Shown here: piece by piece, positions 1 through 64,000 of the stretch
Numbering within the stretch: the stretch's first letter is position 1
Layout: each line of letters starts with the position of its first letter
DNA from: Mobula hypostoma
Lineage: Eukaryota
Assembly: GCF_963921235.1 (NCBI RefSeq)
Contig: NC_086108.1
Location: forward strand, 3,720,001 to 3,784,000
Reading direction: 5' to 3'
DNA length: 64,000 bases
Translations under genes and position numbers: made by a program
Notes under the pieces: generated by a model
What the model saw: the letters and a program-made list of their open reading frames with translations, nothing else
Database searches by the model: none
Told to the model about the DNA's origin: nothing

Positions 1-99
1 TAATATCAATGGGGAAATGTATCTATCTATATTCTTTGTATTTAAAATACTTGCCAATAAGATGGAAAATGTTTTTTAAAATGTAGTATGTTATTTTCG

Positions 100-525
100 A
101 ACATGAGACAATCTGTAGATGCAGGAAATCCAAAACACCACACACAAAAAAGAGTAAACAGTCAACGTTTAAGGCCGAGACCCTTCATCAGGACTGGAAA
201 ACAAGGAGGAAGACACCAGAATAAAAAGGTGGGGAGAGGGGGACAGCTGGAAGGTGATGGCTGAAGCCAGGTGGGTGGGAAAGGTAAAGGTCTGGAGAAG
301 AAGGAATCTAATAGGAGAGGAGAGTGGACCGTAGGAGAAAGGGAAGGAGGAGGGGATCCAGGGGAAGTGATAGGCAGGAGAGAAGTAAAAGATCAGAGTG
401 GGGAATAGGGGAAGTGGGAAGGAGGAAGGGAAAGAGACCAGGTGACAGGTGATGGGTGAAACCAGGTAGGTACTCTTTTCCATAGATACTGCCTGACCTG
501 CTGAGTTCCTCCAGCATTTTGTGAA
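100..525 (-). mobile_element. Penelope-derived non-autonomous repeat fragment
   Basis: Similar to the copies at 41430-41890 and 51721-52242. It carries a degenerate hammerhead motif at about 158-196. Confidence 0.6.
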
Positions 526-654
526 GATGTTATTTTGTAGTTTTTTGTTCAACAGCAAGAAACCTGGACTGAAGTTTAGATACAGAGGAGATTAGTGTTA
601 TCCAAGAACAGCTATTCCAATAGAACAGACATGGAAATGATATTTAGAACATAA

Positions 655-1225
655 AACCATAAGACAAAGGAGCAGAATTAGGCCATTTGGCCCATCAAGT
701 CTTCTCTGTCATTTCATCATGCCTGATCCATTTCCCTCTCAGCTCCAATCTTTTGCCTTTTCATGCCCTGACTAATCAAGAATCCATCAACTTCTGCCTT
801 AAAAATACCCAGTGACTTGGCCTCCACAGCTGCCTATGGTGACAAATTCCACACATTTACCACCCTCTGGCTCAAGAAATTCCTCCTCATCTTGGCTCTA
901 AAAGAACATCCCTCTATTCTGAGGCCGTGTCCTCTGATCTTAGACTTGCCCACTTGCTCTTGATATCCACTCTATCAAGGGCTCTCACCTTTCAATAGAT
1001 TTCAATGAGGCCACCTCTCACTCTCCTGAGCAGAGGCCCAGAGCCATCAGACACTCTTCATATCACAAGCCGTTCAATCCTGGATTAATTTTTGTGATCC
1101 TCCCTTGATCCTGCTCCAGTTTCAGCGCGTCCTTTCCAAGATAAGAAGCACTAACCTGTTCACAATACAAGTGAGACCTCACCAGTGAAGTCCCAACATT
1201 ACATCCTTGCTTTTATATTCTAAAA
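655..1225 (-). mobile_element. CR1 LINE 3' fragment
   Basis: Reverse complement of the CR1 RT C-terminal and 3' tail sequence repeated through the window (gcagaattaggccatttggccc tail). Confidence 0.65.
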
Positions 1226-1444
1226 TTACTCTCATTTTATTGTAATTTGAGTATTTGCAGAGTTTTTCTCCAGGTTTTAATCCATATTTATGCAAGGGAA
1301 ATGGCCCAATCAGGAATCGAACTCAGGTCACTGGGTTGAAAGTCTGGCTGAGAGGACTGAGAGTGAACCCCATTGCAGAAACCGTGGTGCAGACAAAAGT
1401 TGATATGCAGCAGATTCAAAAGCATGCTTTACTTTTTTTTAGCC

Positions 1445-1950
1445 AAGATGGTAGTGGATTTGGCCCAGTACGACACAGGTAAAGCCCTCCCAACTATTGA
1501 GCACCTCTACATGAAACACTGTCAGAGGAAAGCAGCATCCATCATCAGAGATCCCCACCACCCAGGCCATGCTCTCTTCTTGTTGCTGCCATCAGGTAAA
1601 ACATACAAGAGCCTCAGGACTCTCGCCACCAGGTTCAAGAACAGTTCCTACCCCTTACCATCAGGCTCTTGAACAAAAGGGGATAACTACACTCACTTCC
1701 CCATCATTGAGATGTTCCTGCAACCAATGATCTCACTTTAAGGATTCTTTATCTCATTATCTCATGGTCTCATTATCTATTGCTTTTTTTTATATTTGGA
1801 TTTGCACAGTTTGTTGTCTTCTGCACTCTGGTTGATCTTTCATTGATCCTGTTATAGTTACTATTCTGAGTATGCCCGCAAGAAAATGATTCTCAAGGTT
1901 GTATATGGCGACATAAATGTACTTTGATAATAAAATTTACTTTGAACTTT
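1445..1950 (+). mobile_element. Rex1/Babar-like LINE 3' end
   Basis: Encodes ...KAASIIRDPHHPGHALFLLLPSGKTYKSLRTLATRFKNS..., then a 3' UTR ending aataaaatttactttgaactttg. This is a single-copy version of the segment that forms the 95-bp satellite. Confidence 0.7.
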
Positions 1951-2609
1951 GTGACGGGCAAAAACAGGCAACCAGTCCAACTCAAAAATGCAGAAATGCA
2001 AACACAAATGCAGAAATCCAACTCCTTGATGTACACGTATATTCCAGGAATAGCAGGCAGCAAGCCGCAGAGAATCTCAGAAAAAAACACAGACAATCTC
2101 AAAAAAAGAGAGGCTCTTGCTACTTACAAGATCTCACTTTAAGATTGAACAAACTAAGGTACAGGAAGCAGGGTTTAAATACACAGATGTTAATTAGGAA
2201 CGAGTTCAGTCAATGATAATAACAAGCGAGTCCTATCGGTTCTGGGAAGAAAACCCTTGGGGATCTATGTCTGTCCCTGCTGGCCAACCCCAGAATAGAC
2301 CGGAGTCCTCACAATTCACTGAATCTGATTAACTATACTGGAATTCTTTTGAGATGAGTTGGTCTGTGTTCCAAACAGTTTGCCTATCATTGTGTTTGTC
2401 AATTGCTGGACATAATACAGGATGAATCTGATTTTCAAAAGTGGCAAGGTGTGACCAGTGTTTTCTGCTTTCAGTGTGATTGGGAGTGATGAATCAAGAT
2501 TTTCAAACATCTACCATTACTTAACCCACCTCGACAGGACACACTTTCTCCTCTCAGTGGGATAAAAGTGTTTTGGGACTGTAATGGGCTCCAAAGCACT
2601 CAGAGACAC

Positions 2610-3925
2610 TTCAAAGTTCAAAGAAAACTTATTATCAAAGTACATATGTATTATCATATACAACCCTGAGATTCGTTTTCTTGTGGACATTCACAATAAA
2701 TCCAACAACTATAATAGAATCAGTGAAATACATACCACACCCAACAGGGCAGACAATCAGAGTACAGAAGGCCAACAAATGCAAATACAAACAGAAAGAA
2801 ATAATAATAATAAACAAATAAACAACAAATATCCAGAACATGAGATGAAGAGTCTTTGAAAGTGAGTTCATAGGTTGTGGGAATATTTCAATGATGGGGC
2901 AAGTGAAGTTGAATGTAGTTATCCCCTTTAGTTCAGGAGCTTGATGGTTGTGGGGTAATAACTGTTCCTGAACCTGGTGGTGTGGGACCTGAGGCTCATT
3001 GTGGTGAGTGAAGTTATCCACACTGGTTCAGGAGCCTGATGGTTGTGGGGTAATAACTGTTCCTGAACCTGGTGGTGTGGGACCTGAGGGTCATTGTGGT
3101 GAGTGAAGTTATCCACACTGGTTCAGGAGTCTGATGGTTGTGGGGTAATAACTGTTCCTGAACCTGGTGGTGTGGGACCTGAGGCTCATTGTGGGGAGTG
3201 AAGTTATCCACACTGGTTCAGTAGCCTGATGGTTGTGGGGTAATAACTGTTCCTGAACCTGGTGGTGTGGGACCTGAGGCTCATTGTGGTGAGTGAAGTT
3301 ATCCACACTGGTTCAGGAGCCTGATGGTTGTGGGGTAATAACTGTTCCTGAACCTGGTGGTGTGGGACCTGAGGGTCATTGTGGTGAGTGAAGTTATCCA
3401 CACTGGTTCAGGAGCCTGATGGTTGTGGGGTAATAACTGTTCCTGAACCTAGTGGTGTGGGACCTGAGGCTCATTGTGCTGAGTGAAGTTATCCACACTG
3501 GTTCAGGAGCCTGATGGTTGTGGGGTAATAACTGTTCCTGAACCTGGTGGTGTGGGACCTGAGGCTCCTGTACCTCCTTCCCACTGGTAGCAGTGAGAAG
3601 AGAGTATGTCCTGGGTGGTAGGGATCCCTGATGATGGATGCTGCTTTCCTGCGACAACATTTCATGTAGTGCTCAATGGTGGGGAAGGATTTTACTTATG
3701 ATGGACTGGACCACATCCACTACTTCTTTGTAGGATTTTCCGTTCAAGGGCATTGGTGTTTCCATACCAGGCTGTGACGCAGCTGGTCAGTATACTCTCC
3801 ACTACACATCTATAGAAGTTTGTCAAAGTTTTAGATGTCGTGCTGAACCCGCAAACTTCTAAGGAAGCAGGGGCACTGCTGTGCTTCCTTTGTAATGGCA
3901 CCAAGTGCTGGGCCAGGGCAGGTAC
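2610..3925 (-). mobile_element. Rex1/Babar-like LINE 3' fragment containing a 95-bp mini-array
   Basis: Minus-strand TLTNFYRCVVESILTSCVTAWYGN and a 3' tail (ttcaaagttcaaag on +) flank the array. Confidence 0.75.
2918..3567. repeat. 95-bp tandem array, about 7 copies
   Basis: Same unit as the terminal satellite. ORF-track entries recur every 95 bp. Confidence 0.95.
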
Positions 3926-4320
3926 ATTTCTTGTCAAAGCATGTACGTTATCGAAGTATATACACAAACCTGACCTTCGTTCTCCTGCTGGAAGCCACGA
4001 AATTGTGAAGAGGGACGGGATCTGTTGAGTTGAGCACCACCAGCCATCAGTCACTGTATATTGGTATTTTGGAGATTTTTCACAAGTTTTAAGCCAACAA
4101 ATTACCGACTCAAAAGAAATACTTTGCAAAGATAAACACGTTTTGTGTTTCCTTGAAACGTTTATGCATAAATCACTGTTTTCAAATTTCATTCCCTACT
4201 GCCTGGCAGTCACAGCTATTTGTCCTTGGAAGTGTGATTCGGATGCAAGGAGGTGTGGAGAATCTTTGATGGGTTTGTCATCAAATGTATACCTTGTCTC
4301 GGACTGAAATAACATCCTAC

Positions 4321-4348
4321 TCGGTTTCTTCTGTCTGTCTTCTTGTAG
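4321..4348 (+). promoter_or_regulatory. Probable splice acceptor of the first coding exon (implies an upstream non-coding exon)
   Basis: Polypyrimidine tract tcggtttcttctgtctgtcttcttgtAG ends 96 nt before the ATG. Confidence 0.55.
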
Positions 4349-4444
4349 TGACGATCATACTGGGGTAGGATAGCGACTCGTCTGCCTGGGCCATTCAGGA
4401 GAGAGAGAGAGAGAGAGACTCTTAACCCGAGTCTAACCTTGAGC

Positions 4445-4541
4445 ATGATGTCCTACATTAAACAACCACATTATGCAGTCAACGGGCTGACCCTTACCGG
4501 CTCGGGTATGGACCTCTTGCACTCGGCCGTCGGATATCAAA
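4445..4541 (+). CDS. otx5: Otx5/Crx homeobox gene, coding exon 1 (97 nt, phase-1 end)
   Basis: ATG at 4445 reads [32 protein letters not shown], the Otx N-terminus with Otx5-type YIKQPHY and LLHSAVGY. A canonical donor A|GTAAGT follows at 4542. Confidence 0.93.
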
Positions 4542-4789
4542 GTAAGTCGTTAATATTTTGTTCAGACTCCCTTTTCCTCACCGTTCCCTCCAGGGTGTGC
4601 AGCCACGCAGTAACCGAAATGCTTCCGTGCTCATAGCCTTTGTTGCCACGCAGCTGGAAACTTCTTGTACGTAATGTAAATTTAAAGTGCTGCGCAGATT
4701 TTAGGCCGCGTAAAAAAATAAAATAAAATTTAAAAAAATTCCTGCTCTGTTCCACACACACATATAACAGCTGAGCCCGGGATTGAAAA

Positions 4790-5007
4790 CAAGAGAGAAT
4801 CTGCAGATGCTGGAAATCCGAGCAGCACACACAAAATGCAGGAGGAACTCAGCAGGCCAGGCAGCATCTATGGAAAATAGTACAGGCAACGTTTTGAGCT
4901 GAAACCCTTCTCCAGTCCTGCTGAAGGGTTTCGGCCTGAAACGTCGACTGTACATTTCTCCGTAGCTGCTGCCTGGCCTGCTGAGTTCCTCCAGCATGTT
5001 GTGTGTG
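4790..5007. mobile_element. Inverted (palindromic) pair of Penelope-derived repeat ends
   Basis: cacacacaaaatgcaggaggaactcagcaggccaggcagc is mirrored by gctgcctggcctgctgagttcctccagcatgttgtgtgtg. Confidence 0.65.
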
Positions 5008-5744
5008 AGGCTAGGATCGAGTCTGGGCTTCAAGAGCTGTGGGGCAGGGGTTCTGCTGCCTGTGCCTCTCACTCTGAGTTGCGGGGTGGGGAGCTGAGGT
5101 CTGTGTGATACTTCCAGCTGCAACTCACTGGTCACTGATGTCTGCCTTCAAACAGACAACTTTGGGTGCGAGACCCTCCCTGACACTAGGGCATTGATTC
5201 AAAGTGAAAGAAGATGCAAGGTTTGCTAAGTTATGTGAAGAACAGATAAAGATTAAAGGTTAGATTTATTTGTCACACGTACAGTGAAATGCGTCGTTTG
5301 TCCGAGAATGTGCTGAGGGAAGCCTGAGAGTGTTGCCATGGCTCTGGCATCAACATAGCTCGCTCACAACCCACTAACTCTAACACAGCTTACCCTTAAG
5401 CTTTTCACCTTTCGCCCTTAACCCATGACCTCTAGTTCTAGCCTTACCCAATCTCAGTGGAGAAAGCCTGCTTGCAGCTACTGTATTGATACCCCTTATA
5501 ATTTTGTATGCCTCTAATCTTCTACATTCTAAGGAATGAAGCCCCCACTTACTCAATCTTGCTCTGTAAGTTAGAATATAGGGATCAGGACATCCTGAGG
5601 ACATGCAGTTTTATAGAACTCAGGACATAGCTTAGTACAGGCCCTTTAGTCCATCATAACTGTGCCAAATTAAACTCATCCCTTCTGCATGCACGTGATC
5701 CACATCGCTCCATTCTGCGCACATTCATGCGCCTGTCTAATGAT

Positions 5745-6240
5745 GCGGAGACACATCCTTGGGTGCGCTGGACACATCATCACTGATGTAACCTGGGGTC
5801 ATCGGGGGTTTCGAGTCTTTCAACATCAGACACGCTCGCCCAGGCGACCCAGCCAGGGTTGGTGAGGCTTGCGTCCCAGCAGCATTGGTCCACGTGATCA
5901 ATAGCCATCTGGAGGCTCACTCAGCAGCCTCTCTGACGATCCTGATGGCTCGTTCTTTGCAGCCCCCCCTGTAGTGCCAAGGAGAGAATAGGTTCTGCAG
6001 AGCGAGCAGCCAACGAAACCTCCGCACCCCATCTCTATGGGCTCGTACCGTGTCCTCCACCCTGTCTCTGGCACTGCTCTACCAGCTCCTGGGGTTTGCC
6101 TTTCTTATGCTCGAACACCACCTCAATCCGGTCTTCCCAAGGAACTCTCAGTTCTACCATGACCACCTACTTTGAGATTTCTGACAGAATAACCATGTCA
6201 AGCCTCAGTGATGATGATGTGATGGTCAGGGCACTTTAAT
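5745..6240 (-). mobile_element. HERO-like (restriction-like endonuclease) non-LTR retrotransposon 3' fragment
   Basis: Minus-strand translation LRLDMVILSEISK*VVMVELRVPWEDRIEVVFEHKKGK...EMGCGGFVG resembles the degraded PD..D/ExK endonuclease C-terminus of HERO-clade elements. Confidence 0.6.
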
Positions 6241-6329
6241 TGCTTCTCAAAACCGACTGAGCTCCTTAAACACCTCTGTCATATCTGTCTCCACAGCCGC
6301 CCCTTGCAGCACATTCCAGCCACCCACCA

Positions 6330-6782
6330 CTCTCTGCGTGAACACTTGCCTCACACAGCTCTTGTAAATTCCAGTAAATGCATGCCCACTCCTCCAGGAG
6401 GACCACTACCTCGTCATGGAGTTTGGAGGCTTGCAGGCCTCGATGACCCGGAGAGCTATGTTGGCTGGAGTCAGGGTTTTGTCACCCGTGCCAAACAGGT
6501 CAAAGGGTAGAGGACAGACTCAGAGTGGTCCCCTGGTCCTCCAGGTTCAGGGATTCAGCTCAGGGTAACAACCCTGACTGGTCAAACAAAATTGTTACGG
6601 AAACAGCAATGGAGAATCCTTCTGCATCTGAGTGTGACGGTATTCCTGAGTCTCCACCCGGGACTTGCATGACTGACAGTGGTGAAAACTGAGCTGACGA
6701 AGAAAGCTCTGAATACTGCTAGTGACGGAGGACCTTCACCGCTGCCCTAGGTGCTAATGGTGTGATGGGCAAAAAGTAAGCG
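6330..6782 (+). mobile_element. RTE-related non-autonomous repeat
   Basis: Reverse-complement match to 30310-30700, ending in a gtaag tail. Family assigned from recalled RTE-like motifs. Confidence 0.45.
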
Positions 6783-7739
6783 TCCTTGCTAGTATTTGAC
6801 ATTTCTACCTTGGGAGGGGTGGTAAAATAGCTTGTGGCGGAATTAGAATGAGAATGGGGTTCGTTATTACTCTCTAATATGTTGTGAAATTTGTTTTGTG
6901 GCAGCAGTAATGTGCAGGGACACAAACATTTCCATAAATTACAAATTAAAAATAATTTTTTTTAGAAAAAGGAGTACTGAGTTAAATGACAAACAAGAGA
7001 AAATCTGCAGATGTTGGAAATTCAGGCAACACACACAAAAATGCTGGAGGAACTCAGCAGGCCAGGCAGTGCCTATGGATTTAAATAAACAGTCAGGGTT
7101 TCAGGCTGAGAACCTTCTTCAGAACTGCGGAGGAAAGGAGAAGACTCCAGAATGAAAAGGTGGGGAGAGGGGAAGGAGGGCAGCTCAAAGGTGACATGTG
7201 AGCTAAGGTGACATGTGAGCTAGGTGGGTGAGAAAGGTCAAGGGCAGGAGGAGAACAGATCATGGGAGAAAGGGAAGGAGGAGGGCATGGGCCCAGTAAT
7301 GGGTGTCTTCTTGAGGCATTCATAATGAGGATTTCCTGGATGGTGGAGAGCATGGTGATGCTGCTGCCTGAGCCCTCAGAGCTCTGCTGTAAACTCTTCC
7401 TAGTGTAGATGGTCGAAGGTGTGGAGGGTGGGGAGAGCCAGTGAGAATGCAGGGAGACAAATCTACAATGTTTTTATTTATATATTGAGATACAGAGCAG
7501 AATAGGCCTTTCTGGGCCTTCCAGCCGAGCCGCCCTGCAACCCCTCCATTTAATCCTGATTAGAGCTCATCACTCACATATGTCATGAAATTAGTATTTT
7601 TGTGGCAGCAGTACGATGCAATACATTAAATCACTACAGGACTGGGCAAACGGCTTAGGCACTGTACTGCACATCATGGAAATGGGTTCTTCAGCCTTTA
7701 CAACAGAGATGAGGAGGAATTTCTTTAGCCAGAGGGTGT

Positions 7740-8178
7740 TGTCGGATGTCTGATCCTCAGGGTTCTTTCAGGAGTCAGGAATGATGAGAAGTCTTAATCC
7801 CGAGATCTCAATTTGTTTTAGAGTACAAACAAACATAAAAATACTAAGAAAACTAAATAAAGAGCTGAGAAACAGTGCTAAGGGGGAACTAATGCAAAGA
7901 CAAAAGAATAAAGGTGGTGCTTGAAAAATCTATCACCTTTGTAGATAAAGTCAGGGAAATTCCTCAGATAGGAATAAACTAGTTAATAGGTTACATATTT
8001 AAACAATAACATCACATAGGTAATGTGCTAATACTTAGCCAATGAAAAATGAGAGTGGTGATAAACCAGTAGTTTAGCTGCTATTCCGCTTTCTACCAGT
8101 CAATGTGAAAAATTTAAGAGTTTGTTAAAAAGTACAAATCTTATAAAAAGTATTATTAAAGAAAAGTGGTTTCCAACA
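7740..8178. mobile_element. Putative solo LTR inserted in a CR1 fragment
   Basis: Ends TGTCGGA...TCCAACA with near-TSD gtgt/gtga. It interrupts the CR1 string agccagagggtg|gtgataaatctgtg. Confidence 0.55.
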
Positions 8179-8713
8179 GTGATAAATCTGTGCAATTATT
8201 TGCCACAGACGGCTATGGAAGCTGAGTCATTTGAGTGTATTTAAAGTAGAGATTGATAGTTTCTTGATTAGTCAGGGCATCCAAGATTATGGGGAGAAGG
8301 CAGAAGAATGGTGTTGAGAGGGATAATAAATTAACTATGATGGAATGATGCCGTAGACTTGATGGGCTGAACGGCCTAATTCAGCTCCTATGGCTAGTTT
8401 ATTCATTCTTTGATAATAAACATACTTTGAATCTTTGAATTCTGTAACCTTCAGAAGGTGTCAGAGTCAGACTGTACTGAACAAGACCCTTCAGCCCAAC
8501 TCATCTAGGCTGACGCAGATGCCTACCGAACTAGGCCTATTTGACCGTATTTGGCCCAATTTCTATAGAGCACAGGTTCTCAACCCGAGATCCATGGACA
8601 TGTCGGTTAATGGTCGGCACCCATGGCATGAAAATGGTTGGAAAGGCTTGCTTTAAACCTTTCTAATCTAGTCACAACAGCAGTTTGTTAATTGGGGAAG
8701 AATCAGTGAGATG

Positions 8714-9195
8714 CACTCTGTGGCTACATTATTAGATACCCCTTGAACCCGATAAAGTGGCCACTGAGTATATGTTCATGGTCTTCTGCCGCACGGTTCA
8801 ATGTGTTGTGCGTACAGAGATGCTCTTTTGCACACCACTTTTGTAACATGTGGTTATTTGAATTACTGTCACCTTGAGCCAGTCTGGCCATTCTCCACTG
8901 AACTCTCTCACTAACAAAGCGTTTTCATCACGGAACAGCTGCTCACTGTAAACTCCAGAGACTGTTGTGCATGAGAATCAGTTTCTGAGGTACTCAAACC
9001 ACCCATCTGTCACCGACAATCATTTCAAAAGTCGCTTAGACCATATTTTTTTCTGTATCATGATGTTTGGTCTGAACAGCAACTGAGCCTCTTGACCATG
9101 TCTGCATGCTTTTATGCACTGAGTTACTGCCACATGATTGGCTGATTAGATGTTTGCATTAATGAGCAGGTGTACCTAATAAAGTGGCCACTGCG
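8714..9195. mobile_element. Non-autonomous Tc1/mariner-like DNA element
   Basis: Terminal inverted repeats cactctgtggctacattattagatac / gtacctaataaagtggccactg. A related fragment lies at about 25250-25395. Confidence 0.55.
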
Positions 9196-9684
9196 AGACA
9201 AAGACAAGACAAATTCATCTTAAACTCCATTTAATGATAGTCAAAATACTTCTTTCCTGAAACTTAATACTTAAATAATCAATGAAGTTTCTTTGTAACG
9301 TTAAAAAACACTGCAGGAATTTAGTGCACAATAATGATCCCATAAGTTTCCTCATGGTGCCTGGACAATAAGTTTTAAGTTAAGGAGATAGTGCAAGCAA
9401 GTTCACTGGTTCCATTTAATATCAGAGAATGTATACAGTATACAACCTGAAATCCTTACTCTTCACTGACATCCTCGAAGCAGATGAGAAACCCCAAAGA
9501 ATGAATGACTGGGAAACAACATAAGAACCCCAAAGCCCCTGCTCCCCTCCCACACAAAAGCAGCATCAACTCTCCTCCCACTCTCCGTCCACACAAGTAA
9601 CAGCAAAGCCCCAAAGAGTGACCATGGTCTAGAGTCCATCAAAAGCCACCGTTCATCCCAACAGTTCAACATCCCACAGGCTCT

Positions 9685-12354
9685 CTTGCGTCTGCAGAAC
9701 TACATATATATTAGATAAAAGCATGCACGCAGGAGATGGCTCTAACTGGTGGATTCACATTGCAATGAACAAGAGAGAGAGAGAACGATGTGTATGCATA
9801 GACAACAGCGCATGTGCAGACAACAGATCAATATTTGGTGCTAAGCGAGGGGTGTCATTCCCTAAACGAAATAGATCCATACACTACACTTCCTCCCCCT
9901 TTAAATTAATGCAACATAAAACCATAAATGTACAAAACATTCAATTTCCCTTTCATAAACCCATATACCAAATAAACATGCTTTCAGAATAACAGCTCAT
10001 AACTAACTTCACAGCTCTAAAGGTTCAGTCTTCTGGTTGGCGTCTGTTTCTTTCAGGATATCTCCTCTGGGCCTGTGGGGTGGCATCAGATGTGGCAGGC
10101 GTCTTGTCTAAGCCAACATTCTCGGTTTCCAGCGTTGCGTTGCTGTCAGTGACATCATCACAAAGAGATAAGGCTGGTGGATGGAATGTGTCCATCTTGT
10201 TGGATGCAATCAACTCAGTGTTCTTCAGCTGAGCATCCGGTTTCTGGTCCACATGACATCTCTATGTCTGATTTCCAAGATCCACTGTATACGCCAGTGG
10301 TCCAGTTCTTGCAGCTATCCTACTGGGTCTCCACTTGTCTTCTTGGCAATCAGACGCCAGGGCTTCCTGTCCAATCCCAAAGCTCCTTGCTGCTCCACTT
10401 GGATACTGGCTGAACTGTTTATTTTGTACTTCCTTTCATAGGTCTGGTTTCAGGAGGTCTATGCAATTCCTGCTCATGAACAGCATCGCACGCGTTTGAT
10501 TTGTCGTCGCATGAACAGAGTTCCAATACACAAAAAAGAAGTTGTCCACCTTGTGATGTAGAGAAAAGTCCTCCTTGTCCGTTGGTTTAATGGACTTCTT
10601 GAAGGTTTGGATAAACCTTTCAGTTAACCCATTTGTTGCTGGGTGGTGAGGAGCTGACTTGAAATGTCAGATGCTATTTCTCTTCATGAACAGTTGGAAT
10701 TCTTCTGACGTGTATTGTGGTCCAGTGTCACTCACAATTTGTTCTGATAAGCCATTTCCAGTGAAGATAGTCCTCAGAGCAGAGACAGTCTTTGCTGATG
10801 TGGTTGACTTCATTGGTATAACCTCTGGCCACTTCGAATGAGCATTCACAGCAATCAGGAACGTGTAAACCATGAATGGCCCAGCAAAGTCAATATGTAC
10901 ACTTTGCCATGGTGATGGTGGCCACTCCCACTGGTATAACCTTTTGGCATCCTGAATAATTTTTGGCCAAGTCTTCGATCTGTTTATCTATTCCTTCCTC
11001 AAACACCTGATTAGCATTAAGCAGCTGTGACAACCTCTGGTTAGTGCTACCATTTGGGCTGCAGTTGCCTTTTAATGCCACACTGAGAGCTTTGATTTAG
11101 TGCCAGCCTAGTTGGATTTTTCTCAACCATTTACATCTGAAAAGTGCTGGCCCTCCACTTTTCAATACATATCTTAGAAAACAGCCTGTTGTAGTCAGCC
11201 TCTGGAATTATGGATAAATCTGACCCTGTATCTGGCTCCATTTTCAGATCTACACCAGACACATCTATCGTGATCCAGATGATTTTGCAATCTGCTTCAG
11301 TATTACTATGCAGTTCCAGGCATGACAGTTCACCTTTATCAGACTCTGTTGTTTGATTCTGTTTTCCATTTGGTAATTTTATGTATTTACTTAGATATGT
11401 GTTTGAGACTTTTCACTCAGTTTTTATCTGCCTTGCACATTCTCTCTGTGTGATCTTGTCTGTGACACTTTCTGCAGACTTTTTCTTTGAACCACCAGGC
11501 ATTTGCATCATGGGAGGATTTGCCACATCAATATCATTTTTGCCTTTTTGCACCATTCAGGGACACTGTGCCAATAGCCTCATTTCAATGCTTTGACTAC
11601 GCATACCACATACAAGTCTGTCCCTTAATGCATCAGAAAATCCATCTCTAAAGTCACAGTACTGGGAAAGTTTGCACAGTTCTGCAATGTATTCAGAATG
11701 CTTTCACCTTTTGACTGGTTCTTTTGTAAAATCTAAATCTCTCAGCTTTTGCCAACGGCTTAGGATACAAGTGATTTTGTAAAATTGTAGCAATTTCGTT
11801 GAAGCTCTTGCTTGCTGGCTTTCCAGGGATTACTAAGTTGCCTAAGAGACTGTATGACCTTCCACCATTAAGCTAAGAAGCATGAGAGCTTTCTTGTACT
11901 CCCCCATGTTGTTTCTGTTACAAGACAGTTCAACTCTCTTGACATACAACTCCCAACCTTCATTAGTGCTTCCAAATTTGTCAACTTCCCTGACTGAAGC
12001 CATGGCCACGCTGTTTTCACTTTATATTCAGCGTGTCTTTCAAAGTTACTCATGCGTCCTTTGGCTTTTTCGTGCTGTTTAACTCTCGCTGTTTCGTCCC
12101 ACCACTATCGGTGCAGTTCGTGATATTCTCAGACTTTCAGGTTCATACTCATAGCCAATTCGCTGTGTCTGTGCCCAACTACATATCAATTAAATAAAAG
12201 CATGAACGCGAGAGATGGCTAGTGTATTCACACTGCAGCGAGAGAGAGAACAATGTGCATGCGCAGACAACAGCGCATGCACAGGTGACAGATCAGTACT
12301 GGTGGGGCTGGGGGGGTGTTCATTGCTCTAAAAGAAATAGAGCCATACATTACG
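9685..12354 (-). mobile_element. Internally deleted Gypsy/Ty3 LTR retrotransposon (decayed)
   Basis: About 200-bp direct repeats at about 9685-9888 and 12160-12354. PPT AGGGGGAGGAAG (9889-9900) abuts TGTAG, and a PBS-like TTGGCTATGAG lies at about 12148-12158. Gag, protease (DTGSDLSII) and integrase remnants (FLIAVNAHSKWPEVIPMKSTTSAKTV; HPATNGLTERF) are present, but RT/RNase H is largely missing. Confidence 0.85.
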
Positions 12355-12639
12355 TCTCTCTCACCAACAAGGGAGAGAGAGATATCACTCCTTTCACAGC
12401 AAGAAGGGGTCAAACAGCTCACTGTTTCACTGTTAGTGGAAAAAGAGGCATTAGGAGAAGAAGAATTTAAATTGTTCCAGTGACGGGCTGGGAGAAGTTG
12501 CCCTCTGACACCATCTGTAGCTCCGCCCACATTCACCAAAACTTATTATTAATTAGGATGCAAAATATTTTAACCAGAACAGATTTTCAAAAATACTTTA
12601 GTTATAAGAGCAAGGCGGAGCCGGTGTATTTTTTGGCAA

Positions 12640-13100
12640 GTTTACAAGGATGTTGCCGGGTCTGGAGGACCTGAGTTATAAGGGAAGATTGAATAGGTTA
12701 GAACTTTACTCCTTGGGACATAGAATATTGAGAGAAGATTTGATAGAGTTATACAAAATTATGAAGGGTATAGATAGGGTAAATGGAAGCAGGCTTTTTC
12801 CACGGGTTGGACAGAATTATGACCAGAGGTCATGGGTTAAGGGTGAAAAGTGAAAAGTTTAAGAGGAAAATGAGGGGAAACTTATTCACTCAGAGAGTGG
12901 TGAGAGTGTGGAATCAGTTGTCAGCACAAGTGATGCATGCGAGCTCGATTTCAACGTTTAAGAGGTTTGATAGGTGTGTGGATGGCAGGAGTATGCAGGG
13001 CTATGGTCCCGGTGCAGGTCAATGGGAGTAGGTAGTTTAAATGGCTCATCATGGACTAGATGGGCTGAAGGGCCTGTTTTTGTGCTGTCCTTTTCTATGA
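12640..13100 (+). mobile_element. CR1 LINE 3' fragment
   Basis: MLPGLEDLSYKGRLNRLELYSL...TRGHGLRVK...FTQRVVRVWNQL is the CR1 RT C-terminus. Confidence 0.8.
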
Positions 13101-13383
13101 TTCCATCTCCTATGAGACCATAAGAGATAGGAGCACTAGGCTATTTGGCCCATTGGTTCTGCTCTGCCATTCAATCATGGCTGATTTTCTATCCCTCTCA
13201 ACCTCATTCTCCTCATAACCTTTGACACCCTTACTAACCAAGAACCTAGAAACCTCTGCCTTAAATATACCCAATGACCTGCGTCCACAGACATCTGTGA
13301 CAATGAATTTCACAGATTCACCACTCTCTGGTTGAAATTCTTCCTCATCTCCATTCTAAATGGACGTCCCTCTCTTCTGAGGC

Positions 13384-15330
13384 TCTGGTCCTAGACTCCC
13401 CCACTATAGGAAACATCCTCTCCATATCCACTCTATCTGTGCCCTCTGGTCCTAGACTCTCCCAGTATAGGAAACATCCTCTCCACATCTACTCTATCTG
13501 CGCCCTCTGGTCCTAGACTCCCCCCCACTATAGGAAACATCCTCTCCACATCCACTCTAACTGTGCCCTCTGGTCCTAGACTCCCCCACTGTAGGAATCA
13601 TCCTCTCCGCATCCACTCTATCTGTGTCCTCTGGTCCTAGACTCCCCCACTTGAGGAAACATCCTCTCCAAATCCACTCTATCTGTGTCCTCTGGTCCTA
13701 GACTCCCCCATTATAGGAAACATCCTCTCCACATCCATTCTATCTGTGTCCTCTGGTCCTAGACTCCCCCACTACAGGAAACATCCTCTCCACATCCACT
13801 CTGTCTGTGTCCTCTGGTCCTAGACTCCCCCATTATAGGAAAGATCCTCTCCACATCCACTCTATCTGTGTCCTCTGGTCCTAGACTCCCCCATTATAGG
13901 AAAGATCCTCTCCACATCCACTCTATCTGTGTCCTCTGGTCCTAGACTCCCCCATTATAGGAAATATCCTCTCCACATCCACTCTATCTGTGCCCTCTGG
14001 TCCTAGACTCCCTCACTGTAGGAAACATCCTCTCCACATCCACTCTATCTGTGCCCTCTGGTCCTAGACTCCCCCACTGTAGGAATCATCCTCTCCGCAT
14101 CCACTCTATCTGTGCCCTCTGGTCCTAGACTCCCCCACTTTAGGAAACATCCTCTCCAAATCCACTCTATCTGTGTCCTCTGGTCCTAGACGCCCCCATT
14201 ATAGGAAATATCCTCTCCACATCCACTCTATCTGTGCCCTCTGGTCCTAGACTCCCTCACTGTAGGAAACATCCTCTCCACATCCACTCTATCTGTGCCC
14301 TCTGGTCCTAGACTCCCCCACTGTAGGAATCATCCTCTCCGCATCCACTCTATCTGTGCCCTCTGGTCCTAGACTCCCCCACTTTAGGAAACATCCTCTC
14401 CAAATCCACTCTATCTGTGTCCTCTGGTCCTAGACGCCCCCATTATAGGAAATATCCTCTCCACATCCACTCTATCTGTGCCCTCTGGTCCTAGACTCCC
14501 TCACTGTAGGAAACATCCTCTCCACATCCACTCTATCTGTGCTCTCTGGTCCTAGACTCCCCCACTTTAGGAAACATCCTCTCCACATCCACTCTATCTG
14601 TGCCCTCTGGTCCTAGACTCCCTCACTATAGGAAACATCCTCTCCACATCCACTCTATCTGCGCCCTCTGGTCCTAGACTCCACCACTACAGGAAACATC
14701 CTCTCTATATCCACTCTATCTGTGCCCTCTGGTCCTAGACTCCCCTACTTTAGGAAACATCCTCTCTATATCCACTCTATCTGTGCCCTCTGGTCCTAGA
14801 CTCCCCCACTTTAGGAAACATCCTCTCCACATCCACTCTATCTGTGTCCTCTGGTCCTAGACTCCCTCACTATAGGAAACATCCTCTCCACATCCACTCT
14901 ATCTGTGCCCTCTGGTCCTAGACTCCCTCACTGTAGGAAACATCCTCTCTACATCCACCCTAACTGTGTCCTCTGGTCCTAGACTCCCCCATTATAGGAA
15001 ATATCCTCTCCACATCCACTCTATCTGTGCCCTCTGGTCCTAGACTCCCTCACTGTAGGAAACATCCTCTCCACATCCACTCTATCTGTGCCCTCTGGTC
15101 CTAGACTCCCCCACTATAGGAAACATCCTCTCCACATCCACTCTATCTGTGCCCTCTGGTCCTAGACTCCCTCACTGTAGGAAACATCCTCTCCACATCC
15201 ACTCTATCTGTGTCCTCTGGTCCTAGACTCCACCACTACAGGAAACATCCTCTCCACATCCACTCTATCTGTGTCCTCTGGTCCTGGACTCCACCACTAC
15301 AGGAAACATCCTCTCTATATCCACTCTATC
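13384..15330. repeat. 61-bp minisatellite, about 32 copies, derived from a CR1 3' segment
   Basis: Unit ctctggtcctagactcccccactataggaaacatcctctccacatccactctatctgtgcc shifts 1 nt per 60-nt line. It sits inside a minus-strand CR1 fragment (13110-15480). Confidence 0.95.
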
Positions 15331-15336
15331 TAGGCT

Positions 15337-15416
15337 CAGGGTTTCCAACCTGGTATCCACAAACCCCTTGCTTAATGGTATTGATCCATGGCATAAAAAA
15401 GGGTTGGGAACCCCTG
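15337..15416. mobile_element. About 80-bp hAT-like MITE
   Basis: TIRs cagggtttccaacc...ggttgggaacccctg. Related copies at about 8570-8650, 16743-16821 and 51663-51720. Confidence 0.65.
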
Positions 15417-15869
15417 CTCTAAGCCTCTCAATATTCAGTAGGTTTCAATGAGACCCCCTTGACATTCTTTGAAACTGTGGTGGGTATGACCAACACAGTC
15501 AGAGGAAGTGCTGGGTGTAGCTTCCGGCACTGACATAGCATGCCCACAACTTACTCACCCTGTACTGAGTATTCTTGGACTGTGGGAGGAAACCAAAGCA
15601 GCAGGAGGAAACCCACGCAACCACAGGGAGAAGGTACAAATGAACCGTGACCGTACGGCTGGCGCTGAAATTGTTACGCTAACCGCTACGGTTCCATGAC
15701 ACTGGGGGCATGAGTGGTATTGTTTCACTACCGTTACTTGTCATGTTCTGTTGTCTTGTGTTCTCTGCCGAGCATTGTGGGCGTGCCAGGTTTTCAATTT
15801 GGTGTCTCCTTCACTGAGAGTCAGCATTGGTCACAGGTGGGATGGGGTGTGGTGATGGGTAAATGAGGC

Positions 15870-16660
15870 TTGATAGGGCACAGCCTTCAGCCAATTTGCA
15901 GAGGACACCTAGACTGAGGGTGCGGTGAACAGCAAGGAAGGCTATCGAAGAATAGTTGGACACCGAGGAGTGTGGTAGAACAAAGGGATCTGAGAATACA
16001 GCTCCATCATTTGTTGAAAGTGGCAGCACAGGTAGACAGGGTTGTATAGAGAGCTTTTGGCACGTTGGCCTTCAGAAATCAAATTGCTGAGTACAGGAGA
16101 TGGGATTTATGTTGAAGATGATTAGGACATCGGTGGGTCACCCACCCACAGGAAAGATGTAAATAAGGTTGAAAGAGTACGGAGAAAATTTACAAAGTTT
16201 CTGCTGAGACTGGAGGACCGGAGTTATCAGGAAAGGTTGAATGGGTTCGGACTTCACTCCCTGGAGTGAAGGAGAAAGAGAGGGGATTTGATAGAGGTGT
16301 ACAAAATTATGAGAGGTATAGATAGGGTAAATGCAAACAGGATTTTTCCACTGAGGTTGGGTGAAACCAGAACTCAAAGTCATAGATTAAGGGTGAAAGA
16401 TGAAATATTTCTGGAGAACCTGAGGGAGGGGGATTCTTCACTCTCAGAGGGTGGTGTGAAAGTGGAATGAGCTAACAACAGAGTGGTGGATGTGGGTTCA
16501 ATTGCAAGATTTAAAAGAAATTTGGATGTACATGGATGGGAGGGAGATAAAGACTATGGTCCTGTTGTGAGTCAATGGGATGAGGCAGAAGAATAGGTTG
16601 GCATGGACTAGATGGGCTGAAGGGCCTGTTTCCACACTGTAGAGCTCTTTGACTCTATTA
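15870..16660 (+). mobile_element. CR1 LINE RT 3' fragment
   Basis: IEVYKIMRGIDRVNANRIFPLRLGETRTQSHRL followed by a CR1 tail. Confidence 0.75.
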
Positions 16661-16742
16661 AGGGAAGGAATTGAGATATGAGGTTAATATTTGATCTCCC
16701 AATTTACCTTGCTATGGCCCTTGCACTCTGCTGTCTACTAAC

Positions 16743-16821
16743 CAGGGGTTTCCCAACTGGGGTCCACAGACGCCTTGCTTAACGCTGTTGGTCCATGGCA
16801 TGGAAAGGTTGGGAATCCCTG
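16743..16821. mobile_element. About 80-bp hAT-like MITE
   Basis: TIRs caggggtttcccaac...ggttgggaatccctg. Confidence 0.65.
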
Positions 16822-16879
16822 GATCGTAGCTGCTGCATGACACGGATGAAAGAAAGATAGAGGGCTATGGGGGGATCAG

Positions 16880-17345
16880 CACACACAAAATGCTGGGGGA
16901 ACTCAGCAGGCCAGGAAAAGAGTGCAGTCTATGTTTCGTGCTGAAACACAGTGGCAGGATTGGAGAAAAACAGCTGAGGAGTAGATTTAAAATGTGGGGG
17001 CGGAGGAGAGAAACACAAGGTGATAGGTGAAACCTGAAGAGGGAGGGGATGAAATAAAGAACTGGGAAGTAAGCTGGTGAAAGTGACAGAAGGCCATGGA
17101 AGAAAGAAAAAGAGGGGAAGAGCACCAGAGGGAGGGGATGGACCAGCAAGGAGATAAGGAGGGAGCGGGAAAAGGGGATGGAAAATGGTGAAGGAGAAGG
17201 GTGTGTGGCATTACCTGAAGTTTGAGAAATCAATATTCGTGCCATCAGGTTGGAGGCTACCCAAATGGAAAACAAAGTGCTGTCCCTCCAACCTAAGTGT
17301 GGCCTCATCGTGACAGTGGAGGAGACCATGGATAGACGTATGGAA
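16880..17345 (-). mobile_element. Penelope-derived fragment (GIY-YIG C-terminus plus 3' region)
   Basis: Reverse complement of the ...FHLGSLQPDGTNIDFSNFR-type segment also seen at 51721-51812. Confidence 0.6.
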
Positions 17346-18289
17346 TTAAAATGGCAATGTGGGATGGAACTATTCGATTGATCTTAAAGGTCAGAACTGT
17401 TACGTTCTGTAGCTTTGAGACATTAAACTAGTTCAAAGGAAGACACAGGAGTCTGAAGTGCAGGCCTTACTTTGTGTTTCCTTAAGCTGGGTGCTCACGC
17501 GTCATGTGGTAGCGTGATGACATATGCATTTCAAGTATCTTCACACGTCAGAATCAGCTTTAATATCATCAGCGTATGTCGTGAAATTTGTTAACTTTAC
17601 GACAGCAGTACAATGAAATACATGGTAAATAAATACAGAGGGAAAACCTGAGTTATATTAAGTATATATATGTTTATTAAATAGTTAAGTTAAAACAAGT
17701 CGTACAAAAAAACAGAAATAAAAAAAAGTAGTGAGGTAGTGTTCATGGGTTCAATGCCCATTCCGAATTGGGACGGCAGGGGGGAAGAACCTGTTCCTGA
17801 ATCATTGAGTGTGTGGCCATACAATTTGAGAGCTATTAGTAGATGAATGGCCTCCTAATTAAATAAATAGATAAGAGCAGAGCAACTTCTACATTAAAAT
17901 ACTAAAAGTTTTGAATATTTCCAAAACACCACAATACGGTAAATAGCGAAGCTGAAACAAGGGGGTGAATAACTTCTAATTTCCATCTTCATAACAGAAT
18001 TTTTAAAATTCTTTTTTTAATTTTATTCTTTTTTTATTAACGAAATACCTCAAGATTCAAGTTTGTTTAATGTCATTTCCAGTGCCCAAGTGGTGCAGCA
18101 TGATAGTGTCGTGGTTAGCATGACCCTTTACAGTCCCAGCTTCCCAGGTTCAATTCCCACCTCTGCCTATAAGGAGTTCCTACATTCTTCCCATGACAAT
18201 GTGGGTTTCTTCCAAGTGCTCTGGATTCCTCCACAGTCTAAAGACAATTTACTAGTTGGTAGGTTAATTGGTCACTGTAAATTGCGTGC

Positions 18290-19335
18290 AGCTAAAAAGT
18301 AATTAGAAGGGAAAAGATGAAATATGAAAGCAAGCTAGCAAATAATATCAAAGTGATATAGTAAAAGATTTTTCAAGTATGTTAAAAATAAAAGAGAAAT
18401 GAGAGTGGATATAGGACCACTAGAAAATGAGGCCAGAGAAATAATAACAGGGGACAAGGAGATGGTTGATGAACTAAATGAGTATTTTGCATCAGTCTTC
18501 ACTGTGGAAGACACGAGCAGTGTACCAGATGTGATGTGTGAAGGAAGAGAAGTGGGTGCAGTTACTATCACAAGAGAGAAGGTGCTTAAAAAGCTGAAAG
18601 ACCTAAACGTACATAAGTCACCTGGACCAGATGAACTGCACCCTAGGGTTCTGAAAGATATAGCGTTAGAGATTGTAGTGGCATTAGAAATGATCTTTCA
18701 AAAATCATTGGACTCTGGCATGGTGCTGGAGGACTGGAAAATTGCAAATGGAAATTATAGACCAGTTAGCTTGACCTCAATGGTTGGGAAGATGTTAGAG
18801 TCAATTGTTGAGAATGAGGTGATGGAATATTTGGTAACACAGGACAAGACAGTACAAAGTCAGCATGGTTTTCTTCAGGGAAAATCCACCCTGATGAACC
18901 TGTTGGAATTCTTTGAGGAGATTACAAGTAGGATAGATAAAGGAGAAGCAGTGGTTGTTGTATATTAGGACTTTCAGTAGGCTTTTGACAAGGTGCCACA
19001 CATGAGGCTTATTACCAAGTTAAGAGCCCATGGTATTACAGGAAAGTTACTCACATGGTTAGAGCATTGGCTGATTGGTAGGAGGCAGCAAGTGGGAATA
19101 AAAGGATCCTTTTCTGGTTGGATGCCAGTGACCAGTGGTGTTCTACAGGGGTCGGTGTTGGGACCACTTCTTTTTATGCTGTATATAAAAGATTTAGATG
19201 ATGGAATAGACGGGGAGAAGGTTGGGAACTGGGGTTGAGGAGGAGTGAGAAAAGGATCAGCCATGATTGAACGGTGGAGCAGACTCTTTGGGCCAAATGG
19301 CCTAATTTTGCTCCTATGTCTTATGGTCTATGGTC
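18290..19335 (+). mobile_element. CR1 LINE ORF2 fragment nested inside a V-SINE
   Basis: Encodes NEYFASVFT, KSPGPDELHPRVLK, NYRPVSLTS and QGSVLGPLLF. The SINE at 18090-18285 resumes at about 19338, with aattg duplicated at both junctions. Confidence 0.85.
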
Positions 19336-20086
19336 TAATTGTCTTGTGATTAGGCTAGGGTTAAATCGGAGATTGCTGTTTGTCACGGCTCGAAGGACCG
19401 ATAGGGCCTGTTCTGTAGTGTATACTAATAAGTAAATAAAGGAGATGAAATAATTGTTATTCTGTATCTGATGCAGCGCAAAAAAACACTAAAAGGTAAA
19501 GAACATACGAATAAAAAACACAATAAATATAAATGCTTAAGACATAAGATAGCTTATATACGAATGGATTGTCCATAACGGTACAGGAGTGTCTGTATGT
19601 GAGGTGTCTCTGACAGGAAATGATAAAGTCATGGTGGTGAGGGGGTGTGGAGGGGTGGGTTAGTGGGTGGAGGTGTCGATCAGCCTCACTGCTTGGGGAA
19701 AGTCACTGTTTTTGAGTCTGGTCGTCCTGCCGTGGATACTATTGAGCATCCTCCCCAATGGGAGCGGAACAAACAGTCCATGAGCAGGGTGGGTGATGTT
19801 CATGACATTACTGGGCCGTTCCGGCAACCCTTCTGATTGTGCCTTTGATGGTGGGTAGGCCAGTGCAGGTGATGTGCAGGCAGTTTTGACTCCTCGTTGT
19901 TGAGAATTCCTGTGTCCCACAGTGCAGTTTGACCCCCGTTGTGGAACCGTCCTGTGTCCCACAGTACGGTTTCTGTACCCTGCAGTGATGCGGTTTGTTA
20001 GGATGCTCTCTGTTGTGCATCAGTAAATAGTTGTGTGCATGGATGTCCATGGGTCAGCTCTTGTGGAGAGCTAAAGTGCAATAGCA

Positions 20087-20379
20087 GGGCGGCTCGGTAG
20101 TGTAGTGGTTGGCACAATGCTTTACAGTACAGGGGACCCGGGTCCAATTGCCGTCACTGCCTGTAAGGAGTTCGTACGTTCTCCCCGTGACCGTGTGGGT
20201 TTCCTCCGGGTGCTCCGGTTTCCTCCCACAGTCCAAAGACGTACAGGTTGTACAACTGATTGGTAACAACTGGGAGTCATTGTAAACTGACCTGCGATTA
20301 GGCTAGGATTAAATCAGAGTTGCTGGGTGGTGGGGCTTGAGATGCTGGAAGGGACTATTCAGTGCTGAATGAAAATAAA
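20087..20379 (+). mobile_element. tRNA-derived V-SINE (HE1-like)
   Basis: A-box/B-box-like head, then V-domain gtgggtttcctccgggtgctccggtttcctcccacagtccaaagac, then an A-rich tail. It ends about 60 nt before the exon 2 acceptor. Confidence 0.8.
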
Positions 20380-20442
20380 GCTGAAGTCTGGAATTGGGGA
20401 ATATTTTATGAATGTAATTGACTGGCCTGATTTCTGCCTCAG

Positions 20443-20594
20443 CAACTCCACGGAAACAGCGCAGGGAGAGAACGACCTTCACCCGTGCACAGCTGGACAT
20501 CCTGGAGTCTCTCTTCGCCAAGACTCGCTACCCTGACATCTTCATGCGGGAAGAGGTGGCACTAAAGATCAATCTCCCCGAGTCCAGAGTTCAG
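20443..20594 (+). CDS. otx5: Otx5/Crx coding exon 2 (152 nt), homeodomain helices 1-3 start
   Basis: Acceptor tttctgcctcAG (20441-20442), then (T)[50 protein letters not shown], then donor CAG|GTAAGA. Exons 1+2 total 249 nt, so the frame is preserved. Confidence 0.96.
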
Positions 20595-21292
20595 GTAAGA
20601 GATGGGTTTGGGGCACACTTCAGAGCTGGTGCAGGGTTTGAGGGACTCAGAGGCATAGGCTTGGATTGGCGACGTCGCCAAAATGGATGGTGTAGTACTC
20701 AATGTGGAAGATTATGTGATGATCTGGGGAGGAGAGCCAGGAATGGCAGGTGGAATTCAACTGGGACGAGAGACGTGTGGTATTCCAGTTTTTTTATTTC
20801 GAGATCCAGCATAGTAACAGGCCCTTTTGGCCCAATGAATCTGCGTCCATAAGATATAGGAGCAGAATCAGGCCATTCAGCCCATCGAGTATGCTTCACC
20901 ATTTCATCATGGTTGATACATTTTCCATCTCAGCCCCAATCTCCTGCCTTCTCCCCATTCATGCCCTGACTAATCAAGAATCTATCAACCTCTGCCTTAA
21001 ACATACACAATAACTTGGCCTCCACTGCTGTCCATGGCAACGAATTCCATGGACTCACCACCCTCTGGCTAAAGAAATGTCTCCTCATCTCCGTTCTAAA
21101 CGGATGTTCCTCTATTTCACTGCAACGGGAGACATCCTCTCACATCCACTTTATCGAGGCCTTTCAACATTCGATAGTTTTCAATGAGATTCCCCATCAT
21201 TCTTCTAAATTCCAGCGAGTACAGGCCCAGAGCCATCAAACACTCCTCCTACAATAACCCTTTCATTCCTGCAATCGTTGTCGTCCATTGTT

Positions 21293-24200
21293 GGGAGCAG
21301 GCCAGCAGTGAGAGTAGGAGTGTCAGGCTTTAACGAGAAGAGGCTGAGGCCAAGGAAACAGGTAAGTAGGATAGATTTTTCCTTTTGATATTGCAGATTT
21401 GGTCTTGGTTGCCTATTGTCCAGTGCAGACAGGATGGCAGATATGACAGTGGAATGGTCCTCCTGTAGGATGTGGGAATTTATGGAACCTGAGGGTCTCC
21501 CTGATGACTACACCTGCAGGAGCAGGAAGTGCAGCCACTCCAGTTCCTGAAAGACTGGATTAAGGAGCTGGAGCTGGACAAACTAAGGATCATCCGGGAG
21601 GCAGAGCAATTGATAACGATTTTTGAGTGGGTGGTTACACCCAGAGCGCAGAATTCAGGGAGTAGATGGGTGAACACCAAGACTGGTAAACGGAGAAAGA
21701 AGTCAGTGCAGGGTCCCCCTGTGGCCGTTCCCCTCAGCAACAGGTGACCCCTTTGGATACTGCTGAGGGTATGACCTATCTGGGCAAGGCAGCTGCAGTC
21801 AGACCAATAGCACTGCAGTCGGCTCTGAGCCTCAGAAGGGTAGGGTGAAGTCAGGTGGAGCGATACGGGACAGGTAGGAGATTCTGCAGCAGTAAAAGAG
21901 ACACCAGGTTAGTGTGTTGTCTCCTGGGTGTGAGGGTCCAGGATGTCTCAGAGCGGTTGCTGAATATTCTTGAAGAGGAGGGTGAGCAGCTGGAGGTCGT
22001 GGTATATGTTGGTACCAATGACATAGTCAGGAGAGGGGTAGAGGTCCTGTGCAGTAAGTTTAGGGAGTGAGGAAGAAGGCTGACGAGCAGGACCTCCAAG
22101 GTGCTAATCTCTGGATTACTCCCAGTGCCATGAGCTAGTGAAGGTCAGAACAGGAAGATAGCACAGATGAATGAGTGGCTGGTGCAGGGGGCAGGGTTTC
22201 AATTTCTTAATCATTGGAACCTTTTCTGGGGAAGGTGTGACCTGTACAAGTGGGATGGGTTGCAGCTGAACTGGAAGGGAACCAATATCTTGGGAGGGAG
22301 TTTGTTAATGCTCTTGGGGAGGGTTTAAACTAGATTTGCCGGGGGGGGGGGTGAGAACTGAATTGAAGAGGCAGAGGATGGGGCAGTTTGCACACAAGTA
22401 GAGACAGTTTGTGGTGAGTTTCTGAGGAAGGATAAACAGATGATAGAGCAAAGATGGTTTGAGATGTGTCTATTTTAATGCAAGAGAGTATCAGAGTATT
22501 GACCAATACGTGGAACGATGACGTTTTGGCCATTACGGAGACTTGGGTGTCTCAGGGGCAGGAATGGCTGCTGAGTGTGCCGGGCTTTAGATGTTTCAAA
22601 AAGGACAGGGAGGGAGGCAAAAGAGGTGGGGGTGTAGCACTGCTAATCAGGGATAGTGTCACGACTGCAGAAAAGGAGGAAGTCATGGAGGGATTGTCTA
22701 CTGAGTCATTGTGGGTGGAAGTCAGAAACAGGAAGGGGTAATAACTCTACTGGGTGTTTTTTATAGACCACCTAATAGCAACAGAGGCATCGAGGAGCAA
22801 ATGGGGAGGCAGATTCTGGAACGGAGTAGTGATAATAGGTTGTCGTGATGGGTGATTTTGACTTTCTTAATATTGACTGGCATCTCTTTAGAGCAAGGGG
22901 TTTAGATGAGGTGGACTTTGTTAGGTGTGTTCAAGAAGGTTTCTTGACATAATATGTAGATAAGCCAACTAGAGGAGAGGCTGTACTTGATCTTGTATTG
23001 GGAAATGAACCTGGTCAGATCTCTTGGTGGGAGTGTATACTGGAGTTAGTGATCACAACTCTAGCGCTCAAGAGGGATAGGAGCAGACAATTTGGGAAAA
23101 CATTTGATTGGGGTAAGGGGAAATATGCTATTGGGCAGGAACTTGGGAACATAAATTGGAAGCAGGTGTTCTCAGGGAAATGCACAGCAGAAATGTGGCA
23201 AATGTTCAGGGAACATTTGCATGGAGCTCTGCATGGGTATGTTCCATTGAGGCAGGGAAAGGATGGTAGGGTTAAAGAACCATGGTGTACAAAGGATGTA
23301 GAAAATCTAGTTAAGAAGAAAAGAAAAGCTTACGAAAGGTTCAAGAAGCTAGCTACTGCTAGAGCTCTGGAAAATTACAGGGGTGCCAGGAAGGAGCTCA
23401 AGAATGAAATTAGGGGAGCTGGAAAGAGCCATGAGAAAGCCTTGGTGAGCAGGATTAAAGAAAACCGCAAGACATTCTACAAGTATGTGAAGAGCAAGAG
23501 GATGAGCCTTATGAGAATAGGACCAATCAGGTGAGAGAGTGGAACATGTGCACGGAGTCAGCGGAGGTAGCGGAGGTACTTAATGAATACTTTGCTTCAG
23601 TATTTACCAGGGAAAAAGACCTCGGCAATTGTGGGGATGACTTACAGCAGACTGAAATGCTTGAGCATATAGACGTTAAAAAAGAGGATGTGCTGGAGCT
23701 TTTGAAAAGCATTACGTTAGATAAGTCACTGGGATCAGATGAGATATATTCCCCAGGCTACTGTGGGAAGTGAGGCAAAAGATTGCTGAGCCTCTGGTGA
23801 TGATCTTTACATCATCAATAAGGATGAGAGAAGTACCAGAGGAAATGGAAGGTTGCAAATGTTGTTCCTTTATTCAAGAAAGGGAGTAGAGGTAACCCAG
23901 GAAATTATAGACCAGTGAGTCTTACTTCAGTAGTGGGGAAGTTGTTGGAGAAGATCCTGAGAGGCAGGATTTATGAGTGTTTGGAGAAACATAATCTGAT
24001 TAGGGATAGTCAGTATGGCTTTGTCAAGGGCAGGTCATGCCTTACGAACCTGATTGAGGATGTAAGAAAACACATTGAAGATAGAGCAGTGGATGTAGTG
24101 TATATGGATTTCAGCAAGGCATTTGATAAGGTCCCCATGCAAGACTCATTCAGAAAGTAAGGAAGCATGGGATTCAAGGAGACCCTGCTTTGTGGATCCG

Positions 24201-24995
24201 GAATTAGCTTGCCCACGGAAGGCAAAGGGTTGTTATAGATGGTTCGTATTCTGCATGGAGGTCAGTGACCAATGATATTCCGCAGGGATCTGTTCTGGGA
24301 CCCCTCCTCTTTGTGATTTTTATAAATGACCTGGATGAGGAAGTGGAGGGATGGCTTAGTAAGTTTGCTTATGACACAAAGGTTGGACGTGTTGTGGATA
24401 GTGTGGAGGGCTGTCAGAGGTTACAGAGGGACATTGATGGGATGCAAAACTGGGTTGAGAAGTGGCAGATGGAGTTCAACCCAGATATGTGTGAGGTTGT
24501 TCATTTTGGTAGGTCAAATATGATGGCAGAATATAGTATTAATGGTAAGACTCTTGACAGTATGGAGAATCAGAGGGATCTTGGGGTCCAAGTCCATAAG
24601 GCACTCAAAGCTGCTGTGCAGGTTGACTCTGTGGTTAAGAAGGCATATGGTGCATTGGTCTTCATCAATCGTGGGATTGGTTAAGAGCAGCGAGGTAATG
24701 TTGCAGCTATATAGGACCCTAGTCAGACCCCACTTGGAGTACTGTGCTCAGTTCTGGTCGCCTCACTACAGGAAGGATGTGGAAACCATAGAAAGGGTGC
24801 AGAGGAAATTTACAAGGATGTTGCCTGGATTGGTGGAGGCAGATATGATAGGGTCTTTTAAGAGACTCCTGGATGGATACATGGAGATTAGAAAAATAGA
24901 GGGCTATGGGTAACCCTAGGTAATTTCTAAAGTTGGGACATGTTCGGCACAGCATTGTGGGCCGAAGGGCCTGTATTGTGCTGTAGGGTTTCTAT
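21293..24995 (+). mobile_element. Near full-length CR1 LINE (ORF1 esterase; ORF2 APE endonuclease and RT), inactivated
   Basis: ORF1 starts at ATG 21434 (SCRMWE...YTC; LVCCLLGVRVQDVSERL...YVGTNDI, SGNH-like). ORF2 shows AITETW, PQGSVLGPLLF, FAYDTK and RPHLEYCAQFWSP. Many stops and frameshifts. Confidence 0.92.
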
Positions 24996-27920
24996 ATAAG
25001 AACTTAGTTAGACCCCACTTGGAGTACCAAGTTCAGTTCTGACCTCACTAGAGGAAGAATGTGAATACTATAGGGAGAGTGAGAGGAGATTGCCTGGACT
25101 GGAGAGCATGCCTTATGAGAATAGGTTGAATGAACTTGGCCTTTTCTCCTTGGAGTCACAAGGGATGAGAGGTGACCTGATAGAGGTGTATAAGATGATG
25201 AGAGGCATTGATCATGCGTATAGCCAAAGACTATCAAAATATTAATGCTCACGGTGGTGTGCAGAAGAGCATCTTCGAACGCACAACATACTGAATCTTG
25301 AAGAAGATGGGCTACAGCAACAGAAGACCATGAAAATACATTTGGTGGCCTCTTTTTTTTGGTACAGGAGATGTCTAATAGAGTGGCCACTGAATGTATG
25401 TTCAGCATTGGTTGTCGTAGTGCAGGGCCGTAGGATATACATCACAGCAGAAGGGCATTCAGCTCCTATTAGTCCTAAGAGCACAGGATATAGAAGCAGA
25501 GTTAGGCTGTCGGGTCCACCAACTCTACTGGACCATTCAATCATGGCTGAATATTTTCCACCCCATTCTCCTTAATTTCCATGTTATCTTTCCCCAGTTT
25601 ACCAAACAAGAGTCTGTCAAAATCTGCCTTGAATACATCCAGTCGCTTGGCTTCTACAGTCCTCTGTAGCAATGAATTCTGCAGATTCACTACACTGAAG
25701 CTGACTAGGTTCCTCATCTCAGTCCCTTTATTCTGAGGTTGTGCCCTCTGGTCCTAGGCTTCCCCACTGGTGGAAACATCCACTCCATGTCCACTCTATC
25801 AAGGTCTTTGGTAACCAAAAGATTTCAATGAGATCTTGGGGCCCAACACATCCATGCCAACCAAAATGGCTACCTTGTGAACATCCCTTGGACCCTCGTC
25901 AGGGCCAGCACCTCTTTCCTGAGAACCTGGCCCAAAATAGCTCCCAATACTGCAAGTTAGAGTTGTACTTTCTGTTTCCTCCGTCCCTGGTTTTATAGTT
26001 TAGCACTCCACCCCTGCCTTTCAGATCCTGAGTTGCTCGTAAGATCATAAGACATGGGAGCAGAATTAGGCCATTTGGCCCACTGAGTCTGCTCTGCCAC
26101 TCCATCATGGCTGATTTATTATCCCCCTCAACCCCACGGGTAAGACCTGAGTGTCCTGTGAGGATCAGAGGTGAGTGAGCTGCCCCAGACTGGACATGAC
26201 AAGCCCCTTCACAAATTCAGTCATTCAATAGTTCCATTTAATATTGGAGAATGCATACAATATACAATCTGAAATTCTTGCTCTTCACAGGCATCCATGA
26301 AAAAGCCAGAAGAGTACCCCAAAGAATGAGTGACAGCAAAAATGTTAGAATCCCAAAGCCCCCTTCTCCACAAGCCTCAGCAAAGCATCAACCTTCCCCT
26401 CTCCCCCACCCTACTCATTTCAGCACGAAGCATCAGCGCCCAACACCCACCAAGTAAGCAATAGCAAAGCTCTCCAAAGAGAGACCATGCTCTGCAGTCC
26501 AACAAAAACCATTGTTCACCCAACAGTTTGACATGCCACAGGCTCTCTTGTGCCCTAATAGAGGGGCAGAGAGGTGTCACACAGTGAGAGGGGAGACCTA
26601 CAAAAACAAGCAACTCTCTGATTTATGGTGTTAAAATCAGCCGCATCACCTTTTCCGAGTTCTCCAACTCGAGAATCGGCAACGAACTCTCCCCCACCAA
26701 TGAGAGAGAGAGAGAGAGACAAAGAGCAGTTCACCAAGTACAAAGCCCCTGACACTGATCCGCTGTTCCCAATATTCTGTTTTCTTCTGTGACGCTTCAG
26801 TCAACGGCACCAGCATGGAATGAACTGATACTGAGAAAGGGCCGGTCAGTGAGCCCTGGGAGCAAGTCCCACGGCCACAAAGAGCCACAGTTTGAATGCA
26901 GCTGCCGGTCAAGGGCATTGATACAGCCCGTTCACCTTGAAAAGGGAAAAAAACAGAGACACGTTGATCTCTATCCAATAAAGATTTCCCCAGTTTTATC
27001 AATAATATCTGCTGTTTGACGCTATCCTGTAGCCCCCAATCTCGACATCATTTGCAAACTGCAAAAATTGCGCTGCTGACTCTAAACTGAAGAGTAAGAA
27101 TTTCAGGTTGTACACGGTATACACTCTCTGATATTAAATTTTCTATGAAGAATAAGAATTGCAGGTTCTATACCATAGACACCAGGTTAGCAAATTTAAC
27201 GTCACATGCCGGTGATAATAAACCTGATTCTGATTCTGATTCTGACACTCGCTGATGTTAAGTGGAACTGTTGAAGTTGGAAACGGCAGTCAGGGTGTCA
27301 GACGCACAAAATGCTGGCGGAACTCAGCAGGTCAGGCAGCATCTTTGGAGAGGAATAAATAGTCAATGTTTCCGGCCAGAACCTTTCACAAACCTTTGAG
27401 TTTCTCCAGAATTTTGTGTGTATTGCTCTGGATTTTCAGCACCTACAGACTTTCTACTGTTTCGTTACAGTGTCATGCAATGTAGAGAATGGCAGTGATG
27501 TACATTAATTCCATTTTATTTTAAACACATTTCCATTATCTTTGCATATTCTCTACCACTCCTGAACATTAAAGTTAACTTACAGTGGCTAACTAGACTA
27601 TCAACCCACGGGGGTTTGGGCTCTGGGAGAAAACTGGAGCCCCCAGAGCAAACCCTCAGAGTGTAGAAACTTCACTCAAGGGTAGATGCTAGGTCCATGA
27701 CCCTGGGGCAGGGAGGTCTGACCTGCTGTGTCACTGTACCACCCATTGGCCTGTCATCTGATTGCATAATGTCAAAGGGTCTTGTAATTATACTTTCCAG
27801 AATTCCAAACCTTTTTCAAAAGATTAAATAGGTTAGATTGAATACAACACATTGGTGAGGCTTAATTTGGAGCACTGTGTGCAGTTTTGGTCACCTACCT
27901 ATAGGAAAGATGTAAATAAG

Positions 27921-28589
27921 TGTATCCCCCCGGCCACCCTCAGAGTTGCTCGGCTTGCTGTCATCTAGGGAAATAACCCTCGGCCCTGCCAAACTGGGTA
28001 ATAGTTTGTGTGGATGCTGTGTGATGTACCCCACCCCGCCCAAATAACAGACAATACACCAGATACGACTAAATGATTTACAGTTTATAGATATTACTGG
28101 AGCTATATAATTAATAGAGAATAAACTATAAAAGGAAAGTAAAAGGTGCCACACTTATCAAAGTTCAATCTCTTCGTGCACAAACAGTTGGAGCTCAGGA
28201 CCCTTCCTCTTCGCCCTGCGACCCCTTGGACCACCTGAACCAGCTGCCTGGGACCAACAACGGTGGTCGACCAGACGCTCCACACGAGTCCATCTCCGTC
28301 TCCCCTCCTCGCCGAACGCCCCGCTTAGGGTCCAACCCCGTTAGGGGACTCACAGCACCTGGTCCATCCTCTGTCTCTCTCTCCCGCCTTCTGCCCCAAA
28401 ACCCCACGCATACAATATCTTACAAATACACCAAAAACGTAACAACTATCCCAATTGGTTCATAACATCTTCTTATCAGTAACGTGATTCAACAAACTGC
28501 TAGTGGGAAGGACTTTCTCAGCGTTTACCATAACAAAGAAGCCATTTTAATTAGCCTACGCAGTAACATAAAGACGAAACCCCCTTACA
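27921..28589. mobile_element. Solo LTR (669 bp) inserted in a CR1 fragment
   Basis: TG...CA termini with a perfect 4-bp TSD (TAAG). Excision restores ggaaagatgtaaataaggttga, as seen intact at about 16151. Confidence 0.85.
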
Positions 28590-30699
28590 TAAGGTTGACA
28601 GAGTGCAGATAAAATTTATCAAGATGCTGCTGGGACTGGAGGACTTGAGTTATAAGGAAAGATTGAATAGGCTAGGACTTTATTCCTTGGAATGTAGAAG
28701 ATCGAGGAGATTTGATAGCGCTATGCGAAATTATGATGGGTACAGATAGGGTAAATACAAACAGGCTTCTTCCACTGAGGTTGGGTGGGACTACGACTAC
28801 AGATCATGGGTTAAGGGTGAAAGGTGAAAAGTTTAAGGGGAATATGAGGGGAAACTTCTTCACTCAGAGGGAGGTGAAAGTATGGAACGAGCTGCAGTGA
28901 AAGTGGTGCATGCGAGCGCGATTTCAATGATTAAGAGATGTTTGGACAGCTACATGGATGGTAGGTGTATGGAGGGTTATGGTCCCAGTGCAGGTCGATC
29001 AGAGAGGGCAGCTTAAATGGTTTTGGAATAGACAAGAACGGCTTATTTCTCTCTGATTCTATGACTCTAGAATTACTTCTCCACTCTCTCTGGCTCTCCT
29101 TGCCATTCTCTCCGTGACTTTCACAGATTCTGTGAGATGGGGAGGGGGTGAGGTGGTTTCCCTCCATGTCTCCCTGTCCTCTGTGTCCCCTCCCGTTCGT
29201 CATCCCTTTAGTGCCTCATTAGGTCTTGCTTATTTGAACAGTGCACCCCCGCCCCCGAGTCCAGCCCTCAGATCCAGGTTCAAGACCACTAACACATCAG
29301 AGCCTGAGGCTCCCAAGACAGGCGGCCCATTACAGCACAGTTACTGTGGCTCAGGCAGACCTCTGCCAGATTAATCTGTCACTTCTCTTTCTGATGAGCC
29401 AGGTTAATAGACGACAGTGTATTAGGATCTCAGCAGTCACATATTCTCTAGTGATTGCTTGCCCAGACAGGTCTTTACAGTAACAGGGTTAAATTATGAA
29501 CATTAATAAACAGGAGATGTGGAACTGCTGTATGCAAACCACCACAGGCCATTCAATTGACAGCAAAGCGTGAATGATGTGGAGATATTATCATTTCATA
29601 AACTGATTTAATAATAGGGCTGTTAGAAACGTGGAAAAATTACAAAGCTTCGGGGGCAGGGGGTACATTCAGCCCATTGTGTATGTGGTGGTAAAAGACC
29701 AGCCTAATCAAATCAGAATCACTTACTTATATAGTAGAGTACAGCCCATTCGGCCCACAATGTTGTACTGAACCAGCTAAAAGGCAAATCAAAAACACCC
29801 AAACATTAATCCCTCCCTATCTACTTCTTCTTCTTCGGTTCTCCATTGAAATCCAATGACGACGTCCACTCCTTTAACGGTGAGATCTTTGATGACTATA
29901 CAGTCCTATCCTGGACCCACAAGCTCTATCGCAGGTGGGACATGTACATGTGGTAGTGGTGGCAACCATGACTGCATTTCTCCTGGCTCTCTTCTGCTGT
30001 CTTCTGCTTGTTCTTTCCATCTCCAGAATACAAACCCCATCCCTACACAGCTGTTTCCAAGTGGTATGGTCAGCAGCAACATCCTCCAGGTCCTCGGGGA
30101 CCTCCTCCCTACACCATGTCCATATCCCTCCATCTTCCTCACATCCATGTGTCTATTCAATTGTCTCTTAAAAGCCTCTTCTGTATCTGCCTCTACCACC
30201 AGACCAGGCAGCACATTCCAGGCATCCACCACTCTCTGAGTAAAACACTTCCCCCTCACATCCCCTTGAACCTACCCCTCTCACCTTCAATGTATTAGAC
30301 AATTCAACCAACTTACTTACTGCCTGTTACACCGCTGGCTGTTTTCAGGGCTTCCTTCATCATGTCAGTAGCTTCCTCTCAGTTTTCACTACTGTCAGAT
30401 ATGCAAGGCCCAGGTGGAGACTCAGGAATACTGTCACACTCAGATGTAGAAGGATTCTTCATTGCTGTTTCTGTAACAATTATGTTTGACCAGTCAGGGT
30501 TGTTAGCCCTGAGTTGAACCCCCAAACCTGGAGGACCAGTGGACCCCTCTTAGTCTGGCCTCTACCCTTTTACCTGTTTGGCATGGGTGACCCTACCAGG
30601 AGCCAAAACACAAGGCCCTGACTTCAGCCAACACAGCTCTCTGGGTCACTGAGGCACACAAACCTCCAAACTCACAGTAAGGTCGTGGTCCTCCTGGAG

Positions 30700-31495
30700 G
30701 AAATGAAATCAGAATATGGTTTAATATCACCAGCCTATGTCACGAAATTTGTTGTGTTTGCGGCAGCAGTACAACGCAATATTTAATTATGTACTGGGTG
30801 ATGGGGGTCCTTAATGATGGACGCTGCCTTTTAGAGGCACCGCTCCTTGAGGTTGTCTTGGATTCTGTGGAGGCTAGTGCCCACGATGGAGCTGAGGCTA
30901 CAACTGTCTGCAGCTTGTTTCGATCCTGTGCCGTAACCCCCACCGCCCCCATACCAAATGGTGATGCAGCCAGTTAGAATGCTCACATTGATACGTCGGT
31001 AGAAATTTGCAAGTGACTTTGGTAACATACCAAATCCCAAACTCCTAATGAAATATAGCTGCTGTTGCACCTTCTTTTTGTAACTGCATCAATACATTGG
31101 GCACAGAATTGATCCTCAGAGAAGCTGACACACAGGGACTTGAAACTGCTCACTCTTTTCATTTCTGATCCCTCTATGAGGACTGGTGTGTGCTCCCTCA
31201 TCTTACCCTTCCTGAAGTCCACAGTCAGTTCTTTGGTCTTACTGATGTTGGATGCAAGGTTGTTGCTGTGACAACACTTAATTTGCTGATTTATCTCGCT
31301 CCTCTATACCCTCTTGTCACCATCTGAAATTCTGCCAACAATAGTTGTATCGTCAGCAAATTTATAGATGGTGTTTGAGCTGTGCCTGGCCACACAGTCA
31401 TGGGCGTAGAGAGAGTAGAGCAGTGGGCTAAGCACGCATCCCTGAGGTGCGCCAGTGTTGATCGTCAGCGAGGTGGAGATCTTGTTTCCGTTCCT
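30700..31495 (-). mobile_element. Rex1/Babar-like LINE reverse transcriptase fragment
   Basis: TGAPQGCVLSPLLYSLYAHDCVARHSSNTIYKFADDTTIVG, DFRKG and LYFIRSL...NFYR. Confidence 0.85.
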
Positions 31496-31714
31496 GATTT
31501 GCATCTCTGGGTCTGTCGCCACAGCTCCTCTTCTCCACACCCATGTACTGTTTAAAAGTGGGGAGGATTTCTGCCTCTCCAACCTCTTCAGGCAGTGAGT
31601 GCTAGACACTCCCCAGAATGATGGTGAATCTGTGGAATTCACTGCCATGGACAGCTGTGGAGGCCAAGTCAGCGGGTTCTTCCTCGTCGTTAGGTATCAT
31701 GGTTTTTCCATCTG

Positions 31715-32470
31715 CCCTTTTAAGGGCCCAATTGATTGATCGAGATGGTGAAGGAAATCAATCGGGCCCTTAAAAGAGCTGACAGAAAACCAGGACACCT
31801 GACAATGAGGAGGAACCCATCGTTACCGTCTGTCTTCCCTAATTTCCACGGTTTCTGGAAGGATCGCCAGCATCTTGCAAAATACCAGATTCATACCATC
31901 CACAAACCCGTAACGAAGCTCCAACCACCACTTATGAGGGTCAAAGATGACTTGGGACTCAGGACGGCTGGCATTTACAGGATTCTCTGTGAATGCGGAG
32001 CAGTGTGTATCGGTCACACAGTGGAAACCCGCATCAAGGAGCACAGGAGCTGTATCTTTTGGGTTACCCGGAGAAATCGGCGGTAGCTGGACATTGCAAT
32101 TGCAATGGCCATAAGATTGACTTTGATGGCACAAAACTACTGTGTCGTGCCAGTGGTTTTTGGGACCATTTGGTAAAGGAAGCTATTGCAATAAAACTCG
32201 AGGAAAAAAATCATAACAAAGACCAAGGTCTCACTCTAAGTAAGAACTGGAATTCAATTGCAAACAAGGTGGGAGAGCAGAAACCTGATTGGATGAGGAA
32301 TAACCAATTAGGAGGGATGGACTATGGGGGTATAAATACCACAGGACTATACATCCCCAGGCATCATCCCTGATGAAGGTGGCAGAGTCTGTCATCGAGA
32401 CATCGGTAATAATCATCTGGAAGCCTGAGAAGAGTTTATCCATCACACCCTGGGAAAGCACTAGATCCTT
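31715..32470 (+). mobile_element. Penelope-like element, GIY-YIG endonuclease fragment
   Basis: AGIYRILCECGAVCIG...TRIKEHR...KSAVAGHC...GHKIDF...KEAIAIK...NKDQG (frameshifted), followed by a ctgatga...gaga hammerhead-like motif at about 32370-32405. Confidence 0.85.
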
Positions 32471-33612
32471 TTTCAGACTCGATGGGCTGAATGGCCAAAT
32501 TTTGCTCCTACGTCTTATGGTCTTATAGTCTCTCCACCTTCACCTCCTTATGCAACTAAGTCACACAGCACAGAAACAGGAGAGGTGGAAACGTGATCTC
32601 ACTGTTAGTCCAATTCTCTTCAGTTCCAGCCCCAAGGGTTCTTGGTGATTATCAAGTCTCCGACTCTTACATTAATTCTTTCCTAAAATATGTGTGAGGC
32701 GTCTGTTGGTCTGGGTTGACCATGGACATTGCGTCCTAGCCGTCTAGATAAACACACCAGGGCAGTACGACATGGAGAGGAAGCTCCCTCTCTCCAGGCG
32801 TCTGATGAACCCAGTGGCATCACAGGAGTTGCCAGCCAGCATTGAACTCAACTAGGACTGCCTTAGGGATTCTAGTTCCAGATTTTTCCCTCAGGGATTT
32901 GTTCCAATGCCTTCCCCATGAGTGAGTATAGCCGTTAAACAACGGAAGTTTGATATCAGAGTTTTCCTTCTTCTAGATCAGGTGCCAACCATGGCTGACG
33001 AGCCAATAACCCTTCTTTATCCCTTCTCCTATGCCGGGCTTAGTAGCTAAGCCACACGTGAAGATTTGGGACGCACATCATTGGGAGCATTTAGCAGGCT
33101 GTGAGAGCCTCTCCCCAATATCCTGTCCCCAATATCCACCCCCCACTATAACAACCTTAAGGAACGAAAAATAACTTAATGAGATGTTTAACAGGACAGG
33201 GAGAAGATTGTGAAGAAGTTGTATATGTCAGCAAATTTCTTCAATGTACTATGGGGAGCATTCCTACTGGTTACATCACTGTCCTGTATGGGTGCACCAA
33301 TGCACAGGATCAGAAAAAGCCGCAGATGGTTGTAGACTCAGTCAGCTCCATCATGGGTACTGGCTTCCAGAGCATCTAGGACATCTTCAACAGGCGATGC
33401 ATCAAGAAGGCAGCGTCTATCATTAAGGACCCCCATCACCCAGGACGTGCCCTCTTCACATTCCTACAGCTTGGAGGGGGCACAGGAGCTTGAAGACACA
33501 CACTCAAAGTTTTAGGAACAGCTTCTTCCCCACCACCATCAGATTTATGAATGGACAATCATAAACACTGCCTTACTGTACTCACACAAGAGAGTCTGCA
33601 GATGCTGGAAAT

Positions 33613-33828
33613 CCAGAGCAACACACACAAAGTGCTGGAGGAACTCAACGGGTCAGACAGTGTCGATGGTCAGAGTAACACACACAAAATGCTGGAGGAA
33701 CTCAGCAGGTCAGACAGTGTCGATGGTCAGAGTAACACACACAAAATGCTGGAGGAACTCAGCAGGTCAGACAGTGTCGATGGTCAGAGTAACACACACA
33801 AAATGCTGGAGGAACTCAGCAGGTCAGG
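33613..33828. repeat. 57-bp tandem array, about 4 copies
   Basis: Unit cagagtaacacacacaaaatgctggaggaactcagcaggtcagacagtgtcgatggt. Confidence 0.9.
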
Positions 33829-34649
33829 AAGCATATATGGAAATGAATAAACAGCCAATGTTTTGGACCAAGGCCTTCATCAGCCAGATAAGGGATCCAA
33901 ATGTTGGTAGCTTGCAGAGGCAGTGTGGAAGCGTAGACAGAGTCAGTGGAGGTCAAGCTGATTTCTGTAATGGAAATGGGTCATGTCCATAATCTCCATA
34001 ATTGCCTTATCCTGCTGAGTGAGAGCTTCTATAGAGGGGAGTAACCAGTTGATGTTTCAGGCTGAGACCCTGCATCATGTCCTGTTAAACTGTCTTAGCT
34101 CAAAATGTTGACTCTTTATTCCTTTCCACCAATGCTGCCTGACCTGCCGAATTCCTCCAGCATTTTGTGTGTGTTACTCTGACCATCGACACTGTCTGAC
34201 CTGCTGAGTTCCACTTCTGCTGCCAGCTCATTCCAAACTCTCACCATCCTCTGAGCGAAGAGGTCCCCCCTCATGTTTCCTTAAACCTTTCACTATCAGC
34301 CCATGATCACTAGGTCTAGTCTCACCCATCCTCAGAGGAAAAAGCCTATCTATACCCCTCGTAATTTTGTGCTCCTTTATCATTCTCCAACATTCCAGGG
34401 ATTAAAGTCCTAACCTGTTCAACCTTTCCCGATAACTCAGGTATTTAAGTCCTGGCAACATGCTTGTAAATGTTCTTTGCACTCTTTCAACCTTATTGAC
34501 ATTTTGTGTTTATGAGTGAGAGGAGATGCTTTGACAGTGGAATCTTGCTGTGCATCATAGGAAGTGACTGGGGTTGTGGCACACTCCCGACGGGGCTCAG
34601 AAAGGCTAGGACGTTTGTTCTAATCTCTGTTTTTACCGTCCCCGTGAAG

Positions 34650-35270
34650 GTCTGGTTCAAGAACCGCCGAGCCAAATGCCGCCAGCAACAACAGCAGAGC
34701 AGCGGCCAGGCTAAGGCCCGGCCAGCCAAGAAGAAGAACTCGCCGGCCCGGGACACAAGCTCAGAGACCAACGCCAGCGGCCACTACAGCCCGACGCCCG
34801 CCTGCACGGGGGTGACAGCCAGTTCCACCTCCAACGCCACCGTGTCCATCTGGAGCCCAGCTTCCATCTCGCCCATCCCGGACCCGCTGTCCTCCACGGC
34901 GTCCTGCATGCAGCGGTCCACCGCCTACCCCATCACCTACAGCCAGGCTCCGGCCTACAGCCAAGGCTACAGCAGCTCCCCTGCCTACTTCAGCGGCCTC
35001 GACTGCGGCTCCTACCTCTCCCCGATGCCCCCTCAGCTCTCCGCTCCCGGGGGCACCCTCAGCCCCCTGGGCACGCCGACCATGGGCAGTCACCTCAGCC
35101 AGTCCCCAGCCCCTCTGTCTGCTCAAGGTTACGGCTCCGCAGGGCTGGGGTTCAATACTGTCGACTGCCTGGATTACAAAGACCAGAGCACATCCTGGAA
35201 GCTGAACTTCAGTGCTGCTGACTGCCTGGATTACAAAGACCAGAGCTCTTGGAAGTTCCAAGTCTTGTAA
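34650..35270 (+). CDS. otx5: Otx5/Crx coding exon 3: homeodomain end (K50), WSP motif, duplicated Otx tail
   Basis: Acceptor AG at 34648-34649, then [16 protein letters not shown]...SIWSPAS...[35 protein letters not shown] and TAA. No Otx1-type His tract. The spliced product is 289 aa. Confidence 0.96.
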
Positions 35271-36132
35271 AGCTGCTGATCGAACGATCAAAACCCAACA
35301 GCCCTGTCCTGTTTCTCTCTTATTATTCCCTCTTGAACCCGGATCAATAACAGTTATAGAACTACACACACAGAACGCTGGAGGAACTCAGCAGGTCAGG
35401 CAGCATCCATGGAAAGGAATGAACAGTCGATGTCTCAGGCCAAGTCCCTTTCACCAGGACTTCTGGATTACGTTGCTCCGGATTTCCAGTATCTGCAGAA
35501 TCTCTTGTGTTGCAAATTATAGAAGCTGTGAAGCCAGTTGACTCCAAAACAAATGCTAACAATTTTTCGAAAGGAGTTTCAGGTCTGGTCACCAGGGTGG
35601 AGTTGAAACGGAGAAAGGAAAAAATCTCTCTGGCCAAAGTGACTTGCGGCCAGCTGGAACTTTGCAAAGAACACCAAGAGTCTGATAAAATCTCGCATTT
35701 GTTCAGTCCAGTCTTTCACCTGACCTCAATGAACTTCCGCTTTGAAGGGAAGAGGTTTTCAGAGTTACTGAACACTGACCAGAACCTATTGCTTGACTCT
35801 ATATGTTAGAGGGTGATCGAAAGAGTCTCTACAGATTAGTAAATAACCCTGCTTCATAAACACTGCGGAACTGCTTGGATGGAGAGGAGGGTTAACGGGA
35901 ACTTTTAGTTTGGTTATTCCGGTCGAAGTGTTTTGGGAATTCTCTCCCTCTCATCCCATCCTGTATGTGCGTGCGTGTGTGTGTGTGTGTGTGAATTTTT
36001 GTTTCAACTTCTTTTGGGACTCTCTACAAAAGAAGAGTTACCTTAAAGATTATTGACAGTGAGCTACGGATTACGGCTTGTCAGCTGTTTGTGTCAGGGA
36101 AGTGACTAAGCTTGACAAATCTTCTGGAACAC

Positions 36133-36355
36133 AGGGGTGCCATGGTAGCCTAGCAGTTCAGTCTGTGAGCACGTGGGAGGGGGGTGGTTTCCTCCGGGTG
36201 CTCCAGTTTCCTCCCGCAGTCCAAAGACGTACGGGTTAGTAGGTTAACTGGTGTTTGTAGATTGTCCTGTGATCAGGCTAGGGTTAAATTGCTAGGTGGT
36301 ACGGCTCATTGGGCTGGAAGGGCCTGTCCGTGCTGTATTTCTAAATAATAAAACA
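36133..36355 (+). mobile_element. V-SINE in the presumptive otx5 3' UTR
   Basis: V-domain ggtttcctccgggtgctccagtttcctcccgcagtccaaagac and an aataataaaa tail. Confidence 0.75.
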
Positions 36356-36372
36356 TTAGAAATACTAATAAA
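36347..36372 (+). terminator. Candidate polyadenylation signals for otx5
   Basis: These are the first AATAAA hexamers I found after the stop (36347-36352, 36367-36372), followed by a T/GT-rich stretch (ctttgtatttgtac). Confidence 0.35.
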
Positions 36373-36739
36373 CACGGTTTTAACTCAGGGGATGTTTAAA
36401 GCTCTTTGTATTTGTACTGAGAGGACGGGGCAGGCTCCACATGAGAACGATAGAAGAACAAATCCCTTCAGTTGTGCTTTGTAATGTGGGCTTCCTTGTC
36501 ACCAAGCTTAGTGACTCTGGGAAGGGTTTTGGCATCATGAGACAGACCAGGTCCAGGGAATCTTTCTGTATAAAGTAAGTAAAGTATTTGGTTCCCACTT
36601 CTGAGCATGCCCAGCTGTGGAAGGGTTCACAGCTCTCTCCCAGTGCTGTTCCCTTTTCCTGTTGCCTTTTTGGGAATTCTCTCTTATCCTTCCCAGAACA
36701 ACTAAATTCAAGTGGTGGATACACAGTGAGAGTCAGAGA

Positions 36740-37535
36740 GCCATAGAAACAGGACTTTTGGCCCATCTAGTCCTGTGCTGAACTATTATTCTGCCTGGTC
36801 CCATCGACCTGCACCCGGACCATATCCCTCCCATCCAAACTTCTCTTAGATGTTGAAATCAATCCCACATCCGCCACTTCTGCTGGAAACTCGTCCCACA
36901 CTCACATCACCCTCTGAGTGAAGAAGTTCCTTGTCATGATCCCCTTAAATATTTCACCTTTCACCCTTAACCCATGACCTCTAGTTCCAGCTTCACCTAA
37001 CCACAATGGAAAAAAAGCCTGCTTATCCTTGTATATCTCTGACAAATCTCCCCTCATTCTCCTACGCTCCAGGGAATAAAGACCGAACCTATTCAGCCCC
37101 TCCCTGTAACCCAGGCCCTTACAACATCTTTGTAAATTTTCTCTGTACTTTTTCAACCCGTTTACACCTGTCCTGTGGGTCGGTCACCAAAACTGGGCAC
37201 AACACTCCGAATTAGGCCTCACCAATGTCTTGTACAACGTCAGCGTAACATCCCATCTCCTGTATTCAGTACTTTGATTTAGGAAGGCCAATATGCCAAA
37301 AGTTTTCTTTGCGACCCTATCTACCTGTGACACCACTTTCAAGGAATTATGGACTTGTATTCCCACATCACTCTGTTCTACCACATTCCTCAGTGGTCTA
37401 CTATTCGCTCTGTAAGTCCTACCCTGATTTGCCCTCCCAAGATGCAACACCTCACACTTGTCCGCATTGCATTCCATCTACCATTTTTCAACCCATTTTT
37501 CCCGCTGATCCAGGTCCCTCTGCAAGCTCTGATAG
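36740..37535 (-). mobile_element. CR1 LINE RT 3' fragment
   Basis: NADKCEVLHLGRAN...LYKTLVRP...FFTQRV. Confidence 0.8.
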
Positions 37536-38260
37536 CCTCGCTCATATTAGGCCTTGCCAGCATCTTGTACAACAACATAACACCCCATGGGAGAATCAAA
37601 ACTGGGGATCCCCATGGTTTGCAGACCCAATCCTTTAATGAAGGATATTGCTGGGAAGGCCAGCCTCTCTTGAATGATGGCTGGGGGCAGAGTTCACCAT
37701 GTAGTCCTTGTTGTGATGGTGCTCCCTCAGTGCTACTGGGGATGGAGTCCCAGGATTTAAAGCCAGTGACGGTAAGAGAGCATCGACCTGTTTCTGAGTG
37801 TGGATAAAATACAAACCACTGGAGGAACTCAGCAGGCCAGGCAGCATCTATGGAGGGGAATAAATGGTTGACGTTTCGGGCTGAGACCCTTCGTTCATCC
37901 CCTTCTACTGACCTACTGAGTTGCTCCAGTGTTTCGTGCGTGTTCTTGCTCCTGCATAATCTTCCGTGTTTCTGAGTCAGAATGTTGGGTTTCGGAGGAG
38001 TCACTGGAGATGTGGGGGAGAACACAGAGAGAAATGAAACAAGGTTCAGTGCCCCAGTTCCTCGGTATGGCATCCCTCAAGATGATCATCGTCACCACTT
38101 GCCTGCCGTGCGTTGTAACCCAGCTGACGGACTCTGCTCTGAGCTGGCAGGGAGTAACCGAATGGGATCCGGGTGGCTGGGATGAGGGGGCAAAGATTCA
38201 CGCTGTCGAGTGAACCTTGCTCTCAGAACCCGCACAGTGCACTAAAGCATTGTACTAACT

Positions 38261-38545
38261 GGGGCGGCACAGTAGCAAGTGGTCAGCACAATGCTTTACA
38301 GTACAGGCGACCCGGGTTCAATTCCCGTCACTGCCTGTAAGGAGTTTGTACATTCTCCCTGTGATCATGTGGGTTTCCTCTGGCTGCCCTGATCTCCACC
38401 CACAGTCCAAAGACATGCCAATTAGTAGGTTGATTGGTCGTTCTAAATTGTCCCGATTAGGCTCAGGTTAAATTGGGGGTTGCTGGGCCACGTGGCTCGA
38501 AGGGCTGGAAGGGCCTTTTTGCACCACATATCAATCAATAAAATA
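38261..38545 (+). mobile_element. tRNA-derived V-SINE
   Basis: ggggcggcacagtagc head, B-box ggttcaattcc and V-domain. Other copies at about 15520-15690(-), 27600-27740(-), 39345-39700(-) and 50535-50812(+). Confidence 0.75.
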
Positions 38546-38692
38546 AGCAGGCCTTTCGAGCCACCGATTCTTTCTCTATTATTGATTGAGATACAGTGTG
38601 GAACAGACCCTCTGGCCCTTTCAGCCGTACCACCCAGCAACCCCCAAATTAACCCTGGCCTAATGATGGGACAATTTACAATGACCAATTAT

Positions 38693-39333
38693 TATGATTG
38701 ACAACAGGCAGTCCCCTTTTATTGTCATTTAGTAATGCATACATTAAGAAATGATAAAAATGTTTTTCCAGAATGATATTACGAAAACACATGACAAACC
38801 GACTTAAAAACTAACAAAAACCACATAATTATAACATATAGTTACAACAGTGCAAAGCAATACTGTAATTTGATAAGAACAGACCATGGCACAGTAAAGT
38901 CTCAAAGTCGCTCGAAAGTCCCATCATCTCACGCAGATGGTAAACCCCCAGTGCCGCCAACTTGCCGATGCGGCATCCCGGAAGCATCTGACCACAGTCC
39001 GACTCCGAGTCCGTCCGAAAAACTCCAAGCCTCCGACCAGCTCTCCGACACTGAGCACTGAGCACCACCTCTGCCGAGCGTTTCGACCTCAGCCCCGGCA
39101 ACAGGCAATAGGCAAAGCCGAGGATTTGGGGCCTTCGTCTCCGGAGATTCTCCATCGCACAGTAGCAGCGGCAGCGAAGCGGGCATTTCAGAAGTTACTC
39201 CAGATGTTCCTCTGTACTCTCACGGCTGTCCCCATCAAATCCGGATTGTGCACGGCCCCCTAGTTACACATATCGATATTCATTCGGAACGGCCGCCCGC
39301 GCTGCGTCTCGCTGCCATCTTCTCCTCCCTCCT
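38693..39333 (-). mobile_element. CpG-rich non-autonomous LINE derivative nested in a minus-strand SINE
   Basis: Flanked by caatta at both ends. The minus strand begins gaggagaagatggcagcg and ends in an aataaaagg...caatcataa tail. The host SINE continues on both sides. Confidence 0.6.
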
Positions 39334-41429
39334 CAATTAAACCAACCAATCGGTAAGTCTTTGGACTGTGGGGGGAAACTGGAGCACCCGGAGGAAACCC
39401 ACACGGTCATGGGGAGAAATACAAACTCTTACAGACAGCAGTGGGAATTGAACCCAAGTCGCTGGTATTTTACTGTTGCTAATTTTTACTAACCACTGCG
39501 CTACTCTGCCATTCCATTCTGTACAGGAGGTAATTTACAGGAGGCAAATGTCCTACCAACCTGCACGTCTTTTGGAAGCCGGGGAGAAACCTGTGTGGTC
39601 ACAGGGAGAACCTGCAAACTCCACTCAGATGGAACCAGAGGTTGGAATTGAACCTGGGACTCCAGATTGGTGAGACAGCACCTCTGCCCACAGTGTCGAG
39701 GTGACTCTCCCATAAGTCAGCCAGATCCTGGAGCCTATTCCAAGGTGAACTACTTAACAGGTCACCTCATTCAATCACGTGAGCTCAACGTGACTGAGAC
39801 ACAGGCCTGGTCTGATCTCTGTGTCGTGTTCTTAGTCAGTCTGGTCCCTCATATTGCCTCTCAGCTCTGATTGGTCAATGTCAAACTGGATGTTGAAGGG
39901 GTGGGTTGAAGAAATAATTATGGCCTCTTAAGAGTTTATTAGCCACAGCGGGAGAACTTTAGACCCAATAAGATTGTGGATGATGCACTGCCCGGTCCAA
40001 TTTCAGTCTTAGCACCGATGACCTCCTGCTTCAAATACCTGTGAACCTCAGTGTTACACATTCCCATTTCTCTGAGGTAAAGAATTCTGAAGATGTCAGA
40101 CCTTCTGAGTGACAGATTTTCTTTTTCTTTCAATCCCAAGTGGCTCAAAGGTCCTCCCATCACCGACCCTCTCCCTCGAAAACTTGGCATCACCCCTCAT
40201 TCCACAGCACCCCAGTGCATCTCAGACAATCCAGCTCCACCTGCAGGAGTAGCATTTACTCAGTGGGGGCAGTTGCTCCCAGGATCCATGGCTGGTTCAT
40301 CCACAGACTGGACCGGGATTGGTGTACCAGCCCTTAAACCCCAGGGTTGCTATGATGACCCTTGAACTCCAGGATTGATATAATGGCTCAAAACCCCAGG
40401 GCTGATAACATGACCTATGAACTTCAGGGTTGATTAAGTGACCCTGGAGTTCTTGTCCTATCTTAGCCATGTCTTCTCATCGTCACCCTGTAAAATGGAA
40501 CATCAGTCCTCTCACTTGTCTCTATCATCCCCTCATCATCACCTATCCTCTCCTACCTTGTAAATTTAACCCATTTCTCCCAAAGTCCACTACTGACTGA
40601 CTTCTTTCTGTGGGAGAGAGAGAGAGAGTTTCTATATTTCCATTGGTTTCCAGCAATGGGAGATTCTCCCAGATTCCCAGCTGGCTTTGCCCAAACCTAC
40701 CTCTGATTTTCAACCCTTTATTGTTGGTCTCACCTGCCAGTGGAGGAGTCCTCTCCATCCTCAGCCATTCCTGAAGGCCAGTTTCATGGCCATCGAAGCC
40801 CATTTGGTCCTCCAGTGGCTTGTCCACGCTGGCAACTTTAGAACCACTGACCGGATCTGGATACCTCACTTAGACCTCCGGTTTTTTCCTGTTCCTGGAA
40901 GACTTGTTGCTGGGTTCATGCACCTCGCTGCAAGCTGATAGGTGACTTCTTAGCAAGACAGAAAATATCGAGAGGAGTTTCCTCATCCTGGCTGGGGAAA
41001 CGAAAGGAAGGGATAGAAGATATGGATTGGGATTGTGCAAAACTGGAGACCTCGGCATGTCTTGGGATCCACCAAGGAAAAGAAAAGGAGGAAAAGATTG
41101 GGATTTTGTGCAATAGGATTCCAGAAATGATGAACTCAGCTCGGTTTTGGACAAGTGGTTTTGAGATCCGTCACCCGGAGCAGTAAAGGATATCTGAGAT
41201 GGATTATGCTCGTCTCCCATTCTCCTGGTCATTTACAAACTGAATAAGATTTAATATATCAAAATAAAACTCCCACTCAGAAATCGGAATTCATAATTTT
41301 TTTTAAAAGTTGGGTCTTGAGCATCTTAAAGATGATGGCGCAAAGCAAAAGCAGGGAGAATCTGAAACCTTCGATACTTGCGATGGAGTGATGGAAATGG
41401 AGGATGAGCAAGAGGCCAACACTGGAGGA

Positions 41430-41890
41430 ATGAACATCGACGTCTCTAACTTCCGCTAATGCCCCACCTCCCCCCTCATACCCCATCCGTTATTTATTTT
41501 TATACACACATTCTTTCTCTCACTCTCCTTTTTCTCCTTCTGTCCCTCTGACTATACCCCTTGCCCATCCCCTGAGGTCCCCCTGCTTGTCTTTCTCCCC
41601 AGACCTCCTGTCCCATGATCCTCTCGTATCCCCTTTGCCAATCACCTGTCCAGCTCTTGGCTCCATCCCTCCTCCTCCTGTCTTCTCCTATCATTTTGGA
41701 TCTCCACCCTCCCTCCCCCTCCCACTTTCAAATCTCTTACTAACTCTTCCTTCAGTTAGTCCTGACGAAGGGTCTCGGCCTGAAACGTCGACTGTACCTC
41801 TTCCTAGAGATGCTGCCTGGCCTGCTGCATTCACCAGCAACTTTGATGTGTGTTGCTTGAATTTCCAGCATCTGCAGAATTCCTGTTGTT
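41430..41890 (+). mobile_element. Penelope-derived repeat (well-preserved copy)
   Basis: Closely similar to 51783-52240. GIY-YIG C-terminal codons, then a pyrimidine-rich tract, then a hammerhead motif. Confidence 0.75.
41757..41794 (+). ncRNA. Minimal type I hammerhead ribozyme motif
   Basis: tAGTC-CTGACGA-agggtctcggcct-GAAAC-GTC-GACTg: both catalytic boxes, stem I AGTC/GACT, a short stem II, a palindromic ACGT stem III and a GUC cleavage triplet. Confidence 0.7.
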
Positions 41891-43332
41891 TACTGGAGGA
41901 ATGAGCTGGTCTGGTCTCAGAAGGCTGTAGGTGTGGATGATGGGGATGGGTTTTGAATGCAGTGATAGGTGTTGTAAAATCAAAGTGCTCCCAGTACGAG
42001 TCAACGTACTCATGGGTGCTGGGCACAGGGTCTGGTGTGGATTAGAATGTGCAAGATGTGGTTCTCTAACTTCACTCTTTTTAAGTGGTAGGAGGGAGAG
42101 TACTTCAAATAATCTTAATTGCCAGCAGTTTGCATGTGGGGTAAGTATAAGGCACAAAAAGTACTGCACCCCCAAGCCTGACCAGCTATTTGATATGTTC
42201 TTGGTGATCCACCCCAGGCTTCTTTGGTGGCAGTTCCCATTACCTGCAATTCTCTAATCTTTTAAGGATGTTCCCGATAAACGTCACTGTCATCGTCATT
42301 ATGTGCTGAGTCCTATGACATCATCATTATGTGCATGTCATATGAAGTAGGTGATCACAATCTTACCCATGACCATGATCGTTCTTGGCAAGTTTTCCCA
42401 CAGAAGTGGTTTGCCATTGCCTTCTTCCAGGGCAGTGTCTTTACAAGACGAGTGACCCTGGCCATTATCAATACGCCTCAGAGATTGTCTTCCTGGAGTC
42501 AGTGGTCACTTGTGATCTGCACCGGCTGCTCATATGACCATCCACCACCTGCTCCCTTGGCTTTATGTGACCCTGGTCGGTGGGGGGTGGGGGGGGCGCA
42601 GGGCGTGGCTAGGCAGGTGCTACACGGTGCCCAAGGGTGACCTGCAGTTAGCTGAGGGAAGGAGCACCTTACACCTCCTTTGGTAGAGACGTATCTCCAC
42701 GCCAACACCCAGCAATGATCCAGCCTCCATATTGCTCCAGGGTACGGAAATTCCTGGTCTGTACCACTCTCTGCAGGAAGGAATTCCTCACATGTCAGTT
42801 CTCACTGGGAGGTCACTGATTCTTGTAATTCTGTTCCCTTCTTTGAGACTCAGCCACTGGTGGAAACATCGGGCATCTGCCCTGCCCTTTAAGCAATGCA
42901 TATATAACGGAAATGAGGGAACGGTTGCAGATTCCATTTTAACTTTACAGCACCGTACCTCTTATCTAACTCTAAAATCAATCTAACCCTTCTGCCCTAC
43001 ATAGCCCTCCATTGTTTTCCTACTATCATGTAACTATCTAAAAGCCTCTTAAATGTCCCTAATGTATCTGCCTCTGTCTCCACCCCGGCAGGACATTTCG
43101 TGCACCCACCACTCTCGCTGTAAAAACCTTACTTTTGGCGTCCCCTCCTCCCCCTCCCCAGACTTTCCGTCAGTCACCTAAAGCAGCACACACCAAAGGC
43201 TGGAGAGAGTCGGCAGGTCAGACTGCTGAGTTCCTCCGTTTGTCCTGAAGATGGGTCTCGGCCGAAACGTCAACTGTTTACTCATCTCCATAGGTGCTGC
43301 CTGACCTGCTGAGTTCCTCTAGCATTTTGTCT

Positions 43333-43351
43333 GTGTGTGTGTGTGTGTGTG

Positions 43352-43435
<84 letters not shown>

Positions 43436-43484
43436 TGTCAGTGTGTGTGTGTGTGAGTGTGTGTCTGTCTGTGTGTGTGTGTGG

Positions 43485-43521
<37 letters not shown>

Positions 43522-43522
43522 T

Positions 43523-43556
<34 letters not shown>

Positions 43557-43611
43557 CTGTGTGTGTGTGTGAGTGTGTCTGTCTGTGTGTGTGTGTGTGT
43601 GTGTGTGCGTG

Positions 43612-43678
<67 letters not shown>

Positions 43679-43701
43679 CTGTGTGTGTGTGTGAGTGTGT
43701 C

Positions 43702-43788
<87 letters not shown>
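43333..43788. repeat. Interrupted (TG)n microsatellite, about 455 bp
   Basis: Read directly. It has expanded from the gtgtgtgttgc tract of a Penelope-derived repeat that flanks both sides. Confidence 0.97.
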
Positions 43789-43789
<1 letters not shown>

Positions 43790-45559
43790 GCTTTAGATTT
43801 CCAGCATCTCAAGATTTTTTCATGTTTACCTTCAAATTACGCCCCCTTATTTCCACGCTAAGAAAAAAGTTTCTGGCCATTCACGTACCTCTTGTAATCT
43901 TGTAGACTTCAGTCAAGTCACTTCTCACCCTCCCTCACTCAGACTTTCCTTGTAATTATGGCTATTTTGGTGAAGGAAGGTGGAAATAATGCTTGTACAG
44001 TGTTACAATTGTCACGACACATAAATATTGCTAGATTTGATCAACTTGTGAGCTGAATTCACAATCCTTGTGCACACGGATCTTATTTTTTAAGGTTTGC
44101 AGGGAAAACAATTTTTTTTAAAGAGGGGAAATGCAATGCCGTCCTCCCCTTCATTAGAATGAAGTTGGTAAGGGCTTTTGAAGAGCGCTCAAAAATGTGC
44201 ACACTCTCAATTCTGACCATCCTGGGGAGCTAGAGAAAGGCAGCGTTTCCTGGCTGGACTGCCGGCAACTGTTGTTGAGTTTGAAAATCAGGTCACGTCC
44301 AGTCAAGTCGCTGGTCTTGAGTATAGGTGTCTCCTCCACCTGTATGCAGTGTTCCAGTGTAAACGCACGCCACAAAATGCCCGTTTCTCCCAATCTCACT
44401 TTCACATGAAGCTCTATCTTGTATACTGTACTGTGCAAGTCTTAGGCACATGCATATAGCTGGGGTGTCTGAGACTTTTGCACAGTTCTGTATTTGTCAA
44501 TGTGGAACGGAGAGTGAGTTGGTAAATCTGGTGGGAGCAAAGGATGTTGGGAATGGCGAGGGTGGAGTGTCGCGGGAGGGGTGTGGGACAGCTGGCAGAG
44601 AAGGAGTGCCGGGGTGGGGCTGCTGCAGGGGCAGGCAGCCCTGAGACAGCAGGCAAGGTCACCTCATTCCCAAACAATCAGTTTATTGATCATTACAGAA
44701 TGTCTCTGTGGTGCTTCCCAATCCCACCCCTCTCCCTTCCCCTTTTCCCAGCCATGATTCTCCTCTCCCTGCCCCTTTCCCCTTCCCACTCCCAGCCCTC
44801 AAATGAGGCCCAATATCAGAATCAGGTTTATCAGCACTCACACATGTCATGATATTTGCTTTTCTGAGGCAGCATTACAGTGCAATACATAAAATTACGA
44901 CAGTGCTGTGCAAAAGTCTTAGGCACTGTAGATATACATATGTGTTCAATGGTTTAATTTAATAGCAGGGGATGTATACAGTATACAACCTGAAAGTCTT
45001 ACTCTTCACAGACCGTGCCTAAGACTTTTACACAGTGCTGTATGTGCTTAACAAAAGGCTAATAAGTAGGACAGCAATAATTCGTCATGAAATAGAACAG
45101 CTCATCCAGTTATTAAGATATAACTTTTACACTGGGGATTACGTCAGCCAGTTAAAATGTTTTTAGTGTTCCTTTAATACATTATTAAAATCTCAATTCC
45201 TCATAGAGGTACAATGTTTTACTTTGGAAATAAGTGGTAATTAAGTAGCATAAAATAGTCTGTAGAGATATTTTTCGGAATATATTTATTGGTTTAGCTG
45301 TGGTCAAACTGCTGTACATATCTCACAAATTGATGTGATGGATTCTTTAATTGTTAATTAATGACAGTACAAAGAAGTCTGGAATAAAAAGTAAGAAAAA
45401 TAAAGCAAAGATATTGCACAGTGATGGAGTGATTCTGCTGTTTCTTGTGGTGGGGACAGAGGAGCAGTTCAGAACGTGAGGATATCCCGCAGCAAGAAGC
45501 TCACTACCTGACTTTGCAAATGCAGTCCATTGTTGGAACTGTGGATGATATTGTCCAGG

Positions 45560-46490
45560 AGGTTCAAGTTCAAAGTAAACTTATTATCAAAGTACATGCA
45601 TGTCTCCGAGATCAGAATCGGGATCTGCTTTCATATCACCAGCATCTGTCGTGAAATTTGTTGTCTTTATGACAGTGGTACATAATAATGGAGGAAAAAC
45701 TGAATAACAGTAAATATATATATATGTATATTAAATAGTTAAATTAAATAAGTAGTATAAGTAGTACAAAACAGAAATAAAAAATTAATGAGGTAGTGTT
45801 GACGGGTTCAATGTTCATTCAGGGATTGGATAGCAGAGGGGAAGAAGCTGTTCCTGAATCATTGAATGTGTGTCTTCAGGCTCCTGTACCTCCTCCCTGA
45901 TGATAGCAATGAGAAGAGGGCATGTCCTGGGTGGTGGGGGTCCTTAATGATGGATGGTGCCTTTTTGAGGAACAGTTCCATGAAAATGTCCTGGATACTA
46001 CGGAGGCTAGTACCCGTGATGGAGTTGGCTAAGTTTTCAACTCTCTGCAGCTTCCTTCAGTCCTGTGTCATTGCTCCCCCACTTCCTACCCTGCACCAGA
46101 CAGTGATGCAGCCAGTTAAAATGCTCTCAAAGGTACATCTGTAGAAATTTGTGAGTGTTTTAGGTGACATACCAAATCTCCTCAAACTCCTCACACTAAA
46201 TTGTAGCTGCTGTTTTGCCTTCTTTAGTGCTGTATTGATGAACATCATTTTCCTGTGGACATACTCAATTAACCCATTAAAAAATAATAACCTTAACGGA
46301 ATCAATGAAAGATTGCACCAACTTGGGTATTGAATCAGAGTGCAAAAGACAACAAACTGTGCAAATACAAATAGAAAGAAATAATAATAATTAGCAAATA
46401 AAAAAGTAATAAATATCAAGGACGTGAGATGAAGAGACCTTGAAAGTGAGTCACGGGAACATTTCACTGATGGGCAAGTGAAACTGAGTG
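45560..46490 (-). mobile_element. Rex1/Babar-like LINE 3' fragments
   Basis: LRRFGMSPKTLTNFYRCTFESILTGCITVW plus LINE tails. Confidence 0.7.
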
Positions 46491-46934
46491 ATCTTCTCTG
46501 TTTCAATCTCTCTATTTAACTACTTATTATTTATTTGATGCTATTTATTTATTTATTTATTTATCTGTCTATATGTCTATGTCCTTATTTATTATAACTT
46601 ACAGTAATTTTTGAGTCACTACCTAACTTCCCAAGTGCAGTCTGTTGTTAGAACTGACAAGATACTGCCCACTAAGTTTAAAGTAAATTTATTATCGAAG
46701 TACATATGTATCATCATATACAACCCTGTGATTCTTTTTCATGTGGACATTTACAATACAAAGAAAAAAAGAAATACCATGAAACGTAATAGAATCGATG
46801 AAATCCACACGTAACAGGATGGACAAACAAAAACAATTATGCAAATATAAATAAATAGACAATAAATATCGAGAATGTGAGGGGAAAAGACCTTGAAAGG
46901 GAGTCCATAGGTTGTGGGATCAGTTCAGAGTTGA

Positions 46935-47404
46935 GGTGAGTGAAGTTATCCACATTGGTTCAGGAGCCTGATGGTTGTGGGGTAATAACTGTTCCTGAAG
47001 CTGGCGGTGTGGGACCTGAGGCTCATTGTGGTGAGTGAAGTTATCCACACTGGTTCAGGAGTCTGATGGTTGTGGGGTGATAACTGTTCCTGAACCTGGT
47101 GGTGTGGGACCTGAGGCTCATTGAGGTGAGTGAAGTTATCCACACTGGTTCAGAAGCCTAATGGTTGTGGGGTAATAACTGTTCCTGAACCTGGTGGTGT
47201 GGGACCTGAGGCTCATTGTGGTGAGTGAAGTTATCCACACTGGTTCAGGAGCCTGATGGTTGTGGGGTAATAACTGTTCCTGAACCTGGTGGTGTGGGAC
47301 CTGAGGCTCATTGGGGTGAGTGAAGTTATCCACACTGGTTCAGGAGCCTGATGGTTGTGGGGTAATAACTGTTCCTGAGCCTCCTGGTGTGGGACCTGAG
47401 GCTC
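46935..47404. repeat. 95-bp tandem array, about 5 copies, inside a Rex1/Babar-like 3' fragment (46675-47550)
   Basis: Same unit as the terminal satellite. The host resumes at gaggctcctgtaccctctgcc. Confidence 0.95.
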
Positions 47405-48536
47405 CTGTACCCTCTGCCTGATGGCAGCAGGGAGAGAGAGCATGTCCTGGGTAGTGGGGGTCCCTGATCATGGATGCTGCTTTCCTGCCACAATGCTCCA
47501 CGTGGATGTGCTTAACGGTGGGGAGGGCTTTACCCGTGATGGACTGGTCCGCAATACCCAACTTTACACAAAATCTCTTGTGTTCAACGTGTAACCAATT
47601 CACTCTGAATAAAGAACCTCCCTTGTAGTCCTCAATTATATTTAAAAGTGATTCACTCTGGACACACAAGGGAATCTTCTGAGAGACAAGGGAAGTCTCG
47701 ATTTACTCCAGAGCAACACACACACACAATCTGCTGGAGGAACTCAGCAGGTCAGGCAACATCTTGGAAATAAATAAACAGCCAATGATTCCCCCTTCTT
47801 CAGGACTGAGAAGGAAGGAAGGGGGAAGAAGGCAGAATGACATGGTGGGAGAAAGAGGAAGGCTAGCTGGAAGGTGATAAGTGAACAAACAAAAGAAATA
47901 CTGGAAATCTGAGCAACACACACAAAATGCTGAAAGAACTCAACAGGCCGGGCAGCATTTCTGGAAAAGAGTACAGTCGGCATTTCGGGCCGAATCTCTT
48001 CAGCAGGACTGGAGAATAAAAAGCTGAAGAGTAGATTTTAAAGGTGGGGTGAGAGAGAAACACAAGGTGACAGGTGAACCTGGGAGGGGGAAGGATGGAG
48101 TAAAGAGCTGGGAAGTTGATTGGTGAAAAAGACAGAAGGCCATGGAAGAAAGAAAAGGCGGGAGAAGCTCCAGAGGGAGGTGATGGGCGGGCAAGGAGAT
48201 GAGATGAGATGAGGGAGGAAAAGGGGATGGGAAATGGTGACGGGGAGTTGGGGGGCATCGGTGATGGGTGAAGCTAGATGTGTGGTAAAGGTCAAGGGCT
48301 GGAGAGGAAGGAGTCTGACAGGAGAAGAGTGAACATAAGGAGGAGAGGTCCCAGGTTGAGGTGATGGGCAGGTGAGAAGAGGTAAGAGGCAGACATCACA
48401 GACGAGGCAGCAGTGAGAGACGGTCTCACTGAACTCCGTCAAAGAGAAGATTTAAACAGGGAGAGCATGCCTCAAAGAGACTTGGCAGGTGAGCAGCTAA
48501 CCATAAACAGGAGAGATTCTGCAGATGCTGGAAATC

Positions 48537-49250
48537 CAGAGCAACACACACAAAATGCCAGAGGAACTCAACAGGTCAGACAGTGTCGATGGTCAGAGTA
48601 ACACACACAAAATGCTGGAGGAACTCAGCAGGTCAGACAGTGTCGATGGTCAGAGTAACACACACAAAATGCTGGAGGAACTCAGCTGGTCAGACAGTGT
48701 CGATGGTCAAAGTAACACACACAAAATGCTGGAGGAACTCAACAGGTCAGACAGTGTCGATGGTCAGAGTAACACACACAAAATGCTGGACGAACTCAGC
48801 AGGTCAGACAGTGTCGATGGTCAGAGTAACACACACAAAATGCCGGAGGAACTCAACAGGTCAGACAGTGTCGATGGTCAGAGTAGCACACACAAAATGC
48901 TGGAGGAACTCAGCAGGTCAGACAGTGTCGATGGTCAGAGTAACACACACAAAATGCTGGAGGAACTCAGCAGGTCAGACAGTGTCGATGGTCAGAGTAA
49001 CACACACAAAATGCCAGAGGAACTCAGCAGGTCAGACAGTGTCGATGGTCAGAGTAACACACACAGAATGCCAGAGGAACTCAACAGGTCAGACAGTGTC
49101 GATGGTCAGAGTAACACAGACAAAATGCTGGAGGAACTCAGCAGGTCAGACAGTGTCTGAGCCCAGAGTAACACACACAAAATGCTGGAGGAACTCAGCA
49201 GGTCAGACAGTGTCGATGGTCAGAGCAACACACACAAAATGCAGGAGGAG
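48537..49250. repeat. 57-bp minisatellite, about 12 copies
   Basis: Same unit as 33613-33828, embedded in a Penelope-derived repeat. Confidence 0.95.
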
Positions 49251-51720
49251 CTCAGCAGGCCAGGCAGCATCTATGGAGGGGAATAGGCCGAGAAAGTTTA
49301 GGCCGAGAACTTCCATCAGGACTGGAAAAGAAGGATCCAGGATAAGAAGGTGGGAGGGAGACGAAGACAAGCTGGTATGTGATAGGCGAAGCCAATTGAG
49401 TGGGTGGGGGACGGGAGAATGGTGAGAAGCTGGGAGGTGATGTGGAAAAATTAAAAGGCTGGAGAAGAAAAAATAGAACAGAACTTTATTGTCATTGCTC
49501 AAGACAACGAGATTGTGGTGCTACTCCAGTCTGTGCAAAACAGATATTTACAATCCATGCGGTACGGCTTAATTAAAAAATTCCCATATTTACATGCAAC
49601 AAGTGTCTTTGATAGTCCATAACAGTCAAAGGCGATTGCTTGAAATATTCAGCTGCACAATAGCCCTGGGGAAGAAGCTGTATTTCAGTCTTACTGTTTT
49701 GGCTAAGATGTTTCTGTATCTCCTACCAGATGGCAGGAGATTGAACGGACAGTGTCTGGGATGGAATGGGATGGGTCTTTAGTGAGGTTACGAGCTGCAG
49801 TAGGCATCGAGAGATGCAGATCAGCTCCAAGTCCAGTAGTTGAGTCCCAGTGGAGTGCTGAGCCGTCCTGATCACCCATTGGAATGCTTTGTGATCTGTC
49901 TTGCTGCAGCTAGAGTCCCACCCTGACATTCCATATGTCAGTATGCTCTCTGTCGCACATCAATCAAAGTTGGCCCGAGATTTTTGGGGCAGATTAGCTC
50001 CCATTGGGCACCTCAGGTACTTTGCTAGCTGTCGTGTCTTCCCTACTATCAAGGTTGTGTTGATGGTCCACGAGAGTCCCTCAGTGATGTTCATCCCCAA
50101 AAACATAGAACTGGAGATCCTTTCCGCTACTGGCCATTTATGTTGGAGTAGTGGGGAATCTGATAGGAGAGGAGCGTGGACTGTGGGAGAAAGGGAAGAA
50201 GGGGGATTTACACTGCCATAATACAGGTATAACAATGTAGACCCTAGTAAGTAAAATTTACTCAACAACACACATCAAAGTTGCTGGTGAATGCAACAGG
50301 CGTTTTACTGTTTACTGTTAAAATTTACTGTTATCCAAGTACATATATGTCACCACATACTACTCTAAGATTCATTTTCTTGTGGGCATTCATAGGAAAA
50401 TAAGGAGACTATAGAATTTCCAAAAAACTATACATAATCAAACACTGACAAACAACCAATGTGCAAAACAAAAGATGAATTTTGCAAATAAAGAATTAAT
50501 ATTGAGAAGGCATGTGTAAATATTGGACCGGTACTCTAATGGTTAGCAAATGCTTTACAGTACCAGTGACCTGGGTTCAATTCCCGATGCTGCCTGTAAG
50601 GAGTTTGTACGTTCTCCCTGCAACCACGTGGGTTTCCTCCTGGTGCTCCAGTTTCCTCCCACAGTCCAAAGACGTACTGGTTGGTAGGTTAATTGGTCAT
50701 TGTAAACTGTCCCGTGATTAGGCCAGGGTTAAACTGGGGGTTGCTGGGCAGCATGGCTCGAGCAGCCAGAAGGGCCTATTCTGCGTGCTACCTCAATCAA
50801 TCAATCAATAAATACTGACAAACTTTTACCTCTTCTCACCTGCCTATCACTTCCCTCTGGTCCCTCCTATGATCCATACTCTTTGCCTATCAGATTCCTT
50901 CTTCCCCAGCCCTTCATCTTTCCCATTCACCTGGTTCCACCTATCACCTTCTAGCTAGCCTCTTTCCCCTCCCTCCCCCCGCTTTTTATTCTGGTATCTT
51001 CCCCCCTTCCTTACCAGTCCTGAAGAAGTGTCTTGGCCTGAAACATCGACTATTTACTCAATTCCATAGATGCTGCCTGGCCTGCTGAGTACCTCCAGCG
51101 TTTGCATGTTTTGCTCTGGGGTTCCAGCATCTGAAGAATCTCTTGTGTAAATAATATTGAGAACATGACTTTAGACCCTAGCCCAATGCCATCATCTCAA
51201 AGGGAGTTGCCTGATGTAATGCAGCCCACTTGGCTAGATGTACGAAGCCCCACCAACACAAGAGCTTTGGGATCATCCAGGACAAAGCAGCTTGGAATCC
51301 CACCCAACCCAATACCCTCAACATTTCCTGCCTCCCCCACCGGAGCACAGTGGCTGCACCGTGCTTCACCTACAAACACAATGCACTCATTCTAACAGGT
51401 GTCTCCGACAGACCTGTGACTTCTACTACCCAGAAAGAATGGTATCAGAGCTACAGGACGATTAACCAGAAAGTCAATGGTAGTAGAGGTACAGGACTAC
51501 TACCCAGAAAGTCAATAGTAACAGAGGTAAAAGACTACTTCCCGGAAAAACAATGGTAGTAGAGGTACAGAACGTCCCAGAAAGACAATGGTAGCAGAAG
51601 TACAGGACTACTAACCAGAAAGAATGGTAGCAGAGCTACAGGACAACAACCTCCCTCTCTGGCAGTGGTTCCCAAATTTCTTATGCCATGGACCAATGCC
51701 TTTAAACAAGGGGTCCACGG

Positions 51721-52242
51721 CCACACTCAGGTTGGAGGAGCAACACCTTATATTCCGTTTGGGTAGCCTCCAACCTGATGGCATGAACATTGACTTCTCT
51801 AACTTCCGCTAAGGCCCCACCTCCCCCTCGTACCCCATCCTTTATTTATTTATATACACACATTCTTTTTCTCTCTCTCCTTTTTCTCCCTCTGTCCCTC
51901 TGACTATACCCCTTGCCCATCCTCTGGGTTTCCCCCCCCCCTTGTCTTTCTCCCTGGGCCTCCTGTCCCATGATCCTCTCATATCCCTTTTGCCAATCGC
52001 CTGTCCAGCTCTTGGCTCCATCCCTCCCCCTCCCGTCTTCTCCTATCATTTCAGATCTCCCTCTCCCCTTCCCACTTTCAAATCTCTTACTGCTCTTCTT
52101 TCAGTTAGTCCTGACGAAGGATCTCAGCCCGAAACATCAACTGTGCCTCTTCCTAGAGATGCTGCCTGGCCTGCTGCGTTCACCAACAACTTTGATGTGT
52201 ATTGATTGAAATTCCAGCATCTGCAGATTTCCTCATGTTTGC
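51721..52242 (+). mobile_element. Penelope-derived insertion splitting a hAT-like MITE
   Basis: RLEEQHLIFRLGSLQPDGMNIDFSNFR* (GIY-YIG C-terminus). The 8-mer gtccacgg is duplicated at 51713-51720 and 52243-52250. Confidence 0.75.
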
Positions 52243-52482
52243 GTCCACGGTAAATGACTGCTCTGTGCTCACACACTGAGTTCAAGGTTCAAAGTAAATT
52301 TATTATTAAATTTCATATATTGTGTGTCACCATGAGCTACCCTGAGATTCATCTTCTCACGGACACTCAGAACACAAAAACACAACAGAATCAATGAAAA
52401 GCTACTCACAAAGACCAACAAACAACCAATGTGAAAAAGACAACAGACAGATAGATGACAGACAGACACACACACACAGACA

Positions 52483-54078
52483 AGTGCCTATAAAAAATAT
52501 TCAACCACCCCCCCAGAACTTTTCCTGTTTTATTGTTTTACAACACTGAATCGCAGTGAATTTAATTTGTTGTTTTTTACACTGATCAACCGAAAAGATT
52601 CTTTCGTGTCAAAGTGAAAACAACTTCTACAAATTGGTATAAATTTATTACAATTATTAAACAAAAAATAATTGATTGCATAAGTATTCACCCCCTTCAA
52701 GTCAGTATTCAGTAGATGCACCTTTGGCAGCAATTACAGCCTTGAGTCTGTGTGGATAGGTCTCTATCAACTTTGCACTTTTGAACACTTGCAATTTTTC
52801 CCCATTCTCCTTTAAAAAACTGCTCAATCTCTATCAGATTGCATGGGGATCGTGAGTGAACAGCCCTTTTCAAGTCCAGCCACAAATTCTCAATTGGATT
52901 GAGGTCTGGTCTCTGACTTGGCCACTTCAAGACATTAACCTTGAAGTTTTTAAGTCAATCCTGTTTATCTTTGGCTTTATGCTTGGGGTCATTGTCTTGC
53001 TGGAAAACAAGTCTCCCAAGTCGCAGTTCTCTTGCGGACTGCATCAGGTTTTCCTCCAGGATTTCCCTGTATTTTGCTGCATTCATTTTACCATCTACCT
53101 TCACAAGCCTTCCAGGACCCACTGCAGTGAAGCATCCCCACAGCATGATGCAGCCACCACCATGCTTCATGGTAGGGATGGTGTGTTTTTGATGATGTGC
53201 AGTGTTTGGTTTATGCCAAACACAGCATTTAGTCTGATGGCCAAAAAGCTCAACTTTGCTTTTATCAGACCATAGAACCTTCTTCCAGCTGACTTCAGAG
53301 TCTCCCACATGCCTTCTAGCAAACTCTAGATGAGATTTCTTGCGAGCTTTTTTCAACAATGGCTTCCTCTTTGCCACTATCCCATAAAACTGCAACTCGT
53401 GAAGCACCCGGGTAACAGTTGTTGTATGCGCAGTCTCTCCCATCTCAATCACTGAAGCTTGTAACTCCTCCAGAGTTGTCATAGGTCTCTTGGTGGCCTC
53501 CCTCATTAGTCCCCTTCTTGCACGGTCACTCAGTTTTTGAGGACGGCCTGCTCTAGGCAGATTTACAACTGAGCCATATTCTTTCCATTTCTTGATGATT
53601 GACTTAACTGTACTCCAGGGGATATTCAGTGACTTGGAAATTTTCTTGTATCCATCTCCTGACTTGTGCTTTTCAATAACCTTTTTGCAAAGTTGCTTGG
53701 AGTGCTCCTTTGTCTTCATGGTGCAGTTTTTGTTGGGATACTGACTCACCAGCAGTTGAGCCTTCCAGATACAGGTGTATTTTTACTACAATCAATTGAA
53801 ACACCTTGACTGCACACCGGTCTCCAAATACAGATCTCCATTTAACTAATTATGTGATTTCTAAACACAATTGGCTGCACCAGTGAGGATTTGGTGTGTC
53901 ATATTAAAGGGGGTGAATACTTATGCAATCAGTTATTTTGAGTTTTCACTTTGACATGGAAGAGTCTTTTCTGTATACCAGTGTCATAAATGCCAAGTGA
54001 AATCCACTGTGATTCAATGTTGTAAAAACAATAAAATATGAAGACTTCCAAGGGCAGTGAATACTTTTTTATAGGCAC
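52483..54078 (-). mobile_element. Tc1-family DNA transposon with long IR/DR-type TIRs
   Basis: Outer ends gtgcctataaaaaatattca / tgaatacttttttataggcac. Inner repeats ttgcataagtattcaccccc / gggggtgaatacttatgcaa. Confidence 0.92.
52702..53719 (-). pseudogene. Tc1 transposase pseudogene (DD34E)
   Basis: MKTKEHS...GYKKISK...GRPQK...WSD...QQDNDPKH...WPSQRPDLNPIENLW, with 34 codons between the second D and E. In-frame TGA at 52955-52957 and a frameshift near 52790. Confidence 0.92.
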
Positions 54079-54240
54079 ATAGTTAGATAGATAGATGGAT
54101 TAATAGATAAAAAGATAGATAGAGATATAGATAGATAGTTAAAAGATAGAGATAGAGAGATACTGGAGATAGATACTGACAACATGAGTTGAAAAGTGTC
54201 TTTGAAAGTGAGTCTGTAGTTTGCGGAATCAGTTCAGTGT

Positions 54241-57200
54241 TGAAGTTATCAATGTTGGTCCAGGAGCCTGATGGTTGTGGGGTAATAACTGTTCCTGAAC
54301 CTGCTGGTGTGGGACCTGAGGCTCATTGTGGTGAGTGAAGTTATCCACACTGGTTCAGGAGCCTGATGGTTGTGGGGTAATAACTGTTCCTGAAGCTGGT
54401 GGTGTGGGACCTGAGGCTCATTGTGGTGAGTGAAGTTATCCACACTGGTTCAGGAGCCTGATGGTTGTGGGGTAATAACTGTTCCTGAACCTGGTGGTGT
54501 GGGACCTGAGGCTCATTGTGGTGAGTGAAGTTATCCACACTGGTTCAGGAGCCTGATGGTTGTGGGGTAATAACTGTTCCTGAACCTGGTGGTGTGGGAC
54601 CTGAGGCTCATTGTGGTGAGTGAAGTTATCCACACTGGTTCAGGAGCCCGATGGTTGTGGGGTAATAATTGTTCCTGAAGCTGGCGGTGTGGGACCTGAG
54701 GCTCATTGTGGTGGGTGAAGTTATCCACACTGGTTCATGAGCCCGATGGTTGTGGGGTAATAACTGTTCCTGAAGCTGGCGGTGTGGGACCTGAGGCTCA
54801 TTGTGGTGGGTGAAGTTATCCACACTGGTTCAGGAGCCCGATGGTTGTGGGGTAATAACTGTTCCTGAATCTGCTGGTGTGGGACCTGAGGCTCATTGTG
54901 GTGGGTGAAGTTATCCACACTGGTTCAGGAGCCTGATGGTTGTGGGGTAATAACTGTTCCTGAACCTGCTTGTGTGGGACCTGAGGCTCATTGTGGTGGG
55001 TGAAGTTATCCACACTGGTTCAGGAGCCTGATGGTTGTGGGGTAATAACTGTTCCTGAACCTGCTGGTGTGGGACCTGAGGCTCATTGTGGTGAGTGAAG
55101 TTATCCACACTGGTTCAGGAGCCTGATGGTTGTGGGGTAATAACTGTTCCTGAACCTGCTGGTTTGGGACCTGAGGCTCATTGTGGGGAGTGAAGTTATC
55201 CACACTGGTTCAGGAGCCTGATGGTTGTGGGGTAATAACTGTTCCTGAACCTGCTGGTGTGGGACCTGAGGCTCATTGTGGTGAGTGAAGTTATCCACAC
55301 TGGTTCAGGAGCCTGATGGTTGTGGGGTAATAACTGTTCCTGAACCTGGTGGTGTGGGACCTCATTGTGGTGAGTGAAGTTATCCACACTGGTTCAGGAG
55401 CCTGATGGCTGTGGGGTAATAACTGTTCCTGAACCTGCTGGTGTGGGACCTGAGGCTCATCGTGGTGAGTGAAGTTATCCACACTGGTTCAGGAGCCTGA
55501 TGGTTGTGGGGTAATAACTGTTCCTGAACCTGCTGGTGTGGGACCTGAGGCTCATTGTGGGGAATGAAGTTATCCACACTGGCTCAGGAGCCTGATGGTT
55601 GTGGGGTAATAACTGTTCCTGAACCTGCTGGTGTGGGACCTGAGGCTCATTGTGGTGAGTGAAGTTATCCACACTGGTTCAGGAGCCTGATGGTTGTGGG
55701 GTAATAACTGTTCCAGAACCTGGTGGTGTGGGACCTCATTGTGGTGAGTGAAGTTATCCACACTGGTTCAGGAGCCTGATGGCTGTGGGGTAATAACTGT
55801 TCCTGAACCTGTTGGTGTGGGACCTGAGGCTCATTGTGGTGAGTGAAGTTATCCACACTGGTTCAGGAGCCTGATGGTTGTGGGGTAATAACTGTTCCTG
55901 AACCTGGTGGTGTGGGACCTGAGGCTCATTGTGGTGGGTGAAGTTATCCACACTGGTTCAGGAGCCTGATGGTTGTGGGGTAATAACTGTTCCTGAACCT
56001 GCTGGTGTGGGACCTGAGGCTCATTGTGGTGAGTGAAGTTATCCACACTGGTTCAGGAGCCTGATGGTTGTGGGGTAATAACTGTTCCTGAACCTGCTGG
56101 TGCGGGACCTGAGGCTCATTGTGGGGAGTGAAGTTATCCACACTGGTTCAGGAGCCTGATGGTTGTGGGGTAATAACTGTTCCTGAACCTGCTGGTGTGG
56201 GACCTGAGGCTCATTGTGGGGAGTGAAGTTATCCACACTGGTTCAGGAGCCTGATGGTTGTGGGGTAATGACTGTTCCTGAACCTGGTGGTGTGGGACCT
56301 GAGGCTCATTGTGGTGAGTGAAGTTATCCACACTGGTTCAGGAGCCTGATGGTTGTGGGGTAATAACTGTTCCTGAACCTGGTGGTGTGGGACCTGAGGC
56401 TCATTGTGGTGAGTGAAGTTATCCACACTGGTTCAGGAGCCTGACGGTTGTGGGGTAATAACTGTTCCTGAACCTGGTGGTGTGGGACCTGAGGCTCATT
56501 GTGGTGAGTGAAGTTATCCACACTGGTTCAGGAGGCCGATGGTTGTGGGGTAATAATTGTTCCTGAAGCTGGCGGTGTGGGACCTGAGGCTCATTGTGGT
56601 GGGTGAAGTTATCCACACTGGTTCAGGAGCCCGATGGTTGTGGGGTAATAACTGTTCCTGAAGCTGGCGGTGTGGGACCTGAGGCTCATTGTGGTGGGTG
56701 AAGTTATCCACACTGGTTCAGGAGCCCGATGGTTGTGGGGTAATAACTGTTCCTAAATCTGCTGGTGTGGGACCTGAGGCTCATTGTGGTGGGTGAAGTT
56801 ATCCACACTGGTTCAGGAGCCTGATGGTTGTGGGGTAATAACTGTTCCTGAACCTGCTGGTGTGGGACCTGAGGCTCATTGTGGTGGGTGAAGTTATCCA
56901 CACTGGATCAGGAGCCTGATGGTTGTGGGGTAATAACTGTTCCTGAACCTGCTGGTGTGGGACCTGAGGCTCATTGTGGTGAGTGAAGTTATCCACACTG
57001 GTTCAGGAGCCTGATGGTTGTGGGGTAATAACTGTTCCTGAACCTGCTGGTTTGGGACCTGAGGCTCATTGTGGGGAGTGAAGTTATCCACACTGGTTCA
57101 GGAGCCTGATGGTTGTGGGGTAATAACTGTTCCTGAACCTGCTGGTGTGGGACCTGAGGCTCATTGTGGTGAGTGAAGTTATCCACACTGGTTCAGGAGC

Positions 57201-60200
57201 CTGATGGTTGTGGGGTAATAACTGTTCCTGAACCTGGTGGTGTGGGACCTCATTGTGGTGAGTGAAGTTATCCACACTGGTTCAGGAGCCTGATGGCTGT
57301 GGGGTAATAACTGTTCCTGAACCTGGTGGTGTGGGACCTGAGGCTCATTGTGGTGAGTGATGTTATCCACACTGGTTCAGGAGCCTGATGGTTGTGGGGT
57401 AATAACTGTTCCTGAACCTGGTGGTGTGGGACCTGAGGCTCATTGTGGTGGGTGAAGTTATCCACACTGGTTCAGGAGCCTGATGGTTGTGGGGTAATAA
57501 CTGTTCCTGAACCTGGTGGTGTGGGACCTGAGGCTCATTGTGGTGAGTGAAGTTATCCACACTGGTTCAGGAGCCTGATGGTTGTGGGGTAATAACTGTT
57601 CCTGAACCTGCTGGTGTGGGACCTGAGGCTCATTGTGGGGAGTGAAGTTATCCACACTGGTTCAGGAGCCTGATGGTTGTGGGGTAATAACTGTTCCTGA
57701 ACCTGCTGGTGTGGGACCTGAGGCTCATTGTGGGGAGTGAAGTTATCCACACTGGTTCAGGAGCCTGATGGTTGTGGGGTAATGACTGTTCCTGAACCTG
57801 GTGGTGTGGGACCTGAGGCTCATTGTGGTGAGTGAAGTTATCCACACTGGTTCAGGAGCCTGACGGTTGTGGGGTAATAACTGTTCCTGAACCTGGTGGT
57901 GTGGGACCTGAGGCTCATTGTGGTGAGTGAAGTTATCCACACTGGTTCAGGAGCCTGACGTTTGTGGGGTAATAACTGTTCCTGAACCTGGTGGTGTGGG
58001 ACCTGAGGCTCATTGTGGTGAGTGAAGTTATCCACACTGGTTCAGGAGGCCGATGGTTGTGGGGTAATAATTGTTCCTGAAGCTGGCGGTGTGGGACCTG
58101 AGGCTCATTGTGGTGGGTGAAGTTATCCACACTGGTTCAGGAGCCCGATGGTTGTGGGGTAATAACTGTTCCTGAAGCTGGCGGTGTGGGACCTCAGGCT
58201 CATTGTGGTGGGTGAAGTTATCCACACTGGTTCATGAGCCCGATGGTTGTGGGGTAATAACTGTTCCTGAAGCTGGCGGTGTGGGACCTGAGGCTCATTG
58301 TGGTGGGTGAAGTTATCCACACTGGTTCAGGAGCCCGATGGTTGTGGGGTAATAACTGTTCCTGAATCTGCTGGTGTGGGACCTGAGGCTCATTGTGGTG
58401 GGTGAAGTTATCCACACTGGTTCAGGAGCCTGATGGTTGTGGGGTAATAACTGTTCCTCAACCTGCTGGTGTGGGACCTGAGGCTCATTGTGGTGAGTGA
58501 AGTTATCCACACTGGTTCAGGAGCCTGATGGTTGTGGGGTAATAACTGTTCCTGAACCTGCTGGTGTGGGACCTGAGGCTCATTGTGGTGAGTGAAGTTA
58601 TCCACACTGGTTCAGGAGCCTGATGGTTGTGGGGTAATAACTGTTCCTGAACCTGGTGGTGTGGGACCTCATTGTGGTGAGTGAAGTTATCCACACTGGT
58701 TCAGGAGCCTGATGGCTGTGGGGTAATAACTGTTCCTGAACCTGCTGGTGTGGGACCTGAGGCTCATCGTGGTGAGTGAAGTTATCCACACTGGTTCAGG
58801 AGCCTCATGGTTGTGGGGTAATAACTGTTCCTGAACCTGCTGGTGTGGGACCTGAGGCTCATTGTGGGGAATGAAGTTATCCACACTGGCTCAGGAGCCT
58901 GATGGTTGTGGGGTAATAACTGTTCCTGAACCTGCTGGTGTGGGACCTGAGGCTCATTGTGGTGAGTGAAGTTATCCACACTGGTTCAGGAGCCTGATGG
59001 TTGTGGGGTAATAACTGTTCCTGAACCTGCTGGTGTGGGACCTGAGGCTCATTGTGGTGAGTGAAGTTATCCACACTGGTTCAGGAGCCTGATGGTTGTG
59101 GGGTAATAACTGTTCCTGAACCTGGTGGTGTGGGACCTCATTGTGGTGAGTGAAGTTATCCACACTGGTTCAGGAGCCTGATGGCTGTGGGGTAATAACT
59201 GTTCCTGAACCTGCTGGTGTGGGACCTGCGGCTCATTGTGGTGAGTGAAGTTATCCACACTGGTTCAGGAGCCTGATGGTTGTGGGGTAATAACTGTTCC
59301 TGAACCTGCTGGTGTGGGACCTGAGGCTCATTGTGGGGAATGAAGTTATCCACACTGGTTCAGGAGCCTGATGGTTGTGGGGTAATAACTGTTCCTGAAC
59401 CTGCTGGTGTGGGACCTGAGGCTCATTGTGGTGAGTGAAGTTATCCACACTGGTTCAGGAGCCTGATGGTTGTGGGGTAATAAATGTTCCTGAACCTGGT
59501 GGTGTGGGACCTCATTGTGGTGAGTGAAGTTATCCACACTGGTTCAGGAGCCTGATGGCTGTGGGGTAATAACTGTTCCTGAACCTGGTGGTGTGGGACC
59601 TGAGGCTCATTGTGGTGAGTGAAGTTATCCACACTGGTTCAGGAGCCTGATGGTTGTGGGGTAATAACTGTTCCTGAACCTGGTGGTGTGGGACCTGAGG
59701 CTCATTGTGGTGGGTGAAGTTATCCACACTGGTTCAGGAGCCTGATGGTTGTGGGGTAATAACTGTTCCTGAACCTGGTGGTGTGGGACCTGAGGCTCAT
59801 TGTGGTGAGTGAAGTTATCCACACTGGTTCAGGAGCCTGATGGTTGTGGGGTAATAACTGTTCCTGAACCTGCTGGTGTGGGACCTGAGGCTCATTGTGG
59901 GGAGTGAAGTTATCCACACCGGTTCAGGAGCCTGATGGTTGTGGGGTAATAACTGTTCCTGAACCTGCTGGTGTGGGACCTGAGGCTCATTGTGGGGAGT
60001 GAAGTTATCCACACTGGTTCAGGAGCCTGATGGTTGTGGGGTAATGACTGTTCCTGAACCTGGTGGTGTGGGACCTGAGGCTCATTGTGGTGAGTGAAGT
60101 TATCCACACTGGTTCAGGAGCCTGACGGTTGTGGGGTAATAACTGTTCCTGAACCTGGTGGTGTGGGACCTGAGGCTCATTGTGGTGAGTGAAGTTATCC

Positions 60201-63200
60201 ACACTGGTTCAGGAGCCTGACGTTTGTGGGGTAATAACTGTTCCTGAACCTGGTGGTGTGGGACCTGAGGCTCATTGTGGTGAGTGAAGTTATCCACACT
60301 GGTTCAGGAGGCCGATGGTTGTGGGGTAATAATTGTTCCTGAAGCTGGCGGTGTGGGACCTGAGGCTCATTGTGGTGAGTGAAGTTATCCACACTGGTTC
60401 AGGAGCCTGATGGTTGTGGGGTAATAACTGTTCCTGAACCTGCTGGTTTGGGACCTGAGGCTCATTGTGGGGAGTGAAGTTATCCACACTGGTTCAGGAG
60501 CCTGATGGTTGTGGGGTAATAACTGTTCCTGAACCTGCTGGTGTGGGACCTGAGGCTCATTGTGGTGAGTGAAGTTATCCACACTGGTTCAGGAGCCTGA
60601 TGGTTGTGGGGTAATAACTGTTCCTGAACCTGGTGGTGTGGGACCTCATTGTGGTGAGTGAAGTTATCCACACTGGTTCAGGAGCCTGATGGCTGTGGGG
60701 TAATAACTGTTCCTGAACCTGCTGGTGTGGGACCTGAGGCTCATCGTGGTGAGTGAAGTTATCCACACTGGTTCAGGAGCCTCATGGTTGTGGGGTAATA
60801 ACTGTTCCTGAACCTGCTGGTGTGGGACCTGAGGCTCATTGTGGGGAATGAAGTTATCCACACTGGCTCAGGAGCCTGATGGTTGTGGGGTAATAACTGT
60901 TCCTGAACCTGCTGGTGTGGGACCTGAGGCTCATTGTGGTGAGTGAAGTTATCCACACTGGTTCAGGAGCCTGATGGTTGTGGGGTAATAACTGTTCCTG
61001 AACCTGCTGGTGTGGGACCTGAGGCTCATTGTGGTGAGTGAAGTTATCCACACTGGTTCAGGAGCCTGATGGTTGTGGGGTAATAACTGTTCCTGAACCT
61101 GGTTGTGTGGGACCTCATTGTGGTGAGTGAAGTTATCCACACTGGTTCAGGAGCCTGATGGCTGTGGGGTAATAACTGTTCCTGAACCTGCTGGTGTGGG
61201 ACCTGAGGCTCATTGTGGTGAGTGAAGTTATCCACACTGGTTCAGGAGCCTGATGGTTGTGGGGTAATAACTGTTCCTGAACCTGGTGGTGTGGGACCTG
61301 AGGCTCATTGTGGTGAGTGAAGTTATCCACACTGGTTCAGGAGCCTGATGGTTGTGGGGTAATAACTGTTCCTGAACCTGGTGGTGTGGGACCTGAGGCT
61401 CATTGTGGTGGGTGAAGTTATCCACACTGGTTCAGGAGCCTGATGGTTGTGGGGTAATAACTGTTCCTGAACCTGGTGGTGTGGGACCTGAGGCTCATTG
61501 TGGTGAGTGAAGTTATCCACACTGGTTCAGGAGCCTGATGGTTGTGGGGTAATAACTGTTCCTGAACCTGCTGGTGTGGGACCTGAGGCTCATTGTGGGG
61601 AGTGAAGTTATCCACACTGGTTCAGGAGCCTGATGGTTGTGGGGTAATAACTGTTCCTGAACCTGCTGGTGTGGGACCTGAGGCTCATTGTGGGGAGTGA
61701 AGTTATCCACACTGGTTCAGGAGCCTGATGGTTGTGGGGTAATAACTGTTCCTGAACCTGGTGGTGTGGGACCTGAGGCTCATTGTGGTGAGTGAAGTTA
61801 TCCACACTGGTTCAGGAGCCTGACGGTTGTGGGGTAATAACTGTTCCTGAACCTGGTGGTGTGGGACCTGAGGCTCATTGTGGTGAGTGAAGTTATCCAC
61901 ACTGGTTCAGGAGCCTGATGGTTGTGGGGTAATAACTGTTCCTGAACCTGGTGGTGTGGGACCTGAGGCTCATTGTGGTGAGTGAAGTTATCCACACTGG
62001 TTCAGGAGGCCGATGGTTGTGGGGTAATAATTGTTCCTGAACCTGGCGGTGTGGGACCTGAGGCTCATTGTGGTGAGTGAAGTTATCCACACTGGTTCAG
62101 GAGCCTGATGGTTGTGGGGTAATAACTGTTCCTGAACCTGCTGGTGTGGGACCTGAGGCTCATTGTGGTGAGTGAAGTTATCCACACTGGTTCAGGAGCC
62201 TGATGGTTGTGGGGTAATAACTGTTCCTGAACCTGGTGGTGTGGGACCTGAGGCTCATTGTGGTGAGTGAAGTTATCCACACTGGTTCAGGAGCCTGATG
62301 GTTGTGGGGTAATAACTGTTCCTGAACCTGGTGGTGTGGGACCTGAGGCTCATTGTGGTGAGTGAAGTTATCCACACTGGTTCAGGAGCCTGATGGTTGT
62401 GGGGTAATAACTGTTCCTGAAGCTGGCGGTGTGGGACCTGAGGCTCATTGTGGTGGGTGAAGTTATCCACACTGGTTCAGGAGCCTCGATGGTTGTGGGG
62501 TAATAACTGTTCCTGAACCTGGCTGGTGTGGGACCTGAGGCTCATTGTGGTGGGTGAAGTTATCCACACTGGTTCAGGAGCCTGATGGTTGTGGGGTAAT
62601 AACTGTTCCTGAACCTGCTGGTGTGGGACCTGAGGCTCATTGTGGTGGGTGAAGTTATCCACACTGGTTCAGGAGCCTGATGGTTGTGGGGTAATAACTG
62701 TTCCTGAACCTGCTGGTGTGGGACCTGAGGCTCATTGTGGTGGGTGAAGTTATCCACACTGGTTCAGGAGCCTGATGGTTGTGGGGTAATAACTGTTCCT
62801 GAACCTGCTGGTGTGGGACCTGAGGCTCATTGTGGTGAGTGAAGTTATCCACACTGGTTCAGGAGCCTGATGGTTGTGGGGTAATAACTGTTCCTGAACC
62901 TGCTGGTGTGGGACCTGAGGCTCATTGTGTGGATTGAAGTTATCCACACTGGTTCAGGAGCCTGATGGTTGTGGGGTAATAACTGTTCCTGAACCTGCTG
63001 GTGTGGGACCTGATGCTCATTGTGGGTAGTGAAGTTATCCACACTGGTTCAGGAGCCTGATGGTTGTGGGGTAATAACTGTTCCTGAACCTGCTGGTGTG
63101 GGACCTGAGGCTCATTGTGGTGAGTGAAGTTATCCACACTGGTTCAGGAGCCTGATGGTTGTGGGGTAATAACTGTTCCTGAACCTGGTGGTGTGGGACC

Positions 63201-64000
63201 TGAGGCTCATTGTGGTGAGTGAAGTTATCCACACTGGTTCAGGAGCCTGATGGCTGTGGGGTAATAACTGTTCCTGAACCTGGTGGTGTGGGACCTGAGG
63301 CTCATTGTGGTGAGTGAAGTTATCCACACTGGTTCAGGAGCCTGATGGTTGTGGGGTAATAACTGTTCCTGAACCTGGTGGTGTGGGACCTGAGGCTCAT
63401 TGTGGTGGGTGAAGTTATCCACACTGGTTCAGGAGCCTGATGGTTGTGGGGTAATAACTGTTCCTGAACCTGCTGGTGTGGGACATGAGGCTCATTGTGG
63501 TGAGTGAAGTTATCCACACTGGTTCAGGAGCCTGATGGTTGTGGGGTAATAACTGTTCCTGAACCTGCTGGTGTGGGACCTGAGGCTCATTGTGGGGATT
63601 GAAGTTATCCACACTGGTTCAGGAGCCTGACGGTTGTGGGGTAATAACTGTTCCTGAACCTGCTGGTGTGGGACCTGAGGCTCATTGTGGTGGGTGAAGT
63701 TATCCACACTGGTTCAGGAGCCTGATGGTTGTGGGGTAATAACTGTTCCTGAACCTGCTGGTGTGGGACCTGAGGCTCATTGTGGTGAGTGAAGTTATCC
63801 ACACTGGTTCAGGAACCTGATGGTTGTGGGGTAATAACTGTTCCTGAACCTGCTGGTGTGGGACCTGAGGCTCATTGTGGTGAGTGAAGTTATCCACACT
63901 GGTTCAGGAGCCTGATGGTTGTGGGGTAATAACTGTTCCTGAACCTGGTGGTGTGGGACCTGAGGCTCATTGTGGTGAGTGAAGTTATCCACACTGGTTC
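54241..64000. repeat. 95-bp satellite array, about 103 copies, truncated by the window end
   Basis: Unit TGAGTGAAGTTATCCACACTGGTTCAGGAGCCTGATGGTTGTGGGGTAATAACTGTTCCTGAACCTGGTGGTGTGGGACCTGAGGCTCATTGTGG, with occasional 89-bp variants. Confidence 0.99.

Follow-up and report, generated by a model that had tools for sequence, protein, structure and literature searches.

How a satellite arrives at a new locus is an open question, and ordinary landing sites leave little trace of the event. In a 64,000-nucleotide stretch of the Mobula hypostoma genome (positions 3,720,001 to 3,784,000 of contig NC_086108.1, assembly GCF_963921235.1; hereafter the window), a 95-bp unit is tandemly repeated at three landing sites, all of them old LINE copies with a readable subfamily and private mutations. 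The tract ends, direction, and age of each transfer are thus measurable per locus, and counting the host letters that are retained separates gene conversion from integration of a circle. The initial annotation of this DNA proposed that the units were copied into pre-existing LINE copies, by ectopic gene conversion or by reintegration of circular DNA, rather than arising three times or moving by retrotransposition.

Array Units and Host Flanks

TRF places the 95-bp arrays on the forward strand at 2910–3567 (array A, 6.9 copies), 46931–47404 (array B, 5.0 copies), and 54241–64000 (array C, 103.2 copies, a lower bound because this array continues past the end of the window). Recurring variant blocks are present in array C, with no single higher-order period (best lag match of 0.13). 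An Otx-family exon is located between the arrays. The unit comparison took in five full-length units of A, four of B, and 93 of 102 units of C; the nine that were left out of C are length variants, eight of 89 bp and one of 97 bp. The consensus sequences of A and B are identical and that of C is off at one of 95 sites, which is polymorphic within C. Mean unit identity between arrays is 96.3% (A–B), 96.5% (A–C), and 95.6% (B–C), and within arrays it is 97.3% (A), 95.4% (B), and 96.7% (C). Units are as alike between arrays as they are within a single array (∼96%), which bears out the near identity first reported. An exact 14-mer that spans the junction between units occurs 93 times in the window, and the first six occurrences listed are all inside arrays.

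The host flanks are diverged from each other, as was also noted initially. With gaps excluded, left flanks match at 197 of 237 sites between A and B (83%), 52 of 72 between A and C, and 50 of 69 between B and C (each 72%), and right flanks of A and B match at 117 of 146 sites (80%). The flanks of A and B are no closer to each other than A is to a nonarrayed copy, control D (80% and 78%). Within the window, monomer divergence is far below flank divergence, as conversion predicts, and flanks that are 72–83% alike next to units that are ∼96% alike speak against a segmental duplication. To the left of the arrays, no DNA outside of the LINE is common to A and B or to A and C; to the right of A and B, the only common DNA consists of copies of another dispersed repeat. 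Segmental duplication is therefore excluded. At 17% divergence, the probability of zero consensus differences in 95 bases is about 2 × 10−8, which rules out independent origin or recent retrotransposition.

Host LINE and Origin of the Unit

The array ends continue into the parent LINE, at both ends for A and B and at the one visible end for C. On the reverse strand, the end of an ORF can be read across A's final unit and the adjoining flank, and the ORF stop codon falls within each A unit (at 3489–3491 in the last). Since the stop codon is inside it, the unit joins the last ∼76 bases of ORF2 to the stop codon and ∼17 bases of 3′ UTR. All host segments are on the reverse strand. Host A has a 3′ UTR with a short-repeat tail (2610–2930), which is of a D-like ("alpha") subfamily, and a C-terminal end of ORF2 (3568–3907) that is 5′-truncated and decayed, with frame changes and a stop. 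Host B has a 3′ UTR of the "beta" subfamily (46673–46941) and an ORF2 end that is truncated after about 150 bp (47405–47553). Host C (54165–54260) is a ∼75-bp remnant of beta-type 3′ UTR. It contains a deletion, its private changes reach to unit position 19, and its far end is outside the window. In all three hosts the truncation leaves no reverse transcriptase region. Nonarrayed copies of the family served as controls: D (1451–1951, forward strand) is in the opposite orientation and of host A's subfamily, and E1 and E2 (45566–46490, reverse strand) are more distant or partial copies.

We tentatively take the host LINE to be Rex1/Babar-like. LINEs of this group have a PF09004-like stretch at the C-terminus of ORF2 and a short-repeat tail. 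Copy E1 has a PF09004 match (E = 5e-6) and hosts A and B have none; in the stretch upstream, host A and E1 share 18 of 27 residues. An Atlas cluster in which 16% of members carry PF09004 scored 0.91, and a 7-base repeat is present twice at the tail of host A.

The initial annotation described a junction between units that the hosts lack. The exact host continuation is found twice in the window, at the right ends of arrays A and B. The junction sequence is not foreign, however: ATTGTGG aligns with GTTGAGG in the left flank of host B, and is the LINE's own 3′ UTR with two changes, so that a foreign linker is rejected. The same beta reading is given by loose ends of 195 contigs of sequencing run X2 and 223 of run X11, in which CG takes the place of the satellite's CA. 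From these readings, we infer that the satellite derives from a single beta-subfamily copy with a few private changes. At the junction point, ordinary copies of the family continue into the ORF (760–1023 contigs per run, in four runs). The actual novelty at the junction is the head-to-tail join.

Subfamily Mismatch and Probable Direction of Transfer

Host A and its units appear to be of different subfamilies. Among informative sites adjoining the unit, seven group A with D and B with C, and one site supports each of the other two groupings; copy E2 is A-like by eye in the same alignment. The subfamily call for host A rests mainly on D, the sole full control, and the right flank gives no subfamily signal (site patterns of 17, 16, and 13). 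The first unit of array A is host-type and then satellite-type, in agreement with the initial description. Over unit positions 1–20, the five sites at which it deviates from the satellite are also those at which D does. Over positions 1–16 it has one difference from D versus five from the satellite, and over positions 17–82 it has 11 differences in 65 from D versus two in 66 from the satellite. The switch from host to satellite is between about 2930 and 2951; at position 2951, A has the satellite letter and most of the contig depth of the family reads another letter. The last A unit is satellite-type up to the end of homology. At this one locus, a D-like host thus seems to hold units of the B/C type, and incoming sequence is discordant with the resident host. 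A single LINE subfamily that already carried the array misfits the window, since host A sides with the nonarrayed D and its units are of the B/C type. A wider lesson is that LINE copies can switch subfamily identity in patches. The proposal of copying into pre-existing LINE copies, as opposed to three origins or retrotransposition, gains support from this mismatch and from the contrast between units and flanks.

Variants inform on the source of array B. Its first unit has a linked 59G and 64C variant that the other B units are without, and both letters occur together in nine of 93 C units, which suggests that B was copied from an array that was already mixed. The last B unit has two private letters. 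Private differences amount to six in 475 bases in A (1.3%) and seven in 380 bases in B (1.8%), and the flanks of A and B, which differ by 17–20%, are far above these values. Array C is a candidate donor or a close relative of the donor. Exact copies of A or B units number zero among the compared C units, and the sequences thus point to a C-related donor, for which C itself is only a candidate. The end of host C reads TG where the satellite has CA and the beta family has CG, and it also has a deletion. Given this three-way difference, the host C end cannot be the founder sequence unless its end unit decayed separately.

A Second Family of 57-bp Arrays

A 57-bp family appears to repeat the pattern of the 95-bp family in another repeat. 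Array S1 (33614–33827, forward strand) sits in a copy of a dispersed repeat other than the LINE, and S2 (48537–49267, forward strand) has the same unit as S1 inside another diverged copy of that repeat. Internal units of S1 and S2 differ by 1.3 of 57 bases on average, and their right flanks are alike at 53 of 72 sites and their short left flanks at 27 of 30. The 14-base spacer of S1 and S2 differs from the host consensus at five sites. Among 16 rows outside of the internal units of S1 and S2, one is a third locus, S3 (34139–34212, reverse strand), and the remaining 15 each have at least four differences from the spacer. S3 carries the 57-bp junction in ∼1.3 units and is joined on one side to a fragment we presume to be CR1-like. 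The units at either end of S1 and S2 are again of the host type. Those of S2 are unlike each other, which fits an old array that was overwritten in its middle. One candidate identity for the host is the end of a hammerhead-bearing Penelope element; an Rfam search of 1–54300 had nothing at gathering level and gave no support for this identity.

Folding of the forward strand of the 95-bp unit, one of six sequences folded, had a z of −2.6 (3 of 200 shuffles), which is weak support for a hairpin as a cause of the repeat. The same folding test found no hairpin in the 57-bp and 61-bp repeats.

Sequencing Runs and Databases

Sequence words of 3600–13300 are present in runs of five organisms. Region 1300–3009 was compared with contigs of four runs, which represent at most three samples, coded as organisms A, B, and C. 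Among the contigs listed, none from organisms B or C spans the unique flank together with the unit, and no empty orthologous site came out; with ∼61,000–99,000 family contigs per run swamping the site, the missing cover at locus A in these two organisms proves nothing. Depth over the bin with the unit is ∼5-fold higher, a value that cannot separate satellite from ordinary LINE copies. Contigs also carry joints that go back 47–56 and ∼32 bases within the LINE segment of the unit; a joint of 48 bases is present in 11–17 contigs in each of the four runs, from three organisms. These joints suggest that further tandem families were born in the same LINE segment, but they may come from other repeats. 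The junction pattern had zero matches in viral and metagenome contigs. A 21-mer of the unit had four matches in metagenomes, with no likeness beyond the 21-mer, and zero in prokaryote genomes.

Mechanism and Alternatives

We favor, as the probable route, ectopic gene conversion, in which existing LINE copies acquire units from an array by noncrossover copying. A unit would have been duplicated once in one beta-subfamily LINE copy with private changes, and would then have grown into a satellite. Synthesis-dependent strand annealing is the repair mechanism invoked for ectopic gene conversion. As the mosaic end units suggest, an old, dead LINE copy would break within the segment that corresponds to the unit, and the broken end would invade an array as a repair template. 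Synthesis would copy several units before the broken end rejoins its own other end, without a crossover. A single host segment would be swapped for a short array, and host letters would survive nowhere but at its outer edges; local unequal exchange would afterwards alter the number of units. Many dispersed copies of the parent LINE could serve as landing sites.

Evidence on the mode of transfer comes from the number of host letters in end units. At positions 21–82 of both end units taken together, A has one non-satellite letter and B has two; D holds 10. After one crossover, five to 12 host letters are expected over these positions in A. At host rates of 8–20%, binomial P is 0.04 to <0.001 for A and 0.12 or less for B. 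For A, replacement fits better than integration of a circle by a single crossover. These counts are not decisive because later homogenization could erase host letters.

A rather unlikely alternative is that a large array sheds circles of units and that these integrate into a homologous LINE copy through a single crossover, with local homogenization tidying the ends. It accounts for the shared units and variants equally with conversion, and a similar route was proposed for the Rsp-like satellite of Drosophila in the published account (PMC7403614). One crossover leaves the host unit complete, with one part in each end unit, and it is here that A departs from the expectation by keeping one letter. 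End units of B permit one crossover between positions 14 and 58, which is possible at the lowest host rate (P of 0.12 at 8%), and those of S1 permit one near the end of the first unit. Homogenization within an array can also erase host letters from end units and thereby mimic replacement. Of the two routes named in the initial annotation, conversion is the better fit to A and B is compatible with one crossover.

Alternatively, the arrays are old and are kept alike by continuing exchange between arrays, with end units lagging as they are rarely overwritten. Their seeds would have been either a retrotransposed element that bore the junction or a local duplication in a hot-spot segment. Hosts B and C share their subfamily type with the unit, the end units of S2 are old and unlike each other, and the 47–56 and ∼32-base joints are what a duplication hot spot in the unit's segment would leave. 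This is also the reading given for SINE-derived satellites (sSats) of snakes in the text of PMC10702118. Exchange between loci would be needed anyway, however, and a beta unit with its junction in the D-like host A requires transfer. We consider this history improbable overall; overwriting of old arrays by later exchange is conceivable mainly for B and C.

An RNA route is very improbable. It would have reverse transcripts of satellite RNA enter a LINE copy, through template switching in the course of retrotransposition or through RNA-templated repair. The unit does lie near the 3′ end of the LINE and in sense orientation, but switching at the time of insertion would give units and flanks equal ages and their ages differ, and the unit is without the LINE tail, which is ∼300 bp away in A. 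Segmental duplication, an independent origin of each array, or an assembly error can scarcely be credited, for although the arrays are within 52 kb and in the same orientation, A and B lack the common surroundings that duplication would give and each has private variants and its own switch points, a single consensus across arrays is not explicable by separate origins, and run X2, which may be the assembled sample, matches the left flank of A without difference over 1964–2639.

Within this one window, the subfamily mismatch at A and the parallel 57-bp family offer what we read as nucleotide-level evidence of copying back into old copies of the parent element. A broader generalization, which we put forward tentatively and hold to be somewhat less likely than its opposite, is that minisatellites born from retroelements routinely "home" into the dispersed dead copies of their parent by repair-driven copying, with several families in parallel. 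These would be the 95-bp family in the LINE, the 57-bp family in the other repeat, and possibly more from the same LINE segment. If so, a passive repeat would spread in the manner of a mobile element while lacking enzymes of its own, and every colonized copy would be a dated record of an ectopic repair event.

Comparison with Known Systems

We found no literature on the 95-bp family or on arrays that enter copies of their parent element, in a search whose coverage left out most subscription journals. Among the closest known likenesses are sSats of squamates (Vassetzky et al. 2023, PMC10702118), whose arrays, present at numerous loci, are built from a piece taken from within a retroelement. As the text of that study describes them, sSat units are 89% alike between loci and parent copies are 64% alike. 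Subtelomeric enrichment is a further trait of the class. The 95-bp unit is likewise an internal piece of an element, its end units run into the parent, and at three loci it is 96% alike versus 72–83% for parent copies. The parent differs, being the ORF2 and 3′ UTR end of a LINE instead of a SINE, and the main text on sSats has no counterpart to host A, whose units belong to another subfamily. Likeness among sSats is explained there by concerted evolution; in the main text, "conversion" occurs only in the title of a reference and "circular" is absent. Copying by conversion would supply a mechanism for this otherwise unexplained likeness between loci.

The Rsp-like satellite spread into 1.688 clusters in the Drosophila simulans clade, forming new arrays at loci that already held homologous sequence (Sproul et al. 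2020, PMC7403614). Interlocus conversion and reintegration of circles are both proposed in that report, and repeats adjacent to junctions are discordant with the host cluster, much as host A holds incoming units that are discordant with the resident host. Landing sites of Rsp-like are another satellite, first joined by microhomology of repeats that are unrelated, and empty sites were shown by synteny. The landing sites in the window are scattered copies of the retrotransposon that the satellite itself came from.

In maize, CRM1TR and CRM4TR are tandem repeats that derive wholly from retrotransposons, with similar regions used more than once (Sharma et al. 2013, PMC3648361). Conversion shapes their variation, and in that account the variants of two loci 1.4 Mb apart stay distinct and move scarcely, if at all, between them. 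In the window, by contrast, variants are common to several loci. In Alu–Alu gene conversion, part of an element is overwritten by another subfamily to form a hybrid (Doronina et al. 2021, PMC8230782). The exchange described in that work appears to be one-for-one, whereas in the window a tandem array acts as donor and the recipient ends up with more units. The ingredients are already in print, and the subfamily mismatch at A and the parallel 57-bp family are the evidence added here.

A second family of units shared among loci

The 95-bp arrays are not the only case of a tandem unit shared among loci in this window. A second such family, with a 57-bp unit, is present at three loci (S1, 33614–33827; S2, 48537–49267; and S3, 34139–34212 on the reverse strand), and its hosts are diverged copies of a dispersed repeat other than the LINE that hosts the 95-bp arrays. 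A CpG in the spacer of this family is kept in nearly all units. S1 and S3 are situated between two forward-strand exons (20418–20852 and 34500–35270; PF03529) that belong to a homeobox gene of the Otx family, which may be Otx5/Crx.

Two other arrays were each found at one locus within the window. The 61-bp array (13383–15331; 32 units) lies within a copy of another repeat, further copies of which, at 766–976 and 25599–25800, lack the array, and a short host motif flanks the unit as a boundary. The 38-bp array (51423–51651) is degenerate, with approximately six units, and a search of the window found no further copy.

Architecture of the LINE copies

Within 54337–64000 of the 95-bp array C, multi-unit blocks recur and eight units carry an identical 6-base deletion, with no single higher-order period found in this stretch. 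A Tc1-type transposase reading frame (52955–53782, reverse strand; 275 codons) lies close to the array on its left. Across 1451–64000, the three LINE copies that carry arrays lie in the same orientation and the closest nonarrayed copy (1451–1951) is inverted, the copies being too few for the pattern to be judged. Two other nonarrayed copies (45566–46490), of different LINE subfamilies, directly abut, and the second ends where the 95-bp unit segment would start.

In contigs from three organisms aligned to the window, joints in the LINE segment at 2942–2997 step back by ∼32, 47–48, 51, and 56 bases, with the 48-base joint present in all three. These joints probably represent other tandem families that arose at the same hot spot of the LINE.

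What the first reader, a model, noticed from the sequence alone, without database searches (positions are those of the whole stretch)
54180..64000. A 95-bp satellite derived from the 3' end of a Rex1/Babar-like LINE
Seen: the monomer's minus strand reads SLRSHTTRFRNSYYPTTIRLLN, matching the unamplified LINE end at 1610-1700 (YKSLRTLATRFKNSSYP). The left edge of the array grades into LINE 3' UTR sequence (ttgaaagtgagtctgtag, about 54200). Inference: a dispersed retroelement segment has become a homogeneous satellite of at least 9.8 kb, with parent, small-array and large-array stages all visible in one window.
Basis: partly seen in the sequence, partly recalled or inferred. Interest (0 to 1): 0.7.

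Follow-up and report, generated by a model that had tools for sequence, protein, structure and literature searches.

The report
Satellite occupying old LINE tail copies
A 95-base repeat cut from the tail of a jumping gene forms three near-identical arrays, each sitting inside a different, much older copy of that jumping gene in a ray genome, which suggests that the repeat spreads by recombining into its parent's scattered copies; satellites born from mobile elements are known, this route of spread is less well documented.

Summary
A 95-bp array runs from 54,241 to the window end (103 units), and the unit is the ORF2 end plus stop and first UTR bases of an RT + ALKBH8_N/DUF1891 LINE. The Rex1/Babar label is only recalled. 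The 'three stages' reading does not hold. The small arrays (2,910-3,567; 46,931-47,404) have the same junction and majority unit as each other and match the big array, yet their host LINE flanks differ at 52 of 249 sites against 9 of 285 in units (p = 5e-11). One host ends in a tail type found in 0 of 95 internal units. The single copy at 1,609 is a sister, not the parent. A 57-bp SINE-derived repeat shows the same pattern at three loci. Best reading (0.55): one satellite that colonises pre-existing LINE ends by homology-directed repair or circle re-integration. Main rival (0.28): old array-bearing insertions homogenised later. No empty orthologous site was obtained. The window holds otx5 of a Mobula-like ray. 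The scan noted other in-situ TE-born satellites in this genome, but not this unit. New variant of a known kind.

The parts
54241..64000 (-). Array C: 95-bp satellite, 103 junctions, open at the window end; 8 of 102 units carry the same 6-bp deletion; patchwork of duplicated blocks
54169..54240 (-). Remnant of host LINE 3' UTR at array C's edge; the terminal unit turns into host-specific letters from unit position about 65
2910..3567 (-). Array A: 6.9 units, 6 junctions, inside an old LINE end; last unit switches in register to another tail type (positions 57-89); 878 bp upstream of the otx5 start codon
3568..3912 (-). Host LINE A, decayed ORF2 3' part upstream of the array (frameshifts, stops); 64% identical over 36 aa to the stretch of P0004 that overlaps and follows ALKBH8_N/DUF1891
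2610..2909 (-). Host LINE A 3' UTR and tail; orthologous-flank contigs of two other organisms run 24-30 nt into it
46931..47404 (-). Array B: 5 units, 4 junctions, inside another old LINE end; its last unit carries a linked two-site haplotype also in 9 units of array C
47405..47603 (-). Host LINE B, decayed ORF2 3' part
46670..46930 (-). Host LINE B 3' UTR and tail
1431..1951 (+). Single-unit LINE end (sister subfamily, no array); unit-homologous part 1,609-1,700
33614..33827 (+). Parallel case: 57-bp array D (3 junctions) inside a dispersed SINE-like repeat, otx5 intron 2
48537..49267 (+). Parallel case: 57-bp array E (12.8 copies) with the same junction inside another copy of that repeat
34135..34215 (-). 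Parallel case: third locus F with one 57-bp junction, cut on its 5' side by another repeat

Best explanation
It is one satellite family, born once by a tandem duplication of 94 nt spanning the last codons of ORF2, the stop and the first UTR bases of a very abundant LINE, joined by one extra base (shown for the anatomy; 'once' inferred from the shared junction). Because each unit is still homologous to the same slot in every dispersed copy of the parent LINE, the satellite can enter those copies: a break in an old LINE end is repaired from an array (strand invasion with out-of-register return, i.e. ectopic gene conversion), or an array-derived circle recombines in by one crossover. Either route leaves old host 5' flank + run of young units + one hybrid terminal unit + old host 3' UTR, which is what loci A and B show and what the visible edge of C shows (pattern shown; mechanism inferred). 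Arrays then grow in place by unequal exchange or block duplication, as the nested repeats in C indicate (pattern shown; process inferred). No coding or regulatory function is indicated: the 95-nt period breaks the frame and each unit holds a stop.
For: (1) Age mismatch: flanks of A and B differ at 52 of 249 aligned sites, paired internal units at 9 of 285, Fisher p = 5e-11; A and B majority units are identical. Control: the unit slot is not intrinsically conserved, since single-unit LINE ends in the window differ from the unit at 15 of 84, 22 of 77 and 35 of 85 sites. (2) Subfamily mismatch: A's last unit departs from the satellite at positions 57, 68, 70, 71, 73, 82, each shared by 0 of 95 internal units and 0 of 6 A units; four of these (70, 71, 73, 82) are shared with the unlinked single copy at 1,609, so they mark a lineage, not local decay. 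(3) One junction in all three arrays. (4) A linked two-site haplotype occurs in B's last unit and in 9 places in C; each site alone occurs once in C. (5) The host of A is older than the array's homogeneity: orthologous flank contigs differ at 19 of 646 (organism B), 25 of 345 (J) and 35 of 398 (I) sites, and those of B and J run 24 and 30 nt into the LINE tail, while A units differ from their majority at 7 of 570 sites; against half the J and I distances p = 0.03 and 0.002, against B p = 0.8. (6) Replication by an unrelated repeat: 57-bp arrays D and E differ at 21 of 92 flank sites and 1 of 114 unit sites, p = 1.5e-7; 13 single copies differ from the unit core at a mean 6.2 of 38 sites against 1.5 for 18 array units; same junction at 3 loci. 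(7) In all four laid runs, 535-770 contigs continue from the unit's last 15 or so bases straight into LINE UTR, defining the parent tail type and the one-base junction.
Against: No empty orthologous site was seen: no listed contig spans locus A in any run, so seeding by recombination cannot be told from late overwriting of an array that was already there. Only two loci have both ends in view and no genome was held. A's 5' flank cannot be assigned to either tail type (81-83% to all), so A could be a crossover chimera of two LINE copies. The 24-30 nt overlaps fall just short of the tool's 31-nt rule for bridging. One internal B unit carries the same base at position 91 as B's host-like last unit, which fits some local exchange. 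Rates may differ between unit and flank. Direction of transfer is unknown; C need not be the donor.
Confidence: 0.55

Rival explanations
1. Old seeding, late homogenisation: a LINE lineage already carrying a short tandem of this slot retrotransposed long ago; flanks then decayed while inter-locus gene conversion among arrays kept overwriting the units (concerted evolution). Locus A would be an old array fully overwritten, or a crossover chimera.
For: Explains young units in old flanks equally well; terminal units are expected to be the least homogenised; the B-C shared haplotype shows that exchange between arrays or a shared donor exists; concerted evolution is the reading given for squamate sSats (PMC10702118).
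Against: Needs the same tandem in two tail lineages, or an extra crossover at A, whereas the other copy of A's tail type (1,609) is single-unit; needs complete overwriting of arrays of only 5-7 units.
Confidence: 0.28
2. One reading: each LINE copy duplicates its own slot at a sequence-directed hotspot, so single, small and large arrays are successive local stages.
For: Each array lies in register inside a LINE end; other notes of this scan describe satellites grown in place in this genome (unchecked).
Against: Local duplication would copy host alleles, but 0 of 6 A units carry them; A and B majority units are identical while flanks are 21% apart; the same one-base junction is in all three.
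Confidence: 0.06
3. Recent retrotransposition or template switching delivered array-bearing LINE ends, with no later recombination.
For: Tandem repeats embedded in TEs can be dispersed by transposition (PMC6947457 passages; Tetris, PMC4079207 passages).
Against: All parts of one insertion would have the same age; here both flanks are old and frameshifted while units are young, and host A appears to predate the split from organism J.
Confidence: 0.05
4. Array C's length or the sharing between arrays is an assembly or polishing artefact.
For: Array length was not checked with reads; the right end is outside the window.
Against: 45 distinct sequences among 102 units, a recurring 6-bp deletion in 8 units and a run of 6 units repeated in the same order (at most 4 in 1,000 shuffles); A and B units carry mostly private changes absent from C, which collapse or cross-polishing would not give.
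Confidence: 0.06

Closest known systems
SINE-derived satellites (sSats) of squamates, Vassetzky, Kosushkin and Ryskov 2023 (PMC10702118; parts 1-4 of 5 of the text read, supplements not read)
   Same: A fixed internal segment of a retroelement is tandemly repeated at many loci, terminal units run on into the parent element, units are more alike across loci (89%) than the parent copies are (64%), and long arrays are more uniform.
   Different: Here the parent is a LINE coding end and the host is a ray. Both parent flanks are kept at A and B, which that paper calls uncommon. The paper invokes initial duplication plus concerted evolution; its text has no 'gene conversion' or 'extrachromosomal' and one use of 'subfamily', so no host-versus-unit subfamily test appears in the main text.
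Rsp-like insertion into 1.688 clusters in the Drosophila simulans clade, Sproul et al. 2020 (PMC7403614; passages and section 12 read)
   Same: One junction shared by many loci; new arrays appear where a homologous, older repeat already sat; discordance between the incoming unit and its neighbours; ectopic conversion or eccDNA re-integration proposed.
   Different: There two unrelated satellites are joined by microhomology and synteny shows the empty sites; here the landing pad is the satellite's own parent LINE, dispersed as single copies, and the empty site is not yet shown.
LINE-derived satellites: cetacean common satellite (L1 3' part), chicken HinfI/CR1 (3' UTR plus part of ORF2), PROsat (L1 ORF2); seen only in review text and tables (PMC9659126, PMC6947457 passages)
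   Same: Satellite monomers taken from a LINE 3' end or ORF2.
   Different: Different LINE clade and host; as listed in the passages seen they are similarity reports, without arrays standing in register inside parent copies.
TIR-220 of the Tetris foldback transposon, Drosophila virilis (PMC4079207; passages read)
   Same: Short arrays inside TE copies and kb-size arrays of the same unit.
   Different: DNA transposon that carries its internal repeats; short arrays there are less uniform (87%) than long ones (94%), whereas arrays A and B here are as uniform as C (2.7%, 4.6%, 3.6% pairwise).

Membership tests
Satellite / tandem-repeat family derived from a transposable element | Head-to-tail array of a uniform unit | tested here: met
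   103.2 copies, 96% matches; mean distance to majority 2.0% over 102 units
Satellite / tandem-repeat family derived from a transposable element | Unit homologous to part of a dispersed TE | tested here: met
   77.5% over 89 nt to a single LINE end, far above shuffles; tblastn of an RT ORF2 hits units and flanks
Satellite / tandem-repeat family derived from a transposable element | Heterochromatic or (sub)telomeric/centromeric location and genome-wide abundance | not testable with these tools
   No genome held; contig depth is no copy number. The arrays flank a developmental gene (otx5)
Non-LTR retrotransposon with RT + ALKBH8_N/DUF1891 C-terminus (parent) | ORF2 homology to RT-bearing proteins with PF09004 | tested here: met
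   Window pieces are 64% (36 aa) and 54% (68 aa) identical to P0004, which bears PF00078 and PF09004 above cut-off; the window pieces alone had no Pfam hit, 0 of 2
Rex1/Babar clade | RT phylogeny grouping with named Rex1 or Babar elements | not testable with these tools
   No named reference: none of the 120 listed relatives of P0004 is labelled Rex1 or Babar in the names shown; many are teleost, including Xiphophorus maculatus and Takifugu rubripes, where Rex1 was described. The link between DUF1891 and Rex1/Babar is recalled; a DUF1891 search gave 2 unrelated papers
Rex1/Babar clade | AP endonuclease with RT; conserved 3' UTR ending in an oligonucleotide tail (PMC6274825 passages) | tested here: inconclusive
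   Hosts are 5'-truncated ends; 4 of the 120 listed relatives also bear PF03372; a shared 3' UTR ending at one place is seen; tail repeat not characterised
sSat-type retroelement-derived satellite (PMC10702118) | Terminal units extend into the parent element; units more alike across loci than parent copies | tested here: met
sSat-type retroelement-derived satellite (PMC10702118) | Parent is a SINE | tested here: not met
   The 95-bp parent is a LINE ORF2 end; it works like an sSat but is not one. The 57-bp repeat lies in a short dispersed repeat whose SINE status is recalled, not tested (Rfam 0 hits)
Homology-seeded satellite spread (Rsp-like/1.688 type) | Shared junction and discordance between array and host | tested here: met
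Homology-seeded satellite spread (Rsp-like/1.688 type) | Syntenic site without the array in relatives | tested here: inconclusive
   No listed contig spans locus A in 4 of 4 runs

The most novel reading that the evidence does not exclude
Retroelement-born satellites in ray genomes 'home' back into the thousands of dispersed copies of their own parent element: old LINE and SINE copies act as genome-wide landing pads, so that at least two unrelated satellites (95 and 57 bp) spread in gene-bearing DNA by homology-directed repair, with no transposition. In this window 3 of 8 ORF2 ends of the LINE group and 3 of 16 copies of the short repeat carry the junction.
Probability: 0.45. Interest if true: 0.68.

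Novelty: new variant of a known kind. Interest (0 to 1): 0.46.

Why it matters
How a satellite gets from its birthplace to many distant loci is still argued over (transposition, ectopic conversion, circle re-integration). Here every array stands in an exact slot of a datable parent copy, with subfamily markers on both sides, and related rays keep the orthologous flanks. That gives built-in controls: each LINE end is either empty or filled, and conversion tracts can be mapped to the base. A genome-wide survey in the existing ray assemblies would make the question directly testable. If the late-homogenisation rival holds instead, it is an ordinary sSat-like case in a new clade. No function is shown; the closeness of array A to the otx5 start is only noted.

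Tried and rejected
No whole genome was held, so no genome-wide mapping. The exact 30-nt junction had 0 matches in metagenome contigs and 0 in viral contigs; these collections are not expected to hold ray DNA. Empty-site test by contigs: four runs laid on 1,900-3,045 (4 of 23 runs listed); unique-flank contigs stop 24-30 nt inside the LINE tail, none listed crosses the locus, so the result is inconclusive. Summed contig depth over the unit core is 3-7 times that of the neighbouring UTR bins, but the tool states this is no copy number and the core is shared by more LINE subfamilies, so no abundance is claimed. 'Goes back' joints at the stretch end are expected from any single-unit copy and were not used. 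Whether organisms B, I and J carry the junction was not shown. Regular higher-order repeat: mean distance by lag dips near 1, 16, 21 and 36 units but its minimum (2.53) was reached in shuffles (mean 2.83, sd 0.09, lowest 2.41 of 1,000, on 94 intervals from a stricter anchor), so only irregular block duplication is claimed. Structure: the unit has a short internal inverted repeat, z = -1.5 and -2.2 for the two strands, 57-bp unit z = 0.3, 61-bp unit z = -1.5; too weak to call a fragile site. Rfam: 0 hits at gathering score. Coding role rejected: 95 is not a multiple of 3 and all six frames of a two-unit stretch contain a stop. Two of six single-unit alignments (49,611 and 30,795) were unreliable and one (19,678) poor; they were left out of the control. 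Earlier scan notes: none for this unit by sequence, near this place, or by words.
Full report
1. Observation. The UTR letters at C's edge are there; about 70 nt of UTR survive before a (GATA)n tract and a Tc1/mariner element.

2. Setting. The window holds a whole otx5 gene: start codon at 4,445, homeobox exon near 20,450-20,590, last exon 34,650-35,270 with Pfam TF_Otx, 100% identical over 206 aa to a Mobula hypostoma Otx5-like protein, 92% to Hypanus and 90% to Pristis. The host is therefore a myliobatiform ray, Mobula or close kin. Array A ends 878 bp before the start codon; C begins about 19 kb after the stop. The six larger arrays cover 13,786 of 64,000 bp.

3. The parent. Pieces of the flanks are 64% identical over 36 aa and 54% over 68 aa to P0004, a protein with RVT_1 and ALKBH8_N/DUF1891 above cut-off. 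The two window pieces alone had no Pfam hit. P0004 has 4,702 relatives among 8,000 candidates scored, mostly fish among the named ones, none labelled Rex1 or Babar in the 120 rows listed. That this RT + DUF1891 layout is the Rex1/Babar clade is my recollection; a DUF1891 search gave two unrelated papers and the Rex review passages do not mention the domain among the passages seen. So: a non-LTR retrotransposon ORF2 end is shown, the clade name is not. The unit covers the last codons, the stop and the first UTR bases. In all four laid runs 535-770 contigs run from the unit's final bases straight into LINE UTR (loose ends at 2,999), which defines the parent tail type and shows that the junction is parent end + one extra base + parent start.

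4. The arrays are younger than their hosts and foreign to at least one of them. A and B each sit in register inside a LINE end, with decayed ORF2 on one side and UTR on the other. Their flanks differ at 52 of 249 aligned sites (29 of 146 on the 5' side, 23 of 103 on the 3' side), three paired internal units at 9 of 285 (p = 5e-11), and their majority units are identical. Mean pairwise distance is 2.7% within A, 4.6% within B, 3.6% within the first 40 units of C, and 3.6-4.4% between arrays. The slot is not simply conserved: single-unit ends differ from the unit at 15 of 84 (1,609), 22 of 77 (33,487) and 35 of 85 (45,888) sites (three further alignments were poor and left out). All three arrays share one junction. 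A's last unit matches the satellite up to position 56 and then departs at 57, 68, 70, 71, 73 and 82; none of these is in any of 95 internal units examined, nor in the 6 other A units. Four of them are shared with the unlinked copy at 1,609, so A's host belongs to a tail lineage other than the one the unit came from. Local duplication cannot give this. B's last unit carries a linked two-site haplotype found at 9 places in C, while each site alone occurs once in C, pointing to exchange or a shared donor.

5. Dating against relatives. Public runs from several coded organisms hold the stretch. Laid on 1,900-3,045, unique-flank contigs differ at 0 of 695 sites in organism A (possibly the source, so not independent), 19 of 646 in B, 25 of 345 in J and 35 of 398 in I. 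Contigs of A, B and J end 30, 24 and 30 nt inside the LINE tail that begins at 2,610, as expected when unique DNA enters a high-copy repeat; this is just short of the tool's 31-nt bridging rule. So the host LINE probably predates a 7% split, whereas A's units differ from their majority at 7 of 570 sites; p = 0.03 against half the J distance, 0.002 against I, 0.8 against B. No listed contig spans the locus, so the decisive empty site was not seen, and whether the relatives carry the junction was not shown.

6. An independent repeat does the same. A 57-bp unit from a short dispersed repeat has one junction at three loci: 33,614-33,827, 48,537-49,267 and, inverted and cut, 34,135-34,215. The two full loci differ at 21 of 92 flank sites and 1 of 114 unit sites (p = 1.5e-7); 13 single copies differ from the unit core at a mean 6.2 of 38 sites, 18 array units at 1.5. 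A 61-bp array (13,383-15,331) also lies in register in a dispersed repeat but has only one locus here. By tblastn 8 ORF2 ends of the LINE group reach the unit slot, counting C, and 3 carry arrays; 3 of 16 copies of the short repeat found by motif carry its junction.

7. Growth of C. It has 45 distinct sequences among 102 units, the same 6-bp deletion in 8, and a six-unit run repeated in order 21 units apart (at most 4 in 1,000 shuffles); the longest exact repeat is 632 bp at 1,977 bp distance. A regular higher-order period was not supported. This fits unequal exchange or block duplication and argues against a simple collapse artefact, but the length was not checked with reads.

8. Mechanism. 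Shown: one unit, one junction, young arrays in old and partly discordant hosts, hybrid terminal units. Inferred: the satellite arose once, and enters dispersed parent copies by homology-directed repair (ectopic conversion with out-of-register return; that break repair can expand tandem arrays this way is recalled from yeast work) or by single-crossover integration of an array circle (0.55). The main rival is old array-bearing insertions later overwritten by inter-locus conversion, or a crossover chimera at A (0.28); A's 5' flank is 81-83% identical to all others and cannot be assigned. Both readings need ectopic exchange; they differ in whether the host was empty. In-situ stages (0.06), recent retrotransposition alone (0.05) and artefact (0.06) fit poorly.

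9. Comparison with what is known. Closest in anatomy are the squamate SINE-derived satellites (PMC10702118; parts 1-4 of 5 read; supplements not read): internal retroelement segment, many loci, terminal units running into the parent, units more alike than parents; arrays with both parent ends are called uncommon there, and the text does not use 'gene conversion' or 'extrachromosomal'. Closest in mechanism is Rsp-like spread into 1.688 clusters (PMC7403614; passages and section 12). LINE-derived satellites of cetaceans, chicken and hamster were seen only in review passages (PMC9659126; PMC6947457); Tetris TIR-220 in passages (PMC4079207). Passages of PMC10620051 say only that shorter shark chromosomes hold more simple tandem repeats. 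I found no description of this unit, of batoid LINE-derived satellites or of satellite entry into dispersed parent copies in ten searches of the open library; subscription papers and Repbase/Dfam were not covered, so absence is weak. Earlier notes of this scan report other satellites grown inside a SINE, a Penelope-like element and a retrotransposon front end in this genome (unchecked), none for this unit.

10. Verdict. Real, LINE-derived, and not the simple stage series proposed. It works like an sSat and probably spreads like Rsp-like; it is not an sSat by parentage, and Rex1/Babar membership is untested. New variant of a known kind; interest 0.46. The bolder reading, satellites homing into their parent's copies genome-wide, has probability 0.45 and would deserve 0.68.

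Noticed in passing
window 4,445-35,270 (+): A complete three-exon otx5 gene; last exon 100% identical to a Mobula hypostoma Otx5-like protein. Its two introns (about 16 and 14 kb) are packed with repeats, including the 61-bp and 57-bp arrays.
   Followed up: partly
window 33,614-33,827; 34,135-34,215; 48,537-49,267: 57-bp satellite from a short dispersed repeat with one junction at three loci; 57 is a multiple of 3, so array E gives stop-free frames of 217-310 codons, probably without meaning. One unit near 49,113 has a different 7-nt junction stretch.
   Followed up: yes
window 13,383-15,331 (+): 61-bp array (31.9 copies) in register inside a dispersed repeat; internal junctions hold bases that the host's first copy lacks but another single copy (about 25,740) has; the host's 3' side is interrupted by a short element right after the array.
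   Followed up: partly
window 51,423-51,651: Older, degenerate 38-bp array (6.2 copies, 76% matches) with no single-copy homologue elsewhere in the window.
   Followed up: partly
window about 52,480-54,080 (-): Tc1/mariner element with a 275-codon stop-free transposase frame (HTH_SB, HTH_Tnp_Tc3_2) and diverged inverted ends, directly beside array C's edge.
   Followed up: no
window 41,416-41,891 and 51,770-52,240: A 480-bp pair at 88% identity, the closest long dispersed pair in the window outside the arrays.
   Followed up: no
window 43,328-43,788: 460-bp (TG)n microsatellite attached to the end of a copy of the same short repeat whose CA-rich stretch is part of the 57-bp unit.
   Followed up: no
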